Shown: positions 1 to 64,000 of the stretch, one piece after another
Position numbering within the stretch: the first letter of the stretch is position 1
Layout: every line of letters starts with the position of its first letter
NCBI GenBank assembly: GCA_036804445.1
Contig: DAIRSJ010000002.1
Location: 2,025-66,024 of the forward strand
From: Candidatus Egerieousia sp.
GTDB taxonomy: Bacteria; Bacteroidota; Bacteroidia; Bacteroidales; UBA932
DNA length: 64,000 bases
Direction: 5' to 3'
Notes under the pieces: model-generated
Databases searched by the model: none
What the model was told of the DNA's origin: nothing
What the model saw: only the letters and a program-made list of their open reading frames with translations
Position numbers and translations under genes: made by a program

Positions 1-834
1 AAATATCTTCCCTCTGAAACCAGAGGTTATATTCCAAACTTTGTGGGAGCTCTTTATCTGTTAAATTATTACAATGACTACAACATTGTTCCGGCAAAAG
101 TTTCATTGCCGGCTCACGTAGATACATTCAGAATTCACAAGAATCTTCATTTTGAGCAGATATCAGACAATATCGGAATACCTGTAGAAGAGTTAAGACA
201 GTTAAATCCTCAATATCTGCATGATATAATTCCGGGGTCGGAAGCCGAATATATTCTTAGCCTGCCGTATAATTATACTGTTCCATTTGTAGACAAAGAA
301 CAAGAGATTTACGCATACAAAGACAGCATATTCTTTAACCCTATTGTTTACAACAATTACAAAAAAGCGGAATCAAGCGTAGATGAGGATTCATCCTTTT
401 CCTCCGGCCGAGGCAGCAGCTCATCCAGACAACGGACACTCTATCACAAAATTAGACGCGGAGAGACGCTTAGCGGAATTGCAAGAAAGTATGGAGTTAC
501 CATGTCTCAGCTTAAGAAGTGGAACCACATGAAAAAGAACACATTACAAAGCGGCAAGAGCCTGGTAATCTATAAAGGCGGCGGAAAAGGGAGCGATAAC
601 GGTTCATCTTATGAATCTCATGCAGCATCTGAAGATACATATATTCCGGGCAGCAGAGGCAAGAAAAATACATCAAAGAAAGGCTATTCAAATTATACCG
701 TCAGAAGAGGAGACACCTTGTTCAGTATTGCACGTAAATATGATATGACCCTTAGTGATTTGCTAAGACTCAACGGATTATCTAATAGAAGTAAAATTTA
801 TCCCGGTAGAAAAATCAGAGTGAAAAAAGGATAA
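1..834 (+). CDS. C-terminal part of a LysM-repeat peptidoglycan-binding / lytic transglycosylase-like protein (5' end outside window)
   Basis: The frame is open from base 1. Two LysM-like motifs (YHKIRRGETLSGIARKYGVTMSQLKKWN and YTVRRGDTLFSIARKYDMTLSDLLRLNGL) are separated by Ser/Gly/Lys-rich linkers. Confidence 0.7.
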   Translation, partial: KYLPSETRGYIPNFVGALYLLNYYNDYNIVPAKVSLPAHVDTFRIHKNLHFEQISDNIGIPVEELRQLNPQYLHDIIPGSEAEYILSLPYNYTVPFVDKEQEIYAYKDSIFFNPIVYNNYKKAESSVDEDSSFSSGRGSSSSRQRTLYHKIRRGETLSGIARKYGVTMSQLKKWNHMKKNTLQSGKSLVIYKGGGKGSDNGSSYESHAASEDTYIPGSRGKKNTSKKGYSNYTVRRGDTLFSIARKYDMTLSDLLRLNGLSNRSKIYPGRKIRVKKG

Positions 835-849
835 ACAAACGGCACATCT

Positions 850-2994
850 TCATAAATTAAATCTTATCCCTGCTTTTATATTGAGCAGGGATTTTTTTTC
901 TCCTATCTTGTCGTTTGCAACGCATTTATAATTTTCTCCCAACTTTGCAAACAGCTCCAGCCATTTTGTAACACGTACCTGAGCAGTTGCGTAAAAATTA
1001 AAGCCGCGGCCGTACATCAACGCAGATGTGTACGTCATGGGCAAGTCATATTCAACAGCATACAAACGTCCGCTCCAACTATTTGCAGAATAATAAGTGC
1101 CGCAAAGATTAATAACCAGATGGGCAAATCTAATATTCGGCTGCAAAGCAAAAGCATAACTATTCATACTGTTATACTCCCCTTTTGCACTAAAACTAAA
1201 CCATTTTAAAACTCTGATTTTCACAATGGTCTTTTCTAGAAACACATTAGAAATGCTTGTCGTTTGTAAACGGCTGTAAGACAGGCGCTCGGAGACACTT
1301 AAGCTTCCCTTTAAATACTCAAATTTTACGTACGCTTTAATTGAAGAGGATGCCGAATTAATGTTAAACCTCGCCCACGGATAGTAAACATAATCTGTTC
1401 CAGCAGACATCTTTAAATTTCTAAAAATCCCGCCGTAAATTCTTAATGCGCATCCGTTCTGATTTGAACAAGAGGAAGTTGTTGTATATGCTCCCGCATG
1501 AGGATTTATATAACTCTTTGAATAACTGCGCATTAAAAAATTAATTTTCCATCCTCCGCTAAGTTGTGCGGAGCCTCCGGCCACAACGGCATATCCGGAA
1601 AGTTTTTCCCTGTCGGGAGAACTGTAAGCCGCCTCCCCAAAAATTCTTATCCCTCCGATAACCGCATAGAAATCGGCAGCGCAGTTCCAATGGAAATTAT
1701 CATAAATCTGATATCTGTTATAATCTTTTACACTTCTTCCGTTAATCTTATCATAACTGTAGCCGGCAAAAGAGACACCTATCTTAATTTTATTAAACAA
1801 AGCCGTAAGGTACGCTCCTGCAACTGTCTCATGCATTGTACCTTTTGTCCGCATTAAAGATTCAGAATCATGTACTCCACCGGAGATTAATGAAGTATAA
1901 CTTTTACCGTCCGTAGAAAGCCTTGCATCAATACCTTTGTATGAACCAAGAAGAGAAAACGTTAATCTGCCACATGAAATTTGAGCAGCCGCCCCGCGTA
2001 AAAAATTGTTCTCATCCGATGATGTGTAGGGAGAGACAACCTCTCCTCTTTTATAAAAACCGTATGCCTCCTCAGCCCCCTGCAAATTAAATGAATTCCA
2101 AAGAGTTAATCCCTGCCCAAATCTTGCGGAAAAATCTCCCGTAATTAAATTATCTATTGTAAAAGTTCTAAGTTCTGCAACATCTGTCCCTGAATTATTT
2201 TTCTTTAAACTATCGGCATCTGACACCTTATTCCTTCTTGTAAAATTCATATTGCGCAAAGCAATGCTGAATGAAATAAAATCTCCGCACGGAATTCTGT
2301 TTTTTTCAACCGCGGGTTCACCGGCATCCTTCTCAATTAAAAAAGCCGCCTCCACTTTGTTCAGCCATACCGTTCTGTATCTCAACTGAATATAATCCGG
2401 CGTTCCAAATGATTTTTTTGAATCTGTTGTATTTCCCGACAGCTGTACTTTCCTGGAATATTTGGAATATATTGTAGTGCTGCAGTCTTTAAAAAAATTC
2501 CCCGGCTGCAAACCCGCCTCACCAAAGTAAACAAAAGGACGTAAGAGATTGACAACCTCTTCATCGAATCCGTTAAGCAACGAGAGTTCCGGATAAGATA
2601 TGACGGCCCCGTGGAGTTTTATATACTCCAGCAAAACCGTTATCTGAAAATCAGTAAGAATTATAAGCCTCTGCAAATCAGCGCGGGAAGCATTATTAAT
2701 ATTAAGAGGCGAGCGTAAAAGTTTTTCAAAATGCTCCATTATTTCCTCGACATTTGAATCTGAAAAACCGGTAGCTCCACCCGCTTCCGCATTTGTCCCC
2801 GCTGCTTCCGACGCCCCGTCCAAATTGCGATTACAATAATAATCAACTATTTGCTCAATAATTTTTTCTTTCCCGTCTCTCATCAGCAGTTGAGGCAACT
2901 CCTTTACAGTCTGGGAAAACAAGACTGTCGGAAGACAAAAAATAATAACGGCAATTAACAATACACACCTGCTCCGCAAGCCTGGACTTTTCAT
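850..2994 (-). CDS. Secreted helix-hairpin-helix (ComEA-like) domain protein with a large beta-rich C-terminal domain
   Basis: 714 aa with an N-terminal signal-like segment. The HhH region is NINNASRADLQRLIILTDFQITVLLEYIKLHGAVISYPELSLLNGF. The following ~550 aa are rich in alternating aromatic/Gly/Ser and end in ...KAGIRFNL, which looks barrel-like. Confidence 0.6.
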   Translation of the reverse strand: MKSPGLRSRCVLLIAVIIFCLPTVLFSQTVKELPQLLMRDGKEKIIEQIVDYYCNRNLDGASEAAGTNAEAGGATGFSDSNVEEIMEHFEKLLRSPLNINNASRADLQRLIILTDFQITVLLEYIKLHGAVISYPELSLLNGFDEEVVNLLRPFVYFGEAGLQPGNFFKDCSTTIYSKYSRKVQLSGNTTDSKKSFGTPDYIQLRYRTVWLNKVEAAFLIEKDAGEPAVEKNRIPCGDFISFSIALRNMNFTRRNKVSDADSLKKNNSGTDVAELRTFTIDNLITGDFSARFGQGLTLWNSFNLQGAEEAYGFYKRGEVVSPYTSSDENNFLRGAAAQISCGRLTFSLLGSYKGIDARLSTDGKSYTSLISGGVHDSESLMRTKGTMHETVAGAYLTALFNKIKIGVSFAGYSYDKINGRSVKDYNRYQIYDNFHWNCAADFYAVIGGIRIFGEAAYSSPDREKLSGYAVVAGGSAQLSGGWKINFLMRSYSKSYINPHAGAYTTTSSCSNQNGCALRIYGGIFRNLKMSAGTDYVYYPWARFNINSASSSIKAYVKFEYLKGSLSVSERLSYSRLQTTSISNVFLEKTIVKIRVLKWFSFSAKGEYNSMNSYAFALQPNIRFAHLVINLCGTYYSANSWSGRLYAVEYDLPMTYTSALMYGRGFNFYATAQVRVTKWLELFAKLGENYKCVANDKIGEKKSLLNIKAGIRFNL
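866..899 (+). terminator. Intrinsic terminator after the LysM gene
   Basis: A 9-bp stem (ATCCCTGCT / AGCAGGGAT) with a 9-nt loop is followed by T8. It overlaps the last codons of the convergent minus-strand gene. Confidence 0.7.
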
Positions 2995-3097
2995 AATTAT
3001 ACCTCCTGCATTCTATCTGACGGGAGACAAAAATAGCTCGCCATTTCAGCAATAGCGAGCCATAAAACGTATTTATCCGGACAATTAGAGAAATTGA

Positions 3098-3610
3098 CTA
3101 ATTTGTCTTAAACTTATACTTTACCTCTTTAAGTTCTGCATTTGCCTTTGCAATTTTTCCGGCAAGATCAGCCTTAAATTTTTCAAATTTCATAAACAGG
3201 TCTGCGTCCGACTGAGCTAAAATCTGTACGGCAAAGATGGCCGCATTTTTTGCACCGTCAACAGCCATTGTAGCAACAGGGATCCCGGACGGCATTTGTA
3301 AGATTGACAGTATTGAATCTATCCCGTGTATAGAATTTGAGGAATTAATGGGTACGCCTATCACGGGAAGAGGCGTGCTTGCCGCTATAACTCCCGGAAG
3401 ATGAGCAGCTCCGCCCGCACCGGCAATTATCACTTTAATTCCTCTCTTGTGAGCGTTCTTTGCAAAGTCAGCAACCATATCGGGCACCCTGTGTGCAGAA
3501 AGAGCGTTAATCTCAAAAGGAACTTCCATTTCATCAAGATATTCAGCAGCTTTCTCCATGATTTTTAAATCAGATGTGCTGCCCATAATAATACTTACAA
3601 GAGGTTTCAT
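3098..3610 (-). CDS. purE: N5-carboxyaminoimidazole ribonucleotide mutase
   Basis: 170 aa. Matches PurE motifs: [22 protein letters not shown] and PVIGVP. Confidence 0.9.
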
Positions 3611-3717
3611 ATTTTATATATTTTTGCAAAGGTACATTTTTACTATTTATTTGAGTATTTTTGTGAGCAGGCCGCGGTTATCCTGCGGTACACCCTGTAA
3701 TCAAAAAAATAAACAAT

Positions 3718-4293
3718 ATGAAAAGAGTTCAACTGTATGACAAATGCTTCAAATTGTATCTGCCGTACTCTAAAATTCAAAAAGCAATTGATAAAGTTGC
3801 AGAGAAAATAAATGAAGATTTAAAGAATGTCGACACCCCTATTTTCTTGGGCGTTTTAACCGGCTCGTTTATGTTCACTGCAGACCTTATGAAGAGGATA
3901 AATTTTCCCTGCGATATTGTATTTATACGCCTGGCTTCTTATAACGGCACTTCTACCACCGGTGAGGTAAAACAGATTATGGGATTAACTAAAAGCGTTA
4001 AAGATAAGACTGTCATAGTTGTTGAGGATGTGGTTGACACGGGCTGCACGATTATGGAAATGGATAAAATTTTAAGAGACTCCGGAGCAAAAGACATTAA
4101 AGTTTGCACATTGCTCTATAAACCGGGCTCATATAAAGGCAACGTAAAAATAGATTATCACGCAATGGAAATACCCAATGATTTTATTGTTGGCTTTGGT
4201 CTGGATTACAATCAGATGGGAAGACAGTACAAAGACATCTATGTGCTTGATGAAGCGGAGACTCAAAAACGTTTGCTGATAAACAAGAAGTAA
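3718..4293 (+). CDS. hpt: Hypoxanthine phosphoribosyltransferase
   Basis: 191 aa with the PRPP-binding loop VIVVEDVVDTGCT and typical HPRT length. Confidence 0.85.
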   Translation: MKRVQLYDKCFKLYLPYSKIQKAIDKVAEKINEDLKNVDTPIFLGVLTGSFMFTADLMKRINFPCDIVFIRLASYNGTSTTGEVKQIMGLTKSVKDKTVIVVEDVVDTGCTIMEMDKILRDSGAKDIKVCTLLYKPGSYKGNVKIDYHAMEIPNDFIVGFGLDYNQMGRQYKDIYVLDEAETQKRLLINKK

Positions 4294-4311
4294 TATCTGT
4301 CGCGACAGATA
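4294..4311. repeat. Perfect 18-bp palindrome TATCTGTCGCGACAGATA (core TCTGTCGCGACAGA), copy 1 of 3
   Basis: Read directly. It starts immediately after the hpt stop codon and ends 30 nt before the adk ATG. It is followed by an A/T tract (AAAAAATTTAAAA). Confidence 0.9.
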
Positions 4312-4341
4312 ATGCAAAAAATTTAAAATAAAATAATTATT

Positions 4342-4905
4342 ATGAACTATTACATTTTATTCGGCCCTCCGGGAGCAGGTAAGGGAACACAGGCAAAAAA
4401 AATGGTTGAGAAGTTTAACCTTAAACACGTGTCAACCGGAGATTTGCTTAGGACTGAGATGGCCAACAAAACAGAACTCGGTCTTAAGGCAAAAACATTG
4501 ATTGAGGCCGGAAATCTTGTTCCGGATGAGGTTGTAGTTGGAATGATAAAGAATGTATTTGCCAATAATTCAGATGTTAAGGGCTTTATTTTGGACGGCT
4601 TTCCCCGCACAATTGCTCAGGCGGAAATGCTGGATAAAATTCTGGAGGGAATGAAAGCGGAAATTACAAAAGTGATATCCCTTAAGATTCAGGACAAAAC
4701 AATCGGAGATAGAATAAAGTACCGCGCAGAAATTGAGGGACGCAAGGATGACGCTGACCCTAAGACTATTCAGAACAGAATAAATACTTACCACAAACAG
4801 ACAGAACCATTAATCGGCTACTATAAAGAGAGAGGCAAGTATCTTGAGATAGATGGGGAAAAGTCTATAGATGAGATATTTGACATTATTTCCGGGAAGA
4901 TGTAG
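4342..4905 (+). CDS. adk: Adenylate kinase (short-lid type)
   Basis: 187 aa with P-loop GPPGAGKGTQ, STGDLLR and DGFPRT motifs. Confidence 0.95.
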   Translation: MNYYILFGPPGAGKGTQAKKMVEKFNLKHVSTGDLLRTEMANKTELGLKAKTLIEAGNLVPDEVVVGMIKNVFANNSDVKGFILDGFPRTIAQAEMLDKILEGMKAEITKVISLKIQDKTIGDRIKYRAEIEGRKDDADPKTIQNRINTYHKQTEPLIGYYKERGKYLEIDGEKSIDEIFDIISGKM

Positions 4906-4971
4906 CCGGAATTAATCGTATAAATAGCAAGTACTATTAATTATAAAAATTAACCGTCGGGAGAATAAATT

Positions 4972-5964
4972 ATGCCTAATACAGATTTTGTAGATTATGT
5001 AAAGCTTCACCTCACTTCAGGCGCAGGCGGATCTGGCTCAATGCATTTCCGCAGAGAAAAATTTGTAGAGAAGGGCGGTCCGGACGGCGGAAACGGCGGA
5101 AAGGGAGGCAGCGTAATTATGAGGGGAGACCATCAGCAATGGACGCTTATTAACCTTAAGTACAGAAAACACATTGCCGCGGATAATGGTGGAAACGGAA
5201 GCGGGGCTCTTTGTACAGGAGCTGATGCTCAGGATGTTATATTGAACGTTCCGCTTGGCACCGTTGCAAAAAATGCTGAAACCGGAAAGGTTATAGGAGA
5301 GATTACAGTGGACGGAGAAGAGGTTGTTATTCTTCCCGGCGGACGCGGAGGAATGGGAAATACATTTTTTAAAACCGCAACGCGTCAAACGCCAAGATTC
5401 TCTCAGCCCGGAGAGCCGGGGCAGGAAGGATGGTTTATCCTGGAACTTAAGATATTGGCAGATGTCGGACTTGTAGGTTTTCCTAATGCGGGAAAGTCAA
5501 CTTTGCTCTCTGCAATATCTGCCGCACATCCAAAAATCGCAGACTACCCGTTCACCACTTTGGAGCCAAGCATTGGAATTGTAAAATATTATGATGAAAA
5601 ATCTTTTGTTATGGCGGACATTCCCGGAATCATTGAAGGGGCTCATGAGGGAAAAGGATTGGGATACAGATTTTTGCGCCATATAGAGAGAAATTCCATT
5701 TTGCTTTTTATGGTATCTGCGGAGAATCTGGATGTCTCCAAGGAATATAAGATTTTGCTGAATGAGCTTAAGGAATACAACCCTCAGTTGCTTGACAAAG
5801 AGCGTATTCTGGCTGTAACAAAATGCGATTTGCTGGACAGTGAACTGGAAAAAGAGATTAAAAAACACATGCCTAAAAAAGTGCCTTACGTTTTTATCTC
5901 TTCCGTTACCGGAGAAGGTCTTAAAGCACTTAAAGATATCATATGGGAGTCTTTGCAGAAATAA
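4972..5964 (+). CDS. obg: GTPase Obg/CgtA
   Basis: 330 aa. The Gly-rich Obg fold (GGxGGxGG repeats) is followed by G-domain motifs GFPNAGKST, DIPGIIEGA and TKCD. Confidence 0.9.
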   Translation: MPNTDFVDYVKLHLTSGAGGSGSMHFRREKFVEKGGPDGGNGGKGGSVIMRGDHQQWTLINLKYRKHIAADNGGNGSGALCTGADAQDVILNVPLGTVAKNAETGKVIGEITVDGEEVVILPGGRGGMGNTFFKTATRQTPRFSQPGEPGQEGWFILELKILADVGLVGFPNAGKSTLLSAISAAHPKIADYPFTTLEPSIGIVKYYDEKSFVMADIPGIIEGAHEGKGLGYRFLRHIERNSILLFMVSAENLDVSKEYKILLNELKEYNPQLLDKERILAVTKCDLLDSELEKEIKKHMPKKVPYVFISSVTGEGLKALKDIIWESLQK

Positions 5965-6015
5965 AATAATGACGACTAGCGTATCGCCGTAAAAATTTTA
6001 CAGGAGCGTTAAAAC

Positions 6016-6627
6016 ATGTTAAAGCTTGATAAACAATTGTTTCTATTAATCAACGGAGCGCATGCCCCGTGGCTTGACGCCGTGATGACATTTGTTACCA
6101 GTGCTTATACATGGATCCCTTTCTATGTGCTGCTGTTTGTCTACATAATAATAAAAAAAGAATACAACTTAGGCAATCCGTTTAAAAAGGGAGACGGCAC
6201 CCGGAATGATGTTATAGTTGCAGGAGGCTGGAAGATTGCCGTCTTTATTCTAGCCGCAACGCTCCTTACATTTCTGCTGACAGACCAGATTTCCGCCGGC
6301 GTAATTAAGCCTTTATTTCACAGATTAAGGCCAAGCCATGACCCTGCTACAGAGAACATTGCACGGTTCATTACAGGACGCGGAGGCATGTACGGATTTG
6401 TTTCCAACCACGCAGCAAATTTCTTTGGACTCGCAGCAATAACAACTCTTTTTATCAGAAAAAAGTGGTACACGTGGATTATATTTTTCACAGCAACACT
6501 TGTAAGCTATAGCAGAATTTATGTTGGAAAACATTTCCCCGGAGATGTAATTTGCGGTGCAATTCTTGGCTACGCCATTGGGCTTGGGATATATTTTCTG
6601 GCTAGAAAAATTTATTTAAAACACTGA
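6016..6627 (+). CDS. PAP2-family membrane phosphatase
   Basis: Multi-TM protein with PAP2 motifs KPLFHRLRP, SNH and SRIYVGKHFPGD. Confidence 0.75.
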   Translation: MLKLDKQLFLLINGAHAPWLDAVMTFVTSAYTWIPFYVLLFVYIIIKKEYNLGNPFKKGDGTRNDVIVAGGWKIAVFILAATLLTFLLTDQISAGVIKPLFHRLRPSHDPATENIARFITGRGGMYGFVSNHAANFFGLAAITTLFIRKKWYTWIIFFTATLVSYSRIYVGKHFPGDVICGAILGYAIGLGIYFLARKIYLKH

Positions 6628-6631
6628 ATCA

Positions 6632-7684
6632 ATGCTTTTCATATCGGACACTTCAACGGATCCTTACAGAAACCTTGCGGAAGAGGAATATCTTCTTAAG
6701 TATAAATCGGAACCTATCTTCAGACTTTGGAGAAATGATAACGCAATAGTTGTTGGAAAGTATCAAAACGCGCTGGCTGAAATCAATGTCGATTATGTAA
6801 AAGAACATAACATTAAAGTTGTAAGAAGACTTACAGGCGGCGGAGCGGTTTTCCATGATTTGGGGAATATTAATTTTACTTTTATTCAGGAGAGGAATCC
6901 AAAAGAAGATACAGGAGAGATGTTCCGCAAGTATACGGTTCCTATCTTGGAAGCACTTAATTCTCTGGGAATTAAAGCATATCTGGAGGGAAGAAATGAT
7001 TTGCTGATAGACGGAAAGAAATTCTCCGGCAATGCCGTTTGCATCTGGAATAACAGGGCACTGAAACACGGAACTTTGCTGTTTGATTCCTCAATGAACG
7101 GAATCTCCGCGGCATTAAAAAGCAGGCCGGAAAAATTCATTGGCAAAGCGGTACAATCTAACCGGAGCAGAGTGACAAACATTAAGGAACATCTTGTTAA
7201 TCCCGACAGATTATCTTCATCAGATGCAATTTCTGCGCAAGACCTTGTCATACCGCATAATCCGGATGTGTTGTGGTTTAAAGATTTCCTTGGAGACTAT
7301 GTCTGCAAACACTGGGAGGGGAAAGATAGTGCGGTAAAATATGAACTGAGCAAGGCGGAAAATGAGGCTATCGAGACGCTTAAAAATATTAAGTACTCAA
7401 AAGATTACTGGAACTACGGCAACTCTCCTGAATATAGTCTGAGCAACATAAGAAAATTTCCCGGAGGAATTCTGGAATTCTACTTCACTGTAAATGACGG
7501 TATTATATCGGATCTGAATATAAGGGGAGATTATTTTTTCACGGCGCAGACAGAGGATTTCATCAAAAAAATGATTGGAACCGTTCATACCAAAGAGGCT
7601 ATTACAAAAAAAGTAAGCACCTTAAATATAGATGCTTACTTTGCCAATATAACTTCTGATGATATTGTGAACATGTTTTTTTAA
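6632..7684 (+). CDS. lplA: Lipoate-protein ligase A
   Basis: 350 aa with RRLTGGGAVFHDLGNINFTF and the KFSGNA lysine motif typical of LplA. Confidence 0.8.
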   Translation: MLFISDTSTDPYRNLAEEEYLLKYKSEPIFRLWRNDNAIVVGKYQNALAEINVDYVKEHNIKVVRRLTGGGAVFHDLGNINFTFIQERNPKEDTGEMFRKYTVPILEALNSLGIKAYLEGRNDLLIDGKKFSGNAVCIWNNRALKHGTLLFDSSMNGISAALKSRPEKFIGKAVQSNRSRVTNIKEHLVNPDRLSSSDAISAQDLVIPHNPDVLWFKDFLGDYVCKHWEGKDSAVKYELSKAENEAIETLKNIKYSKDYWNYGNSPEYSLSNIRKFPGGILEFYFTVNDGIISDLNIRGDYFFTAQTEDFIKKMIGTVHTKEAITKKVSTLNIDAYFANITSDDIVNMFF

Positions 7685-7784
7685 GAGACCTCAACCGCTC
7701 CATGCGGAACTTACCATTGATGCAAACATCCCTTTGCAATGCGCAACGCTTTGCCGCACCCAACTTCCGCAAACACGTTCACTG

Positions 7785-8078
7785 CTACTTGCCGAATTTC
7801 TTTTCCTTCATCTTAACCAGCTGTCCTTTTAAGACATCCGTGCAGTCAACAACTGCATCCTCAAAACTTTTAGCTTTCCTAGTAACATAAATATCGTCCC
7901 CCGGAACCTGCAACCTGATTTTTACCTCTTTGTTAAGTTCATCTGGAAGCAGTGAAAGAGTAACATCCGCCTTTAAAAATCCGTCAAAGAATTTTGAAAG
8001 CTTGTCAACTTTCTTGTTCACGAACGCCAATAATTTTTCATCGGCATCAAATTTCACAGATTGTACTCTGATATCCAT
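7785..8078 (-). CDS. hpf: Ribosome hibernation factor (HPF/RaiA family, short form)
   Basis: 97 aa. MDIRVQSVKFDADEKLLAFVNKKVDKL... matches the sigma-54 modulation/S30EA family pattern. Confidence 0.8.
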   Translation of the reverse strand: MDIRVQSVKFDADEKLLAFVNKKVDKLSKFFDGFLKADVTLSLLPDELNKEVKIRLQVPGDDIYVTRKAKSFEDAVVDCTDVLKGQLVKMKEKKFGK

Positions 8079-8081
8079 AAA

Positions 8082-9017
8082 TCAACCTCCTTTTTTTGCT
8101 CTTGGATGAGCAGTTAAATATACTTTTTTTAACTGTTCAAAAGAGTTATGCGTATAGACTTGTGTTGCAGCCAGCGACGAATGCCCGAGGACCTCCTTAA
8201 TGCTGTTGAGGTCAGCGCCGTTGTTAAGCAGCGCGGTAGCAAAAGAATGCCTCAGCACGTGCGGCGATTTCTTTCCGCTAAACCCTTTCAAACCTGTCAA
8301 TTCTTTCTTTACTACATCATTAACAAACTTAAGGTAAATTTCACCGCCTTTGTTTGTCAAGAAAAAAGCATCAGTTTCACAATGAGGAAAGGTCTTATTT
8401 CTTAATTGTAAATATACTAAAAGATTCTCTAAAAGAGAAGGGATTACGGGAATCTCCCGTTCCTTATTGCCTTTTCCGACAATTTTAAATATACTGCGGC
8501 TGATATCCAGATTCCCCGTAGTTAATCCTGCCACTTCAGCCCGCCTCATACCCGTATCGTAAATCAGCATCACAATAGTCCTGTCTCTTAACGCCTCATA
8601 ATTGTCACCTAAAATAGGTCTCTTCAAATATCCGGCCACGGCGTCCTGCGTGTAAAATTCAGGCAGCCGCTTTTTCTCTTTAGGTCTGAAAATTTCCTTC
8701 ACGGGATTACTCTGCAAAACATTCTGTTTCAGCAGATAATTACAATAAGTACTTAGACCGCTTAACATTAAATTTATTGTCTCCGGGTTAAGCCCCTTCT
8801 CCATACCGTCCGCCACAAAACCGCGCAGGTTCAAAGGCGTAAGCAGCTTAAGCCGCTCCTCCTCCGTACCAGGCATCTCAGTTCCGGAGTCCTTTAAACT
8901 GTCGCGATACATATACTCATAAAATCGCTTAATAGTCTCTTTATAAAGAGATTGCGTCCGCGGAGAATACCGCTTCCGCACCCTGAGAAAATCTATAAAA
9001 TCTTCCGCCCTGCCCAT
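8082..9017 (-). CDS. Tyrosine site-specific recombinase, XerC/XerD-like
   Basis: 311 aa with catalytic signature RRAE...HVLRHSFAT...LGHSSLAATQVYTH. It sits between rpsU and hpf with no flanking repeats. Confidence 0.8.
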   Translation of the reverse strand: MGRAEDFIDFLRVRKRYSPRTQSLYKETIKRFYEYMYRDSLKDSGTEMPGTEEERLKLLTPLNLRGFVADGMEKGLNPETINLMLSGLSTYCNYLLKQNVLQSNPVKEIFRPKEKKRLPEFYTQDAVAGYLKRPILGDNYEALRDRTIVMLIYDTGMRRAEVAGLTTGNLDISRSIFKIVGKGNKEREIPVIPSLLENLLVYLQLRNKTFPHCETDAFFLTNKGGEIYLKFVNDVVKKELTGLKGFSGKKSPHVLRHSFATALLNNGADLNSIKEVLGHSSLAATQVYTHNSFEQLKKVYLTAHPRAKKGG

Positions 9018-9121
9018 TGCTCATTTGCTTACTTTCTCAAAGGTAACCATTTTTTGCATGCCAAATACAACCTCTGTGACGAGCAGCAAAACGGTAAACC
9101 CGCCCCTCAGGCACGGGTATA

Positions 9122-9150
9122 AGAAATAAAAAAGCCGGCAAAACCGGCTT
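9122..9150 (-). terminator. Intrinsic terminator after rpsU
   Basis: Stem AGCCGG/CCGGCT with a 4-nt loop. On the minus strand it is followed by TTTTTTATTT. Confidence 0.65.
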
Positions 9151-9154
9151 TTAA

Positions 9155-9346
9155 CTATTCTTCACTAATCTGAAGGTGCTTAACGTAGATTGCTTTTTTA
9201 ATCTCGTCACGTCTCTTGACGGACGGTTTCTCAAAAGTCTTTCTCCCGCGAAGTTCGCGAATGACTCCTGTCTTCTCAAATTTACGCTTGAATTTCTTCA
9301 ATGCTCTCTCTATGTTCTCTCCGTCCTTAATTGGTACAATAATCAT
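9155..9346 (-). CDS. rpsU: 30S ribosomal protein S21
   Basis: 63 aa starting MIIVPIKDGENIERALKKFKRKFEKTG. The longer tracked ORF (to 9505) is an upstream extension that would swallow the promoter. Confidence 0.9.
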   Translation of the reverse strand: MIIVPIKDGENIERALKKFKRKFEKTGVIRELRGRKTFEKPSVKRRDEIKKAIYVKHLQISEE

Positions 9347-9400
9347 TAAATGTTGCCACCTCCTTTTGATGAGCCGTACCGGCTGCTTTTTATAGGGCTG

Positions 9401-9431
9401 CAAAAGTAGGTAAAAATTGCTTGTACACAAA
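9401..9431 (-). promoter_or_regulatory. Bacteroidota-type promoter for rpsU (-33 TTTG, 19-nt spacer, -7 TACTTTTG)
   Basis: The reverse complement of 9401-9408 is TACTTTTG (TAnnTTTG consensus). The reverse complement of 9428-9431 is TTTG, which gives a 19-nt spacer. Confidence 0.55.
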
Positions 9432-9451
9432 ATTTTGGAGAAGATTTTTGT

Positions 9452-9459
9452 TACCTTTG
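9452..9459 (+). promoter_or_regulatory. Candidate -7 box (TACCTTTG) for mutAB
   Basis: Matches TAnnTTTG 67 nt upstream of the mutA ATG. The nearest upstream TTTG gives a short 14-nt spacer, so support is weak. Confidence 0.35.
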
Positions 9460-9525
9460 TCAGATGCCCGGCAATAAAAATTCCGGGTAAAATTACACCA
9501 ATCAAAAACTAACAGTTAAATAAAT

Positions 9526-11382
9526 ATGGCAGAGAAGTTATTTGCTGAGTTTCCTCCTGTTCCCAAACAGTTATGGGAGGATGCTATCATAAAAGATTTG
9601 AAGGGTGCCGATTATCAGAAAAAGCTGGTTTGGAGGAGCCTGGAAGGGTTTTCCGTTCAGCCTTACTATCGCGCGGAGGACCTTAAGGGTCTTAAGCATC
9701 TTGGTGGAGAGGCGGGCTTGTTCCCGTTTGTAAGAGGCACAAAAGATGACAACACCTGGCTTATAAGGCAGGACTATGAGGTCAAGGACAACTTTAAAAA
9801 AGCCAACTCTTTGGCTCTCGACGGATTAATGAAGGGAGTTACTGCAGCCGGCTTTAATTTTTCACAGACAAAGAGTATTACCAAGGCTTCCATGAAGACT
9901 TTACTTAATGGCATCTCCCTTGCGGACGTTGAAGTCAATTTCACCGGGTGCAGGGAGTTAAGCGTACTTAAGGCCTTTCTTGGCGTTGTTGCGGATCAAA
10001 AGATTAAGCCTTCCGCTATTAACGCCTCTTTTGATTATGACCCTCTCAAAGAGCTTAATGCTACCGGGCTATATGATAATAAAGCCGCTGCAAAATTGCT
10101 TTCAAAGGCAATTGAAATGGTAAAAGATTATCCAAATATCAGAGTTGTAGGTATTTACACTTACGCCTTCAATGATGCAGGCTCAAGCATTTGCCAAGAG
10201 CTTGGATACGGAATGGCAATGGGCAGCGAATATCTTAACCTTCTAAAAGGGGCCGGAATTAAGGCTGATGAAGCGGCAAAGAGAATAAAATTCACATTCT
10301 CCGTGGGAAGCATTTACTTTATGGAAATTGCAAAGTTCCGCGCAGCCAGAATGCTGTGGGCAAACATTGTAAAAGCATACGGCGCAAAGAGTGACAGCAG
10401 TGCAAAGATAAAAGTACATGCCGTTACAAGCCAATGGAATCAAACCGTTTATGATCCGTATATCAATATGTTGAGAGATACAACGGAGTCTATGAGCGCT
10501 GCTATTGCAGGTGTTGATTCTCTGGAGGTTCTTCCATTTGATCATGCGTTTAGAAAGCCCGGGGAGTTTAGCAACAGAATTGCAAGGAATGTTCAGTCCT
10601 TACTGATGGACGAGTCTCATTTCAATAAAGTTGTAGACCCTGCAGCAGGTTCTTATTATGTAGAAATGCTGACGGATTCTATTTCAAAGGCCGCTTGGGA
10701 TTTATTCAATAAAGTAGAAAATGCGGGGGGATATGTAGAGTCATTTAAGGCGGATACAATTCAGGCATCTGTAAAAGAAACTTCTGCAAAGAGAGATTCC
10801 AACATTGCAACAAGAAGAGATAACATCCTTGGAACCAACCAATTCCCCAACTTCATAGAGGTTGCGGACAAAGACGTTACAAAGAAAGTTGTAACACGCA
10901 GTGCAGCACCTGCAAAGAAGGGAAAGATGCTCGGACGTCCGCTGGAAAAATACAGAGGTGCTCAGGCATTTGAGGCTTTGAGGTTTAAGACGGACAGGGC
11001 GGCAAAGCGGCCGGTTGCATTCATGATTACTTACGGTAATCTTGCAATGTGCAGAGCAAGAGCTCAGTTTGCATGCAACTTCTTTGCAGTGGCAGGATTC
11101 AAGGTTATTGATAACAATAGATTTGAATCTGTAGAAGAGGGTGTTAAGGCTGGTCTTAAGGCAAAGGCGGATATTCTTGTAGCATGCTCGTCTGATGATG
11201 AGTACGCAGAATCAGCTCCTCAGATTGCAAAACTTGCGGGCAAGAAAGCAATAGTAGTTGTTGCCGGAGAACCGGAGTGCAAAGAGGAATTGATGGCAAA
11301 GGGTATAAAGAACTTTATCTGCGTAAAGAGCAATGTTCTTGAGACGCTGACGGAGTATCAGACTAAACTTGGAGTTAAATAG
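9526..11382 (+). CDS. mutA: Methylmalonyl-CoA mutase small (beta) subunit
   Basis: 618 aa. It has a mutase-fold N-terminal domain and a C-terminal B12-domain-like region lacking the DxHxxG ligand. It lies immediately upstream of mutB. Confidence 0.85.
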   Translation: MAEKLFAEFPPVPKQLWEDAIIKDLKGADYQKKLVWRSLEGFSVQPYYRAEDLKGLKHLGGEAGLFPFVRGTKDDNTWLIRQDYEVKDNFKKANSLALDGLMKGVTAAGFNFSQTKSITKASMKTLLNGISLADVEVNFTGCRELSVLKAFLGVVADQKIKPSAINASFDYDPLKELNATGLYDNKAAAKLLSKAIEMVKDYPNIRVVGIYTYAFNDAGSSICQELGYGMAMGSEYLNLLKGAGIKADEAAKRIKFTFSVGSIYFMEIAKFRAARMLWANIVKAYGAKSDSSAKIKVHAVTSQWNQTVYDPYINMLRDTTESMSAAIAGVDSLEVLPFDHAFRKPGEFSNRIARNVQSLLMDESHFNKVVDPAAGSYYVEMLTDSISKAAWDLFNKVENAGGYVESFKADTIQASVKETSAKRDSNIATRRDNILGTNQFPNFIEVADKDVTKKVVTRSAAPAKKGKMLGRPLEKYRGAQAFEALRFKTDRAAKRPVAFMITYGNLAMCRARAQFACNFFAVAGFKVIDNNRFESVEEGVKAGLKAKADILVACSSDDEYAESAPQIAKLAGKKAIVVVAGEPECKEELMAKGIKNFICVKSNVLETLTEYQTKLGVK

Positions 11383-11394
11383 GAGGGAGATAAT

Positions 11395-13524
11395 ATGAGA
11401 CCAAAATTTTCAGAAATATTATATAAAGACAACAGCGCCCCTATTAAGTTGAAAGAGAGCGAGTGGCTGACACCGGAAAAAATAGAGGTTAAGACAAACT
11501 ATACGGAGAAAGATTTAGAAGGAATGGAGCATTTAAGTTATGCCGCCGGAATTCCTCCTTTCTTAAGAGGCCCTTACAGCACAATGTATGTTCAAAGACC
11601 TTGGACCGTAAGACAATACGCAGGTTTCTCCACGGCAGAAGAATCCAATGCGTTCTACAGAAGAAACCTTGCAGCGGGACAGAAAGGTCTGTCGGTTGCA
11701 TTTGACCTTCCAACACACAGGGGATATAATGCGGATAATCCGAGAGTTGTTGGTGATGTGGGAAAGGCCGGCGTAAGTATCTGCTCGGTAGAAGATATGA
11801 AAGTTCTGTTTGACCAGATTCCTCTTGGGAAAATGTCCGTATCAATGACAATGAACGGAGCCGTTCTTCCAATCCTGGCTTTTTATATAGTAGCAGGTCT
11901 TGAGCAGGGAGTGAAACTGGAAGAAATGCAGGGAACTATACAAAATGATATCCTTAAGGAGTTTATGGTACGCAATACTTACATCTATCCGCCTGAGTTT
12001 TCCATGAAAATAATAGGTGATATTTTTGCGTACACTTCCAAGTACATGCCTAAGTTCAACTCCATTTCAATCTCCGGCTACCACATGCAGGAGGCGGGCG
12101 CAACCAACGATATTGAGATGGCATACACACTTGCAGACGGCCTTGAGTATTTGAGAACCGGTATCAATGCAGGCATAGAGGTGGACAAGTTTGCACCGCG
12201 TCTGTCTTTCTTCTGGGCCATCGGCACCAATCACTTTATGGAGATTGCCAAGATGCGCGCAGCAAGATTATTGTGGGCAAAACTGGTAAACCGGTTCCAT
12301 CCAAAGAGCACTAAGTCTCTGTCGCTAAGAACACACTGCCAAACCAGCGGATGGTCATTAACGGAGCAAGATCCTTTTAATAATGTTGCAAGAACCTGCG
12401 TTGAGGCAATGGCGGCAGCACTGGGGCATACACAGTCTCTTCATACAAATGCACTGGACGAGGCAATTGCACTCCCGACGGATTTTTCCGCACGTATTGC
12501 AAGAAATACCCAGCTTTACATTCAGCAGGAAACTGCGGTTTGCAAATCAATTGACCCATGGGCAGGCTCATATTACATTGAATCTCTGACAAATGAACTG
12601 GCTCACAAAGCATGGGCCCACATTCAGGAAATTGAGAAACTTGGCGGAATGGCAAAGGCAATTGAGACCGGTATTCCCAAGTTGAGAATTGAGGAGGCAG
12701 CCGCACGCAAGCAGGCAAGAATTGACTCCGGAGAGGAGACAATCATTGGTCTGAACAAGTACAGACTGGAGCATGAGGACCCTATCAAGATTCTTGACAT
12801 TGATAATACTAAAGTGCGCAATCAGCAAATTGCCAGACTGGAAGAGCTAAGAAAGAATAGAGACAATCAGAAAGTTGAACAGTGTCTTGCAGCAATCACA
12901 GAGGCCGTAGAAACCAAGAAAGGCAACCTGCTTGAACTTGCAGTTGAGGCGGCAAAAGCGCGCGCATCTCTTGGAGAAATCTCAGATGCATGTGAGAAAA
13001 TTGTTGGAAGATACACAGCAAAAATTCGTATGAACGTAGGCGTATATTCATCTGAAGTTAAGAAAGATGCAGAGTTTGAGAAAGCCAAGAAAATGGTTGC
13101 GGACTTTGCAAAGAAAGAGGGCCGTCAGCCAAGAATCATGATTGCAAAACTTGGTCAGGATGGTCACGACAGAGGTGCCAAAGTTGTTGCAACCGGCTAC
13201 GCTGATTGCGGCTTTGATGTAGATATGGGACCGTTGTTCCAGACACCTGCGGAGGCTGCAAAACAAGCTGTTGAGAATGACGTCCACATCATCGGAATAT
13301 CGTCCCTTGCAGCGGGCCACAAGACTCTTGTACCTCAGGTAATTAGTGAACTTAAAAAACTCGGCCGCGAGGATATAATGGTTACAGTGGGCGGAGTTAT
13401 CCCGGCACAAGATTATAAAGTCCTTTACAAGGACGGTGCGGCTGCAATTTTTGGTCCCGGTACTAGAGTATCCTATTCTGTAATTAAAATGATGGAGTTG
13501 CTAAATCAAAAATTCAAAAAATAG
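11395..13524 (+). CDS. mutB: Methylmalonyl-CoA mutase large (alpha) subunit
   Basis: 709 aa with [27 protein letters not shown] and the B12-binding [11 protein letters not shown] (DxHxxG) motif. Confidence 0.95.
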
Positions 13525-13546
13525 CAATACGGAGGAGTAATAAAAA

Positions 13547-13588
13547 TTTGGCCGGCCAAAAAATAATTTTGGCCGGCCTGGTTTTTTT
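13547..13588 (+). terminator. Intrinsic terminator after mutB
   Basis: A 12-bp GC-rich stem (TTTGGCCGGCCAAAA / TTTTGGCCGGCC) is followed by TGGTTTTTTT. Confidence 0.8.
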
Positions 13589-13697
13589 GCAAACACCTGC
13601 TTCTATTAACGTAACATTAACCAAATATCCTTAATGTTCAACATAATAAGAGTAAAGAATTATTATTATAAACACATAAACAATTTTAATCAGTCAT

Positions 13698-15941
13698 TTA
13701 GTTTCTGGGATCATCATTAGCTCCCCACCTGTAATCTGCTTTTCTCTCAATCTTTCCGTATAAAACTCTTCCGTCTTTTAATACGGCATGGAAAGCCAAA
13801 TATCCATTTTCACCGGAATCCCACTGGATAATACCGCTGGTAAAACCGCCGTCAGTAGAATTGAAAATCTGCCCGCCGGCATAATATTCAAACTCAACTG
13901 CACTATTTCCTATAAAACTCTCCTCAGGTTCTCCGGGATTCTGAGCATTTATATCAACACTAATGTATTCTTCCGGCTGAACCGCATAATTATTTGGAAT
14001 CGAAGGGGTAAAAACATTCCAATAATCCTTGCAATAGGCTCCGTCTTCCCCAAATATACCGTGCCAGAATTCTGCATATCCTCTCCATGCCACGGATTTT
14101 CTTACTCCACCGATATAATAAACATCAGATTCATAACTTCTGGTATCAAGCATGTAAGTAAAATAGGGCTTTCCGTGATAGCGTCCCTTCATAACTCCGG
14201 ATGAACCGGTAACGTTGTAAATTAATGTGTAATAGTAATCGCCGTCAGAACAAAGAATTCTGTTTACCAAAACTTTTCCGCTCGTAAAATCACCATTTTT
14301 ATTCCCCCTCGTTACGGTTACATTATCATCCCCTGTAATGTGATATTGGAAATTAAGTTCTGAATTTTTGATATCCAGCCAAGTACCCAACTTTGAAGGA
14401 GGTACGTCCACCGTAATACTTGGAGAAGGGTATCGCACCCTTGAAGGTGCACCCTCGCAAGATGTAATCATAACCATCTCGTAATCACTTCCATGAAAAG
14501 CTCCACAACTTGTCAAAGCCTTCTTTTGAGTGAGCCAGGTTGAACATGTAAAATACCGGTTGGGACAATCTTTATCGTTTTCTCTGGAATCATCCGTGCT
14601 CTCCACCGGTGTATCATAATGATCTCCTTTAATCTCAGTTCCATTGTCAAGAACTATATCAAAAATCGCCTTGTATATTCCGTATGAACTCGTTAACTCA
14701 ACTGTTCCGGAGACTATGGTTCCTTCTAAGGAATTATAGTTTTTCCCACCGGCGTGATACTCAACTTCCAAACGCGGATCCTTTACATCAACTTTCTTAC
14801 CCACAAGTGATGAAGGATACTCTATCCCAACATACTCTGTAGAGTCCTTTGTCATACCTGCCGGAATAATAGTAACCCAATTGTAAGAGCTATTTTTGTA
14901 CAACCATGAATGATCTATAGTTTTTTTATCTGTCCCCACAATGTAAGTCCCTCTTTCAAAACCATTTGGTTCCCTGGGATCAGACGATAAAAAAGTAGGG
15001 ATACCGCCAAAATCCAACGTCAATGTTTTGGCATTTGACAAAATCAGAGATAATGATATTTCAATAGCATTCCCGGAATTAAGTATAGCACTAACAGTAC
15101 CGCTTGTAATGCCGCCTCCCTCCATATTGGTGTAAATTACACCGTTGTCACTAACCTTAACAACTATTCCTGATGTATTCAAAATACTCGCAGATGTACC
15201 GCCATAGGCAAATCCCGACGGTAATTCTATTGAAACATAAAAAGAAGGCATCGCTGTTGTATCAACAGCCGTCAACTTGGAGGCATTAAATAATATCCAC
15301 CTGTAACTGTTGCCAATATATTCCTCTCCGTACATCTTTGTAGATGTTCCTCCATAATTCACTGTACCACTGCCGTCACGTTGATCGCCGCCATCTTCCC
15401 GCGGGTCACTGGAAAAAGCTACCGGCTGTCCGCTATAACTGAGAGAAATTGCAGTTCCGGAATCACTTTTTGTCTTTACGCCGGGAATGTCCCCTAAAAC
15501 AGAAGATGATGATGATGAAGCGGTAGCAAGAACCACACTCATAGTAACCGTATAAGAATCGTTACTTTTAACAACGGAAATATTACCGCTGCTAAACCCG
15601 TTAAGATCAGATTCGTAATCTTTGCCGTTATATGAAATTTTAACCGTTAAACCGCTGGTACCCAAAATACTGTGAGAACCGCCCATAAGAGACGGAGTAA
15701 TATCCACGCTTACATACAGCGATGGAGGATTCACCATGTTTGTTACCTGAGTTGGAGAAAAAACAAGATAAGTAGACTCGGATCCCACATAGCAAGAACC
15801 ATAAATTGTTGACTGGCTATCGCCTACCTTCATGGTCCCCTTTCCTGAATCCTTTTTTACGGGGTCGCCGCCTTTTGAACAGCTGTAGGGCAGCGAAAAT
15901 AACACACTTGAAACTAAAACCAGATAGAAAAATTTTTTCAT
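13698..15941 (-). CDS. Repeat lipoprotein of unknown function (five ~130-150 aa modules)
   Basis: 747 aa with a signal peptide plus Cys (SLPYSC). The five modules share a YV(G/S)(I/V)(E/D)-x-P..L-GG..-x-I pattern and ...SG.V... cores. They are separated by acidic D-P/S-R-E linkers (SSDPREDGG, SSDPREPNG, TDDSREND, and C-terminal NDDPRN). Confidence 0.6.
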   Translation of the reverse strand: MKKFFYLVLVSSVLFSLPYSCSKGGDPVKKDSGKGTMKVGDSQSTIYGSCYVGSESTYLVFSPTQVTNMVNPPSLYVSVDITPSLMGGSHSILGTSGLTVKISYNGKDYESDLNGFSSGNISVVKSNDSYTVTMSVVLATASSSSSSVLGDIPGVKTKSDSGTAISLSYSGQPVAFSSDPREDGGDQRDGSGTVNYGGTSTKMYGEEYIGNSYRWILFNASKLTAVDTTAMPSFYVSIELPSGFAYGGTSASILNTSGIVVKVSDNGVIYTNMEGGGITSGTVSAILNSGNAIEISLSLILSNAKTLTLDFGGIPTFLSSDPREPNGFERGTYIVGTDKKTIDHSWLYKNSSYNWVTIIPAGMTKDSTEYVGIEYPSSLVGKKVDVKDPRLEVEYHAGGKNYNSLEGTIVSGTVELTSSYGIYKAIFDIVLDNGTEIKGDHYDTPVESTDDSRENDKDCPNRYFTCSTWLTQKKALTSCGAFHGSDYEMVMITSCEGAPSRVRYPSPSITVDVPPSKLGTWLDIKNSELNFQYHITGDDNVTVTRGNKNGDFTSGKVLVNRILCSDGDYYYTLIYNVTGSSGVMKGRYHGKPYFTYMLDTRSYESDVYYIGGVRKSVAWRGYAEFWHGIFGEDGAYCKDYWNVFTPSIPNNYAVQPEEYISVDINAQNPGEPEESFIGNSAVEFEYYAGGQIFNSTDGGFTSGIIQWDSGENGYLAFHAVLKDGRVLYGKIERKADYRWGANDDPRN

Positions 15942-16035
15942 AGTAGAATAAATGTTTTTTGTTACAAAGTGAACAATTCTACCAAAAAAAACTGTAAAGG
16001 AAATACCTACTTATTCTGCCGAAAAAAACCACACA

Positions 16036-16704
16036 TTACTCCTCAAAGGCAGTGAGTCCATGCTTAATTCCAAAAGCCACACATTCGGCAATTGTTTTTA
16101 AACCGAGTTTATTTTTAATCCTGTCCTTGTTGGTCTCGACAGTACTTTGATTTATATTCATCATAACGCCTATTTCCTTATTGCTGAAGCCGTCCGTAAC
16201 ATGCTGCAAGACTTCCATCTCCTTTTTACTCAAAGAAAATGGCTTTATCTTTTCAATGTTTTTTTCCCCCCCGAACATGTTTTCCAAAATCTCTTTTCCT
16301 ATTGTATCTCCAAAAAAAAGACAATTCCCCTTGTAAACATTACAGATTGCGTCTACCACCAGTTCCGGCAAGGAATCTTTAGCTAAATAAGCTTTGGATT
16401 TTGCCAGCAACGCACGGTATATGTATCGTCCGTTTTTAAACTGCGAAAGCATCATTGTCCTGACGGAAGGGTAATTATCCCTTATTTTCTCCGCGAGTTC
16501 CAAACCGTCTTCTCCCTCTTTCATGCAAACATCAATCGTTGCCACATCTATGTCCGGGTGCTGTTTTAATTGTTCCATCGCCTCATCAGGACAGCAGGCC
16601 TGATAAACGGAACCTATTCTATCATCACATTTCAGTACCGTTTGGAGGCCTATGATGTGAAGAGGCGAATCGTCTACTATAATAAGATTAATCTTTTTGT
16701 TCAT
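16036..16704 (-). CDS. Response regulator, NarL/LuxR family
   Basis: 222 aa. The receiver domain has DD at residues 11-12 and the acceptor Asp in VATIDVCM. The C-terminal LuxR HTH reads LSKKEMEVLQHVTDGFSNKEIGVMMNINQSTVETNKDRI. Confidence 0.85.
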   Translation of the reverse strand: MNKKINLIIVDDSPLHIIGLQTVLKCDDRIGSVYQACCPDEAMEQLKQHPDIDVATIDVCMKEGEDGLELAEKIRDNYPSVRTMMLSQFKNGRYIYRALLAKSKAYLAKDSLPELVVDAICNVYKGNCLFFGDTIGKEILENMFGGEKNIEKIKPFSLSKKEMEVLQHVTDGFSNKEIGVMMNINQSTVETNKDRIKNKLGLKTIAECVAFGIKHGLTAFEE

Positions 16705-19700
16705 TACAGATACTCTATAGAAATAGTGAAAATACTCCCTTGTCCTATCTTACTTTCAACAAATATACTCTCTCCCAATTTATTTAGCAACTCATTCACA
16801 ATAAGCAGACCAAGGCCCGTCCCTCTTTCTCCTGCAGTTCCGGACATCGAATTTCCGGGGCTAACCCTGAATAAGTTTTCAACGACATCCCTGCTCATTC
16901 CGGCACCAACGTCTTTCACGGATAACAATATCCTATGATCCGAGTTTGGAAAAGACTTGGAAAAAATTAATATTTCACCTCCTCGCGGGGAGAACTTTAC
17001 AGCATTACTCAACAAATTTCTCAAAATTGTTGTAAGCAAATTCAAATCCGTATGTACCTTAATATCAGCCCGTACCGTATTATGTATTAATACTGATTTA
17101 GCTTCAGCCTGATCAGAAACTTCCCGGATTGCCGAATTGACTATTCCTTCAAGCAAACAATCACTGAAGATCGGTCTTATTATCTTCCTTTGACCCAAAA
17201 CCCACATCAACAAAGAGTCTAATAATTCTGCCGTATTGGAAGAAGCCTTGCCGAGTTCTTCCAAACATTGTCCCAATTCCACATCATTCATTCCATGAAA
17301 ATTTTCTAACAGACTATGCGTCAGGTTCCTTATACCATAAACCGGATTTTTAAGGTCATGTGAAATTATAGAAAAAAACTTATTCTTCGATTCCACTTCT
17401 TCTTTGAGTTCCATGGTCCTTTTTTCTACAACTCTTTCTAATTTTTCATTCTTTTTGCGCAAAGTTCTCTCTCTGTACGATATCAATAGATAAGTCAGGA
17501 AACAAAAACAGATTACAAACAACAGAATAAAAGGCCAAGAAAGGAGCAAGGGCGCGGCTACTCTTATCTTAAGTTCAAATTTACCCGTTCCCGCCAAAAA
17601 TCCCGCATCCGCCACTTCACCGGCCCTGCCGGGCCATTTCCCCATAGCATTAGTGCACTGAATTTCAATTGTATATGCACCGGACGGAATCTTAGTGTAT
17701 TTTGCACTTAAAGACGGATACCGCACATAATTCCATCCCTTTTCGTAACCTTTTAGCCTGTAGCGATACTCTATGTATTTTCCGGTCACATAATCGCTTG
17801 AACCAAAATTGAAAGAAATGGTATTATCCTTATGATGCAACTTCTTGATTTTTCCGTACCCGGCCAAATCAGAATACAACAAATGTTCGCCGCACCGCAT
17901 ATCGGTAACCAGAATGGACGGAAAATGAACATCCGCCAACAAACTGTCGGGATTAAAAATATTAAAGCCGGCATCACCGCCAAATGCAAGTGACCCCTTA
18001 GGGGAAATATTACGCCCGCCCACATTTAAAGAGCAGGAAGCCCTTGTCGTATAGTTATCCTGCAAAAATCCAAGATACTTATGCAATACACCGATTCTGC
18101 CAAGTTTAGCCGAATAACAATATATACCGTCATTTGTGGAAACCCACATTCTATGATGTCTATCCTGTTCTATACTCATTATTTTCAAACCTTGCATGCC
18201 TTCTACCCTCTTCCCGATGGATTTTGTATTAAAATCATTGAACCGCTCACTACCGGGAAAAGACCATATACTTGATGAAGAAAACTTGGGAATGGATCTC
18301 ACCGGAACATAATAAAGTCCTGAGCCGGTTCCAACCCACATATTACCGTATATATCTCTTTTCAAACATGTTATATTGTTATCCGGCAATGAATTTGAAT
18401 CCCATGTATATGAACCGTAACGGCGCACTTTATCGGTAGCGGGATTTATCACGTTCACTCCGGCCTCCGTAGTGCCGTACCAAATATTGCCGAAGATATC
18501 CTCGGTTATGCAACTGGCCAGTCTTGAACTAACCGAATATTCATCCTTGTTGTAAAGAAGAAAAAATTTGCCTGTTTTTTTGTTGAATATCTCCATTCCG
18601 GCCTTGGTCCCAACAAAAAACAAAGTGTCATCTATCCCGTAGCAACCTCTGACATCATTGCTCGCTATGGAGACAGCATTCTCCGGATTATTAAAATAAC
18701 TGGCTCTAAGTTTATAATTACTACTTTCCACAACATAAAAACCATCGCTAGTGCTAAGATACAGTCTCCCGTCTCCGGCATTATAGATATCATTTATATG
18801 TTTGCCGGATAACCATTTACGCCCGGCCAAATTAACTTCCTCTTCTTTTATTTTTCTCTGACGGCTAATAATATGTTTCAAAATTTCCTCCGGCATGACC
18901 TTTAAGGGTTTAATATCATCCGTAGCAAGATCATGAACATAATTTTTGCCGCCGAATTGTATATAATTTTTCCCGCCCGCACAATAAATTATTTCATATC
19001 CTGACGTTCTCATTGGCAATTTCAACTGCCCGGGTTTCAGATAATTATAATACATATTCAAAATGCCGGCATTGGGATATCCGGGTGGAATTTTCTGAGT
19101 AAACTGGACAAATCTCTTGCTTTTAAGATCACAATAACCATAATATTTGCCTCCGGCAATATAGATGCGATTAAGCGCCCTTGAAAAAGTCGGAGCGGTT
19201 GTTTTGTCGTTAGGCATCATGGAACGCTGATAATAATTTTTTCCGGTAAAGGCCATAGAAGTCCTGTCGAATTGATTGAGACCTATTCCCTCCCATGTTG
19301 CAGCCCAAAAATTTCCGTGACTGTCTTCAAAGAAATCAGAATACCAATTCGAACCGAAGAAATTTCCTCCGAACAGATCACAATAATCTCCCGGAACTTC
19401 ACTCCAGAGAGCATAACGTCTTATCTCCTTCGTTTTCTTATTGTAGACATTAAAGCCTGCATGCGCCCAAAGACCGATATATATTATGCCTTTTGAATCC
19501 TGATAAAGACATGAAACATTATCCTCGTTCACATATGGATTCCTAATGATCCCCTGTCCGTGCAACCTATACTGCCGGAGCGTATATTTCTCTTTCGCGA
19601 CGGTTTTATTATCCAGCTTCCCGTAAAACAAACGGTATTTTATATTTCCAAACCTCCCAGATGACAAATCAAGAGTATCTACCCCATTATCCTTGGTTCC

Positions 19701-20858
19701 TATCCAGAGCAATCCGTCCCTGTCCTGCATAAGCGCGGTAACATTATTCGACGACAAAGATTTGCCTGCACCCCCGTTGATATCGTGAGAGTATGATTTT
19801 ACCCTGTTGAGCAGGCGGGCATAAAGAGACACCCCGTTGTCCCCTCCAACCCATACGTTGTTGTTCCTGTCTACATAAATACAGTAAAACTCACCGGAAG
19901 CGACTGACTCAGAGCAGGAAACATCGTGCACGTATAAAATATTACCGTTCACAACGCCCCCCGTACCTGCAGCCCACAAGTTGGAATTGCGATCAACGGC
20001 AAGACGGGCATGAGATATCGGCAAGGGACCGATCGATTCAAACGACTTGCCGTTACTTCTGCAAACAGTAAGCACACTTTCAAAATCGTCGTAGGCGTAT
20101 AGATTCCCGTCCGCTTTCTGTGCGTAATTTCCTAAAGTGCGACTTGAGGGCAACAATGATAAATTCATGCTATTCCTGTCCGTCATTACCTGACTCAATA
20201 TCATCCTGCCTCCAAGCCAAATACGGCCCTTGGAATCTTCAAATATTTGTTGGTAATAATATTCACCCTCAACATTACCTATCTGATAAGTAACTCTCTT
20301 TGAGACACCGTTTTTGATGTTTATTCTCTCTAAAATTCCGTCAAAATATGCTACCCAAAGAAAACCTTTTTTATCTGCGTAAAGGGCTCTTACATAATTT
20401 CCGTGTGTCTCCGACATGTGCCTTAAAAAAGAAGTTCCTCCGGAAACAGGACGGACTTTACCCCTTATAAGTTCATTGAGTCCGTTTTTGGTCCCTACCC
20501 ATAGATTGCCATAGATATCCTCAGCTAAAGATGTTATAAAATTATCGGAAACGGAAGATGAATCCGTCGAGACCCGTTTGAAAATTTTAAAGCGCACGCC
20601 GTCATACCGGTTCAAACCGTTATCTGTTGCAAACCACATGAAACCGTATCTGTCCTGCAATATTGCATGTACGTTATTAGAACTCAGACCGTCGGAAGAT
20701 GTTATATTTATAAAACGGGCAGAGGTGTCCTTTATGAAACCCGTATTAAATACCGTCTTACTCCCGGCACTACTACTTTGCAAAGCGCCCCGGGAATCAT
20801 CAACCGCAACAAAAAGAATAAATGTGATAAGAAGATATACAATAGTGGAACGACGCAC
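16704..20858 (-). CDS. Sensor histidine kinase with a periplasmic two-component-regulator propeller / Y_Y_Y domain (no receiver, no AraC output)
   Basis: 1384 aa. It has many GLxxF/WxGT propeller repeats (e.g. DRYGFMWFATDNGLNRYDG), a Y_Y_Y-like segment (IEYRYRLKGYEKGWNYV), one TM segment, a HisKA box (FSIISHDLKNP) and an HATPase domain (GTGLGL). Its stop overlaps the regulator's start by 1 nt. Confidence 0.85.
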   Translation of the reverse strand: MRRSTIVYLLITFILFVAVDDSRGALQSSSAGSKTVFNTGFIKDTSARFINITSSDGLSSNNVHAILQDRYGFMWFATDNGLNRYDGVRFKIFKRVSTDSSSVSDNFITSLAEDIYGNLWVGTKNGLNELIRGKVRPVSGGTSFLRHMSETHGNYVRALYADKKGFLWVAYFDGILERINIKNGVSKRVTYQIGNVEGEYYYQQIFEDSKGRIWLGGRMILSQVMTDRNSMNLSLLPSSRTLGNYAQKADGNLYAYDDFESVLTVCRSNGKSFESIGPLPISHARLAVDRNSNLWAAGTGGVVNGNILYVHDVSCSESVASGEFYCIYVDRNNNVWVGGDNGVSLYARLLNRVKSYSHDINGGAGKSLSSNNVTALMQDRDGLLWIGTKDNGVDTLDLSSGRFGNIKYRLFYGKLDNKTVAKEKYTLRQYRLHGQGIIRNPYVNEDNVSCLYQDSKGIIYIGLWAHAGFNVYNKKTKEIRRYALWSEVPGDYCDLFGGNFFGSNWYSDFFEDSHGNFWAATWEGIGLNQFDRTSMAFTGKNYYQRSMMPNDKTTAPTFSRALNRIYIAGGKYYGYCDLKSKRFVQFTQKIPPGYPNAGILNMYYNYLKPGQLKLPMRTSGYEIIYCAGGKNYIQFGGKNYVHDLATDDIKPLKVMPEEILKHIISRQRKIKEEEVNLAGRKWLSGKHINDIYNAGDGRLYLSTSDGFYVVESSNYKLRASYFNNPENAVSIASNDVRGCYGIDDTLFFVGTKAGMEIFNKKTGKFFLLYNKDEYSVSSRLASCITEDIFGNIWYGTTEAGVNVINPATDKVRRYGSYTWDSNSLPDNNITCLKRDIYGNMWVGTGSGLYYVPVRSIPKFSSSSIWSFPGSERFNDFNTKSIGKRVEGMQGLKIMSIEQDRHHRMWVSTNDGIYCYSAKLGRIGVLHKYLGFLQDNYTTRASCSLNVGGRNISPKGSLAFGGDAGFNIFNPDSLLADVHFPSILVTDMRCGEHLLYSDLAGYGKIKKLHHKDNTISFNFGSSDYVTGKYIEYRYRLKGYEKGWNYVRYPSLSAKYTKIPSGAYTIEIQCTNAMGKWPGRAGEVADAGFLAGTGKFELKIRVAAPLLLSWPFILLFVICFCFLTYLLISYRERTLRKKNEKLERVVEKRTMELKEEVESKNKFFSIISHDLKNPVYGIRNLTHSLLENFHGMNDVELGQCLEELGKASSNTAELLDSLLMWVLGQRKIIRPIFSDCLLEGIVNSAIREVSDQAEAKSVLIHNTVRADIKVHTDLNLLTTILRNLLSNAVKFSPRGGEILIFSKSFPNSDHRILLSVKDVGAGMSRDVVENLFRVSPGNSMSGTAGERGTGLGLLIVNELLNKLGESIFVESKIGQGSIFTISIEYL

Positions 20859-20970
20859 GTTTTATCAGTTTAAGTTCCTCAAATTTAATTAAATCGCAAC
20901 TACAGCCGTATTTAGCTACAACGAAGTTACGATTTTTTGAGAAAAAAATGCAATTAAGTATATTTGCGGC

Positions 20971-22413
20971 ATGGCATTTACTAATAACGTTATGATAGTC
21001 CGTCAGGAGCTTTTGGCAAAACTGGTGGAAATGTGGAACAGGGGAAAACTTGTTGAGGAAATTGACCGTCTTCCTATCCAACTCAGTCCAAAGGGGGAAA
21101 AAGTGCGCGGCAGATGCTGTATTCATAAAGAAAGGGCAGTCTGGAAATACAAAAGTTTTCCTTTAATGGGGTTTGACATGAATGATGAGACGGATGAATT
21201 GACCCCTCTTTCCTGGTACGCAAAAAAGGCATTGGAAAGAAAGGACACTTCCAAGGAAAATTTGGTATGTGTTGTTGATGAGGCTTGTTCATCTTGCGTT
21301 CAAGTTAATTATGAGATTACAAATCTTTGCCGCGGATGCGTTGCAAGGATGTGCTATATGAACTGTCCAAAACACGCCATCAACTTCAACAAGATGGGTC
21401 AGGCAGAGATTGATCATGAAAACTGCATAAGTTGCGGAAAATGTTTTCAAAGTTGTCCGTATCATGCAATTGTCTATATACCCGTACCTTGTGAAGAATC
21501 GTGTCCGGTAAAAGCCATAAGCAAAGATGAGAACGGTATTGAACATATAGATGAAAGCAAGTGCATATATTGTGGAAAATGCATTAACGCATGTCCTTTT
21601 GGAGCCATATTTGAGGTCTCCCAGATTTTTGATGTTTTGCAAAGATTAAGGAACAAACAGGAGATGGTTGCAATTGTGGCGCCTTCTATTCTTTCACAAT
21701 TCAGCACTTCGCCGGAAAATGTCTACGGAGCCATTAAATCACTTGGATTTAAGGATGTTATAGAGGTTGCGGAAGGTGCTATGAGGACTACATCCACGGA
21801 AGCTGAAGAATTAAAAAGAAAAATAGCCAACAAGGCTCCGTTTATGACAACAAGTTGCTGCCCCGCATGGGTAGAGCTTGCAAAAAAACATATTCCGGAA
21901 ATGCTGCCGCACCTTTCAACTGCCGGTTCTCCAATGTACTACACCGCATTGATTGCAAACAAAAAATATCCTAACGCGCAAATAGTTTTTATTGGTCCAT
22001 GCCTTGCAAAAAAGAAAGAAACAAGGGATGACCCTAATATTGCTTTTGCTATTACGTTTGAAGAACTTGGCTCAGTGTTCACAGGACTTGGGATTGACTT
22101 GGAAAAAGTGACTCCGTTTAAACCTGCCGTAAGTTCTTACAAAGCAGCCCACGGTTTTGCCCAGGCCGGCGGAGTTATCGGTGCCGTAAAATACATACTT
22201 AAAGATGAGCAGCTAAATGCAATGCAGGTTACCAACCTGGACAAGAAAAATGTAAGCATGCTAAAAATCTACGGAAAAACAGGCAAGGCACCGTCTCCTT
22301 TCATAGAAGTAATGGCATGTGAAGGTGGTTGTGTAACAGGATCTTGCATCTATAATGACAAGCAGACCGCACAGCGTCTTTTAAAAGAGGCTCTGGCTAA
22401 AATCAAAGATTAA
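20971..22413 (+). CDS. Monomeric [FeFe]-hydrogenase-like protein with 4Fe-4S ferredoxin domains
   Basis: 480 aa with two CxxCxxCxxxCP ferredoxin motifs. H-cluster motifs are present: TSCCPAW (L1), GPCLAKKKE (L2) and MACEGGCVTGSC (L3). Confidence 0.8.
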   Translation: MAFTNNVMIVRQELLAKLVEMWNRGKLVEEIDRLPIQLSPKGEKVRGRCCIHKERAVWKYKSFPLMGFDMNDETDELTPLSWYAKKALERKDTSKENLVCVVDEACSSCVQVNYEITNLCRGCVARMCYMNCPKHAINFNKMGQAEIDHENCISCGKCFQSCPYHAIVYIPVPCEESCPVKAISKDENGIEHIDESKCIYCGKCINACPFGAIFEVSQIFDVLQRLRNKQEMVAIVAPSILSQFSTSPENVYGAIKSLGFKDVIEVAEGAMRTTSTEAEELKRKIANKAPFMTTSCCPAWVELAKKHIPEMLPHLSTAGSPMYYTALIANKKYPNAQIVFIGPCLAKKKETRDDPNIAFAITFEELGSVFTGLGIDLEKVTPFKPAVSSYKAAHGFAQAGGVIGAVKYILKDEQLNAMQVTNLDKKNVSMLKIYGKTGKAPSPFIEVMACEGGCVTGSCIYNDKQTAQRLLKEALAKIKD

Positions 22414-22468
22414 TTTTGCAGTTGTGACCGGATTATATACCTTTGCGGTTGCAAATTGAAAGCAAAGC

Positions 22469-22567
22469 ATGAACATTAAAGCGCAAATATTCAATCTTTA
22501 TTATCTTGCCAATCAGACGGCAGGGACTCAGCGCGTTTCTCTTATGTCCATGCGAATGCATCGTTAA
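22469..22567 (+). CDS. Candidate leader peptide MNIKAQIFNLYYLANQTAGTQRVSLMSMRMHR (three Met codons among the last seven sense codons)
   Basis: An ATG sits in an A-rich unstructured context. In-frame Met codons are at 22544, 22550 and 22556. The stop codon lies in the loop of the first of three downstream hairpins, which end in a terminator upstream of metY. Confidence 0.3.
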   Translation: MNIKAQIFNLYYLANQTAGTQRVSLMSMRMHR

Positions 22568-22603
22568 GATGCTTTAAAGTAACCCTTATTAAATTCATAA
22601 GGG

Positions 22604-22633
22604 CCTGTACCAAAGAAGGTACGGGTCTTTTTA
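22604..22633 (+). terminator. Intrinsic terminator / attenuator in the metY leader
   Basis: Stem CCTGTACC/GGTACGGG (one G-U pair) with loop AAAGAA, followed by TCTTTTTA. It lies 94 nt upstream of the metY ATG and 190 nt downstream of the hydrogenase stop. Confidence 0.6.
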
Positions 22634-22692
22634 TTTACAAAAGCGCCACATTTTTTTCACGCGCTTAAATTCAACAAGTAAAAAAAATAATA

Positions 22693-22706
22693 TCTGTCGC
22701 GACAGA
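22693..22706. repeat. Perfect palindrome TCTGTCGCGACAGA, copy 2 of 3
   Basis: Read directly. Its context is AATAATATCTGTCGCGACAGAAAAATTTTTAAAAAAAAGATATG, and it ends 20 nt before the metY ATG. Confidence 0.9.
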
Positions 22707-22726
22707 AAAATTTTTAAAAAAAAGAT

Positions 22727-24004
22727 ATGTCAATTTATAAGTTTGAAACTTTACAGGTACATGCCGGCAACGTTCCGGATCCCACAACAGGAGCAAGCGC
22801 AACACCTATTTATCAAAGTGCTTCATTTGCTCTTAAAAATGTAGAGGAAGGCAGAAAGATTTTTGCCCATGAAGAGGACGGTTTTACCTACACAAGGATT
22901 GTCAATCCAACGATTGATGTCTTTACAAAAAGAATTGCGGCTCTGGAAAACGGCCTTGACGCCGTTGGAGCGGCATCAGGCATAGCAGCGCAATGGCTTG
23001 TAATGCAGGCACTTTGCAAGGCAGGAGATAACCTGATTAGTTCCATTTCACTTTACGGCGGGACGTACGGACAATTTAAAAATACTCTTCCGCAATTTGG
23101 AGTTAATGTTAAGTTTTGCTCATGTGAAGAGCGCAGTGAGGTTGAATCTCTTATTGATGAGAGGACAAGAGGAATATATGTTGAGACAATAGCAAATTCA
23201 AACTTATCTGTTCCGGATTTTGACATGCTTGCGCAAGTGGCTGCCAGCCACCATATTCCGCTAATTGCAGATAACACGGTAGGATGCGGAGGATATTTGT
23301 GCCGGCCAATAGAAAAAGGAGCAAACATTGTAACGCATTCTGCAACAAAGTGGATATGCGGTCATGGAAATACAATTGGAGGGGTCGTAGTAAACGGAGG
23401 AAATTTTGACTGGCATTGCGGAAAATTTCCAAAGTTCACTGAGCCGCAGCCTATTCTGGGAGGCAAGAGTTATTTGGATAGATACGGTAAGTCCGCGTTT
23501 AGCGCACAGCTTATGTTTGAGGGACTTACAAATTTTGGAGGCTGTCTGTCACCGTTTAATGCATTCATGCTTTTGACCGGCGTTGAAACTTTATCTTTAA
23601 GAGTTCAAAGAGTATGCGATAACGCACTGGCTCTTGCACATTGGCTGGAGAAAAATCCAAAAGTTGCAAAAGTTTGTTATCCCGGATTGGAAAGTCACCC
23701 TTCTCACAAAAATGCGGTAAAATATTTAAGCCGCGGATTTGGAGGAATTATATTTGTAGACCTTAAAGCCTCTAAAGAGCAAACGGCCAAAGTCGTAGAA
23801 CGCTTTAAACTTTTCACGCTGCTGGCAAATCTGGGTGACAATAAATCATTGGTTACACATCCGGCAACTTCTACTCACTCGGAACTGTCGGAAGAGGAGC
23901 TTAATAAAGTCGGGATCACGGGAGGCACTTTGCGTCTTTGCATAGGAATAGAGAACATAGAGGACATTATTGCAGACTTTGACAATGCACTTCAAATCAT
24001 CTAG
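22727..24004 (+). CDS. metY: O-acetylhomoserine sulfhydrylase (aminocarboxypropyltransferase)
   Basis: 425 aa. It is a PLP-dependent Cys/Met-metabolism enzyme with the PLP-lysine motif HSATKW. Confidence 0.9.
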   Translation: MSIYKFETLQVHAGNVPDPTTGASATPIYQSASFALKNVEEGRKIFAHEEDGFTYTRIVNPTIDVFTKRIAALENGLDAVGAASGIAAQWLVMQALCKAGDNLISSISLYGGTYGQFKNTLPQFGVNVKFCSCEERSEVESLIDERTRGIYVETIANSNLSVPDFDMLAQVAASHHIPLIADNTVGCGGYLCRPIEKGANIVTHSATKWICGHGNTIGGVVVNGGNFDWHCGKFPKFTEPQPILGGKSYLDRYGKSAFSAQLMFEGLTNFGGCLSPFNAFMLLTGVETLSLRVQRVCDNALALAHWLEKNPKVAKVCYPGLESHPSHKNAVKYLSRGFGGIIFVDLKASKEQTAKVVERFKLFTLLANLGDNKSLVTHPATSTHSELSEEELNKVGITGGTLRLCIGIENIEDIIADFDNALQII

Positions 24005-24027
24005 TTATAAAGATCAGCAATAGAAAG

Positions 24028-25098
24028 ATGGAGAAAAGAGTCCTTAAATACAACAAATCTTTTAAGCTGGAGAGCGGAGAATCCCTGCCGGAACTGGAGA
24101 TATGTTACCATATATCAAAAGATTTCCCCAAGGAGAGCAAAGTCATTTGGATAACTCACGCGCTTACAGCAAATTCAGACCCGTCCGAATGGTGGAATAC
24201 TCTGGTTGGAAAGGGAAAGTTTTTTGACCCGCGCAAGTACACTATTGTCTGCGCAAATTTGCTCGGAAGCTGCTACGGCTCCACCGGTCCCGCCTCCGTA
24301 AACCCCAAAACGGGTAAGCCATATCTGCTTGGTTTTCCAAAGGTTACGGTAAGGGATGAAGTTAATTTTTTGGAGTTATTGCGCAATCACCTTGGAATCA
24401 AAAACATAGACTTAATTATTGGCGGCTCGGTTGGAGGATATCAGGCCATAGAGTGGAGCATCATGTATCCCGATGTAATCAAAAATGCAGTGTTCATTGC
24501 AACCGGTGCGCGCGTTACACCTTGGGAGACGGCATTTAATGAGAGCCAAAGAATGATACTGTATGCGGACGAATCATTTGCAAATGAAGAGAGTATAAAA
24601 GGCGGTCTCAAGGGAATGGGAGCCGCACGCACAGTCGCGCTTATCTCTTACAGAAGCTGCAAGGGATACAATTCAACGCAGCAGGACGCAGATTCCGATT
24701 CCGTTTGGGAACACAGGGCATCGTCATACCAGCGCCATCAGGGAGAAAAATTAGAGAAAAGATTCAATGCGTATTCTTATCTTGAAATGGTCAATCTTTT
24801 TGACAGTCATAATGTCGGCCGCGGACGCGGAGGCGTGGAAAAGGCTTTGGCAAAAATTAAAGCAAAAGTTTTGTGCATTGGCATTGACAGCGATATTTTA
24901 TTTCCGTGGAGTGAACAAAAATTTATTGCAGAACATACCGGCTGCCGCGGCAAAAAAATCAAAAACACAAATAACAGGCACGGTAAATTTATTAAGATAA
25001 AATCAGATTTTGGTCACGACGGTTTCTTATTGGAATACAAACAAATACAAGAAGCTGTCGGGAAAACATTTAAAAATATTTTTTATGCAGGTACTTAA
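24028..25098 (+). CDS. metX: Homoserine O-acetyltransferase
   Basis: 356 aa alpha/beta hydrolase with the nucleophile elbow GGSVGG and C-terminal GHDGFLLE. There is a Lys/Asn-rich insertion just before the catalytic His. Confidence 0.85.
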   Translation: MEKRVLKYNKSFKLESGESLPELEICYHISKDFPKESKVIWITHALTANSDPSEWWNTLVGKGKFFDPRKYTIVCANLLGSCYGSTGPASVNPKTGKPYLLGFPKVTVRDEVNFLELLRNHLGIKNIDLIIGGSVGGYQAIEWSIMYPDVIKNAVFIATGARVTPWETAFNESQRMILYADESFANEESIKGGLKGMGAARTVALISYRSCKGYNSTQQDADSDSVWEHRASSYQRHQGEKLEKRFNAYSYLEMVNLFDSHNVGRGRGGVEKALAKIKAKVLCIGIDSDILFPWSEQKFIAEHTGCRGKKIKNTNNRHGKFIKIKSDFGHDGFLLEYKQIQEAVGKTFKNIFYAGT

Positions 25099-27511
25099 AT
25101 TCGGTGGCAGCTCCGTTGCAAATGCAGAAAACATAAACAGAGTGATTGCCATTGTAAAAAAGAAAATCAAGAGAGATAAAACCGCAGTGGTTGCATCGGC
25201 AATTAGCGGGGCAACAGATGCGCTGATTCAAATAGGAAAGAGGGCACAACTGCAGGATGATTCTTATATCCTGCAGATTGAAGCATTATACCAAAGACAT
25301 ATTGAACTGATAAAAGAACTTGTTCCGGAGGAGGACTCCGCTCCGATAAAGAGCGAGTGCAAAGAGTTATTTGGAAAACTCAGAGAAATTTGCAACGGCG
25401 TCTATTTGCTAAAAGAACTTAGCCCGCTCAGTCTGGACCATATAATGAGTTTTGGAGAGATGCTCTCAACCAAAATTATCAGCTCCAAGCTTAAATCCCT
25501 GAACATAAGCCACGTATGGAAAGATTCCCGCAGCCTTATCAAGACTGAGATATCAGCCGGGGTTAATGTTATCAAAAAAGAAGAGACTGCAAATAACATT
25601 GAAAAATATTTCAATTCCGCACAAAATAATTTGTATATCCTTCCCGGCTTTATTGCATCGGATGACCAGGGGAGAACTACAACATTGGGGAGAGGCGGTT
25701 CCGATTACACAGCCTCTATTTTAGCCGTTGGAACACAGGCGAGAGTTCTGGAGATCTGGACAGATGTAAACGGCATGATGACGGCGGATCCACGCATTGT
25801 ACCGGAGGCCAAACCTATAAGAAACATATCATATAAAGAGGCATTGGAGCTCTCACATTTTGGGGCAAAAGTCGTATACCCCCCTACCATACAACCTGTT
25901 GTTAAACAGGGCATTCCCATATATGTAAAAAACACTTTTGACCCGGAAGACGGCGGCACTGTAATAGAAAAAAATCCGCCGGAGGGGATTGGAAAAATCA
26001 GAGGCATTTCCAGCTCTGACAAAATTGCTCTGCTGAGCATGGAGGGAAGCGGAATGGTTGGCGTACCCGGCTACTCCAGCAGATTGTTTGATGTACTTTC
26101 TCAAAACAATATCAACATAATTCTCATTACTCAGGCATCATCGGTTCACACAATGTGCATTGCAATACCTGAGTCTGACGCAGCAAAAGCAAAGAAGGCG
26201 GCGGATGAATTATTTGCCTATGAAATCTCTCTTGGAAAAGTAGATCCGCTAAAAGTTGAGAAAGGTTTCTCTATTATATCACTGGTCGGGGACGACCTTA
26301 AAAATCAGAGCGGTGCAAGCGGCAGAATGTTTGACGCATTAGGCCGTGAAGGAATAAACATCCGCGCAATTGCACAGGGTTCATCAGAAAAAAATGTTTC
26401 CACGGTTCTTCATACGGAAGATGTTAAAGCTGCAATCCGCGCCATCCATAAAGAATTTTTCAGCGGAAAAGGGAGAAGAATTAATTTGTTCTTTGCAGGG
26501 TGCGGAACAGTTGGTTCGGCACTGATAGATATGATAACCAGACAGCATGACTTCATATCCGATCAGCTAGGCAAAGATTTGGTTATCTGCGGATTATCAG
26601 ACAGTAAAAATTATATTACGGCTCGCGACGGGGTAAAAATCACTGCAGGAAAAAAGGAAAATGACAACACACGGGAACTGTCAAAAGACGATATCAAAAA
26701 AATTCTTGCAGCCGGAGAGAAAAATTCAGGCAGCAACTATATGGAAAAAATATGCGATCTGAATCTAAGTAATTCCATATTTGTGGACTGCACCTCAAGT
26801 AAATCAATTGCAGGTACATACGTGGATTTGTTCCATCACAAAATTGCAGTAGCAACCTGCAACAAAATTGCAAATTCACTCTCTTATGATTCATATAAAG
26901 AGCTATTTGATGTTGCAAGAACCGAGGGGACAAAGTATAAATATGAAACAACCGTTGGAGCCGCACTGCCCGTTATAAGCACTGTAAAACAGATTGTTAA
27001 CAGCGGGGATAAAATAAGGAAGATAGAAGGGATACTGTCGGGAACTCTAAATTATTTATTAAGCAATTACAGTGGAAAAGATTTTTCAGCGCTGGTGGAG
27101 AAGGCGAGAAAACTTGGTTACACGGAACCCGACCCTAGAACAGATTTAAGCGGAACGGATGTACTCAGAAAATTTTTGATTTTAAGCAGAGAGGCAGGAT
27201 TCAAACTGGATATCAATGATTTAAACTATAAGCCTTTCTTTGAGGGAAAATATGAACCCCGCTTAAAGAAACTTTATGAAGAGGCGACAAAGGCGGAGAA
27301 AAAATTAAGATTTATTGCAAAACTGGATCCTAAAATTTTTATCGGAATAGAGGCGGTGGATGCAAAACATCCGTTCTACGGCGTGGAGGGCAGTGATAAC
27401 GCAATCATCTTAACCACAGAATTTTATCCGCAAGGTATTATGATACGCGGAGCAGGCGCCGGAGCAAGACAGACTGCCTCCGGATTGTTCAATGATATCC
27501 TGTCCATTTAA
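25085..27511 (+). CDS. thrA: Bifunctional aspartokinase / homoserine dehydrogenase
   Basis: The start is taken at MQVLKFGGSSVANAENI (25085), because the tracked ORF start at 25010 lies inside metX. It contains aspartokinase, ACT repeats and an HSDH domain (NLFFAGCGTVGSALI). It overlaps metX by 14 nt. Confidence 0.85.
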   Translation: MQVLKFGGSSVANAENINRVIAIVKKKIKRDKTAVVASAISGATDALIQIGKRAQLQDDSYILQIEALYQRHIELIKELVPEEDSAPIKSECKELFGKLREICNGVYLLKELSPLSLDHIMSFGEMLSTKIISSKLKSLNISHVWKDSRSLIKTEISAGVNVIKKEETANNIEKYFNSAQNNLYILPGFIASDDQGRTTTLGRGGSDYTASILAVGTQARVLEIWTDVNGMMTADPRIVPEAKPIRNISYKEALELSHFGAKVVYPPTIQPVVKQGIPIYVKNTFDPEDGGTVIEKNPPEGIGKIRGISSSDKIALLSMEGSGMVGVPGYSSRLFDVLSQNNINIILITQASSVHTMCIAIPESDAAKAKKAADELFAYEISLGKVDPLKVEKGFSIISLVGDDLKNQSGASGRMFDALGREGINIRAIAQGSSEKNVSTVLHTEDVKAAIRAIHKEFFSGKGRRINLFFAGCGTVGSALIDMITRQHDFISDQLGKDLVICGLSDSKNYITARDGVKITAGKKENDNTRELSKDDIKKILAAGEKNSGSNYMEKICDLNLSNSIFVDCTSSKSIAGTYVDLFHHKIAVATCNKIANSLSYDSYKELFDVARTEGTKYKYETTVGAALPVISTVKQIVNSGDKIRKIEGILSGTLNYLLSNYSGKDFSALVEKARKLGYTEPDPRTDLSGTDVLRKFLILSREAGFKLDINDLNYKPFFEGKYEPRLKKLYEEATKAEKKLRFIAKLDPKIFIGIEAVDAKHPFYGVEGSDNAIILTTEFYPQGIMIRGAGAGARQTASGLFNDILSI

Positions 27512-27550
27512 AATCATTCAATAATAAACTAGAAAATAAAATATCATAAA

Positions 27551-28750
27551 ATGAAAGTAGCAGTTGTAGGAGCAACCGGACTGGTTGGCAGAAACATGAT
27601 AAAAGTTCTGGAAGAGAGAAGATTTCCCGTCACGGAACTGATTCCGGTAGCTAGTGAAAAATCTGTAGGAAAAAAGGTAAAGTTTAACAAAAAAGAGTGG
27701 AGCATTGTCTCCCCTGCTACAGCCGTTTCCATGCAGCCGGCCGTAGCCATTTTCTCCGCAGGAGCAGATGTATCCAAAGAATGGGCTCCAAAATTTGCGG
27801 CTGTAAAGTGTTATGTAATAGACAATTCCTCCTATTGGAGAATGGACAAAAAAAAGCGGCTTGTAATTCCGGAAATCAACGCAGATGTAATCAAGAAGAG
27901 TGATTACATTATAGCAAACCCCAACTGCTCCACAATTCAAATGCTGGTTGCAATTTCAGACTTGCACAAAAACTATAAAATCAAAAGAATTGTGGTTTCC
28001 ACTTATCAGTGTATCACGGGGACCGGCAAAAAGGCCGTAGATGAGCTGGATGCAGAGAGGAGTGATCAAATCGGCAATAGTGCCTGCAGCGGCGTCAGAA
28101 CAAAGTCATCTGATTGCAGCTCAAGCTGCTACTATATTCCGCGCGGCACAGAGGGGAGAAAAACCACTACTGCTTATCCTTATCAAATAGACCTCAACCT
28201 TCTTCCTCATATAGACAAATTTCTCCCTTCCGGCTATACAAAAGAGGAGATGAAAATGGTTGATGAGACTCATAAAATAATGAGGGACAATAACATTAAG
28301 ATCTCCCCCACCACGGTGAGAGTTCCCGTAATAGGAGGTCACGGAGAATCTGTAAATCTGGAATTTGCAAGGCCGGTAACTCTTAAGGACGTCTATAAAA
28401 CACTTAGAAAAACTAAAGGAGTGATCTTGCAGGACAACACTCTTCCAAAAGGATGCAGCAAAAAAAATCCCTACGGACAGCAGAACAAAGCTATTGGAGC
28501 AAAGCTTCCAAAATATTTCAACACAAGTTCAAAAACCGCGGCGGGAAAAAAATACCTTGAGCAGCTTGCCTACCCCATGCCAATTTACGCCAAAGACAGA
28601 GATGAAGTTTTTGTGGGAAGAGTCCGCCTGGACCCAACGGTCAAAAGCGGAATTAATCTTTGGTGCGTATCGGACAACTTGCGCAAAGGAGCTGCAACTA
28701 ATGCCGTACAGGTGGCGGAGGTACTTCTTGCCAAGAAATATATCAAGTGA
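27551..28750 (+). CDS. asd: Aspartate-semialdehyde dehydrogenase with two lineage-specific insertions
   Basis: 399 aa with N-terminal GATGLVG, active-site NPNCSTIQ (Cys) and GGHGES (His). Extra segments lie at about residues 171-207 and 298-339. Confidence 0.85.
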   Translation: MKVAVVGATGLVGRNMIKVLEERRFPVTELIPVASEKSVGKKVKFNKKEWSIVSPATAVSMQPAVAIFSAGADVSKEWAPKFAAVKCYVIDNSSYWRMDKKKRLVIPEINADVIKKSDYIIANPNCSTIQMLVAISDLHKNYKIKRIVVSTYQCITGTGKKAVDELDAERSDQIGNSACSGVRTKSSDCSSSCYYIPRGTEGRKTTTAYPYQIDLNLLPHIDKFLPSGYTKEEMKMVDETHKIMRDNNIKISPTTVRVPVIGGHGESVNLEFARPVTLKDVYKTLRKTKGVILQDNTLPKGCSKKNPYGQQNKAIGAKLPKYFNTSSKTAAGKKYLEQLAYPMPIYAKDRDEVFVGRVRLDPTVKSGINLWCVSDNLRKGAATNAVQVAEVLLAKKYIK

Positions 28751-28859
28751 TTTCACATACATGTTTTGGCCAATTTTTCACAATTATTGGGTGTTTGGCA
28801 CACTGCAGAAGTTATATTTTAGGCTTTTCCTCTAATTTTAGTAATTTTGTAAAGTTAGT

Positions 28860-28883
28860 TCCCGACAGGATTAACTGTCGGGA
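28860..28883. repeat. Inverted pair of the abundant 9-mer (TCCCGACAG-gattaa-CTGTCGGGA), forming a 9-bp stem and 6-nt loop
   Basis: Read directly. It is intergenic and ends 19 nt upstream of the parE ATG. No T-tract follows. Confidence 0.9.
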
Positions 28884-28902
28884 GTAAAAATATAATAAAT
28901 AG

Positions 28903-30807
28903 ATGAATAAGGGATACAGTGAGAATGATTTTGAAACCCTGGATTGGTATGAACACATCCGGAGAAGACCGGGTATGTATTTGGGAAAGCTTGGCAACGG
29001 CAGTGAACAGGATGACGGTATCTACGTGCTGTTTAAAGAGATTGTAGATAATGCGGTGGATGAGTTCCATGAAGGGTGGGGCAAGACCGTTGACATTACT
29101 TTGAATGAAGAGACTAAAGAGGTGAGCGTCAGGGATTACGGAAGAGGAATCCCTTTTGGCAAACTTTTGGACGCAGTGGGAAAGATGAACACAGGCAGCA
29201 AATTTGGCAAGGACGGCTCTCTGGCTTACGGTAAATCGGTTGGTCTTAACGGTGTCGGAACAAAAGCCGTAAATGCCACATCTACACAATTTTACGTACA
29301 ATCTTTCATTGACGGCGACAGTTATTACGCATACTTTGAAAAGGGCGTCTTAATCCGCAAAGGCAAAGAGAAAGCAAAAGATGAAAAGGACGGAACCTTT
29401 GTAAGATATACCGCAGACGATGCTCTATATGAGGGATATAACTACAATCTGGAATTTATTGACACCATGCTTAAGAACTATGTTTATTTGAATATAGGTC
29501 TTACAATTAATTTCAACGGCAATAAATACAAATCTGAAAACGGACTGCTGGATTTGATAAACGACAATCTGTCCGAGACGCCGCTTTATGCCCCTATCCA
29601 TTTGACAGGCAAGGACATAGAAGTTGTCATCACACACTGCACGGAGACCGGAGAAAATATTTATTCATTTGTAAACGGGCAGAATACTTTTAACGGAGGC
29701 ACGCATCTTTCCGCATTTAGAGAGGGCGTAGGAAAAACCATCAAAGAGTTTTTCAAAAAAGATTTTGATCCAAAAGATGTAAGAGAAGGAATGGTTGCAG
29801 CAATATCAATAAGGGTGGGCAACCCCGATTTTGCAAATCAGACAAAGACCATGCTTAACTCAAAGCTCACTGATACAGTGGCAAACGGTGGCATTCCGGT
29901 TAGAGATTTCATAATGAACTTCCTTGCTTTTGACCTGGACAATTATTTGCATAAAAATCCTCTGACAGCAGACCCGCTGCTTAAGAAAATTCTTGCCAGC
30001 GAGAAAGAAAGAAAAGAACTTGCCAGTTTTCAAAAAGCAAGGCGCTCAAAGAAGACAAGTCTTAATAATGAGAAACTTAAGGATTGCAGCGTCCATTACG
30101 GAGACAACAATGAAAGAGCAGAAGAGACTACTATTTTTATCACAGAGGGAAATTCTGCAAGCGGTACAATCACAAAGACCAGAGACACTAAGACGCAAGC
30201 GGTTTTCAGCTTGAGAGGTAAACCAAAAAACACCTTTGGCAACTCAAAAAAAGTTATCTACGATAAGAAAAATGCAGAACTTAATTTGCTTCAAGCGGCT
30301 CTTGGTATTGAAGAAGACATTGACAATCTGCGCTATAACAAAGTTGTAATTGCAACAGATGCGGATGTTGACGGAATGCATATCAGAATGCTTTTGCTGA
30401 CATTTTTCCTTCTTTTCTATCCGGAACTGGTCAGACGCGGACACGTTTATATCCTGCAGACTCCGTTGTTCAGAGTAAGAAAAAGAAAGAAAGACGGAGC
30501 AATGGATACCCGCTACTGCTACTCGGAGGCAGAGAAACAAGATGCAGTCGTCAAACTTGGAAAAGGCCCGGAAGTCACTCGTTTCAAAGGACTTGGAGAA
30601 ATATCAGCCAATGAATTCAAAGACTTTATCGGTGAAGGAATGCGTCTGGACAGAGTGCGTCTGAATAAAGATGATTCAGTGCATGAAATGCTGGAATTTT
30701 ATATGGGCAATAATACTCCCGACAGACAAAACTTTATTAAGGACAATCTTAGGGAAGACGTTATAATGGAAGACATTATAAACACCGGCACGGAAACAGA
30801 AGAGTGA
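28903..30807 (+). CDS. parE: DNA topoisomerase IV subunit B (type IIA topoisomerase ATPase/TOPRIM subunit)
   Basis: 634 aa with a GHKL ATPase (EIVDNAVDE, GLNGVG) and a TOPRIM domain (ITEGNSA, ATDADVDGMHI). The N-terminus resembles Bacteroidota ParE rather than GyrB. Confidence 0.8.
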   Translation: MNKGYSENDFETLDWYEHIRRRPGMYLGKLGNGSEQDDGIYVLFKEIVDNAVDEFHEGWGKTVDITLNEETKEVSVRDYGRGIPFGKLLDAVGKMNTGSKFGKDGSLAYGKSVGLNGVGTKAVNATSTQFYVQSFIDGDSYYAYFEKGVLIRKGKEKAKDEKDGTFVRYTADDALYEGYNYNLEFIDTMLKNYVYLNIGLTINFNGNKYKSENGLLDLINDNLSETPLYAPIHLTGKDIEVVITHCTETGENIYSFVNGQNTFNGGTHLSAFREGVGKTIKEFFKKDFDPKDVREGMVAAISIRVGNPDFANQTKTMLNSKLTDTVANGGIPVRDFIMNFLAFDLDNYLHKNPLTADPLLKKILASEKERKELASFQKARRSKKTSLNNEKLKDCSVHYGDNNERAEETTIFITEGNSASGTITKTRDTKTQAVFSLRGKPKNTFGNSKKVIYDKKNAELNLLQAALGIEEDIDNLRYNKVVIATDADVDGMHIRMLLLTFFLLFYPELVRRGHVYILQTPLFRVRKRKKDGAMDTRYCYSEAEKQDAVVKLGKGPEVTRFKGLGEISANEFKDFIGEGMRLDRVRLNKDDSVHEMLEFYMGNNTPDRQNFIKDNLREDVIMEDIINTGTETEE

Positions 30808-30831
30808 TATGAGCGCAAACGTTAGAGTGAT

Positions 30832-31419
30832 ATGAGCGGAAAACAACTTTTTGCAAAATTTATGATAAAACTCCTTGGCTGGAAAGTCATGGATGGAGAG
30901 GTGCCGGAACCAAAGTGCATTATTCTTGGAGTGCCTCACACCTCTATCAAAGACTTCATAATATCTTGGTTCTTCTATACATCTGTAGGTGGAACAGCCA
31001 ATATTATGATAAAAAAAGAATTTTTTTTCTGGCCTTTGGGCCGAATTTTGAAAGGAATGGGAGCCGTCCCCGTGGACAGAAGTCACGGTGCAATTACAGC
31101 CAAGCAAATTATAGAAACCATGCAAAAAGCTGATAAAATGCATCTTGCAATAGCGCCTGAGGGAACAAGAAAGAAAACGGCAAAGTGGAAGACAGGCTTT
31201 CACACAATTGCAAGAGCTTGTAATATACCTATTTATCTTGGCTATTTTAATTGGAAAACAAAACAGATAGGAAGAGGAATAAGATTTATTCCAACGGAAA
31301 ATACACAGGAAGATTTAAAGAAAATCCGCGCACACTACAAAGCAATGAACATGGAGGGATGCCACCCCGGACATTTTGACTGCGGAGATGTTGAACCAAA
31401 GCTGATTGAAGAGCAATAG
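30832..31419 (+). CDS. PlsC-family acyltransferase
   Basis: 195 aa with an HX4D motif (PHTSIKD) and a later PEGTR motif. Confidence 0.7.
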   Translation: MSGKQLFAKFMIKLLGWKVMDGEVPEPKCIILGVPHTSIKDFIISWFFYTSVGGTANIMIKKEFFFWPLGRILKGMGAVPVDRSHGAITAKQIIETMQKADKMHLAIAPEGTRKKTAKWKTGFHTIARACNIPIYLGYFNWKTKQIGRGIRFIPTENTQEDLKKIRAHYKAMNMEGCHPGHFDCGDVEPKLIEEQ

Positions 31420-31425
31420 TGAAAT

Positions 31426-31521
31426 AGATTAAATGTCAGATTAAGGGAAAGATTGAGGGACAGATTGAGGGTCAGATTAAGGGAAAGATTGAGGGACAGA
31501 TTGGGGGACAGATTGAAAAAA
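31426..31521. repeat. Tandem repeat, 8 units of 12 bp (consensus AGATTGAGGGAC)
   Basis: Unit starts are at 31426, 31438, 31450, 31462, 31474, 31486, 31498 and 31510. The inner six units have at most 3 mismatches and the end units are degenerate. It is intergenic between the acyltransferase stop and the TolC start. Confidence 0.9.
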
Positions 31522-31536
31522 GAAATAGAAATATAA

Positions 31537-33132
31537 ATGAGAGTGATGAAGAGAATTTTGTTGACAGCAGTTTGCATCATTTGTGCAATAAGTTCATTTG
31601 CACAAACTTATTCCCTTGAGGAGTATGAGACGTTTGCACTCCAAAACAGCAAGACTGTAAAAATTTCTCAAGAAAGAATCCGGCTGGCTGAGAATTTAAG
31701 ACAGGCTGCATTCACGCAGTTTCTTCCCAGTTTCCAAGCAGTTGGAGCATATACATGGAATCAGAAAGACTTATCTCTGATTTCCTCGGATGCAATGCTT
31801 CCGGTTGGAACCAAACTGGCCAATGGAAGTTTTGGTTTCACTGCTGATCAGATAAGCAACTCCTGGACTGTCGTGAACGGAGTTACAATGCCGGTTGACG
31901 CAAACGGAAACGCCTTTAATCCATACACTAATCCGGAAAAAATACAATGGAAACAATATGCGTTGCTTCCAAAGAGTTCCCTTACATATGATATTCAGAA
32001 TGTATTTGTAGGAGGCATAGGCTTTACGCAGCCGATTTTTTTGGGAAATAAAGTGAGAGAGCTTTACAACATTTCCAAGAGCAACGAGGAGATAGCAAAA
32101 CTTGCCAACAACAATGAGGAGGAAAATCTTGTTTTGGAAGTTGATCAATCATACTGGACAACGGTTTCTCTTATTAACAAAAAGAAACTTGCCCAAAAAT
32201 ATGTAGATCTTCTGGAAAAACTTTGCAAAGATGTACAGGCAGCTAAAGACCAGGGAGTTGCAACCAAAGGAGACTTGCTTAATGTTAGGGTAAAACTAAA
32301 TGAAGCCAATCTGGCGCTTACCCGCGCAACTGATGGCGTTGAACTCTCAAAGATGTCCCTGTTCCGCGTGTGCGGTCTGGATTTGAACGGAAACTTCGGG
32401 CTTGCAGATGAGGACGTTTCTCCAAAAAATGCAAAAGAGCTGGAGGCAGGATACGATGTTAATCAGGCAATAGACAACAGATTTGAAATAAGACAGTTAG
32501 AGGAAATTATAAAAATTTCCAAAAGCAATGTTAATATTGCACGCAGCCGTTTTATGCCAAATATTGTAGCAACGGGAAATTATATCACAACAAATCCAAA
32601 TTCATACAACGGGTATGAAACAAAGTTTGGTGGAATGTTTACAGCCGGGGTTGCAGTAACCGTTCCTATTTTCCATTTCGGGGACAGGACTTATACATTG
32701 CGCGCGGCAAAGCATGAATTCAATATTGCAAATTACAGAATTGACCAGGCAAAAGAGCTTATTAACCTGCAGGTTACGCAAGCAAACTTTAATGTGAGAG
32801 AAGCAAACAAAAAACTGGAGTCCGCTCTGAGCAATATAAGTGCGGCGGAGGAAAATCTTAAGCTTGCCAACATCTCCTATAAAGAAGGACTTATAAGCGT
32901 AACGGATTTGCTTGGTGCTCAGACGGCATGGGTATCCGCTCAGTCGGATAAAATTGATGCAGGCATAAATGCAAGAATGACAGAGCTTTACTTAAGAAAA
33001 ACTGTCGGGATAACAAATATTAAAGAGGGACAGAGGGCAAAAGATGACGGCGTCATCAAAGAGGGCCCGGTTAAGATGATTAAGGAGCCTGCGGAAAAAA
33101 CCGTTAAATCTGCAAGTGAAAACAACAGATAA
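31537..33132 (+). CDS. TolC-family outer membrane efflux protein
   Basis: 531 aa with a signal peptide and two OEP repeats of coiled-coil character. The start could instead be 31546. Confidence 0.85.
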   Translation: MRVMKRILLTAVCIICAISSFAQTYSLEEYETFALQNSKTVKISQERIRLAENLRQAAFTQFLPSFQAVGAYTWNQKDLSLISSDAMLPVGTKLANGSFGFTADQISNSWTVVNGVTMPVDANGNAFNPYTNPEKIQWKQYALLPKSSLTYDIQNVFVGGIGFTQPIFLGNKVRELYNISKSNEEIAKLANNNEEENLVLEVDQSYWTTVSLINKKKLAQKYVDLLEKLCKDVQAAKDQGVATKGDLLNVRVKLNEANLALTRATDGVELSKMSLFRVCGLDLNGNFGLADEDVSPKNAKELEAGYDVNQAIDNRFEIRQLEEIIKISKSNVNIARSRFMPNIVATGNYITTNPNSYNGYETKFGGMFTAGVAVTVPIFHFGDRTYTLRAAKHEFNIANYRIDQAKELINLQVTQANFNVREANKKLESALSNISAAEENLKLANISYKEGLISVTDLLGAQTAWVSAQSDKIDAGINARMTELYLRKTVGITNIKEGQRAKDDGVIKEGPVKMIKEPAEKTVKSASENNR

Positions 33133-33181
33133 GCCGGCAACGGAAAAAACAAGCAGAAAATAAGAGTTAAAATATATTGTT

Positions 33182-34186
33182 ATGAAAAAATTACAACAGA
33201 GTACAATCAGTTTGCTTGTAGGACTTGGAGCGCTGATACTTGTTATAGTTGTTCTTGGATTAATTGGATGGCTGACATCCAAACCGCAAAAGATTATCCT
33301 TCAGGGAGAAGTTGAGGCGCGTGAGTATAGAATATCCAGCAAGGTTCCGGGTAGAATTGCACAACTACTTGCAGACGAAGGAGATACTGTTTCCAAAGGC
33401 CAGCTTGTTGTATTAATTGACAGCCCGGAAGTTCAGGCAAAAGTTAAACAGGCTAATGCCGGAAGCATGGCGGCAAATGCGCAAAACCGTAAGGCAAATC
33501 AAAGTGCAAGAAGTGAACTTGTCCAGGGCGCTTATGAAATGTGGCAAAAAGCAAGAGTGGGTTCAGATATTGCCCTTAAATCTTATACCAGAATACAAAA
33601 TCTGTATAATCAGGAAGTTGTCTCCGCACAGAAAAGAGATGAAGTAAAAGCACAGTATGATGCGGCGCTTGCAACTGAGAAAGCGGCTAAAAGTCAGTAT
33701 GATATGGCTATTCACGGAGCGCAGAAAGAGGATAGAGTAATGGCCATGGCGCAAGTAGAAGTCGCAAACAGTAATGTTACAGAAGTTAAAACTTACCTGG
33801 ATGAAATTAATCTTACGGCGCCCGCAGGAGGAGAAATTACGGAGGTATATCCAAAGGTTGGAGAGCTTGTTGGACAAGGAGCACCTATCATGAGCATCAT
33901 AGACATGAATGATGTTTGGTTTACGTTTAACGTGAGGGAAGATTTGCTGCAGGGAATGGACATTGGCAAGACTATCAAGTTGAAAATACCCGCATTAGGA
34001 GAAGATAAGGTATTTACCGCCAAGGTTTATTTCATAAATGAGATGGCATCTTATGCAACTTGGAAGGCGACTAAAGTTTCAGGCAATTTTGATGCAAAAA
34101 CTTTTGAGGTCCGCGCACGCCCCACAGAAAAAATTAAGGGTTTGAGAGCCGGAATGAGCACAATAATTACAGCGGTTCTTAAGTAA
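33182..34186 (+). CDS. HlyD-family membrane fusion (periplasmic adaptor) protein
   Basis: 334 aa with an N-terminal TM segment, a biotinyl-lipoyl-like segment (GRIAQLLADEGDTVSKGQLVVLID), a coiled coil and a beta-barrel. Confidence 0.85.
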   Translation: MKKLQQSTISLLVGLGALILVIVVLGLIGWLTSKPQKIILQGEVEAREYRISSKVPGRIAQLLADEGDTVSKGQLVVLIDSPEVQAKVKQANAGSMAANAQNRKANQSARSELVQGAYEMWQKARVGSDIALKSYTRIQNLYNQEVVSAQKRDEVKAQYDAALATEKAAKSQYDMAIHGAQKEDRVMAMAQVEVANSNVTEVKTYLDEINLTAPAGGEITEVYPKVGELVGQGAPIMSIIDMNDVWFTFNVREDLLQGMDIGKTIKLKIPALGEDKVFTAKVYFINEMASYATWKATKVSGNFDAKTFEVRARPTEKIKGLRAGMSTIITAVLK

Positions 34187-34306
34187 TATTTATTCACCTC
34201 GGCAAAAGAAGTTTGCAGTAAGGAATTCTAAAAAGTTTAGAAAATTAATCATCATAACACATTGTTAGAGAATAGAGTAAACGAATGGTTATTTGGCTGG
34301 CTCCGA

Positions 34307-35473
34307 ATGTTCAAAAGCATTAAGGAAGTCCTGCACAGAGAGTGGAAGCAAATGTTTAGCCGCCCAATCTATCTATTTGGTACCGTGCTGATTCTATCCT
34401 TCTGCGCCATCTTTTTCTTTTCTTTATTTGATGAAGGTTTACCAAATGAGTTGCCCATCGGAATTGTTGACAGAGATAATTCTTCTTTCTCCAGAATGGT
34501 GAGAAGAAATTTGGATGCAGAACAGGGGGTCCGGGTTGTGAAGACCTACTCGGAATATCAGGCAGCCAGAAAGGCACTACAAGTTGGTGATATTTACGGT
34601 TTTATAGATATACCAAACGGAGCGTACAGAGATATTCTTGAGGGACGCAGACCAAAGGTGGGAATCTATTGTGAGCAAGGCCTTATGGTGCCGGGAAATC
34701 TTACATATAAAAATTTCATCTACATAGGCACCGTTCTTGACGTAGGAGTGCGCAGAGAAATACTAAAAGCAAAAGGTTATCCCGAGTCCGGCATGATGGC
34801 CCGCCTGCAGCCTATAAAAACAGATTTTCACCTGATTAAAAATCCATGGACAAATTACGGTATATATTTGACTACAATTCTATGGCCCGGACTTCTGCAA
34901 CTTTGCGTATTGCTGATGACTGTTTTCTCCATTGGTTATGAACTAAAAATGAAGACAAGCCGGGATTGGATGTCGGAAAGCCATGGCTCAATCTTCAATG
35001 CTCTCACAGGAAAGCTGCTGCCCTACACCTTCATATTCGTGCTGATGGGAATTGCCTTTGAGTTGCTGGCGTGCAGAATAATGGGATACCCGATAGCCAC
35101 GCATATGTGGGTCATGTTCTTAACCATAACGCTGTTGGTATTTGCAGCACAGGCAGTTGGAATATTTATGATAGGTCTTTTCCCGGTCCTAAGAGACGGG
35201 CTAAGTTTTGCGGCACTGTACGGTATTCTCTCTCTGTCGCTTGCCGGAATGTCATTCCCTGTTGAATACATGCTTGGAGTAATTCAGGGATGGGCGGTTA
35301 TGTTCCCTTTAAGACAGTTCTTCCTGATATATGTGAAGGAAGGAATATTTGCAGCCGGTTTCAATGCCATATGGCTTAACTACGTTGGTTTGCTGATATT
35401 TTGCCTGCTTCCGTTTACAATACTAAAAAGGCTTAAGAGAGCTTTAATATTCCAGAACTACCCGCTTAAATAG
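34307..35473 (+). CDS. ABC-2 type transporter permease
   Basis: An N-terminal TM segment and a large loop (PIGIVDRDNS) precede a C-terminal 5-TM bundle. The start is taken at ATG 34307; the tracked ORF begins at TTG 34262. Confidence 0.75.
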   Translation: MFKSIKEVLHREWKQMFSRPIYLFGTVLILSFCAIFFFSLFDEGLPNELPIGIVDRDNSSFSRMVRRNLDAEQGVRVVKTYSEYQAARKALQVGDIYGFIDIPNGAYRDILEGRRPKVGIYCEQGLMVPGNLTYKNFIYIGTVLDVGVRREILKAKGYPESGMMARLQPIKTDFHLIKNPWTNYGIYLTTILWPGLLQLCVLLMTVFSIGYELKMKTSRDWMSESHGSIFNALTGKLLPYTFIFVLMGIAFELLACRIMGYPIATHMWVMFLTITLLVFAAQAVGIFMIGLFPVLRDGLSFAALYGILSLSLAGMSFPVEYMLGVIQGWAVMFPLRQFFLIYVKEGIFAAGFNAIWLNYVGLLIFCLLPFTILKRLKRALIFQNYPLK

Positions 35474-35480
35474 ATTGGAG

Positions 35481-36668
35481 ATGAAAGAGTTCAGAAGACA
35501 ATATTTGCAGAATGCCGTTAGACAAATGACCACCATTTTTTGGAATGAAGTGATCAGGATTTTTACGGATAGCGGTGTAATGCTGATATTATTTATTGCA
35601 GGACTGGGTTATCCTCTACTTTACAGTTTTGTATATTATCAAGAGTCCGTAAGTGAGATCCCTGTCGCGATAATAGATAATGATGCCTCCGCCTACAGCA
35701 GAAAATTTTCCAGAGAACTGGATGCCACAAAAGAGGTACAGCTAAGGCGTTGCATAAATATGAACGAGGCTGAGTATTTAATGGGGCGCAGAAAAGTTCA
35801 TGCGATTATTGTACTTCCAAAAGATTTTGAAAAAACCGTCCTGGACGGACAGGAGCAGGCAACCGTCTCCGTATATGTGAATATGACCAGCTTCTTTGTC
35901 TACAAAAGTGTGGCTTTTGCAATAAACTTCACAATGCTGCAGGAGAATAAAGACATAGAAATACATCGGTATGAAGCGGCGGGACAAACACAACAGCTCG
36001 CCCTCCAAAGTGCAGACCCTGCTCCGTATGAGGCTCAATTCCTGTTTAATCCCGGTAACGGATTTGCAAGTTTCTTTGTGCCGGGTGTTATGATTTTAAT
36101 TATTCACCAGCTGCTTTTCCTGGGAATAGGAATGCTTGCCGGCACAGTCAGAGAAGAGAATAAAAATCACAAATTATTTGAAAATCAGATAGATAAAAAA
36201 AGGATATACAGGGTCATTTTTGGAAAAGGTCTGGCCTACTTTTTAATATACGCTATCTTTTCCGCCTACATTACAGTACTGATACCCAGATGGTTTGGCT
36301 TACCGCATCTTGCAAGTCCATGGGATATCTACAGGCTGCTGCTGCCATTCCTGCTTGCAGTAATATTTTTCTCGCTTACATGCTCCGTTTTTATCAAAAA
36401 CAGAGAGACCGGCATGGTTATGTTCCTGTTTTTCAGTGTTATACTGCTATTCTTGAGCGGTGTCACATGGCCAAGGAGTAACTTTCCGGTGTTCTGGAAA
36501 GCATTCTCATACCTGTTCCCGGCAACATTTGGCGTTCAGGGGTACCTGAAACTCAATACGTTCGGAGCCGAATTCGGCCAGATACTTCCGGAATTCGTAG
36601 CCCTGTGGACGCAGGCCATCGTCTATTTTATAACAGCCTGCTTCTCATTCAGGTATATCAACAAGTAA
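35481..36668 (+). CDS. ABC-2 type transporter permease (paralog)
   Basis: Same architecture as the preceding gene (PVAIIDNDAS loop, C-terminal TM bundle). The start is taken at ATG 35481. Confidence 0.75.
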   Translation: MKEFRRQYLQNAVRQMTTIFWNEVIRIFTDSGVMLILFIAGLGYPLLYSFVYYQESVSEIPVAIIDNDASAYSRKFSRELDATKEVQLRRCINMNEAEYLMGRRKVHAIIVLPKDFEKTVLDGQEQATVSVYVNMTSFFVYKSVAFAINFTMLQENKDIEIHRYEAAGQTQQLALQSADPAPYEAQFLFNPGNGFASFFVPGVMILIIHQLLFLGIGMLAGTVREENKNHKLFENQIDKKRIYRVIFGKGLAYFLIYAIFSAYITVLIPRWFGLPHLASPWDIYRLLLPFLLAVIFFSLTCSVFIKNRETGMVMFLFFSVILLFLSGVTWPRSNFPVFWKAFSYLFPATFGVQGYLKLNTFGAEFGQILPEFVALWTQAIVYFITACFSFRYINK

Positions 36669-36671
36669 AAT

Positions 36672-37253
36672 TTATTTAGATTTTTTTTCTGCAGTCATTG
36701 CAGCATTAAAGCAATGGCGGCAAAGGGGTTCGTATTTGTCCTGTTCTCCCAGCATTACAAGTTTGTCTCCGCCGGAGATACGGTGGGAGTGACGGGCTGG
36801 TTGTCCGCACTTGACGCAGATTGCATGAACTTTTGTAACATGCTCTGCAACAGCCATCAAAGCAGGCATTGGACCAAAAGGCTTACCTAGATAATCCATA
36901 TCCAGACCGGCGCATATTACACGCACTCCCCTATCGGCCAGCTGATTGCAGACATCAACTATTCCGTCATCAAAAAATTGAACTTCATCAATGCCAATTA
37001 CATCTACATCTGTCGCGAGCAATAAAATATTTTGTGAAGAATCCACATTATTGGACTCAATAGAATTCCTATCATGAGACACAACATCCTTATCTGAATA
37101 TCGTACATCTAAGGCAGGTTTGAAAATCTGCACCCGCTGATGCGCAAAATTAGCTCTTTTTAAGCGCCTTATGAGCTCCTCTGTCTTGCCGGAAAACATA
37201 GAACCGCAGATGACCTCAATCCATCCCGCCATATTTGTTCTTTCTTCAAACAT
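36672..37253 (-). CDS. tdk: Thymidine kinase
   Basis: P-loop [11 protein letters not shown] and a C-terminal zinc ribbon (CVKCG...CRHC). The true start may be the MAGWIEV Met at 37232. Confidence 0.9.
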
Positions 37254-37303
37254 TTTACTAATTTTGTGATATCCAAATTAGGTTTAACAAAGGTATTAAA
37301 ATT

Positions 37304-37981
37304 ATGGAAGAGAAAAAAGGACTTCTGGCTGAACTTGGGAAAGTGCTGGATGAATATGATTCCACGGAAGATATTGTTAAACAGAATGTTAACAATTGCA
37401 TGCAAAGTTTTTCAAAGGAACTTGGAAAGCGTCTTAAGGAGATTGAGAAACGGCTGGATGACATTGAGGACAAGCTTGATAAAATGAACAATGGCACTCA
37501 TGCCGGTGAGATTAATGCCACGGAGCATAAAATATCTTCAGCTGCAGAGGAAATTCCTATTCCGGAAGAAGAAATTCCAATACCTTTAGAGGAGGAAATC
37601 AATGAGGTCCCGACAGATTCTGAATTTTGTGCAGAGGAGGAAGCGGCAGAGGAGGAAAAACCTGTCGAGACAAAAGAAAAGCAGGGCAAACCGGACTGGT
37701 ATGACTGGGAGGTTGATTACCCGGCCGATTATGTTGATGATCTGATCGGCAGCATGGGACTTAATGACAGAATGCAATTTACCAATGAGTTGTTTAACGG
37801 GAAAGAGATTGAGTTTGAGAATGTTATGCAGGAGATAGATAATATCGGGAACTTCAAAAAGATTGTTTGGCACTTGAGAGAAGAGTATCCGCAGTGGGAT
37901 GAAACAAGCGATATTGTCTACAGATTTTACATGCACATCCGCAGAAAATACGATATCAAAAAGGCTGAAACAGAGGAGTAA
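37304..37981 (+). CDS. Acidic hypothetical protein (coiled-coil N-terminus, EEIPIP repeats, conserved-looking C-terminal domain)
   Basis: 225 aa. The ORF fills the tdk-rsmI gap exactly, with its stop abutting the rsmI ATG. I recognise no family. Confidence 0.5.
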   Translation: MEEKKGLLAELGKVLDEYDSTEDIVKQNVNNCMQSFSKELGKRLKEIEKRLDDIEDKLDKMNNGTHAGEINATEHKISSAAEEIPIPEEEIPIPLEEEINEVPTDSEFCAEEEAAEEEKPVETKEKQGKPDWYDWEVDYPADYVDDLIGSMGLNDRMQFTNELFNGKEIEFENVMQEIDNIGNFKKIVWHLREEYPQWDETSDIVYRFYMHIRRKYDIKKAETEE

Positions 37982-38755
37982 ATGGAAGAAGGGAAAGGAA
38001 AACTTTATCTGGTGCCTACCCCTATAGGCAATCTGGAAGACATAACTCTCAGAGCTATAAACGTTTTAAAGAGCGTTGACCTTATTCTTGCAGAGGACAC
38101 AAGGACCAGCAGCGTGCTGCTGAAAAAGTACGGCATCACCACTCACATGGAGAGCCATCACAAATTCAATGAGCATAAGACTGTTGGCCGTATATGTGAA
38201 AAGATCCTTGACGGCCAGAGAGTTGCGTTAATCAGCGATGCCGGCTCTCCGGGAATTTCAGACCCGGGATTTTTACTTGTCAGAAGTTGCATTGAGCAAG
38301 ATATTAATGTTGAGGCGCTTCCGGGCCCTACCGCTTTTGTTCCGGCATTAACCGCTTCCGGTTTTCCATGCGACAGATTCTGCTTTGAGGGTTTTCTTCC
38401 GCCCAAAAAGGGAAGGCAGACCAAGTTCAGGGAGATGGCCGCAGAACCGCGCACAATAATTTTTTACGAGTCGCCCTACAGGCTTGTGAAGACGCTGGAG
38501 CAGATGTGTGAATTCATTGATAAAGAGAGAAATGCCGCTGTATGCAGAGAAATTTCCAAAATCCACTATGAGTGCAAAAGAGACACCATAGCCAATCTTG
38601 CAGAATGGTATAAAAATAATGAGCCCAAGGGAGAGATAGTTGTTGTCCTGGAGGGAGCAGAGAAAGTAAAGAGTGAAAAAGATTATTGCGTAAAAGATGA
38701 GGAGGAAGAATATGGGACAAGGAACCAACACAGGGAAGAGCGGGAAGAAGAATGA
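37982..38755 (+). CDS. rsmI: 16S rRNA (cytidine1402-2'-O)-methyltransferase
   Basis: Tetrapyrrole-methylase fold with LYLVPTPIGNLEDITLRA and SDAGSPGISDPG, plus an acidic C-terminal tail. Confidence 0.9.
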   Translation: MEEGKGKLYLVPTPIGNLEDITLRAINVLKSVDLILAEDTRTSSVLLKKYGITTHMESHHKFNEHKTVGRICEKILDGQRVALISDAGSPGISDPGFLLVRSCIEQDINVEALPGPTAFVPALTASGFPCDRFCFEGFLPPKKGRQTKFREMAAEPRTIIFYESPYRLVKTLEQMCEFIDKERNAAVCREISKIHYECKRDTIANLAEWYKNNEPKGEIVVVLEGAEKVKSEKDYCVKDEEEEYGTRNQHREEREEE

Positions 38756-39749
38756 AAGAATTTCCGCAACAAAAGCGCGCGGAGTCATCGCGCTGATTTT
38801 TCTACTACTTATATTTCAAATAGTTACATTTGCGCTTCACAAATGCGGCGGCAATGAACAAGCCGTGCAGTACGCGGACAAATACGGCGGCTTTTCTCCC
38901 GGCGGCGGCGGCAAACTTCAGCGCAACGATTCACCCGGCAGCACGGCTCACGTTAATCCGCAGCGCTTCAAATTCAATCCAAATAATATTTCTCTCGACA
39001 GCCTATGCATGCTCGGCTTCTCGGAAAAACAAGCCCTCACCATAATCCACTACAGAGAGAAGGGCGGAGTATTTCGCCGCAAAGAAGACTTCAAAAAAAT
39101 GTACGTGGTTGATGAGGCAAAATATAAAGAGCTATTCCCTTACATAGCTATTCGGCATTCGCGGCCGGCCGGCCCGTCTGCAGTTGCCATGCCACAAAAC
39201 AGCAGTACAATCAGTGATATACGCAGCTGCCGCAAAGATCCGCACGCTGCGCGCGGGCAAAAAACCGCAGAACAAAATTTTTCAAACGAAACCGAAAATA
39301 ACATCTCGGAAGAGAAATATTATTCAAAAAAAATTATTGAACCCGTTTGCATGGATTTGAATGAAGCGGATAGCTCGGAATTAGTAAAGCTTAGAGGAAT
39401 AGGCAGTTACTACGCGCGCAAAATCATGGCGTACAAAAAAAAACTCGGAAGCTTTGCACGGCCGGAACAGCTCATGGAAATAGAGGGCATAGATGAAGAG
39501 AGATACAATATGTTCAAAGATCAAATATTTGTCCATCCATCCGGAATAAAAAAATTTTCCATAACGGAAATGGCGGAAAAAAACAGAGATTTCCTAAAGC
39601 GCCATCCGTACATTGGCGCGTACGCAGCCAGGGGCATTGTGCTGTTTATCTCCCAGAGCGGCACAGATGCCTGCACATTAGATAACCTGGTGAAAACCGG
39701 CATTCTCTCTGCGCAAGTTGCAGAAAAGCTCAGGCCGTATGTGAGGTAA
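38697..39749 (+). CDS. ComEA-like helix-hairpin-helix DNA-binding protein, membrane anchored
   Basis: It has an N-terminal TM segment (VIALIFLLLIFQIVTFAL) and about three HhH modules, including LNEADSSELVKLRGIGSYYARKIMAYKKKLGSF. The start is uncertain (38697 or 38712) and overlaps the rsmI tail. Confidence 0.65.
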   Translation: MRRKNMGQGTNTGKSGKKNERISATKARGVIALIFLLLIFQIVTFALHKCGGNEQAVQYADKYGGFSPGGGGKLQRNDSPGSTAHVNPQRFKFNPNNISLDSLCMLGFSEKQALTIIHYREKGGVFRRKEDFKKMYVVDEAKYKELFPYIAIRHSRPAGPSAVAMPQNSSTISDIRSCRKDPHAARGQKTAEQNFSNETENNISEEKYYSKKIIEPVCMDLNEADSSELVKLRGIGSYYARKIMAYKKKLGSFARPEQLMEIEGIDEERYNMFKDQIFVHPSGIKKFSITEMAEKNRDFLKRHPYIGAYAARGIVLFISQSGTDACTLDNLVKTGILSAQVAEKLRPYVR

Positions 39750-39769
39750 AATGATTTTCTTAACTTTGC

Positions 39770-40798
39770 ATGCAAATCAAACAAATTATGGGATTAATAA
39801 CGTGTAAAGACATAACCAAAAAGTTTGGCAATTTTAACGCGCTGACATCTGTTAACCTGGATATCCCGGAAGGCAAAATCTTTGGCTTCCTCGGCCCTAA
39901 TGGTGCCGGAAAAACCACGCTTATCAGAATCATAAATCGCATTACATTGCCAACAAGCGGAGAACTTCTCTTTAAAGGGAAGACAATGCAACTATCAGAC
40001 ATTGAACGCATAGGCTACTTGCCTGAGGAACGCGGACTGTATAAAAAGATGAAGATTGGAGAGCAGGCAATCTATCTTGCACGTCTTAAGGGAATGAGCC
40101 GTTCGGATGCTACAAGGGAGTTGCAAAAATGGTTCATGGAGTTTGGAATTCAACCATGGTGGAACAAAAAACTGGAGGAGCTGAGCAAGGGAATGGCCCA
40201 GAAGATTCAGTTCATTATCACAGTGGTACACAAGCCAAACCTTATTATTTTAGATGAGCCGTTCTCCGGATTTGATCCTATAAATGTAGATTTAATCCGT
40301 CGCGAGATTTTAAAATTAAGAGATAACGGCGCCACAATCATTCTCTCCACCCACAACATGGAATCAGTTGAAGAACTGTGTGATAACATAGCTCTCATCA
40401 ACAAGTCCAAAGTTATAATCACCGGGGAAGTTGAGGCCATCCGCAAAGAACACGGCAAGAACAGAGTGGAAGTTGTTTATAATTCCGGTCAGGTTCTCGA
40501 CAGTGTACCCTCTTTATTCTCTGTTCTTTCCACCAAAGAAGAGAAAGACGGCAGGCATTCTATTCTGGAGGTTGTTCCGGGAACCGCAAGCCGCAGCATA
40601 CTTAATGAGATAGTTCCAAAAGTTGACATCGTTTCATATCAGGCGCTAATGCCGCGTATGAATGACATATTCATAAAACTTGTGAAAGAGAGCGGAGGAG
40701 CCGTATCACAGGGAATTGCAGAGTATCAGAAAAATAGCGCGGCAACAGCAGCAGCACGCAACACAGCAGGCACCGCATCAAAAAATAAGGAGGAATAA
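39770..40798 (+). CDS. ABC transporter ATP-binding protein
   Basis: Walker A GPNGAGKTT, signature LSKGMAQK and Walker B LIILDEP. The C-terminal extension ends in an Ala/Thr-rich tail. Confidence 0.85.
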   Translation: MQIKQIMGLITCKDITKKFGNFNALTSVNLDIPEGKIFGFLGPNGAGKTTLIRIINRITLPTSGELLFKGKTMQLSDIERIGYLPEERGLYKKMKIGEQAIYLARLKGMSRSDATRELQKWFMEFGIQPWWNKKLEELSKGMAQKIQFIITVVHKPNLIILDEPFSGFDPINVDLIRREILKLRDNGATIILSTHNMESVEELCDNIALINKSKVIITGEVEAIRKEHGKNRVEVVYNSGQVLDSVPSLFSVLSTKEEKDGRHSILEVVPGTASRSILNEIVPKVDIVSYQALMPRMNDIFIKLVKESGGAVSQGIAEYQKNSAATAAARNTAGTASKNKEE

Positions 40799-40800
40799 TC

Positions 40801-42168
40801 ATGGGAAAAGAAAATAAAATCGGAATAATAATCTCAAGAGAGTACTCTTCCAGAGTAAAAAAGAAATCTTTCATTTTACTTACTTTGCTTACCCCGCTCC
40901 TGTTTGCTGCAATGATTGTAATCCCTACATTGATAGCTATTTCCACTGCAGAGCATAAAGATAATATGAACATTGCCGTTGTAGATAAAAGCGGTATTGT
41001 GATGCCTTATTTGGACAGCATAGAGAACACAACGTTTGCAGCAATAGAACCTGCGGCGCTGCCAGATTTAAAAAAGAATATTGCTTCTTCCGGCAAATAC
41101 AGCGCACTGCTGGTAATTGATTCATTGGACAAAGAGAACAATGCGGCTGCATCAATGTATTCTTCCGGTCAGGTAGGAATGAGCACACAATCGGACATAG
41201 AGAATAAAATAGATAAAGCCCTTCAGGACAACAAGCTGCGCTCATACAACATTCCAAATCTGGATAAAGTAATTGACAATTTTCAAACAGATGTTAAAAT
41301 AAAAACATATCAGGTTGGAGAGCAGGGAGAAGACAAAGAAACTCACGTTGAGGCAAATATGGCGCTCGGCTATATTGCCAGCTTTATTATCTATATGTTT
41401 ATTTTCATGTTTGGAGGCATGGTAATGCGCGGAGTAATAGAGGAAAAAAATAACAGAATCATAGAAGTAATTGTCTCCTCGGTAAAACCCGTCCAGTTGA
41501 TGATTGGCAAAATAGTCGGAGTTGCTTTAGTTGCTCTGACTCAATTTTTCATATGGATACTGCTTACAGGAATTATTGTTGCGGCCGTAATGGGCGTTGC
41601 CGGAGCCGACACCATCACAAATGCAGTACAATCGCAATCTGCAGTACAACAGGCAACTGCGGCCGCTGCACAGGCCGGAGAATCAATGCCGAGTGTTTCA
41701 TCAATATTCGGAATGCTTGGCGGAATGCACATCGGAGGAGTCCTGATTTCATTCCTGATTTATTTTGTCCTTGGATATTTATTGTACTCCAGCATGTTTG
41801 CAGCGGTCGGCTCTTGCGTTGACAATGAAGCTGATACACAGCAGCTTATGTTGCCAATCACAATTCCTTTAATCATAGGTTTATTCATAATGCTGAGCGC
41901 ATTCCAAGCACCCAACAGTTCAATTGCCGTCTGGGGCTCCATAATTCCATTCACCTCCCCTATGGTTATGATGGCCAGAGTATCTTACGGAATTGGCGTT
42001 GCAGCAGGAGTTCCTATATGGCAGTACATTTTATCAATAGTTCTGCTGGTCGCAACCTTCCTTGTAATGGCATGGCTGTCGGGAAAAATATACAGAATCG
42101 GCATACTTTCATACGGCAAAAAAGCCGGCTGGAAAGAAATAGGCAAATGGTTGAAATTCAGAGATTAA
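40801..42168 (+). CDS. ABC-2 family permease (NatB/YhaP-like)
   Basis: 455 aa with an N-terminal TM segment, a large extracytoplasmic loop and a C-terminal multi-TM bundle. It is adjacent to the ATPase gene with a 2-nt gap. Confidence 0.75.
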   Translation: MGKENKIGIIISREYSSRVKKKSFILLTLLTPLLFAAMIVIPTLIAISTAEHKDNMNIAVVDKSGIVMPYLDSIENTTFAAIEPAALPDLKKNIASSGKYSALLVIDSLDKENNAAASMYSSGQVGMSTQSDIENKIDKALQDNKLRSYNIPNLDKVIDNFQTDVKIKTYQVGEQGEDKETHVEANMALGYIASFIIYMFIFMFGGMVMRGVIEEKNNRIIEVIVSSVKPVQLMIGKIVGVALVALTQFFIWILLTGIIVAAVMGVAGADTITNAVQSQSAVQQATAAAAQAGESMPSVSSIFGMLGGMHIGGVLISFLIYFVLGYLLYSSMFAAVGSCVDNEADTQQLMLPITIPLIIGLFIMLSAFQAPNSSIAVWGSIIPFTSPMVMMARVSYGIGVAAGVPIWQYILSIVLLVATFLVMAWLSGKIYRIGILSYGKKAGWKEIGKWLKFRD

Positions 42169-42186
42169 TAAATAATCTCAAAGGTT

Positions 42187-43149
42187 ATGATAACAAAAAG
42201 CAAAATATTTTGGCTACTTTTCATTCTCTCTTTTTGTCTCCCGACAGGTGTTATCACCGCTCAAGTAAACAATGACGGTAACAATGCAGTGTACAGGGGT
42301 TATAACAGCAAGAGCGCCGTCAGCAGCAATTATTTAAAAGAACAATGGGGCGTCACTGTTATTGATTCCACATGGAATACTCCTGCCGGAAAAGAAAATG
42401 TAACGGGGAAAATCATATCAAAATACAAACCTCATGTTGAGGCACTTAACGCAACAATAGGTTATTCTCCAAGAGGGCTTGTAAAAGATTATCCGGAGAG
42501 CGAGATGAGCAACTGGGCGGCAGACGCAATATTTAATATTGCGCAGAGTTACCTGGATACCAGCTCTTTTAAAGGGATGAAAATAGACTTTTCTCTGCTT
42601 AATTTTGGCGGCATCCGCACCTCAATCCCGCAGGGCAATGTCTCCAGCTTTGACATAATGTCTATCTTCCCGTTTAAGAATTCCATTGTAATTGAGAAAC
42701 TTCCGGGGACAAAAGTTAAACAGACCATAGAACTTTTTGCAACCATGCACAAGGTCCAAATCATGGGACACACCAAACTTGCAATCACAGACGATCATGT
42801 AGATGAATTCCTGATTAACGGTGAACCGCTTGATACCAACAGAGTATACAATGTTGCCACAATAGATTTTCTTCTTAACGGAGGAGACCAGGTAACAACC
42901 TTAAAGAACAACGGCGGTGTAATATACACCAACATCCTTATGATGGACGGCATTATAGACTACATCAAAAACCTGACTGCACAGGGCAAATACATTGATG
43001 CCCGGCTGGACGGCCGCTGCACATTAAAAGGTTCAAAAATCAGGCGGACAAAAAGCGGTCAGATCATTAAGAGCAAATCTCCTTTCTTGAGCAATAAAGA
43101 AACAGCAGAAGAGAACAAGAAAATGGAAGATAAAAACAGCAGAGAATAG
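42187..43149 (+). CDS. 5'-nucleotidase C-terminal (substrate-binding) domain protein, secreted
   Basis: It has its own signal peptide. The NFGGIRTSIPQGNV and ATIDFLLNGGD motifs are typical of the UshA C-terminal domain. Confidence 0.7.
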   Translation: MITKSKIFWLLFILSFCLPTGVITAQVNNDGNNAVYRGYNSKSAVSSNYLKEQWGVTVIDSTWNTPAGKENVTGKIISKYKPHVEALNATIGYSPRGLVKDYPESEMSNWAADAIFNIAQSYLDTSSFKGMKIDFSLLNFGGIRTSIPQGNVSSFDIMSIFPFKNSIVIEKLPGTKVKQTIELFATMHKVQIMGHTKLAITDDHVDEFLINGEPLDTNRVYNVATIDFLLNGGDQVTTLKNNGGVIYTNILMMDGIIDYIKNLTAQGKYIDARLDGRCTLKGSKIRRTKSGQIIKSKSPFLSNKETAEENKKMEDKNSRE

Positions 43150-43179
43150 TAACGGAAAATAAATAACGGAGGATAAAAA

Positions 43180-44031
43180 ATGAACAGGTTTTTTAAAATA
43201 TTTTCTGTCGCTATAAGCGTCACTGCGCTTACATTCTTGATTGCATTAGCGCAGCCTGCATCAGCGCAAGACCTTGTAATCCTGCATACTAATGACACAC
43301 ACAGTCAGATAGAGCCGGAGAACGCAGGACTTGCAAAAGGACTCGGCGGATATGAAAGAAGAGAGAATTTTATTAACAGTGTCCGCAAAGAAAACAAGCA
43401 CGTGCTGCTGATGGATGCGGGAGATTTTTCACAAGGAACACCCTATTTCACTCTTTACAAGGGAAATGTGGAGATAGAGCTTATGAACGCTCTTAAGTAT
43501 GATGTTGCGTGTATCGGCAATCATGAATATGATAACGGACAAGAAGAACTTGCCCGTAGAATCAAAAATGCAAACTTCCCTGTACTGTGCGCAAATTATG
43601 ACTTTAGCCAAAGCCCTCTTAATGAGGTTGTTAAACCTTATGTGATTTTGCGCAAGGCGGGCAAGAAGATTGGAGTTATAGGTATCTCCGTAAAATTAAA
43701 CGGACTTGTAAGCCCTTCCAACTTAACCAATATGAGCTACATACAACCATACAAAGTGATTAACAACCTGGCAGCTCTATTAAGAAACGATGAACATTGT
43801 GACCTTGTAATTGTACTCTCGCACTGCGGCATATCAAACGGTTCAGAACAAAATCCGAGCGACGACATGATAGCCCAACACACAGAGGGCGTGGACTTTA
43901 TAATAGGCGGACACTCACACACTTACATAGAACAGCAGCGCATCTACAAAAACAAGGCCGGCAAAGACGTTGTTGTAGTCCAGGACGGAGAACGCGGAGA
44001 GCACATCGGCCGCCTGAATATTTGGTTCTAA
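43180..44031 (+). CDS. Secreted calcineurin-like metallophosphoesterase (UshA N-terminal-type domain)
   Basis: It has its own signal peptide and metallophosphatase motifs: HTNDTHS, DAGDFSQGT, GNHEYD and GGHSH. Confidence 0.8.
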   Translation: MNRFFKIFSVAISVTALTFLIALAQPASAQDLVILHTNDTHSQIEPENAGLAKGLGGYERRENFINSVRKENKHVLLMDAGDFSQGTPYFTLYKGNVEIELMNALKYDVACIGNHEYDNGQEELARRIKNANFPVLCANYDFSQSPLNEVVKPYVILRKAGKKIGVIGISVKLNGLVSPSNLTNMSYIQPYKVINNLAALLRNDEHCDLVIVLSHCGISNGSEQNPSDDMIAQHTEGVDFIIGGHSHTYIEQQRIYKNKAGKDVVVVQDGERGEHIGRLNIWF

Positions 44032-44045
44032 AGAGCGATTAATTT

Positions 44046-46193
44046 TTACAATCTACTCTGCTCCTCGTTATTTGAGGATCTTACTATGTTTTTTCGACTT
44101 CCTTTATTGCCAAAATTCCATGATATTGTAATGAGAAAAGACCGTGTATCGTAATAGTTATTATACACTTGCTTTATACCGTCGCTCTTGTATGTATATT
44201 CCGGTTCAGCTGTCTTAAATATGTCAGAAAATTCCAACTTAACTTCCATTCCGGTTTTTTTGTGCATATACTTAAACGCGATATCGGCCTGAAACGCATT
44301 ATTCATTTCCCGATAATTATATAATCCCGGTAAGTTCTCTGTTAAATTACAGTCAATGATAAATTGTTTTTTTATAGAAAATGAGTTATTCAAACCAACG
44401 GCTCCACGGTATCCGGAAATATTCTTAAACTCTTGTTTTTTTGAATAATACAAATCTTTAGAAAAATCACACTGTATTACGGTCGTACACCATTTAAAAG
44501 GAGAGACGTATGTGTAAATATTTATTCCCCATTTTTTTACATCTAGAAAATTATTGGCTGTTTCCGCCTGTTTCAATACATCTTCATTATCCAGAATAAC
44601 CAATTTGCCTATTTGATTTGTTTGGCTTGTATAATATAGACGAGCACTGAAGGATTCACGGAACAGATAGTTCAATTCATAATTATTGATAAAAGAGGGG
44701 CGTAATAGCGGGTTCCCGACAGAATAGCTATACTTGGTAATATACCACTTGAAAGGATCTAAATATTTATATGGAGGTCTCTCTATTCTTGCCGAATATT
44801 GAAAAGATATATTACTGTTTTCACCAAGTTTATAAAGGGCACTAATTGTCGGGAAAACGTGGAAGTATTTATTATGAACAGTCTCTGAATAGTTGACCGA
44901 TTCACCGGTAGTAAAAGTATACTCAAAGCGGAGTCCCGCCTTAAATATCCATCTATTTATTTTTCGTTCACCGGAAAAGTAGACAGCATCAATATTTTCC
45001 CTATATCTGAATGTATTATGGTCATTGAAATTGCCAATGTAGCTGTCTGACGATTGCGTATTAATGTAGGAAAATTTCGCCCCCGTATTGAATTTACATG
45101 TAAAAAGGACGGATTCAAGATCGGTAGCAGCTGTTATTATATCATAATCAACCTTGCCCGATGTCAAATATAGTTCTTGCGGGGAAGATAGACCGTCGGT
45201 TAATAAAGAAGATGAAAAATTGCGATTGGTTTTAACCGTATTTCTCAAGTAATTAGTGTTAACAGAAAAAATCGTATTATCGTTTATATTATAATTAAAG
45301 CATAGGCCGGAATTTATTTTATTAGTATTATTGGCGGCTTTGCCGTGTGACAGTAAAACGGAGTCAACAACATTGTTCATTATACCCATATACTCTGTTC
45401 TATTATCCAGATCAGTAATTCTTTCACTATTACGTAACGGGCAGGACAGGTCAATGGCTAATGACATTTTCTCGTTAAACTTGTAACTCAAATCAAGGTT
45501 AAGCAGGGCAGACGTCATATTCCAACGTTTCGGATTGGACGTTGATGTTGTGAGTTGCGGATAATAGCTCAGATAACTTGTTTTGTTCAAATAATTAATA
45601 TTATCATAAGACAATGTACCATTAAAGGATAATTTTGAATTGTTGTATCCTATATAAGCTGACCCCATATATGATGAATATGTGTTCTGCCCAAAACTCC
45701 ATTTAACAAGCCCGTTCATTCCCTCAGGCAGCATATCCCTGGTTGCTATTCTTATTACTCCTACATTTCCTTCCGCATCATACTGTGACGGAGGAATGGT
45801 CATAACACGAATGCTCTTAATGTTACTTACCGGTATTGAGTTCAGATATGACAAAAGTGACTTTCCATCCAGTCTAACAAGCTTATGATTAATAAAGACA
45901 AGAACTCCATCCTTTCCCACCATACCTAAAGATCCATTTAATAACTGTATAGACGGGACTGTTTTTAAAAGGTCTGACATTTCCTTACCTTTTAAATCTG
46001 CTTTACTATTGAGTAATAATTGATAACCATCAGGTATAATTGATAATCGTTTATTATGTGCAACAACTATAACTGAATCTATCTGCCGAATTTTTGTAGA
46101 ATCACTAATGGAAGTGAGATCCTGGGCCGATAATATAACTGTCCTTATCACGAGGCTAAACATAATTATATATCTAAGACTCGTTTTCATCAA
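44046..46193 (-). CDS. Outer membrane beta-barrel family protein (plug-like N-terminus, TonB-dependent-receptor-like)
   Basis: 715 aa with a signal peptide and a plug-like region (LLKTVPSIQLL...GVIRI). A long region of alternating aromatic beta-strands ends in ...ITISWNFG. Confidence 0.7.
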   Translation of the reverse strand: MMKTSLRYIIMFSLVIRTVILSAQDLTSISDSTKIRQIDSVIVVAHNKRLSIIPDGYQLLLNSKADLKGKEMSDLLKTVPSIQLLNGSLGMVGKDGVLVFINHKLVRLDGKSLLSYLNSIPVSNIKSIRVMTIPPSQYDAEGNVGVIRIATRDMLPEGMNGLVKWSFGQNTYSSYMGSAYIGYNNSKLSFNGTLSYDNINYLNKTSYLSYYPQLTTSTSNPKRWNMTSALLNLDLSYKFNEKMSLAIDLSCPLRNSERITDLDNRTEYMGIMNNVVDSVLLSHGKAANNTNKINSGLCFNYNINDNTIFSVNTNYLRNTVKTNRNFSSSLLTDGLSSPQELYLTSGKVDYDIITAATDLESVLFTCKFNTGAKFSYINTQSSDSYIGNFNDHNTFRYRENIDAVYFSGERKINRWIFKAGLRFEYTFTTGESVNYSETVHNKYFHVFPTISALYKLGENSNISFQYSARIERPPYKYLDPFKWYITKYSYSVGNPLLRPSFINNYELNYLFRESFSARLYYTSQTNQIGKLVILDNEDVLKQAETANNFLDVKKWGINIYTYVSPFKWCTTVIQCDFSKDLYYSKKQEFKNISGYRGAVGLNNSFSIKKQFIIDCNLTENLPGLYNYREMNNAFQADIAFKYMHKKTGMEVKLEFSDIFKTAEPEYTYKSDGIKQVYNNYYDTRSFLITISWNFGNKGSRKNIVRSSNNEEQSRL

Positions 46194-46356
46194 AATACCC
46201 TTTTGATCCCATTTTTTCTATGCAGCATTTTCAAGGTAAATTTCCTCTGATATTTCTCTTTCTACTCTTTTATGGCTCCACTCAAAGTTATAAAAAAAAT
46301 GGGCTGTCTGTTCTTTCACCTCCCTGTATCCCCTGTCTCACTTTGTTTTACGATTT

Positions 46357-46815
46357 GTGCGTTATTGCTCACCTTGCAAAATGGTACTAATTTTAGGGTA
46401 TATTATAATTGCAGGATATGAATGTCAATCCGCAACTTGTACATTTAGGGGGAGAGAATATACTGCATGGTTTACAAAAGAAGTTCCGGTGAATGCAGGT
46501 CCGTATAAATTCAGAGGGTTGCCGGGACTGATCGTTAAGCTGTATGATAAGATGGGGGATTATTGCTGGACCTTATCTGTATTTGTCAAGGCTCCGTCGG
46601 GAGAGACTATAAAAAATTACACATGGCAATACACAAATACTACCAAAGCAAAATATAACAACGCAATTAAGTGGATGTATGATGACCCTTATCAATTCTT
46701 TGGCTCTTTTGGGATGAAGTTTATGGTAAACTCAGGAAACGGATTCTCACCTAATCATGCAAAAGTAACTATCCCTTATAATCCGATTGAACTGTCTGAA
46801 GAGAAGGGCAAATAA
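46357..46815 (+). pseudogene. GLPGLI-family protein, apparently 5'-truncated
   Basis: It contains the family signature FRGLPGLIVKLYD and the conserved AGYECQSAT...AWFT block. Only 152 aa are present, with no signal peptide and no upstream ORF supplying an N-terminal half. Confidence 0.5.
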
Positions 46816-46840
46816 TTAAAAGAAAACAAAAGCTACCGGG

Positions 46841-49524
46841 ATGAAAAGATATTGTATTTCATTTATCATCAGTTTATTATACATGTACTGCCTTACAAAC
46901 ACGGCTCAAGCTCAAGTAGTGTTGTCCGGTTATGTGCGTGAAATTAAGGGTGGTGCGGGGATGAGCGATATCAATGTCATTTTGCAGAACAGGAGCGGTA
47001 AGGGAATGATTGATTATACGCTGACTGATGAAAACGGCAGATTCACTTTACATTACGGCGGCAAGGCGGATACTTTACGTCTGCTTGCAACCGGAATGAA
47101 TATTAAAGCTGTGCACATTATTGTTCCCGCAAAATCTAATAACAATCTGATTATTAAGGTTGAGTCCGGTGCGTTAAAATTAAAGGAAGTGGTTGTAAAG
47201 GCACCGCCTCTGAGAAGACGCGGAGACACAATCAGCTATTATGTTAATAGTTATATAGATACGCTAAGGGACCGCTCTATTGGAGACGTACTAAAAAAAT
47301 GCCGGGGGTTAGAGTAGATGAAAGCGGAAGGATTGCCTACAATGGAAAGGATGTGAGCATTCTATATATTGAAGGACTGAACATGTTGGATGCAAGTTAC
47401 GGTGTGGCCACTAATCATGTAAGAGCCAAGGATATAGCAAAGGTGGACGTAATGGAGTTTCACCAGCCGGTAAAAGCGCTTAAAAACAAAGTTGCGTCGG
47501 ACATGGTTGCTATGAATCTGCATCTTAAGGAGAAAGTCAAAGGAACTTTTAATGAGACATTTACAATCGGAGGAGGATTTAAGCCGCTTATGTGGACGGG
47601 TGAAACTACAGCCATGTATTTTGCAAGAACCTTCCAAACGTTTAATAATTACCAGACTAACAACACCGGAATAGATGTTTCTGCTGAAATTGAAAGCATG
47701 GGCAGCACAGGCGGGCTCTCAGCAATGAGCGGAATTACAACTCCTCCGTCACCCCCTATTGCACGCAGCAGATATTTGAAAAATAATATTCATGCGCTAT
47801 CCGCCAACATGCTGGTGAAGAAAAAGAATCTTGAGTATGTCGCCAATATTAAATATTTCCACGATATCCGCAATTCGGCCGGCTCTTCTGTAAGCACGTA
47901 TTACTTTCAGAATCAGGACCCTCTGGTTGTAACGGAAAACACAGCCGCACATACGGTTAAGAATAATGTGGTAGGAAATTTCTGGCTGACAGCCAATACG
48001 GACAGTCTTTATCTTAAAGACAAGCTGAATATATCCGGCACCTGGGACAAATCCCGCAGCACGGTAAACAATCTGCAGCAGAACTTTACATCTCCGACAT
48101 TTTACATAGGAAATGATTTCTCTTATGTAAAACCCATGAAAAAAACATCCTTCAATTTTAATTTAAACGCAAGCTATGCCCGCCTGCCATCCACACTGCG
48201 CGTCAACCCATACCCCTATCTCTCTGTTTTTGGTTTGCCCGATACACTTTCTGTCATGTCCCGACAGAAGGTTACAACTGACAGGTTTTCAGGATATTTC
48301 AGCACAGGGTTTGGAAGGGATTTTACCTATTGGCACTTTGGTATTTTTGGGTCTGCCAGTGCGTGGGCGGACAGGATGACCAGCGGTATGAGTTACTTTA
48401 AGAATGCCGGTGGCGTTGGTGGCATTGCCGGTAGCGTTGGTGGTTGGACTGAAGGCGGCAGTGTTGCGGACTCCCTGAGGAATGACATCAATTTGCAGGC
48501 GATTACCGTTGACATGGGGCCCTATTTATCAATTGATTATAACAACTTTATCCTTTCCGTAAACCCTTATTTCAGATACAAATACCTGGGATACAATGAT
48601 AAAGTTGCCGATAGCAAATTCCACATGAACAAACTTGACGCCTGCCCGACAATGAGCTTAAGATTTGGAATCACAGAAGATTTGAAATTCTCCGCATCAG
48701 GACAATACAGAGTTGTATATGGAGGTCTTACAGACGTTTACAGCGGCTATATAATGGAGGATTACAGGTCTGTTTCCGGCACGGGGAGAATTCTGCCAAA
48801 AGATGAAACCCAAAATTATAGTGCAAGTCTCAATTACGGCAATGCGCTCATCTCCGTATTTGGAGCACTGTCGGGAAGTTACTGGTATGACAACTCCAAC
48901 CTTATGTACGGCAACATCTTTTACGGAGATCTAAGCAGAATAAAGAGCTATGAAATATCCAACAGTTCAAGCGGTTATAATCTTAACGGGAATATCAGCA
49001 AAAGATTCAACGACATTGCCACCACCTTCACGCTCTCTGCCGGATTTTCCAAAAGCAACAGCAAAGTTTACAGAAACGGAGACATCCTAAAAACCGGCTA
49101 CACATCCAAAAACTGCGCATTTGAAATTACCGGAAGAATAGGATATAACTTTGATTATGATTACAATGTAACATACACAACTTATAAAACCAGCATAGAG
49201 AATTCATCCTTGAAACTCAAGAGCATAGATGCAGTAAGGGAGAAGCTAACCCTGGACGCGAGCATGGCAAAAAGCGTGGTGATAAAAATATCCGGAGAAC
49301 ACTACTACAACAGCAGTATCGCTTCCGGCGACAGAAACATGTTCTTTGCGGACGCCTCCGTATCCTACAAGCGCAAAAGGATAGAATACATCATCTCCGC
49401 ACGCAATCTGTTCTACACAAAATCCTACAACACAAGCTATTATAACAGCATCAACTCTTACAGTTACAGCTATGATCTCCGCCCGCTCTCTGTGCTGTTT
49501 ACTGTGAGTTTTTCCTTGAGGTAA
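46841..49524 (+). pseudogene. CarboxypepD_reg + plug + beta-barrel outer membrane protein, split by a -1 frameshift at an A7 tract
   Basis: ORF 46841-47317 ends ...SIGDVLKKCRGLE*. ORF 47299-49524 begins MPGVRVDESGRIAYNG. One extra A in the tract at 47293-47299 would give the contiguous motif GDVLKKMPGVRVDESG. Confidence 0.7.
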
Positions 49525-49530
49525 TGATAA

Positions 49531-50130
49531 TCAGTGCAGTTTGGAACCTATGAGTCTCATGAATTCTTCACGGGTGCGAATATCTTTTAGGAAAGCGCCG
49601 GTGAAAGCGGAGGTTGTGGTAACGGAGTTCTGCTTTTGCACTCCTCTAATTTGCATGCACATGTGCGCCGCCTCTATGACCACCGCAACCCCCAGGGGTT
49701 TAAGGGTTTCCTGAATACAGTCTCTGATTTGTACAGTAAGACGCTCCTGAACTTGGAGCCGTCGTGAATAAGCATCTACTACCCTTGCAATCTTACTAAG
49801 ACCGGTAATATGGCCATTTGGAATGTATGCCACATGCGCCTTGCCGTAAAACGGAAGCATATGGTGCTCGCACATAGAATAAATTTCAATGTCCTTAACC
49901 AAAACAATTTGCCTGTAGTCTTCTTTGAAGATAGCTGATTTTAAAATGGCATACGGATCCTGCTGATATCCCTGAGTAAGGAATTGCATAGACTTTGCAA
50001 CTCTCATCGGGGTTTTAAGAAGTCCCTCTCTGCCAGAGTCTTCCCCCAGTAAATTCAAAATTGCCTTGTAATGCTTTGCAAGTTTCTCCGTTAATTCCGG
50101 AGTATATTTTTCCTCTTTTTTGTAAGCCAT
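49531..50130 (-). CDS. folE: GTP cyclohydrolase I
   Basis: Motifs CEHHMLPF and a C-terminal HMCM. The start is taken at MAYKKEEKY (50130), because a TAACTTTG -7 box lies inside the longer tracked ORF. Confidence 0.9.
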
Positions 50131-50150
50131 AACTGAAATTTTATGCTGAG

Positions 50151-50158
50151 CAAAGTTA
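50151..50158 (-). promoter_or_regulatory. Candidate -7 box (TAACTTTG on the minus strand) for folE
   Basis: The reverse complement of 50151-50158 matches TAnnTTTG, 20 nt upstream of the proposed ATG. No clear -33 TTTG was seen. Confidence 0.4.
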
Positions 50159-50310
50159 ACTAAAATTACTATATTTGAGGCCATTAATAATCACGACGGT
50201 ATCTTGAGCGGTAAGAGCTATAAGCGGAGTCTGAAAAAGGACCAGATTTGGATTTGCTCAAGATAAGTATGATGCATGTTTATGTTGCAACTATATAATT
50301 CTCATGTATT

Positions 50311-51120
50311 ATGAACAATAGCAAAGAAACAACGGCCGGCGCTCCGGCAACTCAAGCGGAGAAAAAAAGCAAAATCCTTGTAGTTGATGACGAGGAGGAT
50401 ATATGTGAAATCCTGCAGTATAATCTGGAGAGAGCTGGATATGAGGTAAAGACTGCAATAAGTTCAGAGGAAGCTCTTTATATGATTCCAAAGGAAAATT
50501 TTGATTTGCTCGTTTTGGACATCATGCTTGGCGGAATTAGCGGCTTAAAGCTTGCGCAGTTGCTTAGAGAAGATTATAAAAATAACATCCCGATAATTTT
50601 TGTTACTGCACTTGATACGGAACCTGATATCCTTCAGGGCTTTAAAACCGGAGGAGACGATTACATTCCTAAACCGTTCTCTGTAAAGGAAGTTGTGGCC
50701 AGAGTAGGAGCCGTACTGAGCCGTTACACAAAACTGCGGAAAAAAGATAATCAAGGAGCGCCTCTTGCGGGGTGGCAAAACAGTTCCAATCAGAAACCGG
50801 AAGTTGAGAAGAGTGAATATGACTTTGGCATTCTCAAAATTGAAAATGACGATAAAAAAGTTCTGGCAAACGGCAATGAAGTCTTCCTTACAAAAAAGGA
50901 GATGGAGATATTATTGCTCCTGGCCAAATACCCCGGAAAAATCTTTTCCAGAGACGACATTCTGAAACTTGTCTGGAAAGATGAAAGTTATGTTTTGGAA
51001 AGAACAGTAGATGTGCACATTGCAAGACTGAGAAAAAAGCTTGGCAAGGCGGGGGACTTAATCATGAACCGCTCCGGATACGGATACAGCCTGCAGGCAG
51101 ATGAAAAAGGTTCAAATTAA
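50311..51120 (+). CDS. Response regulator, OmpR/PhoB family, with an extended linker
   Basis: The receiver domain (ILVVDDEEDI, LLVLDIML, PIIFVTA) is followed by a winged-helix domain (VDVHIARLRKKL). A ~35 aa Gln/Asn/Lys-rich linker joins them. Confidence 0.85.
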   Translation: MNNSKETTAGAPATQAEKKSKILVVDDEEDICEILQYNLERAGYEVKTAISSEEALYMIPKENFDLLVLDIMLGGISGLKLAQLLREDYKNNIPIIFVTALDTEPDILQGFKTGGDDYIPKPFSVKEVVARVGAVLSRYTKLRKKDNQGAPLAGWQNSSNQKPEVEKSEYDFGILKIENDDKKVLANGNEVFLTKKEMEILLLLAKYPGKIFSRDDILKLVWKDESYVLERTVDVHIARLRKKLGKAGDLIMNRSGYGYSLQADEKGSN

Positions 51121-52489
51121 ATACAGATATAGGCTATTGCTCTATTTCTTTATCCTGGTGACTTTTATAGCGCTGGGCTTTACTGTTTACACTCTTCAGC
51201 AGAGCAAAGATTACAGCCTTGCCACATTGCAAAATGAACTGATAACTTTTAATCAGGACGTCAACAATAAGATAGCTTCCGGATTGATTTACAAACAAAT
51301 AACACCTCCGGCAAAAGAGATGTTATTTACAATTTTGGATACAACCGGATTTGTGCTTTATGACAGCCGGCAGACAGAAGTTTCTATTCAGGAAGACCAA
51401 TCCGGAAAACCGGAATTCATAAAAGCAAAAGAGAATGGAGACGGAAATGCCTTGCGGTACTCCCCCACAATGGGAGATGAATATTTGTTCTATGCAAAAA
51501 ACTACAACGGATATTTCATAAGAACCGCCATTAAATTCATGTCCGCAAAACCGGCTCAGATTCAGAAAGATAACAGATATCTTATTATGATGATTGCTCT
51601 GCTTGCGGCACTTGTTGCGGCAACAATAATCATCTCCGGCAAACTGACTCAGCCGCTTATAAAATTCAATCAGTTTGTGGGAGCTTTAAAAAGTCAGCAA
51701 AAAGATTTCAGCAGCATAGATTTTGGAGATGATGACTTTGGTGAAATAGGAAGAAAAATTGCAGATACCTTCCAACAGCTGGAAAAAACAAAACTTTACA
51801 AACAGCAAATGAGCCATAATATTGCTCATGAACTTAAAACACCCGTTACGGGAATACGCGCCTATTTGGAGACAATACTGCAATCCCCGGAAATGCCGGA
51901 AGAGCAAAAAATGCAATTTATTCAAAAGGCCTATTCGCAAACGCTCAGATTATCCAATTTGATTGCGGAAGTCTCCACATTAAACAAACTTGACGAGGGC
52001 GGAGAGACCTACAAAATAGAGGAGGTAAATATCAGCAAATGTCTGCAAGAAGTTTGTGAGGAAATTGGTTACAAACTTGAAGCAAACAACATCCGGTTCC
52101 ATCCTTTGATAAGCAATGAGCTTAAGTTGAACGGTTGTTACTCTCTTATCTATTCCCTGTTTAAAAACCTGATAGACAATTCTATAGAGCATGGAGGCAA
52201 TGGTATAGAAATTTCCTTAAGCGCAGGAATGGAGCAGATTTCCGGAGAAGGTGGTTACAAAATCAACTTCACATACACGGATACGGGAAAAGGTGTTCCG
52301 GCAGAAGATTTGAACAGAATCTTTGAAAGATTTTACAGAGTGGAAGAGGGAAGAACCAGAAAAACAGGAGGTTCCGGCTTGGGTCTGGCGATTGTAAAGA
52401 ACTCGGTCCTTTTCCACAAGGGAACCATATGCGCCGAATGCAGACCCGGCGGAGGTATAATCTTCAAATTCTCACTATACAGTTTATAA
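51101..52489 (+). CDS. Sensor histidine kinase
   Basis: Two TM segments flank a periplasmic domain. It has an H-box (MSHNIAHELKTP) and HATPase N/G boxes (NLIDNSIEH, GGSGLGLAIV). It overlaps the regulator gene by 20 nt. Confidence 0.85.
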   Translation: MKKVQIKYRYRLLLYFFILVTFIALGFTVYTLQQSKDYSLATLQNELITFNQDVNNKIASGLIYKQITPPAKEMLFTILDTTGFVLYDSRQTEVSIQEDQSGKPEFIKAKENGDGNALRYSPTMGDEYLFYAKNYNGYFIRTAIKFMSAKPAQIQKDNRYLIMMIALLAALVAATIIISGKLTQPLIKFNQFVGALKSQQKDFSSIDFGDDDFGEIGRKIADTFQQLEKTKLYKQQMSHNIAHELKTPVTGIRAYLETILQSPEMPEEQKMQFIQKAYSQTLRLSNLIAEVSTLNKLDEGGETYKIEEVNISKCLQEVCEEIGYKLEANNIRFHPLISNELKLNGCYSLIYSLFKNLIDNSIEHGGNGIEISLSAGMEQISGEGGYKINFTYTDTGKGVPAEDLNRIFERFYRVEEGRTRKTGGSGLGLAIVKNSVLFHKGTICAECRPGGGIIFKFSLYSL

Positions 52490-52586
52490 GAAAGCAATTT
52501 ATCAACACTGCCCCTATAAATTTATTTTTTAGCAGCTGTTTTGTCTTTTGTTTAATTAATTTAGCGTTCTAATTAGTATAACGTAT

Positions 52587-53276
52587 ATGATAAGGATTTT
52601 ATTTACTGCTGCGGAACAAGAAGAGATTGCGTGTGCACAACAAGCACTGAGAGTATTTGAAAGCAGAATTGCCTCAAAAGTACAGGTTGATTTTTTGCTA
52701 ACGGGAATTGGTGCAACTTCAACGTGTTACAAACTTACCAAAAAACTGGCGGAGGCAGAAGCTGAAGGAAATAAATATTCTCTTGCAATAAATATTGGAA
52801 TTGCAGGCAGTTACGATATTGGGCTATTTCCTGTAGGTTCTGTTTCTATTGTTGATAAAGAATATTTTGGAGACATCGGTTTCCAGACGGGTTCCGGCTT
52901 TGTCTCTCTGTTTGATTCTGCCGCACTGGATTCCAATTTATTTCCTTACACGGACGGTGCGCTGAATTCAGTGAAACTCCCGGAATATTTTGAAGAATTA
53001 ATTAAATCATATAAACGCGCCACAGGTGTTACTGTTCAGACAGTTACCGGGACAGAGGAAACAAGACGGAGACTGGTGCAACATTACGGGCCGCAAATAG
53101 AAAGCATGGAGGGAGCGGCATTTTTCTATGTCTGCCTTAATGAACATGTAAACTTCTTTGAGTTGCGCACCGTATCAAATGAGGTTGGAGTAAGGGACCG
53201 GTCACAATGGGACACACCTGTTGCTCTGCACGCACTTACGGAGGCCTGCAAAGATTTCTTAAGCAAAATGGAATAA
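52587..53276 (+). CDS. mqnB: PNP/MTAN-superfamily nucleosidase, probably futalosine hydrolase
   Basis: 229 aa with GIGATS, GIAGS and ESMEGAAFFYVC motifs. The MqnB assignment rests on size and pattern recall only. Confidence 0.5.
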   Translation: MIRILFTAAEQEEIACAQQALRVFESRIASKVQVDFLLTGIGATSTCYKLTKKLAEAEAEGNKYSLAINIGIAGSYDIGLFPVGSVSIVDKEYFGDIGFQTGSGFVSLFDSAALDSNLFPYTDGALNSVKLPEYFEELIKSYKRATGVTVQTVTGTEETRRRLVQHYGPQIESMEGAAFFYVCLNEHVNFFELRTVSNEVGVRDRSQWDTPVALHALTEACKDFLSKME

Positions 53277-53290
53277 TCTGTCGCGACAGA
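53277..53290. repeat. Perfect palindrome TCTGTCGCGACAGA, copy 3 of 3
   Basis: Read directly. It starts immediately after the preceding stop codon and ends 13 nt before the next ATG. It is followed by AAAATTTTTAAAA. Confidence 0.9.
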
Positions 53291-53303
53291 AAATTTTTAA
53301 AAT

Positions 53304-54047
53304 ATGGATGCAAATAAGAACACACAGAGGGAAGAGGTTATTAAAATTGATAGCCTGTATAAGATTTACCATCTTGGAGAAGAGGATGTGGTAAATGCAT
53401 TAGACGGCGTTTCACTGTCTATCTGGAAGAATGATTTTGTGGCAATCATGGGACCTTCCGGCAGCGGAAAATCTACAATGATGAACATCCTTGGATGCCT
53501 GGACACTCCAACATCAGGCAAGTACATTCTTAACGGAACGGATGTCAGCAAGATGAATGACGGAGAACTTGCGGACGTAAGAAATAAAGAGATCGGATTT
53601 GTATTCCAGTCTTTTAATCTTCTTCCAAAATACAGTGCTCTGGAAAATGTTGCACTTCCTATGATTTATGCCGGCGCAACAAAACATGAAAGGTTGGAAA
53701 AAGCCAAAAAATCGCTTAATATAGTCGGGCTTGCAGAAAGAATGTCTCACAAGCCTTCTGAACTTAGCGGAGGTCAGAAACAAAGAGTTGCAATTGCAAG
53801 AGCGCTTATCAACGACCCTACAATTATTTTGGCAGACGAACCGACAGGAAATCTTGATACAAAGACATCTATTGAGATTATGAAAATTTTTGAGGAGATA
53901 TACAAGACCGGAAATACTATTATTTTGGTAACACATGAGGAGGATATTGCAAAATTTGCAAGAAGAATCGTAAAGCTCCGCGACGGTAAAATTGAAAGTG
54001 ACGTCGCCAATCCCAATCCGGCAATGCAATCTATCTCAATTAAATAA
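53304..54047 (+). CDS. ABC transporter ATP-binding protein (MacB/LolD-like)
   Basis: Walker [10 protein letters not shown], signature [15 protein letters not shown] and Walker [12 protein letters not shown]. No permease gene is adjacent. Confidence 0.85.
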
Positions 54048-54098
54048 AAAATCACTAACAGCCGGATATGCATCCGGGCATTTTAACATCTTATTTAT

Positions 54099-54677
54099 AT
54101 GAGCATTTATACTAAAACAGGTGATGATGGAATGACCTCTCTAATTGGAGGCGGAAGAGTCCCCAAAAACCATCCTAGAGTTGAAGCCTACGGAAATGTA
54201 GATGAACTTATCTCATTTATAGGTCTTATTATTTCTAATACCGATGACCCGGCCGTCAGACCGGCGGAGGGAAAACACCTTAAAGAGTGTCTTATCAGAA
54301 TTCAGAATAATCTTATGCTTGTTGCAGCCCATTTTGCCACCCCGGAAGAGGGAACTAACAAACAGTTCAAATCACTGAACGAATCGGAAGTCACGTTTTT
54401 GGAAAAAGAAATTGATGCAATGGCTGCCAATAATCCGGCACAAACGGCCTTTATTCTGCCCGGAGCGCCTAAAATTGCAGCGGAATGTCACATTGCCAGA
54501 ACTATATGCCGCCGCTGCGAGCGCAGGAGTATCTCACTTGCCGCCAACACGGAGCAAGTATCTGAAAATGTGAAAGCAGGAACCAAATACCTTAACCGTC
54601 TGGCGGACTACTTATTCACATTAGGAAGGTATTTTTGCACAATCACAAATACTCCGGAAGAATTCTGGTTACCATAA
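54099..54677 (+). CDS. ATP:cob(I)alamin adenosyltransferase, PduO type
   Basis: 192 aa starting IYTKTGDDGMTSL, with later R..CRR.ER and RLADYLF motifs. Confidence 0.85.
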   Translation: MSIYTKTGDDGMTSLIGGGRVPKNHPRVEAYGNVDELISFIGLIISNTDDPAVRPAEGKHLKECLIRIQNNLMLVAAHFATPEEGTNKQFKSLNESEVTFLEKEIDAMAANNPAQTAFILPGAPKIAAECHIARTICRRCERRSISLAANTEQVSENVKAGTKYLNRLADYLFTLGRYFCTITNTPEEFWLP

Positions 54678-54743
54678 TTGGAAAATAGTATTATATTTGC
54701 ACCCCCTCTAGCAAAAAGGGCAAAATATTAATATTTATTAATT

Positions 54744-54965
54744 ATGTATTGGACACTTGAACTTGCTTCTAAATTGGAAGATGCGCCGTGGCCGGCCACA
54801 AAAGGCGAATTGATAGATTATGCCGTACGTTCCGGAGCCCCCGCAGAAGTTGTAGAGAATTTAAATGACCTTGAAGATGACGAGGAAGTCTATGACAGTA
54901 TTGAAGACATATGGCCCGATTATCCAAGCAAGGAGGATTTCTTCTTTAATGAAGATGAGTATTAG
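54744..54965 (+). CDS. Small acidic DUF2795-like protein
   Basis: 73 aa. The WPATKGELIDYAVRSGAPAEVVENL pattern matches this family. It is preceded by a TATATTTG box (54692-54699) and followed by a strong terminator. Confidence 0.6.
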   Translation: MYWTLELASKLEDAPWPATKGELIDYAVRSGAPAEVVENLNDLEDDEEVYDSIEDIWPDYPSKEDFFFNEDEY

Positions 54966-54990
54966 AGATAAGCAGCTTATGCTAGTAAAG

Positions 54991-55020
54991 ACGACCGCTC
55001 AAAAGGCGGTCGTTTTTTTA
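54991..55020 (+). terminator. Intrinsic terminator
   Basis: An 8-bp stem (ACGACCGC/GCGGTCGT) with a 7-nt loop, followed by T7. Confidence 0.85.
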
Positions 55021-55155
55021 TGACTTTTTGCCTTATTTATACTTTTTATAACTATGCCAAGTTTTTTGTCATCCCGGCCGCAACACTATTTACAGTCCCG
55101 ACGGCAACTCATAATAAACTCAGCATTATCAAAATAATATTACCTTTGCAGCGGT

Positions 55156-56505
55156 ATGAAAATAATTATTGCGGGAGCGGGAGAAGTTGGAAGCCACTTA
55201 GCCAAAATGCTAAGCAGAGAGTCCAATGACCTGACCATCATAGACGGAGACGAAGAGCATCTAAACAAGCTCGCAGAAGTTGCAGACATCATTACGGTGC
55301 TTGGCAAGCCCACTTCTATTGCAACGCTTGAACAGGCGGGTGTCTCAAAGGCAGACTTATTCATTGCCGTAAGTCCGGCTCAGGAACAAGACGTTAACAT
55401 CATCAGCGCCCTTCTGGCTAAAAAAATGGGAGCAAAAAAAGTCACGGCCAGAATCAACAATGATGAATATATGCAATATGATAATAAGCTGATGTTCACC
55501 GATATGGGAATAGATCTCCTGTTCTACCCGGAGAAAATGGCAGCTTATGAGATCATAGATTTACTTAAGCAGACGGGCACAACGGAATTTATGGAATTTG
55601 CCCGCGGCAAATTGCAAATGGTAGTATTCCGTTTGGATGAGGGGACTCCGTTGATTAACAAGACAGTACAAGATTTATCTCCGAACGGCAGCTATAAGCC
55701 GTATCAGCCGGTTGCCATTGCAAGAAACAATACAACAATTATCCCCGGACAGAGTACAAAGTTCCTGCAGGGGGATCTTGTATTTATCATCTGCACTAAG
55801 GATGGTGTAGAGGAACTTATGACATATTCCGGCAAAAATGAGATAGAAGTCAAGAGTCTTATGATTGTTGGCGGAGGAAGAATCGGAGAGATGCTTGCGC
55901 GCAAAATGCAAGATAAGGTTGATCAAATAAAAATCATAGAACACAAGCAGGAAAGATGCGAATACCTTGCGGAAGCTCTTCCTAATGCAGTGGTTATCAA
56001 TGGAGACGGAAGGAATACGGATTTGCTTGTAGAAGAGGATGCAAAAAATTATGACGCATTTGTAGCGGTTACAAGCAGCAGCGAGACCAACATACTTGCA
56101 AGCGTTGCGGTAAAAAATATGGGTGTACAAAAAACTATCGCCGAGGTAGAAAATATTGAATATATCAAACTGGCGGAAGATATGGGAGTTGATGCTGTAA
56201 TCAATAAAAAACTTATCACCGCAGGGAGAATATTCAGATTTACTTTAAGCAATAAAGTGCGCTCTATCAAATGCTTAAACGGTTCAGATGCTGAGGTTCT
56301 GGAGTTCATTGTCAATCCGAGCAGCAGTATTACAAACGGCCCCATCAAAGATTTGCGTTTTCCAAAAGAGGCCATCATCGGCGGCATAATCCGCGGAGAT
56401 GAAAGCTTTATCGCAAATGAATTCACATGTGTAAAACCTTATGACAGGGTCGTTGTATTTGCTCTTCCTCAAGCACTTGCCAGCGTAAACAAATTCTTCA
56501 TTTAA
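55156..56505 (+). CDS. trkA: Trk system potassium uptake protein TrkA (tandem RCK domains)
   Basis: 449 aa with two NAD-binding folds (IIIAGAGEVGSHLA and LMIVGGGRIGEMLA), each followed by a TrkA_C domain. Confidence 0.9.
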   Translation: MKIIIAGAGEVGSHLAKMLSRESNDLTIIDGDEEHLNKLAEVADIITVLGKPTSIATLEQAGVSKADLFIAVSPAQEQDVNIISALLAKKMGAKKVTARINNDEYMQYDNKLMFTDMGIDLLFYPEKMAAYEIIDLLKQTGTTEFMEFARGKLQMVVFRLDEGTPLINKTVQDLSPNGSYKPYQPVAIARNNTTIIPGQSTKFLQGDLVFIICTKDGVEELMTYSGKNEIEVKSLMIVGGGRIGEMLARKMQDKVDQIKIIEHKQERCEYLAEALPNAVVINGDGRNTDLLVEEDAKNYDAFVAVTSSSETNILASVAVKNMGVQKTIAEVENIEYIKLAEDMGVDAVINKKLITAGRIFRFTLSNKVRSIKCLNGSDAEVLEFIVNPSSSITNGPIKDLRFPKEAIIGGIIRGDESFIANEFTCVKPYDRVVVFALPQALASVNKFFI

Positions 56506-57029
56506 GACAATAAGATTTCTTTTACTCTTTTGGCATACTCTCCGCCGGACACTTCCAGCGCCCTTCTTAGTGCTCTAAAATCTGAAAAGCCGCTGCTTGC
56601 CAGCAATAACTGCAATTCTCTTCCATATGCACGCCTTGGCATTTCAGATAAACTGCACTCCTCTTCTCTTTTTCTTGATTTTTTCCTGTTCCTCTCCAGC
56701 AATAAGCCATATAAATATTTAAGTCTAAATGTATTAAGATAAGCATAGTAGCCGCCGTGTTCCGCCAGGATTTTTGACAAATAAGTTCTGTTACTGCCAA
56801 GAAGCAAAGCTATTTTATTAAGTGATATATGCACATCCAGATACGGTTTTTTCTCTTCCATAAGATTATCCAGCATAGCGGAAAGGGTATTTAACGTTTC
56901 CGTTTTCCCGATAATAATAGAACATTGCGGATAATCTTGATCCTCTTCACTAATTTGCTCCTTCAATTCAGTTTGATTTAATCGCTCTTTTGTCCCGGAA
57001 AAATTTTTTAAAAGTTCAATAAATTTCAT
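56502..57029 (-). CDS. Small AraC-like helix-turn-helix protein
   Basis: 175 aa. The C-terminal region (KKPYLDVHISLNKIALLLGSNRTYLSKIL...SSGFSDFRALRRAL) resembles an AraC HTH pair and is paralogous to the C-terminus of the next gene. Confidence 0.5.
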   Translation of the reverse strand: MKFIELLKNFSGTKERLNQTELKEQISEEDQDYPQCSIIIGKTETLNTLSAMLDNLMEEKKPYLDVHISLNKIALLLGSNRTYLSKILAEHGGYYAYLNTFRLKYLYGLLLERNRKKSRKREEECSLSEMPRRAYGRELQLLLASSGFSDFRALRRALEVSGGEYAKRVKEILLS

Positions 57030-57100
57030 TGTTTAAGATTTTTAAGTTAATAATTGTATTAATAAGTTTAGTATTTGTATAGCAATAACATTATACTGTA

Positions 57101-58261
57101 TTAGTATCCGGCGATATGTCGCGGACATCTTACAAGGTTCTCTACTCTAACCGGTTCTCTGTTCTCTTTAAGCTGTCTTATATGTTTTGTCCATTTTACA
57201 GGAGACTCTCCGGCATAAAGAAGAAAACTGTTGTGAAAAACTCCGCGGGAGGTAAAGCCGGCTTGTTTATACATTTTCATAATGTCCAACTCCGGTTGTT
57301 CCGCAATTATTCTGCACAACTCCATGACTCTGTAATAGTTGCACATACTTTTAAAGTTATTAAACGGACTTTTGCCGATGGCCCTTGCCGTATATGATTT
57401 ATTTGTCCCCACCGCCAGCGACGCTTCAAAAACTTTATAATCCGGATTTAAATATGGTTTCTCTCTATCAAAAAGAATCATGAGTCTTCTCATTATCTCT
57501 TCATCATCAAGGATTTCCCCGTCGTCAAGCAATAAAGGATTTTCTGAATTTTCGGTATCATAAAGGACATGTTGTACTTTTTTGAATTTTTGATTTTCTC
57601 TTATTAAGTCAAGAGTCAATCTAACCTGAACGGTAACAAGTATTATAAATGACAACAGAGCCTCTGCAATCATAATTTTATCAATTAAAAATAAAACATG
57701 CAATACATAATTAGCAATTATAAAAAACTCAAAATTGAGCAATGTGACAAACAATTTTTTGTTAACACTAGAATAAATAAAGTCCGCCCTGCGGACAAAA
57801 GATTTCGCACAAAAAAAGCAGAACAGCACAGTGGATATTGATATTAGCGCAAAATGCTCATAGTAAAGTATTTGATCATTTAAACAATAAATTCTAATAG
57901 CATCATACGCCGCTATTAGAATCCATAAAAAGATTAAATATTTTAATGCCGGCTTTAGATGCCTGCATTTGTCAATAATGATACCTTTTGCCTCAAGAAA
58001 CAACACAAAAAAAACACCCGTAAATATGTATACTTTACACACAACGGCTTCTTGGTGACTTACAGCGGGGAAAAAATTTATTTTATCATGAAATTTAAAA
58101 TACAGCACCTCCAGGGCAACCACCAGTGCCAGTGAAAAATAGGCGGCAAACAAACCTGAGTTTTGTCTAAAATTTTTCCTATAACGACAACTTATAAACA
58201 GGCCTGCAACTATAAATACGTATAAAAACATTATTATAACCATATGGCTACCATTCATCAT
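57101..58261 (-). CDS. Membrane-embedded AraC-family regulator (about 7 TM N-terminal domain plus C-terminal HTH)
   Basis: 386 aa. About 230 hydrophobic multi-TM residues are followed by REKPYLNPDYKVFEASLAVGTNKSYTARAI...AGFTSRGVFHNSFLLYAGESP. Confidence 0.6.
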   Translation of the reverse strand: MMNGSHMVIIMFLYVFIVAGLFISCRYRKNFRQNSGLFAAYFSLALVVALEVLYFKFHDKINFFPAVSHQEAVVCKVYIFTGVFFVLFLEAKGIIIDKCRHLKPALKYLIFLWILIAAYDAIRIYCLNDQILYYEHFALISISTVLFCFFCAKSFVRRADFIYSSVNKKLFVTLLNFEFFIIANYVLHVLFLIDKIMIAEALLSFIILVTVQVRLTLDLIRENQKFKKVQHVLYDTENSENPLLLDDGEILDDEEIMRRLMILFDREKPYLNPDYKVFEASLAVGTNKSYTARAIGKSPFNNFKSMCNYYRVMELCRIIAEQPELDIMKMYKQAGFTSRGVFHNSFLLYAGESPVKWTKHIRQLKENREPVRVENLVRCPRHIAGY

Positions 58262-58492
58262 AGTTAATAAATTAAAGGTTTGTAATTGATTATAGATTTG
58301 ACAATTACGATTAATACAAAATTACTCAGCAGTAATAAAAAATATTTCCTAAATATTAGGGACAGTTAAAATATTGTGATTTCCGGAAAAAAAATTTGAC
58401 GATTTTGCGCGGTACAACTAAACCGATTGTTACTGCAATAAGCACAATCGTAAAAAACAAGTAAAAAGATAAATTTTTAGGCTGAAAAAAGC

Positions 58493-59434
58493 CTATTTCT
58501 TAATCTGCTTAAACCCGCGGCCGTAAACTCCCGACACATTTGTAACAGACACAAACGCCTCTTTATCAATCTCTCTGATAATTTTATAAAAAGAATTAGT
58601 ATCTGTCTTATGAATAATCACCACCAACAACTTACCCTCTTGCTTGGTATACCATCCGGTGGAATCTACAACGCTTACGCCGCGGCCTAACTTAGAAGTT
58701 ATTGCATCTGCTATCTCTACATATTTTTTGGAGAAAATAAACGCCTGTAAAGATTGTTGTGAACCGGCAAGAAACATATCCACGGTGTAACTGGATGCGC
58801 CGATTAAAAGATAGCCATAAAGTACTGTGGCCAGGCGCATTCCCCATGTCTCCTTACCAATAACCGCACCGCCTGCATCCAGTATGTCTTTTGCAGGAAT
58901 TAACAGAGAAGATGCTATTATGAAAATATCAATATAAAGGATAACACGGCCGGGGGATATGTTACGGTACTTTGTAACCATAAGTGCAATTATATCCGTT
59001 CCGCCGGTGCTTCCGCCTTGAGCAAAGCATATTCCGATTCCAAAACCCGACATAACTCCGCCAAAAATTGAACTTAAAAGCTTGCCGTTGGATATGGCTA
59101 TTTCTTGAATAAAATCTGCCGGAATAAAACCCGGAACTATTTGAAAAAATACTGACGTTATGAATATGGCATACACTGTCTTAAAGCCAAAGGCTTTGCC
59201 CAGAACTTTAAGAGCAATTAGAAGCAACACTGTGTTAATGACAAAGAAAGAAATACTGATTGGTATCTTGAACGCATAAAAGATAATGGCTGAAACGCCG
59301 GTAACTCCGCCGCCAACCATATTATTGGGGATTAGGAAAATTTCCCATCCTGTGACATAGCATAGAAGTCCGAGCGTTATGAAAAAATAACACTTTATAA
59401 TATCTAAAACTTGTGGTAGAGAAACCCTCTTCAT
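58493..59434 (-). CDS. YitT-family membrane protein (DUF2179 C-terminal domain)
   Basis: 313 aa with 5-6 TM segments, a GGSTGGTDI motif and a C-terminal soluble domain ending VYGRGF. Confidence 0.8.
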   Translation of the reverse strand: MKRVSLPQVLDIIKCYFFITLGLLCYVTGWEIFLIPNNMVGGGVTGVSAIIFYAFKIPISISFFVINTVLLLIALKVLGKAFGFKTVYAIFITSVFFQIVPGFIPADFIQEIAISNGKLLSSIFGGVMSGFGIGICFAQGGSTGGTDIIALMVTKYRNISPGRVILYIDIFIIASSLLIPAKDILDAGGAVIGKETWGMRLATVLYGYLLIGASSYTVDMFLAGSQQSLQAFIFSKKYVEIADAITSKLGRGVSVVDSTGWYTKQEGKLLVVIIHKTDTNSFYKIIREIDKEAFVSVTNVSGVYGRGFKQIKK

Positions 59435-59516
59435 ATTTTAAACAAATATTGATAATTATCTCGATAACAAATATACGCCGCTCATCTTGTACATGCTGCA
59501 CATCTGATTACGCCGT

Positions 59517-60473
59517 CTAACTATTATTAATCCACTTTAAAAAACTCCTTACTTTTTCATCTTTGCTCTTCTTCTCCTTAAATTGAGGCTTGACCTTCAC
59601 TTTCTCAAAACCTTCTCCATAAACAGCAGAAACGTTCCCTACCGTCACAAACGCCCTGTTGTCAATATTTTTTATAGATGACATTATGCCTGCAACCTGA
59701 TACTTTCTTGCAACCACAACAAGAACTTTGCTCTCATCTTTTGTGTACCATCCCATTGAATCCAGAGCAGTAACTCCGCGATGTTCATCACTGATAAGCA
59801 TGTCTGCAATCGCCTGATATTTGCCGGAGATAACCATTATCTGGACAGACTGCTGCCGTCCGGTAAGAAAGGCATCTAACATATATGAAAATGAGACAGT
59901 TGTAAGATAACCGTAAATAAAATCACTTAAACCTTTTCCCGGCAGGAAGAGAATGGAACCAATAATTATAAGATCACAGTACATGAAAACTTTTCCGGGA
60001 GAAGTGTCGTAATATTTTGTAAGAACGAGGGCAACGATATCAGTACCTCCGGTGCTGCCGCCCTTCTTAAAAATCATAGAAATTCCTACTGCCAGAATTG
60101 CTCCGCCGAGCACTGCTGATACAAGCTTGTCAGATATATCTGAAAGACTCATCAGCCAATGCCAGTGCGGCATTACCGCCAAGAAAAAAGTTGCGCACAA
60201 AATGCTGTAAATTGTCTTGAACCCGAATCCTCTCCCAAGAATAATAGTTCCTAATAAAAGCAATATCACATTAATTCCAATATAGCTGACATACAATGGA
60301 ATAAAGCCATTGGTAGCATATTGAATATTTGTAGCAAGACCTGTAACGCCACCGCCTGTAATTCCCTGGGGAGTAATAAACGCCGTCCACCCGCCGCAAT
60401 AGATGAACACACCTACTGTAATAACAAAATATTCAAAAATTATCTTTGATACGGTTGCAACTTTGCCTGCCAT
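59517..60473 (-). CDS. YitT-family membrane protein (paralog)
   Basis: 318 aa with the same architecture (GGSTGGTDI, VYGEGF). It is in tandem with the previous gene, and its start abuts the leuS stop. Confidence 0.8.
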   Translation of the reverse strand: MAGKVATVSKIIFEYFVITVGVFIYCGGWTAFITPQGITGGGVTGLATNIQYATNGFIPLYVSYIGINVILLLLGTIILGRGFGFKTIYSILCATFFLAVMPHWHWLMSLSDISDKLVSAVLGGAILAVGISMIFKKGGSTGGTDIVALVLTKYYDTSPGKVFMYCDLIIIGSILFLPGKGLSDFIYGYLTTVSFSYMLDAFLTGRQQSVQIMVISGKYQAIADMLISDEHRGVTALDSMGWYTKDESKVLVVVARKYQVAGIMSSIKNIDNRAFVTVGNVSAVYGEGFEKVKVKPQFKEKKSKDEKVRSFLKWINNS

Positions 60474-63283
60474 TACATTACAATATTGATAATTCTTCCA
60501 GGGATAACTATAACTTTTTTAACACTGTTCTCTCCAATATATTTTGCGGTCTCCTCTGCAGCAAGAACGGCCTTTTCAACCTCCTCCTTTGACAAACTTT
60601 TTGCAAGAGAAATCTTAAATCTTGTCTTGCCGTTGAAAGACACCGGATAGTCAAAATTCTCTTCTCTTGTGTACTTCTCCTCATACTTAGGAAATTCCGC
60701 AAATGAAATGCTTCCTTTGTGTCCCGACAGACTCCACAATTCCTCGCAGATATGAGGTGCAAAAGGTGAAAGCAAAATTATGACCGGCTCCATAATTGCT
60801 CTCTTATTGCACTTTAAATCAGACAATTCATTAGTGGCAATCATAAACGCCGAAACGGAAGTATTGTATGAGAAATTGGAAATATCATCATCCACTTTTT
60901 TAATAAGCTTGTGTAATACTTTTAGTTCCAGAGCGTTTGGAGCCTCATCGGAAAGATTAATCTCTCCTTCCGCATTTGGTTTTCCGCCAAATTCTCCAAA
61001 GAACATTTTCCATAACCGCTTAAGGAATCTGTTAACTCCGTCTATTCCTTTTGTATCCCACGGTTTGCTCTGCTCAACCGGTCCAAGGAACATCTCATAA
61101 AGTCTCAATGTATCAGCACCGTACGTATCGCATATACTGTCGGGATTTACAACATTGTACATAGATTTGCTCATCTTCTCAATGGCCCAGCCGCACTTGT
61201 ACTCCCCGTTCTCCAATATGAATTCAGCTTTTGCAAAATCCGGCATCCACTTTTTAAAGCCTTCTATATCAAGCTTATCATTGTGAACAAGATTTACATC
61301 AACATGAATTTCCGTTGTTTCATATTTGTCCTTAAAGCCAAAAGACACAAACTTATTTGTATTCTTAATCCTGTATACAAAGTTGGAACGGCCCTGTATC
61401 ATCCCCTGATTTATAAGTTTTTGGAATGGCTCCGGTTCTGCAACATAACCTAAATCATAAAGAAATTTATTCCAAAAACGGGAGTAAATCAAGTGACCCG
61501 TAGCATGCTCAGTTCCGCCTACGTACAAATCAACATTTCTCCAATATTCATCCGCATCTTTGCTTACAAGAGCCTCATTATTATGAGGATCCATATATCT
61601 CAGATAATAAGCGCTGCTCCCTGCAAAACCGGGCATGGTACTTTTCTCCAAAGGATAACCCTTGTATGTCCAGTCTTTTGCTCTGGCCAATGGAGGTTCT
61701 CCGTCCGCAGTTGGCTTAAATGACTCAACCTTTGGAAGTTGCAGCGGCAACTCATCTTCCGGGATTGGGGTTGCAACACCATCTTTGTAATAAATCGGGA
61801 ACGGCTCCCCCCAATATCTTTGTCTGGAGAATATAGCATCCCTCAGCCTGTAATTAATTTTCTTTTTACCTATGCCGCGTTTCTCCACTTCCGCAATCCC
61901 CAGAGGAATAGCCTCTTTAACGGTTTTACCGGAAAGAAATCCGCTGTTGCACATAACTCCATCCTTTGCATCAAAACTCTCTTTGCTTATGTCACATCCT
62001 TCAATAAGAGGAATTATTTTGAGATTAAATTTTTTTGCAAAAGCGTAGTCTCTGCTGTCATGAGCGGGAACGGCCATGATTGCACCCGTACCGTAACCTG
62101 CAAGAACATACTCTGAAATCCAAATCGGAACTTTATCTCCCGTAAAAGGATTGACCGCATAAGAGCCGGAGAACACGCCGGTTACGGTATGCGTCTCCGC
62201 AATTCTCTCACGCTCCGTTTTCTTTTTAGCCTCTTTCAGATAAGTGTCAACATCACTCTTTTGTTCCTTTGTTGTAAGCAGCTCCACCCACTCGCTCTCA
62301 GGAGCAAGTACCATAAACGTAACTCCGAAAACAGTATCTGCACGAGTAGTGAATATTTTCATATCATGCTCAGAATTAGCAGGCTGCCCGTTTGCAGGAT
62401 CAGGATTTGACACCTTGAAAACAATCTCGGCTCCGTAAGATTTTCCTATCCAGTTGCGCTGCATCTCTTTTAGAGCATCTGTCCACTGAAGCTTGTCCAA
62501 ATCATCAAGCAATCTCCCCGCATAAGCGGAAATCCTCAGCTGCCACTGCTTCATTCTTTTCTGTTCAACCGGAAAACCTCCGCGCACAGAGAGCCCCTCT
62601 TTCACTTCATCATTTGCCAATACGGTTCCAAGTTTTGAGCACCAGTTCACAGATGTTTCCCCCTGATATGCAATACGATACTGCATAAGTATATCTGATT
62701 TTTCTTTTTCTGAAAAACCCTTCCACTGTTCCGCGGAAAAGACATTAACGTCTCCGCACGCAGCGTTTACTTTTTTATTTCCTTCTGCCTCAAATATTTT
62801 TACAAGTTCCTCAACCGGCTCCGCTTTGCGATGCTCATTATTGTACCAGCACCCAAACATTTTTAAGAAAGCCCACTGCGTCCATTTATAATATCCCGGA
62901 TCACAAGTTCTAACCTCTCTGTCCCAGTCAAAAGAGAAACCGATTCTATCCAGCTGCTCTCTGTATCTATTTATGTTATTGACAGTTGTAACCTCAGGAT
63001 GTTGCCCCGTCTGAATTGCATACTGCTCCGCAGGAAGACCAAAAGCATCATAACCCATTGGGTGTAAAACATTAAAACCTTTAAGTCTTTTGTATCGGCT
63101 GTAAATATCGCTTGCTATATAACCTAGAGGATGTCCTACATGTAATCCCGCACCTGAGGGGTAAGGGAACATATCCAATACGTAATACTTTGGTTTTGAA
63201 AGATCTGTTTTAACTTTAAACGTTCCGTTCTTAGCCCAGAACTCCTGCCACTTCTTTTCTATCTCCTTAAAATTGTAATCCAT
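60473..63283 (-). CDS. leuS: Leucyl-tRNA synthetase
   Basis: 936 aa with HIGH-type [13 protein letters not shown], and an editing-domain insertion. Confidence 0.95.
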
Positions 63284-63322
63284 TGAGCAACAAAATTTAT
63301 AAACTATTCTATATTTCGACAG

Positions 63323-64000
63323 CTATTTTTTTATGCCAAAGCTGCCTTTATTTTTTGTCAAAATAAATTCTACGGGAAGAGACATCCTTACGCTGACGTT
63401 GGAGCCGTCGAGTGTTGCAGGCTTCCATTTTGGAGAAGCTTTAAACACTTTAATAACCTCATTGTCAATATCGTCACTGAGACTCTTTGTTATCTTGATA
63501 TCTCTTACCGCACCCGTTTTATCAACAACAAACTCCACTTGCTCCGTCCCTTCTATTCCCTCTGCAATTGCACTGTCGGGATATTTAACATACTGATAAA
63601 CCCACTCCTTAAGAAAGTACCTTTCATCACCTTTTAGGAATGTTGCCCTGTGATCCACACCTTGCTGGGTGTAAATTATCTCACTCTTGCCGCCGACCTT
63701 CTCTTCTACGGACTTAAGCCCTTTATCTATTTTTTGTTCCCGTGATGCGGCCGTCAATGCAAAAGAGTAAATAAACTCCGCAATTTGATCCATTTGAAAG
63801 TAATCCAACGTCTCAGGCGTATCTTTTACCGTGTTCATCCGTGAATGCGAACCTGTAGTAAACAACACCGCAGGTATTTCTTTCTGATAGAAGTTTCTAT
63901 AATCTGAGCCAAAAGGTTCTTTATCTGACAATGAAGGGGTTACAGAGAAAGGATTTGACGCTATGGCTCCGATAATTCCGTTTATATCAGGGTTCTGAAC
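63323..64000 (-). CDS. C-terminal part of an M28-peptidase-like protein fused to a TonB_C-like domain (5' end outside window)
   Basis: The frame stays open upstream of the tracked TTG start to the window edge. An M28-like tail (GSDYRNFYQKEIPAVLFTTGSH...DT) is followed by a TonB C-terminal-like segment (YPDSAIAEGIEGTEQVEFVVDKTGAVRDIKI...PKWKPATLDG). Confidence 0.55.
   Translation of the reverse strand, partial: VQNPDINGIIGAIASNPFSVTPSLSDKEPFGSDYRNFYQKEIPAVLFTTGSHSRMNTVKDTPETLDYFQMDQIAEFIYSFALTAASREQKIDKGLKSVEEKVGGKSEIIYTQQGVDHRATFLKGDERYFLKEWVYQYVKYPDSAIAEGIEGTEQVEFVVDKTGAVRDIKITKSLSDDIDNEVIKVFKASPKWKPATLDGSNVSVRMSLPVEFILTKNKGSFGIKK

Follow-up and report, generated by a model that had tools for sequence, protein, structure and literature searches.

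A hyperabundant nine-base word with the genomic signature of an uptake sequence in uncultured gut Bacteroidales

A single nine-base word, CTGTCGGGA, is hyperabundant in the DNA of Candidatus Egerieousia, an uncultured Bacteroidales bacterium of GTDB family UBA932, and we suggest that it belongs to an uptake-signal-like tag that may mark the lineage's own DNA. We give this reading a probability of roughly 0.45, and we use "uptake sequence" as an inference from genomic signature. Uptake sequences let Haemophilus and Neisseria recognize their own DNA. A preliminary description of this stretch was aware of none in Bacteroidota, and the literature searched likewise reports none. Riemerella columbina, also of Bacteroidota, takes up its own DNA preferentially when DNAs compete, yet k-mer counting there yielded only A-rich low-complexity words at 3 to 4 times expectation and no specific motif (PMC7965970), whereas the present lineage shows a specific motif from sequence alone.

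The window, meaning the whole 64-kb stretch analyzed, was compared with eight further regions of the genus (nine genome regions in all, ~156 kb pooled) and with seven loci from other genera (~138 kb), clade placement of loci being taken from a ParE neighbor-joining tree. Null expectations for word counts came from dinucleotide-preserving shuffles of the window and from Markov models of orders 0 to 3 for the genus pool. The word occurs in the window in 19 exact copies, 10 on the plus and 9 on the minus strand, against 0.19 expected and a maximum of 2 in the shuffles, and it ranks first among window 9-mers by frequency. Number and positions agree throughout with the preliminary description.

1610-1618, plus strand: exact CTGTCGGGA, antisense in an uncharacterized 714-aa gene (850-2994, minus); polymorphic, the sister locus L091 having CTCCCGGGA
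2434-2442, minus strand: exact copy, sense Leu-Ser-Gly in the same gene (850-2994, minus); invariant across aligned sister strains
7201-7209, minus strand: exact copy, antisense in lplA (6632-7684), peptide NPDR
17944-17952, plus strand: exact copy with long extended consensus AAACTGTCGGGATTAAAAATATTAAAG, antisense in a hybrid sensor kinase gene (16704-20858, minus); repeat family D2
25055-25063, plus strand: exact copy in the overlap of the metX-like gene end (24028-25098) and the thrA start; a recent gain, five sister loci having CTATCGGGA, among them L002 and L109, which are more distant
27035-27043, plus strand: exact copy, sense Leu-Ser-Gly in thrA, where other-genus relatives encode VSG with different codons
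28860-28868, minus strand: exact copy, intergenic and upstream of parE, where it forms the left arm of the inverted pair; kept in L001 and L002
28875-28883, plus strand: exact copy, forming the right arm of this pair, with GTAAAAATAT after it
30717-30725, minus strand: exact copy, antisense at the parE 3' end, TPDR; the sole window site common to another genus (L003)
33002-33010, plus strand: exact copy with long extended consensus AAACTGTCGGGATAACAAATATTAAAG, sense at the 3' end of a TolC-like gene (31537-33132)
37608-37616, minus strand: exact copy, antisense in an uncharacterized gene (37304-37981)
42076-42084, plus strand: exact copy, sense LSGK at the 3' end of an ABC-2 permease gene (40801-42168)
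42239-42247, minus strand: exact copy, antisense at the 5' end of a 5'-nucleotidase-like gene (42187-43149)
44714-44722, minus strand: exact copy, sense in an outer-membrane beta-barrel gene (44046-46193, minus)
48259-48267, minus strand: exact copy, antisense SRQK in an uncharacterized gene (47299-49524)
48868-48876, plus strand: exact copy, sense LSGS in the same gene (47299-49524)
60722-60730, minus strand: exact copy, sense LSGH at the 3' end of leuS (60473-63283, minus)
61137-61145, plus strand: exact copy, antisense in leuS
63573-63581, plus strand: exact copy, antisense in a TonB-C gene (63323-63931, minus)

Near matches are abundant as well. If one mismatch is allowed, the window has 45 matches to CTGTCGGGA against 6.97 expected, and the five copies of the neighbor CCGTCGGGA that had been reported are indeed present against 0.08 expected. 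Most of the enriched one-mismatch variants either carry a single transition, such as CCGTCGGGA (observed/expected, 10/0.8) and CTATCGGGA (9/0.5), or differ at position 7.

4954-4962, plus strand: CCGTCGGGA, one-transition variant
12473-12481, minus strand: CCGTCGGGA, decayed copy; perfect CTGTCGGGA in L002, L109, L117 and L095
15213-15221, minus strand: CCGTCGGGA variant
46594-46602, plus strand: CCGTCGGGA variant
55096-55104, minus strand: CCGTCGGGA, recent decay of a copy that is perfect in L088, L097 and L095
8899-8907, plus strand: CTGTCGCGA, single copy, position-7 variant
35662-35670, plus strand: CTGTCGCGA, single copy
37010-37018, plus strand: CTGTCGCGA, single copy
16134-16142, minus strand: CTGTCGAGA, position-7 variant
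37662-37670, plus strand: CTGTCGAGA
38993-39001, minus strand: CTGTCGAGA
40495-40503, minus strand: CTGTCGAGA
13164-13172, minus strand: CTGTCGTGA
31868-31876, plus strand: CTGTCGTGA

The density check beyond the window that had been called for gave the same picture, with the eight further regions of the genus matching the window's density. The genus pool holds 50 copies in 156 kb against 0.35 to 0.77 expected, or about 1 per 3.1 kb (0.32 per kb), which is about one third of the value in Haemophilus and Neisseria. Across window and genus pool the enrichment is ~65- to 100-fold; as in genomes with uptake sequences, a specific short word stands far above compositional and Markov expectation.

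The force behind this abundance works at the DNA level. Copies in the window are 8 sense, 9 antisense, and 2 intergenic, in several reading frames. The 17 coding copies compare with 0.37 +/- 0.59 (maximum 4) in 1000 synonymous-codon shuffles that preserved all proteins and per-gene codon usage, and constraint therefore acts on DNA rather than protein, as is the case for uptake sequences. The preliminary description had drawn the same conclusion, and the peptides that it quoted (AVGK, LSGT, TVGI, LSGK, TPDR, NPDR, VPTD, and SRQK) are all correct. Leu-Ser-Gly is spelled CTG-TCG-GGA in 5 of 15 tripeptides, though TCG is the rarest Ser codon (6%), and one Leu-Ser-Gly that the window spells TTAAGCGGA is spelled CTGTCGGGA by L004.

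Alignment of the copies shows that the full motif is longer than first noted. The A/T-rich 3' flank remarked on earlier is real and sharpens to AA-n-CTGTCGGGA-nnn-AAAAW, roughly 20 bp with a one-sided A-rich extension. Six bases 3' of the core, A is present in 37 of the 50 genus-pool sites (p = 1e-10), and this signal holds whether the sites are sense (16/23), antisense (13/18), or intergenic. There is one A-tract only, as no second A-tract in helical phase was detectable in the flank analysis, and outside the A-rich positions the aligned window and genus-pool copies carry zero information. A REP, MITE, or other dispersed mobile element, the origin that the preliminary description had named as contrary to its reading, was thus rejected, with no extended flanks shared and 82% of copies intragenic. 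More generally, an artefact or trivial repeat (mobile element or MITE, repeated protein motif, assembly or adapter contamination) has raw repetition alone to recommend it, and its probability is next to negligible: it was rejected on the unconserved flanks, the spread over several frames, both strands, and intergenic DNA, the failure of the codon-shuffle null, and the recurrence of identical sites in independent NCBI, ENA, and JGI assemblies.

The architecture resembles that of the H. influenzae USS (AAGTGCGGT plus flanking T-tracts), in which a 9-bp nonpalindromic core likewise has a one-sided A/T-rich extension, there in the form of T-tracts (PMC3458573). The two are also alike in being hyperabundant on both strands, in lying mostly within genes in tolerant frames with overrepresentation, here probable, in noncoding DNA, and in family-level conservation of the word with turnover of its sites. 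They differ in that CTGTCGGGA is unrelated in sequence to the Pasteurellaceae USS, belongs to another phylum, and has about a third of the density and a single A-tract.

Placement and pairing offer a further comparison. The intergenic share of copies is 18%, against 8% noncoding DNA (p = 0.02), and the first and last tenths of genes hold an excess of copies. Terminators account for about half of the copies in DUS and USS genomes, where gene ends carry inverted repeats (bioRxiv 10.1101/2025.10.24.684340). The present inverted pair, at 28860-28883, does fold, as proposed earlier, at -18 kcal/mol, but the suggested likeness to Neisseria DUS pairs fails in both placement and build: the pair lies 20 nt upstream of the parE start codon and no T-run follows it, and it is therefore not terminator-like. 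A second, word-related arrangement is the palindrome CTGTCGCGACAG, in which overlapping inverted variant pairs lie 2-9 nt past stop codons and form a weak hairpin. It has a CGCG center and has the CTGTCG half-site in common with the main word.

4295-4310: palindrome ATCTGTCGCGACAGAT, equivalent to an inverted pair of CTGTCGCGA variants that overlap, 4 nt past the hpt-like stop, with the adk start 34 nt further on
22692-22707: palindrome ATCTGTCGCGACAGAT, 22 nt before the start of a Cys/Met-metabolism gene (22727-24004); kept in L001 and L002
53276-53291: palindrome ATCTGTCGCGACAGAT, 2 nt past a stop and 15 nt before the start of an ABC ATPase gene (53304-54047)

The DUS of Neisseriaceae (AT-GCCGTCTGAA and dialects) is read by the minor pilin ComP. 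Like CTGTCGGGA, it is a clade-wide word with lineage dialects (here CTGTCGG in L006 and L007), and its inverted copies at gene ends have a possible counterpart in the overlapping palindrome past stop codons of the present genus. Here, in contrast, 82% of copies are intragenic, and there is one separated pair without a T-run.

The palindrome also bears on a methylation-tied reading akin to HIP1 of cyanobacteria (GCGATCGC), under which a clade-specific methyltransferase would act on the word, or on a target that includes it, with the abundance of the word being connected to epigenetic or repair functions. CTGTCGCGACAG, with its CGCG center, provides a palindromic companion within the genus, and HIP1 is itself lineage-wide, hyperabundant, embedded in coding DNA, and of debated function. 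Its whole-lineage conservation and hyperabundance are described in bioRxiv 10.64898/2026.06.24.733823. HIP1, however, is both a palindrome and a methylation target, whereas the abundant word here is asymmetric, the palindrome is ~six times rarer and found only in the genus, and methyltransferase genes are absent from the window. Since the main word is nonpalindromic, the "HIP-like" alternative entertained at the outset does not fit, and we consider a HIP1-like role highly improbable.

The preliminary description also spoke of ComEA-type genes; one such gene, rather than several, is present, and it is the only competence-type gene seen in the 64-kb window.

38697-39749, plus strand: ComEA-like gene, given as context only, whose protein has ComEA-type helix-hairpin-helix (HhH) repeats and a hydrophobic stretch at its N terminus

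Its product is possibly a periplasmic DNA binder. The ComEA-like HhH family is widespread, and so a single member is weak evidence for uptake.

Orientation distinguishes the word from polar signals. The 10 plus and 9 minus copies are interleaved along the 64 kb, a balance whose probability is 0.006 if the true skew is 80% and 0.027 if it is 75%, with skews of up to 70% still compatible; a skew of at least 80% is thus rejected within the window, in line with the equal orientations of uptake sequences. Both orientations co-occur inside single 12-15 kb loci of long contigs, and copies do not follow the direction of transcription (8 sense, 9 antisense). Strong strand polarity of CTGTCGGGA is unlikely, and the balanced, interleaved arrangement, correctly described before, argues against a strongly polar signal of the Chi or KOPS type. 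A Chi-like recombination hotspot or a KOPS/AIMS-type signal, read by AddAB/RecBCD or FtsK, would nonetheless share some features with the word. Chi and KOPS/AIMS are short words overrepresented across genes at comparable spacing; the density of about one per 3 kb found here is close to that of E. coli Chi, known Chi sequences are G-rich, as is CTGTCGGGA, and Bacteroidota possess AddAB, though we know of no Chi sequence defined for the phylum. Yet these signals are co-oriented with replication and modestly enriched (under 10-fold for known Chi sites), whereas neither the window nor the single loci show a strong replication-linked skew and the enrichment of CTGTCGGGA is far greater. An A-tract extension of a double-stranded type would also be unexpected in a signal read from a single strand. 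A Chi- or KOPS-type role is accordingly very unlikely.

The distribution of the word among relatives is that of a clade. In the ParE tree its carriers form one clade, and sister lineages are without it. In the seven other-genus loci, too, no 9-mer is more enriched than CTGTCGGGA (20 copies, with 0.73 expected), at ParE identities of 65-72% between genera carrying it, whereas outside the clade there is no enrichment: 10 of the 17 matches represent one conserved coding position, and the ~7 left compare with 6.7 expected. The conserved part is reduced to CTGTCGG in L006 and L007, with 12-13 copies against under 2 expected. A check of conservation in relatives, as had been advised, thus finds the word kept throughout a clade of related genera even as single sites come and go, copies between genera being nearly all nonorthologous. 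Within the genus, 15/17 sites are kept at ~92% nucleotide identity, against ~50% of all 9-mers (p = 0.001, with pairs that are not fully independent), and the polarized changes are one A-to-G gain and two T-to-C losses. Such family-level sharing, with dialects and site turnover, is characteristic of uptake sequences.

These patterns of change could also suit a functionless by-product of sequence-specific mutation, repair, or biased gene conversion, for example through very-short-patch-type repair or a nicking enzyme converting near-matches. The enriched neighbors CCGTCGGGA and CTATCGGGA are single transitions, and the gain and losses within the genus are of this kind as well. Known repair biases, such as that of Vsr at CCWGG in E. 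coli, change word counts by small factors, however, and a 65- to 80-fold enrichment of a 9-mer lies beyond them. Such a process would also leave unexplained the A-tract three to six bases off the core and persistence over genera whose ParE proteins are 65-72% identical, and we regard it as improbable.

Any genome-wide reader protein of double-stranded DNA might, in principle, leave an identical static signature. The element could accordingly be a site for a clade-specific protein on the resident chromosome, acting in the nucleoid, in segregation, or as a self mark restraining a defense system or nuclease, with about one copy per 3 kb kept by that function rather than by uptake drive and with CTGTCGCGACAG as the dimer form. 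A fixed 9-bp core with an A-tract at set spacing resembles a protein footprint with DNA bending; the palindromic version with the CTGTCG half-site occurs in the same genomes, sites within the genus are retained above background, and orientation independence suits recognition of double-stranded DNA. Against this, the known organizing sites parS, matS, NBS, and SBS are palindromes present in tens of copies per genome, and to our knowledge no chromosome-organizing system uses hundreds of exact nonpalindromic 9-mers lying mostly inside genes. The explanation names no candidate protein, and since positions are not conserved between genera, drive fits better than a position-specific function. We therefore think a resident chromosomal role somewhat unlikely.

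Under the uptake reading, CTGTCGGGA would be the core of AA-n-CTGTCGGGA-nnn-AAAAW, an element of ~20 bp that would tag double-stranded DNA as "self" in a lineage-specific way. A sequence-specific receptor of the natural-transformation apparatus would bind element-bearing fragments in either orientation, and the A-tract beside the core may aid bending or kinking of the DNA at the start of uptake. Tagged fragments from the same species would then be taken up and recombined more often, and over the long term this drive would spread copies wherever proteins tolerate them, chiefly via synonymous or conservative codons, while point mutations, mainly transitions, would wear copies down. Both the binding of the element in uptake and the natural transformability of these uncultured bacteria are proposals, drawn from the pattern of the copies. 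Set against a searched literature that reports no uptake sequence for the phylum, one group of uncultured gut Bacteroidales shows the genomic signature of uptake sequences.

The non-palindromic 9-mer CTGTCGGGA occurs 19 times in the window, in 10 copies on the + strand and 9 on the − strand, with 0.19 copies expected and 2 at most in dinucleotide-preserving shuffles. In DNA of 41% G+C that is ~94% coding, it is the most frequent 9-mer, ranking above every A/T-rich low-complexity word. The one-transition variant CCGTCGGGA adds five copies against 0.08 expected, and matches to CTGTCGGGA with up to one mismatch number 45 against 6.97. The preliminary description had located both sets by direct reading; all of its CTGTCGGGA coordinates are exact, and its count for CCGTCGGGA is borne out. 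Markov models of maximal order (17.3 expected, 19 observed) and of orders 5-6 are uninformative, since the motif accounts for most occurrences of its own sub-words, and orders 0-3 and a codon shuffle were used instead.

Genus DNA beyond the window was sampled with a probe that does not contain the 9-mer. This probe, the palindrome WATCTGTCGCGACAGAWAA of a second motif, retrieved 45 loci from a metagenome collection, and the loci of ~40-42% G+C among them are from the genus of the window; many lie on contigs of 0.5-0.9 Mb, and they cover ~8 genome regions without overlap to the window. These non-overlapping regions carry CTGTCGGGA at the density of the window, and the pooled genus DNA (156 kb) holds 50 copies, one per 3.1 kb, where Markov orders 0-3 expect 0.35-0.77. 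Because the regions were fetched without the 9-mer in the probe and still carry that density, the word stands above Markov expectation genome-wide, as far as the 156-kb sample reaches. Pooled counts of the position-7 variant CTGTCGCGA are inflated, as the palindrome itself fetched the metagenome loci, and window counts alone were used for it. A contig search for ParE returned short contigs only (≤17.6 kb) and no additional genome regions, and Rfam and tRNA scans of the 64-kb window detected neither a tRNA gene nor any Rfam family above threshold. Other features seen in the window are as follows.

8082-9017: tyrosine recombinase, scoring as XerC/XerD-like, not as a phage integrase
31414-31528: 12-nt tandem repeat, AGATTGAGGGAC-like, ~9 units, filling the spacer between the acyltransferase and TolC-like genes

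The copies in the window divide into 8 sense, 9 antisense and 2 intergenic. When synonymous codons were shuffled within each gene, with every protein and the per-gene codon usage kept, 1000 shuffles yielded 0.37 ± 0.59 coding copies (maximum 4) against the 17 observed. Leu-Ser-Gly tripeptides in the window are spelled CTG-TCG-GGA in 5 of 15 cases, through TCG, the rarest Ser codon (6%). Together these results place the force on the DNA word and not on protein, as had been proposed from the variety of encoded peptides, all of them correct on checking. Across the pooled genus sample, the word is read as CTG-TCG-GGA (L-S-G) in 11 copies, as xCT-GTC-GGG-Axx in 12, as antisense P-D-[R/S] in 11 and in two further antisense frames in 7, while the frame needing Cys-Arg(CGG) has none; such usage is expected if the word settles wherever protein tolerates it. 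Beyond the core, the flanks carry no information save at a few A-rich positions, and a repeat finder joins copies via that short extension only, so the copies do not belong to one dispersed element. Identical sites were found in independent NCBI, ENA and JGI assemblies. The uninformative flanks, varied frames, codon shuffle and independent assemblies thus refute an origin as artefact, mobile element or protein motif, to which we give almost no credence.

The A-rich positions define an extended motif, AA-n-CTGTCGGGA-nnn-AAAAW-n-A, over 50 genus sites. A is favoured at −3 (28/50) and −2 (30/50) of the core, in a tract 3-6 bases past it, and again at the ninth base; at the sixth base it reaches 37/50 against a background of 29.5% (p = 1e-10), so that the A/T-rich 3' flank suspected by eye is real. 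The tract lies on the motif strand in sense (16/23) and antisense (13/18) copies and in intergenic ones alike, so a coding-strand effect does not account for it. Certain copies match over 27 nt (those at 17941 and 32999 agree at 25 of 27 bases), and no second A-tract in helical phase was seen across the 50 sites. By placement, 9 of the 50 copies are non-coding against 8.3% expected (about twofold, p = 0.02), and the first and last tenths of genes hold an excess (14 of 41 copies, p = 0.02).

The word is shared by a clade of genera. By a search with ParE against species-representative genomes, the window belongs to uncultured Bacteroidales, next to the sister loci L001 (ParE 99% identical, nucleotides ~96%) and L002, labelled 'Candidatus Egerieousia sp.' (97% and 91.5%); Egerieousia is GTDB genus UBA1232 of family UBA932 (PMC8035907). 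Seven loci from other genera, with ParE 65-72% identical to that of the window, were pooled (138 kb in total), and there, too, CTGTCGGGA is the most enriched 9-mer, with 20 copies against 0.73 expected; the most enriched 8-mer is CTGTCGGG. In the loci L006 and L007, the conserved part is shortened to CTGTCGG (12-13 copies against <2 expected), in the manner of a dialect. In a neighbour-joining tree of ParE, all word-carrying loci form one clade, and neighbouring lineages and Rikenellaceae lack the word. The records L007 and L023 are labelled 'Candidatus Egerieisoma sp.', a Clostridia genus (NCBI taxonomy; PMC8035907); as their ParE nests in the Bacteroidales clade of the window and their gene content is common to it, the label looks wrong and is unusable for taxonomy.

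Outside the clade, CTGTCGGGA has 17 matches against 6.7 expected, and 10 of the 17 fall on a single position conserved in the coding sequence that follows parE. This copy, read as TCCCGACAG, lies at locus position 12535 in L011, L020, L031, L035, L054 and L061 and at the equivalent position in L018, L025, L030 and L038, all Rikenellaceae-type genomes, within the peptide ..PDFPD[R/S]..GMID. The mild excess thus reduces to a protein-level coincidence, and no enrichment is left. Abundant 9-mers of three outside loci were considered as dispersed words and rejected as local tandem repeats; they serve as negative controls.

L012, 12492-13050: tandem repeat, unit ~170 bp
L033, 2055-5851: tandem repeat, unit 7 nt
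L059, 5690-20498: tandem repeat, unit 10 nt

A further locus, L049, has eight copies of ATCGAAAAA in 21.8 kb, seven of them on one strand, which probably reflect the peptide Ile-Glu-Lys in co-oriented genes.

Individual sites turn over between genera. In codon-level alignments, hardly any copy has an orthologous counterpart in another genus; window sites have other spellings in relatives and the reverse, as for an LSG written TTAAGCGGA in the window and CTGTCGGGA in the other-genus locus L004, and the only window site common to the other-genus locus L003 is in parE. Within the genus, at ~92% nucleotide identity, sites are kept in 15 of 17 cases against ~50% of all 9-mers (p = 0.001, with pairs not fully independent). 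An aligned sister strain is available for 17 of the 19 window sites, and 15 of these sites do not vary in any sister. A gain is polarised at 25055, where outgroups read CTATCGGGA; at 12473 and 55096 the polarised change is a loss, to CCGTCGGGA in the window from a word that is still perfect in sister strains. Most of the enriched one-mismatch neighbours are either single transitions (CCGTCGGGA, 10 against 0.8; CTATCGGGA, 9 against 0.5) or position-7 changes, and with the polarised losses this indicates that CCGTCGGGA, first listed as a neighbouring word, consists mostly of decayed copies. The overall picture is of a force that creates and keeps the word, balanced against mutational erosion, with the word itself fixed while genera diverged. 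A by-product of repair or gene conversion would fit the transition neighbours but neither the 65- to 100-fold enrichment nor the distant A-tract, and we consider it improbable. The segment at 13531-20916 (7.4 kb; a 747-aa unknown protein, a LuxR-type response regulator and a 1384-aa hybrid sensor kinase) is missing from the sister species L002, marking an indel between species; it holds one exact and one decayed copy.

Orientation bears on recombination and segregation signals. Copies on the + and − strands are interleaved along the window with no tie to transcription direction, and the 10:9 balance has a probability of 0.006 at a true skew of 80%, 0.027 at 75% and 0.07 at 70%. Single 12-15 kb loci from the same long contigs also carry both orientations. 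A strongly polar signal of the Chi, KOPS or AIMS type is therefore unlikely at the local scale sampled, in agreement with the initial argument against polarity, although a moderate skew may be present. As an explanation of the word, a Chi-like signal is disfavoured both by this balance and by the size of the enrichment, and we rate its chances as poor.

One inverted pair in the window had been likened to the DUS pairs of Neisseria.

28842-28849: TAATTTTG box, ~10 nt upstream of the inverted pair
28860-28883: inverted pair, hairpin of −18 kcal/mol, 20 nt upstream of the parE ATG, no T-run after it

The pair does fold, but with the T-run missing and at this position before parE it is not a Neisseria-type terminator. 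The box resembles the Bacteroidetes −7 promoter element (TAnnTTTG), in which case the hairpin would lie at the start of the parE mRNA. A scan of IMG/VR for such pairs returned 15 matches where ~14 are expected by chance (18 specified bases, 19 gap lengths and a collection assumed to hold ~50 Gb). Six of them (L072, L074-L078) are one phage family of 33-43% G+C with a terminator-like hairpin, TCCCGACAG-N8-CTGTCGGGA followed by a T-run, as at 307-332 of L077, which has a second copy pair at 8217 and 8311. With the total near chance and phage flanks unlike the extended motif, the matches are treated as chance or unrelated.

The 9-mer is accompanied by a palindrome, CTGTCGCGACAG, made of two overlapping inverted copies of CTGTCGCGA. 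Its longer form, (TA)ATATCTGTCGCGACAGATAT(TA), is also present in L089, L092, L096, L099, L119, L124 and other loci.

4297: CTGTCGCGACAG; (TA)ATATCTGTCGCGACAGATAT(TA) at 4295-4310
22694: CTGTCGCGACAG; (TA)ATATCTGTCGCGACAGATAT(TA) at 22692-22707
53278: CTGTCGCGACAG; (TA)ATATCTGTCGCGACAGATAT(TA) at 53276-53291

After each copy come CAG and an A/T-rich run, in the layout of the extended motif. In genus loci the palindrome usually occupies short spacers between co-directional genes, typically 2-9 nt past the stop codon of the preceding gene and no more than ~60 nt ahead of the next start codon, and 2 of 15 copies are inside a predicted ORF. The full palindrome, TAATATCTGTCGCGACAGATATTA, gives TAA on either strand, and as RNA it folds weakly (−4.4 to −8.9 kcal/mol). 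It is restricted to the genus, where it co-occurs with the 9-mer, and its place after stop codons recalls inverted DUS/USS pairs at gene ends (bioRxiv 10.1101/2025.10.24.684340). It may be a terminator, an operator or a double uptake site.

The abundant word itself is asymmetric, which disfavours a HIP1-like methylation word, the other option first raised; we see little prospect for it. A chromosome-resident binding site of an unknown protein is possible, if doubtful: an anatomy resembling a footprint and a palindrome as 'dimer' version fit it, but hundreds of asymmetric intragenic sites have no known precedent and positional turnover is not predicted. It is also conceivable, though unlikely, that the element is not an uptake signal but the read-out site of an undescribed genome-wide Bacteroidales system. 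A putative protein would read the 9-mer and its A-tract in either orientation, at about one site per 3 kb, and the post-stop palindrome as a dimer; it would mark or organise the chromosome of its cell, for instance so that defence or repair can distinguish self from foreign DNA. We know of no system with a signal of such form, an asymmetric 9-mer with an A-tract and a palindrome as dimer site.

The best-supported reading, to which we give a probability of roughly 45%, is a self tag of the uptake-signal type, a candidate suggested by the genomic signature. Double-stranded fragments that carry the element, in whichever orientation, would be recognised by a sequence-specific DNA receptor, tagged DNA of the same species would preferentially be taken up and recombined, and such uptake drive would carry the word to all positions that tolerate it. 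The observations here are of the signature; that the cells are competent, prefer tagged DNA and have such a receptor is inferred from it. One protein encoded in the window (38697-39749) has a hydrophobic N-terminal stretch followed by ComEA-type HhH repeats, so that the 'ComEA-type genes' first noted are present but as a single gene. Proteins of this type occur widely and as a rule bind DNA regardless of its sequence, and the gene therefore lends the uptake-tag reading weak support. Close parallels are offered by the USS of Haemophilus influenzae, whose 9-bp core is flanked on one side by T-tracts and which is mostly intragenic and common to a whole family (PMC3458573), matching this word in core size, one-sided tract, intragenic location and family-wide occurrence. 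Riemerella columbina, of the same phylum, was shown by experiment to favour its own DNA in uptake, and k-mer counts there gave A-rich low-complexity words only (PMC7965970). Within the literature searched, specific uptake words (DUS/USS) are described in Neisseriaceae and Pasteurellaceae only (PMC7965970; bioRxiv 10.1101/2025.10.24.684340), and no uptake sequence or comparable specific word is reported for Bacteroidota, as had been supposed; a literal search for the word and its reverse complement found primers and unrelated sequences only. CTGTCGGGA is an uptake-signal-like candidate word that would have evolved independently in a new phylum.

Should the uptake-tag reading be wrong, a conserved, orientation-free word this dense would indicate a DNA transaction not known so far. 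If it is right, the motif would be a concrete bait for finding a DNA receptor in Bacteroidota, to our knowledge a phylum without a described ComP-type receptor. It would also provide a sequence tag for tracing gene flow and recognising foreign DNA in these MAGs, and it could help in practice to transform Bacteroidales that are uncultured or resist transformation. The word would then be the third independently evolved uptake word, in an abundant Bacteroidales lineage of the animal gut, and self-preferential natural transformation would operate in anaerobic gut communities.

Follow-up and report, generated by a model that had tools for sequence, protein, structure and literature searches.

The DNA uptake sequence of natural transformation, called USS in Pasteurellaceae and DUS in Neisseriaceae, is probably the nearest known analogue of the word described here, and in its classical form it occurs about once per kb. 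In the portion of bioRxiv 10.1101/2025.10.24.684340 used here, sequence-tagged self DNA is described for Pasteurellaceae and Neisseriaceae alone, and the traits of USS and DUS comprise abundance, strand balance, preferred gene frames, spacer enrichment, characteristic flanks, inverted pairs, turnover by point mutation and dialects. Riemerella, according to the excerpt of PMC7965970 that is cited here, prefers its own DNA and has no defined tag. Another hyperabundant short word is HIP1 (GCGATCGC) of cyanobacteria, which according to the abstract of PMC13756078 is conserved across the phylum and recognised by methylases. The same abstract has HIP1 in genes and spacers with its function unsettled, in which it resembles the word of this study (PMC13756078). 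Chi and KOPS motifs are likewise over-represented asymmetric words, and they are read in one orientation. Their density is similar to that of the word in the genome considered here. The literature matches listed for the words themselves were unrelated papers only.

The window, that is the whole stretch of DNA analysed (64 kb), belongs to genome G000, an 82% complete MAG of an uncultured Egerieousia species (1.70 Mb in 133 contigs, 40.7% G+C). The DNA runs that contain this stretch come from anaerobic digesters, wastewater and similar sources. The palindrome found in it is real, non-random and conserved, yet it is not a gene-specific or stand-alone element.

The palindrome in the window and in the genome

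Three palindromes are placed in the window as follows.

4294..4311, no strand: 18-base perfect palindrome TATCTGTCGCGACAGATA, with a plus-strand word at 4297-4305 and a minus-strand word at 4300-4308; 2 nt past the hpt stop and 32 nt ahead of the adk ATG
22693..22706, no strand: 14-base palindrome, 279 nt after the Fe-hydrogenase ORF and 20 nt before the metY-like ATG
53277..53290, no strand: 14-base palindrome, 0 nt after the mqnB-like stop and 13 nt before the ABC ATPase ATG

The first-pass annotation had reported three identical 14-base palindromes, and the exact TCTGTCGCGACAGA is indeed present at 4296-4309, 22693-22706 and 53277-53290. Its extension of the first copy to 18 perfect bases (4294-4311) was also confirmed, and so was the negligible chance expectation: with up to 2 mismatches allowed, the mean over 100 shuffles was 0.12 matches, and none of them reached 4. 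The fourth match in the window is a near-palindrome with 2 mismatches at 60718-60731. The contexts described earlier largely hold. TAATA, TAATA and ATAAT stand immediately 5' of the three copies; two copies lie right at upstream stops, of an hpt-like ORF that ends at 4293 (2 nt gap) and of the mqnB-like ORF (0 nt); and an ATG follows all three at 13-32 nt (32, 20 and 13 nt for the copies at 4296, 22693 and 53277). The proposed gene names fit the Pfam families Pribosyltran (hpt), ADK, Cys_Met_Meta_PP (metY-like), PNP_UDP_1 (mqnB-like) and ABC_tran. The AAAATTTTTAAAA-like tract that had been counted as shared context drops out, being present after just 2-3 of the 12 exact genomic copies. It is an ordinary A/T-rich leader outside the element. 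A terminator-like hairpin with a T tail is found at 22599-22630 of the window, 3' of the Fe-hydrogenase ORF with some 60 nt between it and the second palindrome. A promoter scan with a sigma-70 model, which does not represent Bacteroidetes promoters, gave no match near 22693, a result to be given no weight.

Genome-wide, G000 holds 12 exact 14-mers, 26 with at most 1 mismatch, and 23 copies of the 12-base core CTGTCGCGACAG. Genes were called with a simple longest-ORF picker (1465 ORFs, 90% coding), which makes the coding and intergenic counts approximate. Intergenic positions take up 14 of the 23 cores, against 9.7% of the DNA (p = 2e-9), and most of these palindromes lie 8-56 nt before a start codon. 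Furthermore, 13 of the 14 intergenic palindromes stand between co-directional genes, compared with 63% of intergenic bases. The remaining 9 cores fall in called ORFs, 5 of them deep inside and 4 at 37-52 nt from the predicted start; the latter are probably start miscalls, with the true start further downstream. The genome-wide survey thus bears out an earlier expectation, that palindrome placement is non-random relative to genes (14/23 intergenic vs 9.7%). This placement is an outcome of coding constraint and no sign of a gene-specific role, since a word of 12-18 bases seldom fits a reading frame and is left mainly to short spacers. Two LPG_synthase_TM-like ORFs of equal length (G000 C29:672-1703 and C31:16907-17938) each carry a one-mismatch palindrome 577 nt from the start, and they are apparently paralogous copies or a duplicated contig.

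Within the genus the palindrome is narrowly distributed. The 12-mer CTGTCGCGACAG is found in G000 (23 copies) and in the sister species G001 (19) and G047 (22), and it has 0 copies in the other 38 of the 41 genus genomes searched. At the hpt-adk junction, G000 has the palindrome in common with G047 alone, while the other genus loci displayed have short spacers without it. This comparison covers the genus loci that display hpt-adk, with 10 of 30 that show the other flank left out.

The hyperabundant word and its dialects

The 9-mer CTGTCGGGA had been called abundant, and in G000 it occurs 477 times, evenly on both strands (238/239). It is the most over-represented G+C-balanced 9-mer of this genome, with a 75-fold excess over expectation, whereas the reversed word used as a control has 4-5 copies per strand. 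Position 7 of the word is degenerate, as the single-base variants in G000 have G 477, C 117, T 85 and A 75 times. In addition, CCGTCGGGA (101 copies) and CTATCGGGA (93) are tolerated variants. With position 7 free, CTGTCGNGA reaches 754 copies, or about 1 per 2.3 kb; 560 are in ORFs (285 sense, 275 antisense) and 194 are intergenic, which is an enrichment in spacers that make up about 10% of the genome. The window has 34 word copies, compared with 0.79 in shuffles. Apart from those in the palindromes, they are the following.

28860..28883, no strand: spaced inverted pair TCCCGACAG-N6-CTGTCGGGA, fold -18 kcal/mol
1610..1618, plus: single word CTGTCGGGA
2434..2442, minus: single word CTGTCGGGA
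7201..7209, minus: single word CTGTCGGGA
8899..8907, plus: single word CTGTCGCGA
13164..13172, minus: single word CTGTCGTGA
16134..16142, minus: single word CTGTCGAGA
17944..17952, plus: single word CTGTCGGGA
25055..25063, plus: single word CTGTCGGGA
27035..27043, plus: single word CTGTCGGGA
30717..30725, minus: single word CTGTCGGGA
31868..31876, plus: single word CTGTCGTGA
33002..33010, plus: single word CTGTCGGGA
35662..35670, plus: single word CTGTCGCGA
37010..37018, plus: single word CTGTCGCGA
37608..37616, minus: single word CTGTCGGGA, opposite pair with 37662-37670, 54 nt apart
37662..37670, plus: single word CTGTCGAGA
38993..39001, minus: single word CTGTCGAGA
40495..40503, minus: single word CTGTCGAGA
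42076..42084, plus: single word CTGTCGGGA, opposite pair with 42239-42247, 163 nt apart
42239..42247, minus: single word CTGTCGGGA
44714..44722, minus: single word CTGTCGGGA
48259..48267, minus: single word CTGTCGGGA
48868..48876, plus: single word CTGTCGGGA
60722..60730, minus: single word CTGTCGGGA, within the 2-mismatch near-palindrome 60718-60731
61137..61145, plus: single word CTGTCGGGA
63573..63581, plus: single word CTGTCGGGA

The flanks of 548 coding copies have A at -2 in a fraction of 0.55 and A at the sixth base after the core in 0.64, giving an asymmetric extended word A-N-CTGTCG-N-GA-N5-A. The proposal that the palindrome is an overlapped inverted pair of the abundant word was upheld: a forward CTGTCG-C-GA and a reverse TC-G-CGACAG share TCGCGA, and CTGTCGCGACAG is the sole way of overlapping two inverted copies. 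The six-base overlap needs C at position 7 and is possible because this position is free in this lineage. The 18-mer meets both flanking A positions for both of its word copies, which accounts for its outer TA...TA (TAT...ATA). The palindrome is far above chance overlap: 46 of the 117 CTGTCGCGA occurrences fall within the 23 palindromes, whereas CAG comes after just 2 of the 637 words that have A, G or T at position 7. Because single words prefer G over C at this position, the primary unit is the single word, from which the palindrome derives. Exact inverted word pairs at most 60 nt apart number 13 in G000, and one of them folds at -18 kcal/mol with an A-rich tail. The spacing of words is near Poisson, with a longest gap of 12.6 kb and about 3.7 gaps over 12 kb expected. 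Mobile DNA was probably removed by MAG binning, and word-poor islands gave no foreign-DNA contrast.

Other species of the genus have the same word or a different one. CTGTCGGGA is hyperabundant, with 220-586 copies, in G001, G008, G010-G013 and G015, and it is at background (8-30 copies) in G003, G004, G009, G014, G016-G018 and twelve other families of the order. Another word, ATCGCNGAG, has 368-1049 copies in G003, G004, G014, G017, G034 and G045 and does not rise above background in species with CTGTCGGGA; G038 has 104 copies of it genome-wide. TATCGNGAT is enriched in G016. The word of G013 is YYRTCGGGA, with 586 copies of CTGTCGGGA genome-wide; its position 7 is fixed as G (CTGTCGAGA 3 vs CTGTCGGGA 52 in a 200 kb sample), and A again stands six bases downstream, in a fraction of 0.62. 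A fixed G forbids the overlapped palindrome, and this would explain why none occurs in G010-G013 and G015, position 7 having been read in G013. Among 37 genera of the family, YYRTCGGGA is hyperabundant in this genus alone and moderately raised in two others. CTGTCGNGA and the hyperabundant 9-mers of other species (ATCGCNGAG, TATCGNGAT, YYRTCGGGA) are mutually exclusive. Egerieousia species carry a clear set of word dialects, examples of which are at loci L040-L057 (ATCGCNGAG species), L071-L075 (G016) and L136-L145 (G013). No dominant word was seen in the samples of G009 (56 kb) and G038 (68 kb), which are too small for calling a species word-free. The G011 contigs C1-C4, each shorter than 2 kb, were left out.

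Several observations bear on how the word is maintained. Coding copies in G000 sit in preferred frames. Leu-Ser-Gly tripeptides are written as CTGTCGGGA in 78 of 346 cases, compared with 1.2 expected by codon usage, and in the next frame the word is present in 114 of 301 [SPTA]VG[IMTNKSR] peptides. In an alignment of 338 kb of G000 to its sister species G047, word positions changed at 26/297 third codon sites against a background of 17008/102043 (p = 1e-4), and at 9/306 intergenic sites against 2981/30211 (p = 5e-6). These comparisons show that the word family is held at the DNA level, by selection or transmission bias, across genes and spacers; the same conservation signal is expected from any DNA-level function. 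The palindrome loci compared were 40 of the 41 from G001 and G047 (without G047:C56:150), 38 of them with a G000 counterpart, and the two G047 loci that have none (L087, L093) were left out of the counts. The site is intact in G000 at 16/19 loci from G001 and at 14/19 aligned from G047. Collinear substitutions, such as CTGTCACGACAG and CTGTTGCGACAG, account for all the differences between the sister species, and at one site G047 has the palindrome and G000 a single TCCCGACAG. No filled-versus-empty sites were seen among the 38 loci compared across G000, G001 and G047. To judge from these alignments, word copies are shown to arise and decay through point substitution, not insertion.

Candidate functions and the orientation of neighbouring words

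With USS and DUS the word shares a length of 9-10 bases, hundreds of copies and equal strands, as well as preferred frames in genes, spacer enrichment, A/T-rich flank positions and inverted pairs in spacers. Dialects between related species and copies arising by point mutation are also common to both. The present word differs in its phylum (Bacteroidota), in its lower density and few terminator pairs, and in having one free internal base and an overlapped palindromic form. We lean, by our own estimate slightly, towards the palindrome being a compact two-strand form of a lineage-specific hyperabundant word, most likely a DNA-uptake-like self tag, and against its regulating adk, metY or the ABC ATPase. 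The word would then act as a self-recognition tag on double-stranded DNA, read by a sequence-specific DNA-handling machine, and the palindrome would present this tag facing both ways at a single site, for example to a dimeric receptor or an inverted-pair reader. Of the paired uptake-type signal suggested in the first-pass annotation, the overlapped pair of the abundant word is thus the option that the data support, while the uptake role is our interpretation. ComEC and DprA are present in G000, and ComEC is found in 38 of the 41 genus genomes whatever their word content. It is near-universal in the genus, and competence genes are therefore uninformative either way. In 14 of the 38 ComEC-family matches, 1-3 in-frame stops lie within the match (broken genes or matches that run past gene ends).

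The further difference from USS and DUS concerns orientation. Neighbouring exact words 60-2000 nt apart in G000 face the same way 45 times and opposite ways 122 times (p = 2e-9), whereas nine frequent control words have no orientation bias in this genome. Below 1 kb the counts are 15 same vs 77 opposite, and beyond 4 kb orientation is random. The ATCGCNGAG dialect of G045 and G004 repeats this below 2 kb (30 same, 61 opposite). Opposite-facing neighbours in the window include 37608/37662, 42076/42239 and 48259/48868, and within one gene the order antisense-then-sense occurs 46 times vs 20. Neighbours at 500-2000 nt are balanced for Pasteurellaceae USS (206 same, 214 opposite) and for Neisseria DUS (212 same, 218 opposite). 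In both of these samples an excess of opposite neighbours is seen at hairpin distance only and dies away by 200-500 nt; the control loci were seeded on inverted pairs, and any resulting bias would be towards opposite orientation. A strong opposite-orientation rule that extends to about 2 kb is thus lacking in the sampled USS and DUS at 500-2000 nt, which sets the system apart from known uptake sequences by one property or more. Taken as it stands in these counts, the rule shows that the word is not just one more USS. The palindrome is, on the same counts, the zero-distance case of a general rule by which the word stands in opposite-facing pairs.

The orientation rule leads to a tentative alternative, for which we see a real but minor chance. 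The words may be undescribed genome-wide oriented marks, and not uptake tags, that form obligatory opposite-facing pairs within about 2 kb, with the palindrome as a zero-distance pair. Their reader would be a machine that is dimeric, loops DNA or tracks along it, for example in repair, recombination or self-recognition of gene-sized segments, and the specificity would shift between sister species.

It is rather doubtful that the word is a Chi-like or novel oriented signal for a strand-specific DNA-tracking machine of repair or recombination, which would need both orientations within 1-2 kb and find both served by the palindrome. The strong opposite preference within 2 kb in G000, its repetition in the independent G045/G004 dialect and the depletion of same-oriented neighbours below 1 kb agree with such a signal, and 1 per 2-4 kb falls in the density range of Chi sites. 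AddAB-type PDDEXK_1 proteins are present in 39 of the 41 genus genomes, including G001 and G047. Against it, PDDEXK_1 and RecC family matches were not found in the 82% complete G000, and the Chi and KOPS motifs characterised so far are, to our knowledge, all biased in favour of the leading strand, whereas here orientation alternates locally. The per-contig orientation dispersion index of G000 is 0.56, more balanced than binomial, so that a Chi- or KOPS-type replichore skew is excluded as far as the short contigs, with ori and ter not located, allow. A 75-fold excess of a 9-mer and dialects at species level would also be unusual for Chi. Most genus species have a full-length AddAB-type PDDEXK_1 match (110-131 bits), and in G001, G047, G003, G004, G014, G034 and G045 it is shortened to profile positions 1-147 (62-79 bits).

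It is unlikely that the sites serve an abundant DNA-binding protein specific to the lineage, whether nucleoid-associated or a global regulator, with the palindrome as high-affinity dimer site and single words as weaker ones. In common with operators that bind dimeric transcription factors, the palindrome forms a perfect inverted repeat of 14-18 bases shortly before starts (14 of 23 intergenic, mostly 8-56 nt upstream); it is also conserved in three sister species, and inverted pairs are favoured. Unlike such operators, it has no coherent regulon: the 26 flanking proteins, whose Pfam families include Adk, a Cys/Met PLP enzyme, ABC ATPases, a symporter, FolD, RuvC, ClpX-like, SufE, OmpH and uridine kinase among others, have no common theme. 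The site is missing at the other hpt-adk junctions and from 38 of the 41 genomes of the genus, and 560 of the 754 words lie in ORFs in both orientations. Furthermore, G is preferred over C at position 7 of single words, which argues that the palindrome is not the optimum from which weaker sites decayed. The operator for a dimeric regulator proposed in the first-pass annotation is thus not upheld, with unrelated flanking genes, no conservation across the genus and a half-word that occurs 560 times inside genes.

Still less probable is a target of a DNA methyltransferase, enriched as in HIP1 by a linked mismatch-repair bias, with the palindrome centred on TCGCGA. The word is hyperabundant in genes and spacers alike, a CG-containing core TCG is common to all dialects, and several other CG palindromes are strongly avoided, which implies active restriction-modification pressure. 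However, the main word has 9 bases, is asymmetric and has a free position, and a search of G000 for the Vsr and MutH families gave no match. HIP1 is itself palindromic, whereas here the 23 palindromic sites are a minority and the word varies within one genus. The rare CG 6-base palindromes of G000 are CGATCG (6), CTCGAG (9), GTCGAC (16) and TTCGAA (36), with others at 200-500, and their rarity looks like restriction-site avoidance.

It is highly improbable that the palindrome works at cistron junctions as an RNA hairpin for processing, stabilising or terminating transcripts. The arrangement of 13 of the 14 intergenic copies between co-directional genes (63% of intergenic bases) agrees with it, and so does the fold of the segment 4284-4321 (-8.9 kcal/mol, z -4.0). 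The two remaining window copies reach just -4.5 and -4.4 kcal/mol and have A-rich tails, five palindromes lie deep in coding sequence, the word is equally frequent antisense in genes, and the real terminator upstream of metY is the separate hairpin at 22599-22630. The earlier hairpin suggestion accordingly fails on weak folds (-4.4 to -8.9 kcal/mol), no U tract and 5/23 copies deep in CDS; none of the three window palindromes has the stable G+C-rich stem with U tract of an intrinsic terminator. Six RNA runs, each covering a small share of the window as assembled contigs, were available and four were compared. The RNA contigs of these four metatranscriptomes are too sparse to reveal either read-through or transcript ends; the low-depth contig X15 (4029-4321) stops 12 nt beyond the first palindrome and counts neither as bridging it nor as mapping an end.

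That the palindrome is a mobile mini-element of the REP/REPIN or MITE type, spread by a RAYT-type transposase, is scarcely credible and appears largely refuted, for although G000 has three Y1_Tnp-like ORFs and most palindromes lie outside genes, presence/absence polymorphism is lacking among G000, G001 and G047 with collinear substitutions throughout, 74% of the words (560/754) lie within genes and recode peptides, and the Y1_Tnp ORFs have no flanking word pairs. These IS200/RAYT-like ORFs of 231-291 aa, two of them over the cut-off, are at G000 C33:15911-16783, C45:3955-4734 and C16:8103-8795, outside the window.

Meaning for the genus

For annotation, the palindromes are not to be labelled as operators or terminators of the adjoining housekeeping genes. 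An uncultured Bacteroidales genus of digesters and wastewater has a genomic imprint like that of USS and DUS, with dialects, plus an orientation rule absent from the classical systems. Should the words turn out not to be uptake tags, they would point to an unknown DNA-reading machine. If they do serve as uptake tags, as we lean towards, Bacteroidota would have its first example, and their dialects would predict barriers to gene flow between co-resident species.

Follow-up and report, generated by a model that had tools for sequence, protein, structure and literature searches.

A conserved methionine-codon leader ORF upstream of metY and metX in Bacteroidales is a candidate ribosome-mediated attenuator

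The closest described relatives of the arrangement reported here are the enterobacterial leader-peptide attenuators (trpL, hisL, pheL, thrL, leuL and ilvL), and in the E. coli trp leader the order of elements is region 1, stop codon, region 2. Accounts of methionine gene control known to us invoke repressors (MetJ and others), SAM riboswitches and T-boxes, and to our knowledge none includes a leader-peptide attenuator; a full-text search of the literature likewise found no leader-peptide attenuator for methionine genes. In Firmicutes, Met-specific T-box leaders signal the charging state of tRNA-Met to met genes by choosing between terminator and antiterminator, and T-box leaders read uncharged tRNA by RNA–RNA contacts for which the ribosome is not needed. 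The SAM-I (S-box) riboswitch (RF00162) senses SAM directly through an RNA aptamer and needs no ORF. The Bacteroid-trp leader motif, an Rfam family, is presumed to be a leader-peptide attenuator with Trp codons acting on trp genes. In mycobacteria, ribosomes stalled on short ORFs rich in Cys codons unmask a downstream ribosome-binding site, as outlined by Canestrari et al. (bioRxiv 10.1101/834739).

The locus examined here lies in a 64-kb stretch of DNA, the whole of which is called the window, and consists of the 313-nt gap (22414-22726) upstream of a metY-metX-thrA-asd operon. It resembles the enterobacterial attenuators in having a short ORF in the leader of an amino acid biosynthesis operon, codons for the end-product concentrated toward the end of that ORF, a stop codon between the arms of the first hairpin and a terminator ahead of the first structural gene. 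It differs from them in that the residue sensed would be methionine, which is also the initiating residue; in that its hosts are Bacteroidales, without Shine-Dalgarno sequences, with a TAnnTTTG promoter and with many copies that seem leaderless; and in that an antiterminator is only a candidate in one sister class (class B) and was not found in the window's class. We consider it reasonably probable that the gap carries a methionine-reporting leader ORF that sets transcription into metY-metX-thrA-asd as a ribosome-mediated attenuator.

The gap is preceded by an Fe-only hydrogenase-like gene (20971-22413); the features within it and the genes downstream are on the + strand. The candidate first regulated gene, metY (22727-24004), encodes a member of the O-acetylhomoserine sulfhydrylase family (Cys_Met_Meta_PP, PF01053, E = 6.4e-119) that scores 530.5 bits against TIGR01326, above the cut-off of 495.1. 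It is followed by a metX-like homoserine O-acetyltransferase gene (24028-25098; alpha/beta hydrolase, Pfam PF00561), a label based on the N-terminal pattern and gene order with no family model behind the name, by a bifunctional aspartokinase/homoserine dehydrogenase gene (25010-27511; Pfam AA_kinase, ACT and Homoserine_dh), of which these limits are the longest ORF and the real start probably lies at about 25090, and by asd, encoding aspartate-semialdehyde dehydrogenase (27551-28750; Pfam Semialdhyde_dh and Semialdhyde_dhC). The predicted RNA fold of the gap was more stable than those of 100/100 shuffles (z = -3.56). A TTTG at 22415-22418 and, 19 nt further on, a TAccTTTG at 22438-22445 can be read from the sequence as a candidate -33 promoter element and a candidate -7 box of the primary Bacteroidetes sigma factor, in line with the -33/-7 promoter motif of Bacteroides as outlined in PMC7366714. 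The leader ORF itself (22469-22567) has 32 codons from the ATG at 22469 to the TAA at 22565-22567, and its peptide is MNIKAQIFNLYYLANQTAGTQRVSLMSMRMHR. Three in-frame Met codons at 22544, 22550 and 22556 (22544-22558 overall) are named M-7, M-5 and M-3 for their distance in codons from the stop. The stop falls in the GTTAA loop of hairpin 1 (22558-22572), which has arms GCATC (22558-22562) and GATGC (22568-22572), and the last two or three Met codons of the leader are in, or directly before, the 5' arm. Hairpin 2, apparent both in the sequence and in folds (22583-22603; CCCTTAT at 22583-22589, a 7-nt loop, ATAAGGG at 22597-22603), is conserved in three close relatives of the window's class (L002, L081 and L187). 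A terminator consensus scan placed an intrinsic-terminator-like hairpin at 22599-22636, comprising a 13-pair stem (22599-22630) and a T run, in the core of which CCTGTACC (22604-22611) pairs with GGTACGGG (22618-22625); it is nearly identical in the same three relatives. An earlier note on this DNA had proposed a Met-codon attenuator in this gap, and every coordinate that it gave, for the gap, the ORF, the ATGs, hairpins 1 and 2 and the terminator, matches the sequence.

Taken from a single window, three ATGs in an ORF of 32 codons are weak evidence; what lifts the case above chance is the comparison with relatives, namely the 70 exact cores and the ATG frame bias. An exact-word search was made with the 23-nt core ATGCGAATGCATCGTTAAGATGC (22550-22572), which holds the M-R-M-H-R-stop codons and the 3' arm of hairpin 1. 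With Y allowed at position 15, it was present at 70 loci in 70 species-level Bacteroidales genomes among the 185,579 species genomes searched; all the genomes compared are metagenome bins. In the window's genus the core was found in 45/72 genomes at up to three mismatches, in 41 places exactly and in five further places as a variant; one more variant (G023) carries a 1-nt deletion. It was found in 9/61 genomes of the family sample, and an even order-wide sample of 401 genomes had the element in G000 only. Four three-mismatch matches from the order scan (L171-L173 and L175) lie inside coding genes and were set aside as chance. A search for relatives with the window MetY returned two close relatives, the rest belonging to distant phyla, and gave no unbiased upstream set.

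The element associates with metY or metX, not with the hydrogenase gene. metY follows 51 of the 74 distinct copies and metX follows 19, while three copies are cut by a contig end and one has no gene within its 455 nt available. Scored with the product of the window's metX-like gene as query, metX is present in 48/72 genomes of the genus; the element occurs in 46 of these 48 and in 0/24 of the metX-less genomes. These figures bear on a rival explanation for the gap, namely that the ORF is a chance one and the hairpins merely terminate the upstream hydrogenase-like gene. A contig from an RNA library (22200-22510) does join the 3' end of that gene to the leader, and read-in transcription may occur, unless the contig stems from DNA in the library. 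However, the element accompanies metY/metX in 74 distinct contexts and has a promoter box of its own, and no TAnnTTTG box can be read in the window between the terminator and metY, so that metY must be transcribed through the terminator. We regard this explanation as barely credible, and the comparative data already contradict it. The RNA data are themselves thin: in six public runs only 6-19% of the sampled locus words were present, and four of these runs gave contigs over 22200-22510 and 22858-23027 with none between them, at very thin coverage.

Comparison of the copies also indicates that the leader ORF has been maintained among relatives as a translated reading frame enriched in in-frame Met codons. 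A homologous open frame was found in 74/74 distinct copies. Over the 60 nt that precede the core, ATGs are distributed 210/6/2 among frames 0/1/2 and stops 8/123/24; counted by the 42 sequence clusters, the ATG figures are 108/5/2. Met makes up 102/1062 internal residues of the leader peptides. M-5 and M-3 are retained in every mismatch-tolerant match except G462, which has Thr at -5, and M-7 is found in 25/42 clusters. The window leader is Met-poor, with three Met codons besides its start, a point against the attenuator reading; related leaders are often much richer, for example MNKSPHIIQITSMPSMAMGMMGMCIMRMHR. The earlier note had left it to be checked whether the mini-ORF and its Met codons are kept in relatives, and the frame bias of the ATGs (210/6/2) bears this out. 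Searches of Pfam and NCBIfam with three leader peptides gave no family at E<=10, and peptides as short as these match poorly.

Another possibility is that the open frame is a by-product and that the AUGC/GCAU repeats form a translation-independent RNA element, either a small riboswitch or a protein-binding site. The core is indeed conserved at the nucleotide level, most synonymous positions included. Hairpin 1 shows a compensatory double change to GCAAC/GTTGC in two genomes (G428 and G527), and by inspection an alternative 4-bp hairpin, AUGC-GAAU-GCAU, could form, sharing GCAU with hairpin 1. Against this, the bias in ATGs and stops reaches 60 nt upstream, where the nucleotides are unconserved, and the promoter box is followed by a start codon in frame. 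Where variants have lost the stop, the ORF nevertheless closes in frame a few codons on, and Rfam holds no matching family. A purely RNA-based element seems highly improbable.

With regard to Rfam, the 64-kb window gave no match at gathering score, and at E<=10 the six weak matches over 22380-22760 included no SAM or T-box family, nor was the Bacteroid-trp leader, from the same phylum, among the window's matches at that threshold. The riboswitch that the earlier note had wished to see excluded is thus not in evidence over the gap at either setting. The Thr_leader model scored 16.4 bits against the window, with a cut-off of 55, and matched the terminator alone. SAM-I is alike in position, before metY, and may be regarded as the functional counterpart of the element: RF00162 lies just upstream of metY at 10/30 sampled loci from other families of the order, and it was absent from ten leader loci and from G000 (82% complete). 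The corresponding SAM-II search of G000 (RF00521) is uninformative, as its control matched in no genome.

We lean slightly towards a wider proposal, that the element represents the first family of methionine-sensing ribosome-mediated attenuators. On this proposal, a mostly leaderless M-R-M-H-R-stop mini-gene, whose last Met codons make up the 5' arm of a hairpin spanning the stop, would have replaced SAM-I before metY/metX across a whole family of uncultured Bacteroidales from guts and digesters. Non-identical counterparts, rich in Met or in Met and Cys, would occur in Marinilabiliaceae and elsewhere in Bacteroidales. At locus L238, the Met/Cys-rich short ORF matched only itself in the exact-word scan, and a DNA search of three other genomes of its family found none. 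A TAnnTTTG box occurs within 200 nt upstream of the core in 40/42 clusters and within 200 nt downstream in 15/42. In 22/39 the leader start codon is 4-9 nt past the box, and to judge from this spacing these leaders look as if they have no 5' UTR.

The C-terminal end of the leader peptide and its stop are the most conserved part of the element, and the stop lies in a hairpin loop. This raises the question of whether M-R-M-H-R might act as an arrest peptide, stalling the ribosome at the stop with free methionine or SAM in the exit tunnel, the stall then setting the RNA fold. TnaC with tryptophan and plant CGS1 with SAM are arrest peptides of this type. However, the peptide end varies (MRMQR, MRMHL and TRMHR), and the Arg codon adjoining the stop is variously CGT, CGC, CGG or CTT. 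In four lineages the stop has moved downstream by 3-10 codons, the ORF still closing in frame, and hairpin 1 is kept in 4/4 variants where the stop is lost or moved. The Met enrichment in the variable part of the peptide is not required by such a mechanism. The change from His to Gln coincides exactly with the compensated change in the stem, which points to a constraint on the RNA rather than on the peptide. We judge an arrest peptide to be very unlikely.

How a Met-codon attenuator might operate at this locus can be set out in steps. Transcription would begin at the leader's own TAccTTTG promoter, and the share of transcripts reaching metY-metX-thrA-asd would be adjusted by methionine supply, sensed through the speed of the ribosome at the leader Met codons. 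When charged elongator tRNA-Met is scarce, the ribosome would wait at M-5 or M-3 (22550, 22556) and hold the 5' arm of hairpin 1 in its mRNA channel, leaving the 3' arm and the sequence downstream of it unpaired and allowing read-through. When methionine is plentiful, the ribosome would reach the TAA (22565) and cover or release the hairpin region, and the terminator at 22599-22636 would end the transcript. Folding with the ribosome footprint masked is consistent with part of this scheme, since hairpin 1 disappears when the A site is placed at M-5, at M-3 or on the stop and persists when it is placed at M-7. The window terminator formed in all ribosome-masked states. So did a hairpin inside the ORF (22505-22524; CTTGCC, an 8-nt loop and GGCAGG), present in both the minimum-free-energy and centroid folds; an analogous in-ORF hairpin occurs in class B, and the window's hairpin may be a pause hairpin.

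For the window terminator, no antiterminator was found in masked folds, in helices compared with the three relatives or in duplexes compared with shuffles, just as the author of the earlier note had seen no convincing one by eye. Helices touching the terminator are only 5-8 bp and are unconserved among L002, L081 and L187. In the window class, complementarity between the 3' region of hairpin 1 and the 5' arm of the terminator was equalled by 46-77% of shuffles; the same test over 15 clusters gave 4-77% and no general support. The ORF segment CUCUUAUG can pair with CAUAAGGG, in a helix that has 8 bp in the window, only 6 bp in L081 and no equivalent in L187. Hairpin 2 was rejected as an antiterminator: its overlap with the extended stem is limited to AAGGG, the lowest 5 nt, so that it leaves the T run untouched and cannot block the 8-bp terminator core. 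Neither L081 nor L187 preserves a GUA:UAC extension of hairpin 2.

For one sister class, the sequences allow a scheme of four regions to be drawn. In class B the 3' arm and loop of hairpin 1, CUAAGAU, are complementary to the 5' arm of the terminator, AUCUUGG, and this pairing would complete the scheme given above. Pairing in the class B terminator and hairpin 1 amounts to 97.6%, compared with 32-47% once the partners are slid. For the candidate antiterminator it amounts to 95.2%, compared with 17-58% after sliding; this helix shows no covariation, and 7-38% of shuffles attain its duplex energy. Hairpin 2 of class B is ambiguous, 94.7% paired and yet still 81.3% after a slide of +1. The conserved ORF and Met codons, the absence of a riboswitch match, the association with metY or metX and the element's own promoter box uphold the earlier note's attenuator reading, whereas the switching step is one that we infer, and no convincing antiterminator was found for it in the window's own sequence.

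Hairpin 1 itself looks like a terminator, which speaks against the attenuator reading. The 20 nt past it contain 45.5% T and 11.8% G, and under lenient criteria it is followed by a U-rich tract in 35/42 clusters. If it terminated transcription, ribosomes held up at Met codons further upstream, as in the Met runs found in class B and elsewhere, would promote termination during starvation, the opposite of what a biosynthetic operon needs. Loading of Rho after the leader is unlikely, the G-poor tract being about 20 nt long and G exceeding C in the next 20 nt. A terminator-like hairpin distinct from hairpin 1 was found in 15/42 clusters, compared with 57/840 shuffles, and a lenient scan found hairpin 1 with a U run, a separate hairpin with a U run, or both, in 39/42 clusters. 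Terminator-type hairpins over 2.2 kb numbered 3, against 2.4 +/- 1.6 from shuffles, and are not above expectation.

The same translated Met-codon sensor could instead have a post-transcriptional output, in which the stalled ribosome alters initiation of metY/metX translation or shields the mRNA from decay. Leader stops and metY/metX starts are separated by 32 to 300 nt; at L033 and L049 the distance to metX is just 32-34 nt, which leaves no space for a separate terminator and also counts against the attenuator reading. This spacing would suit such an output, as would a window class in which no antiterminator was found and the 22/39 leaders that look leaderless, like the mycobacterial Cys short ORFs. 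Against it, a strong canonical terminator, conserved in the window's class, stands between the leader and metY, terminator-like hairpins are enriched past the leaders in the counts against shuffles given above, and no conserved pairing was found between the leader and the metY start region. We consider a post-transcriptional output unlikely. As outlined by Canestrari et al. (bioRxiv 10.1101/834739), the mycobacterial polycysteine ORFs resemble the present element as leaderless sensory ORFs rich in the cognate codon that lie upstream of sulfur amino acid operons, with several loci under one shared signal. They differ in sensing Cys, in belonging to Actinobacteria and in their translational output, whereas here the codon is Met and terminator-like hairpins follow the ORF; the two are unrelated in sequence.

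If the attenuator reading is true, a Met-codon leader would fill the leader-peptide gap in methionine gene control, and Bacteroidales, without Shine-Dalgarno sequences, would use ribosome-sensed attenuation on leaderless transcripts. The sensor would then have to separate the supply of initiator from that of elongator Met, since methionine starts every protein, and we know of no classical attenuator that faces this problem. It raises the question of how a sensor that itself starts with Met can report Met shortage, and of which stall site would give control of the correct sign; this matters for understanding how tight the coupling of transcription to translation is in the phylum of the Bacteroidales. 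The element would also be a compact, naturally occurring part with which expression in gut Bacteroidales could be made responsive to methionine. Two further structures lie between the terminator and metY. A hairpin at 22641-22666 (AAGCGC, a 14-nt loop and GCGCTT) is present in the minimum-free-energy and centroid folds, and a TCTGTCG/CGACAGA palindrome can be seen at 22693-22706, 20 nt before the metY start. Related CTGTCGGGA hairpin arms precede metY in L004, L006 and L008.

Comparison across genomes indicates that a conserved, translated Met-codon leader tied to metY and metX is real. As far as sequence can go, it also supports the reading of the earlier note that this leader is an attenuator; it would fit ribosome-mediated attenuation in a new form that senses methionine, with the terminator/antiterminator switch itself a hypothesis. 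The leader lies in a 313-nt gap (22414-22726) that has an Fe-only-hydrogenase-like gene (20971-22413) on one side and, on the other, a row of four genes: metY (22727-24004), which scores above the curated TIGR01326 cut-off, a metX-like acetyltransferase gene (24028-25098), an aspartokinase/homoserine dehydrogenase gene (ending at 27511) and asd (27551-28750). The 32-codon leader ORF (22469-22567) ends in M-S-M-R-M-H-R-TAA, and its TAA is in the loop of hairpin 1 (GCATC/GATGC, 22558-22572); hairpin 2 (22583-22603) and a terminator-like stem of 13 pairs with a T run (22599-22636) follow on the 3' side. All coordinates of the earlier note were correct against the sequence. None of 100 shuffles of the gap folded as well as the native sequence (z = -3.56). 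We note that a palindrome, TCTGTCG/CGACAGA (22693-22706), lies 20 nt 5' of the metY start; at this place, just before metY, three loci of other leader classes (L004, L006 and L008) have a hairpin with the 3' arm (T)CTGTCGGGA, which in L004 encloses an insert of ~85 nt (CCCGACAGG…CCTGTCGGGA) without a match among Rfam families. A 1384-residue gene (16704-20858, minus strand) runs divergently from the hydrogenase-like gene; it carries Reg_prop repeats together with Y_Y_Y, HisKA and HATPase_c domains, the sensor portion of a hybrid two-component system of the Bacteroidetes type.

In a DNA search of 40 relatives the full gap matched only in one near-identical genome; 13 more genus members matched over no more than a piece of 24-38 nt around 22544-22573, at 90-100% identity. 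The 23-nt core at the end of the leader, including hairpin 1 (ATGCGAATGCATCGYTAAGATGC), was found exactly in 70 loci of a 185,579-species collection, all but two of them titled as Bacteroidales-type metagenome bins; labels among the core-bearing bins include Ca. Egerieisoma, Ca. Egerieousia, Ca. Cryptobacteroides and Bacteroides sp. CAG:709. Two core-bearing contigs (L039 and L070) are filed under Eggerthellaceae and Acutalibacteraceae bins and are probably mis-binned, given that matching leaders occur in Bacteroidales bins (L003, L087). The core occurred at up to 3 mismatches in 45/72 genomes of the genus and at up to 2 mismatches in 9/61 genomes sampled from one family, taken as the window's own because two of its core hits share contig coordinates with genus members. 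An even, order-wide sample of 401 genomes held it only in G000, besides four 3-mismatch hits within coding genes.

Collapsing identical copies left 74 distinct leaders, forming 42 clusters that differ by >30% in the 60 nt 5' of the core. When the MetY and MetX of the window were used as tblastn queries, the DNA after the leader gave metY in 51 cases and metX in 19; of the other four leaders, three are cut by a contig end and one has no gene in the 455 nt of downstream sequence available. Within the genus, metX is present in 48/72 genomes, 45 of which carry the core, as does G023 with a single-base deletion in it; the core was found in none of the 24 metX-less genomes. The metX-bearing sequence of G460 stops short of the upstream region. 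A different met operon is present in G426 (G426:C75, L217), combining another Cys/Met PLP enzyme with a metX of only 48% identity; this operon lacks the leader, and the gene on its upstream side is Lrp/AsnC-like and divergently transcribed. In seven genus members (G008, G011, G429, G443, G445, G454 and G468) metX matches the window protein in two pieces (residues 1-188 and ~190-344), ~87 nt apart in one open frame, which would mean that a sub-lineage carries ~29 inserted residues.

The leader appears from its codon statistics to be read as protein. The 60 nt 5' of the core show no sequence conservation among leaders, and ATG triplets there are distributed 210/6/2 over frames 0/1/2 in the 74 leaders (108/5/2 in the 42 clusters), with stop triplets at 8/123/24 (3/69/21). 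Conservation of the mini-ORF and its Met codons in relatives, on which the earlier interpretation depended, is borne out by this frame bias and by the exact cores. Of the 1062 residues that separate the first Met from the core, 102 are Met; MNKSPHIIQITSMPSMAMGMMGMCIMRMHR, MKKETHINISTILPIICKVNGIVSISMMASMNMMSMRMHR and MQGANHIIGAMTMRMHR are examples of the peptides, and x-[H/Y/F]-I around residue 6 is a motif common to many of them. Candidate -33 (TTTG, 22415-22418) and -7 (TAccTTTG, 22438-22445) motifs of the primary Bacteroidetes sigma factor, as described in PMC7366714, can be read in the window, with the leader ATG 23 nt 3' of the TAccTTTG box. A TAnnTTTG box is found within 200 nt 5' of the core in 40/42 clusters, against 15/42 in the 200 nt 3'. 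The first in-frame ATG or GTG lies 4-9 nt past the box in 22/39 clusters, and such leaders would be leaderless or nearly so; among the B. thetaiotaomicron data of PMC7366714, 5' UTRs of <10 nt make up only ~3.7%.

Natural variants suggest which features are selected. In-frame Met codons are numbered back from the leader stop (M-7, M-5 and M-3 at 22544, 22550 and 22556). G428 and G527 share a compensatory stem change to GCAAC/GUUGC that turns His into Gln (MRMQR); their leaders are very different, and the change may be one event. The last Arg codon is CGT, CGC or CGG in several genomes, including G467 and G470 (MRMHR), and CTT (Leu) in G480 and G533 (MRMHL), the latter with a synonymous CGA to CGC change as well. 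The loop stop is replaced by CAA (G002, G462) or TCA (G491), or removed by a 1-nt deletion (G023), so that the ORF ends 3-10 codons further on; hairpin 1 is retained in all four of these genomes. G462 also has Thr at M-5 (TRMHR...), and M-7 is present in 25/42 clusters. This pattern of stop loss and Arg, Leu and Gln changes with the hairpin kept argues for selection on Met codons -5 and -3 and on a hairpin whose first base is the G in the last Met codon, rather than on the exact peptide.

A known riboswitch covering the gap, which the earlier note named as a refutation, was not found: Rfam 15 gave no match at gathering score over the whole 64 kb, and the six weak matches at E<=10 in 22380-22760 included no SAM or T-box family. 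The best of these, the trpB motif (24.1 bits, cut-off 59) and Thr_leader (16.4 bits, cut-off 55), lay mostly on the terminator. Three leader peptides had no match in Pfam or NCBIfam at E<=10, and no methionine leader peptide or attenuator was found in open-access PMC and bioRxiv full text; ORFs of this kind could appear in the short-ORF tables of transcriptome studies.

The order of regulatory codons, stop codon and regions 1 and 2 is comparable to that of the trp leader, and because of this resemblance we favour a trp-like scheme. A ribosome is commonly quoted as reaching ~12 nt past the first base of its A-site codon. With M-5 or M-3 in the A site, the 5' arm of hairpin 1 would be within the ribosome and the 3' arm free; at the stop codon both arms would be covered, and at M-7 or further 5' hairpin 1 could form. 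Folding with the corresponding stretches masked agrees with this geometry. Methionine starvation would then stall ribosomes at M-5 or M-3, freeing region 2 and allowing read-through, and with methionine plentiful a ribosome at the stop, or released, would allow termination. Three points fit the trp-like scheme poorly: no region 2:3 helix is evident in the window's class (the window, L002, L081 and L187); hairpin 1 and the U-rich tract after it themselves resemble a weak terminator or a site of pausing; and early stalls at far-upstream Met runs would, in the simplest models, let hairpin 1 form and cause termination under starvation. The candidate switch could act on termination, on the start of translation or on the stability of the mRNA.

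T makes up 45.5% of the 20 nt after GATGC, C 21.7% and G 11.8%, a skew absent from the following 20 nt, and 21/42 clusters allow 1-3 further contiguous pairs on the stem of hairpin 1. A lenient scan (stem >=5 bp, >=5 U in 9 nt) found hairpin 1 with a U run in 35/42 clusters, a separate downstream hairpin with a U run in 15/42 against 57/840 shuffles, and neither in 3/42. The window's class has a separate strong terminator, which in the window forms in all ribosome-masked folding states; no helix that would block it was found conserved in that class. The attenuator layout of the earlier note stands for the Met-codon ORF, hairpin 1 and terminator; no convincing antiterminator was found in the window's class, and that note had found none by eye. 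In a sister group, class B (15 leaders, metY start MS[NQ]Y[KR]FDTLQVRAG), RNAalifold gave hairpin 1, a hairpin within the ORF and a terminator-like hairpin, AUCUUG(G)GC...GC(N)CAGGGU, then UUUUCAU. Hairpin 1 and the terminator were 97.6% paired in alignment A1, against 32-47% with partners slid, with both-sided change in one pair. An all-helix scan of class B paired CUAAGAU (hairpin 1 loop and first 3'-arm bases) with AUCUUGG (terminator 5' arm), 95.2% against 17-58% slid; covariation is absent because one side is invariant. The class B helices would form a trp-like set, with hairpin 1 as 1:2, this pairing as the 2:3 antiterminator and the terminator as 3:4. Duplex energies were unconvincing, being equalled by 7-38% of shuffles in class B and 46-77% in the window's class. 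Also in class B, conserved His-Ile codons near the ORF start (UCAUAUC) are complementary over 7 bp to GAUAUGA in the Met run, with 96% pairing across 14 sequences, and Met-Met dicodons (UGAUG) can pair with the hairpin 1 5' arm (CAUCG).

Judged from other metY loci, Met-codon leaders may be a recurrent solution in Bacteroidales. Among 30 such loci, one per genome from 30 different families of the order, 10 have a SAM-I riboswitch just upstream of metY on the gene's strand; none was found in 10 leader-bearing loci, nor in G000 (82% complete). In three of the 20 riboswitch-less loci, metY is preceded at 230-240 nt by a short Met-rich ORF of another kind. Two, from two further families of the order, are Met/Cys-rich and precede a sulfhydrylase gene, ending ...MMCCMMCCCNYSW, …MRKAMMCCMMCCCNYSW-stop in L238 and ...MAVMHCMMTGCLIQFCCFIW-stop in L239; an exact-word scan for the L238 ORF matched only L238, and a DNA search of three other genomes of its family found no relatives. 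The third, in L231, runs from ~237 to 120 nt before metY (MIYQEAKISNLPLSGFASTWCSSLFMMMGMMCSMMMSC, …FMMMGMMCSMMMSC-stop), and the word of its Met run was found again, likewise upstream of metY, in three Marinilabiliaceae/Breznakibacter bins (L255-L257). One L231-type variant reads MKQNEAHINIFPSTGFASTLCSSSFMMMGMMCSMMMSC and has the H-I-N start motif in common; the N-terminus of L256 (MKQNEAHINIF) is similar to the H-I motif in the leader family of the window. L231-type leaders also have a 10-bp helix of UUGCGCRUCG with CGAUGCGCAA, in which one G-U pair is changed to A-U between copies.
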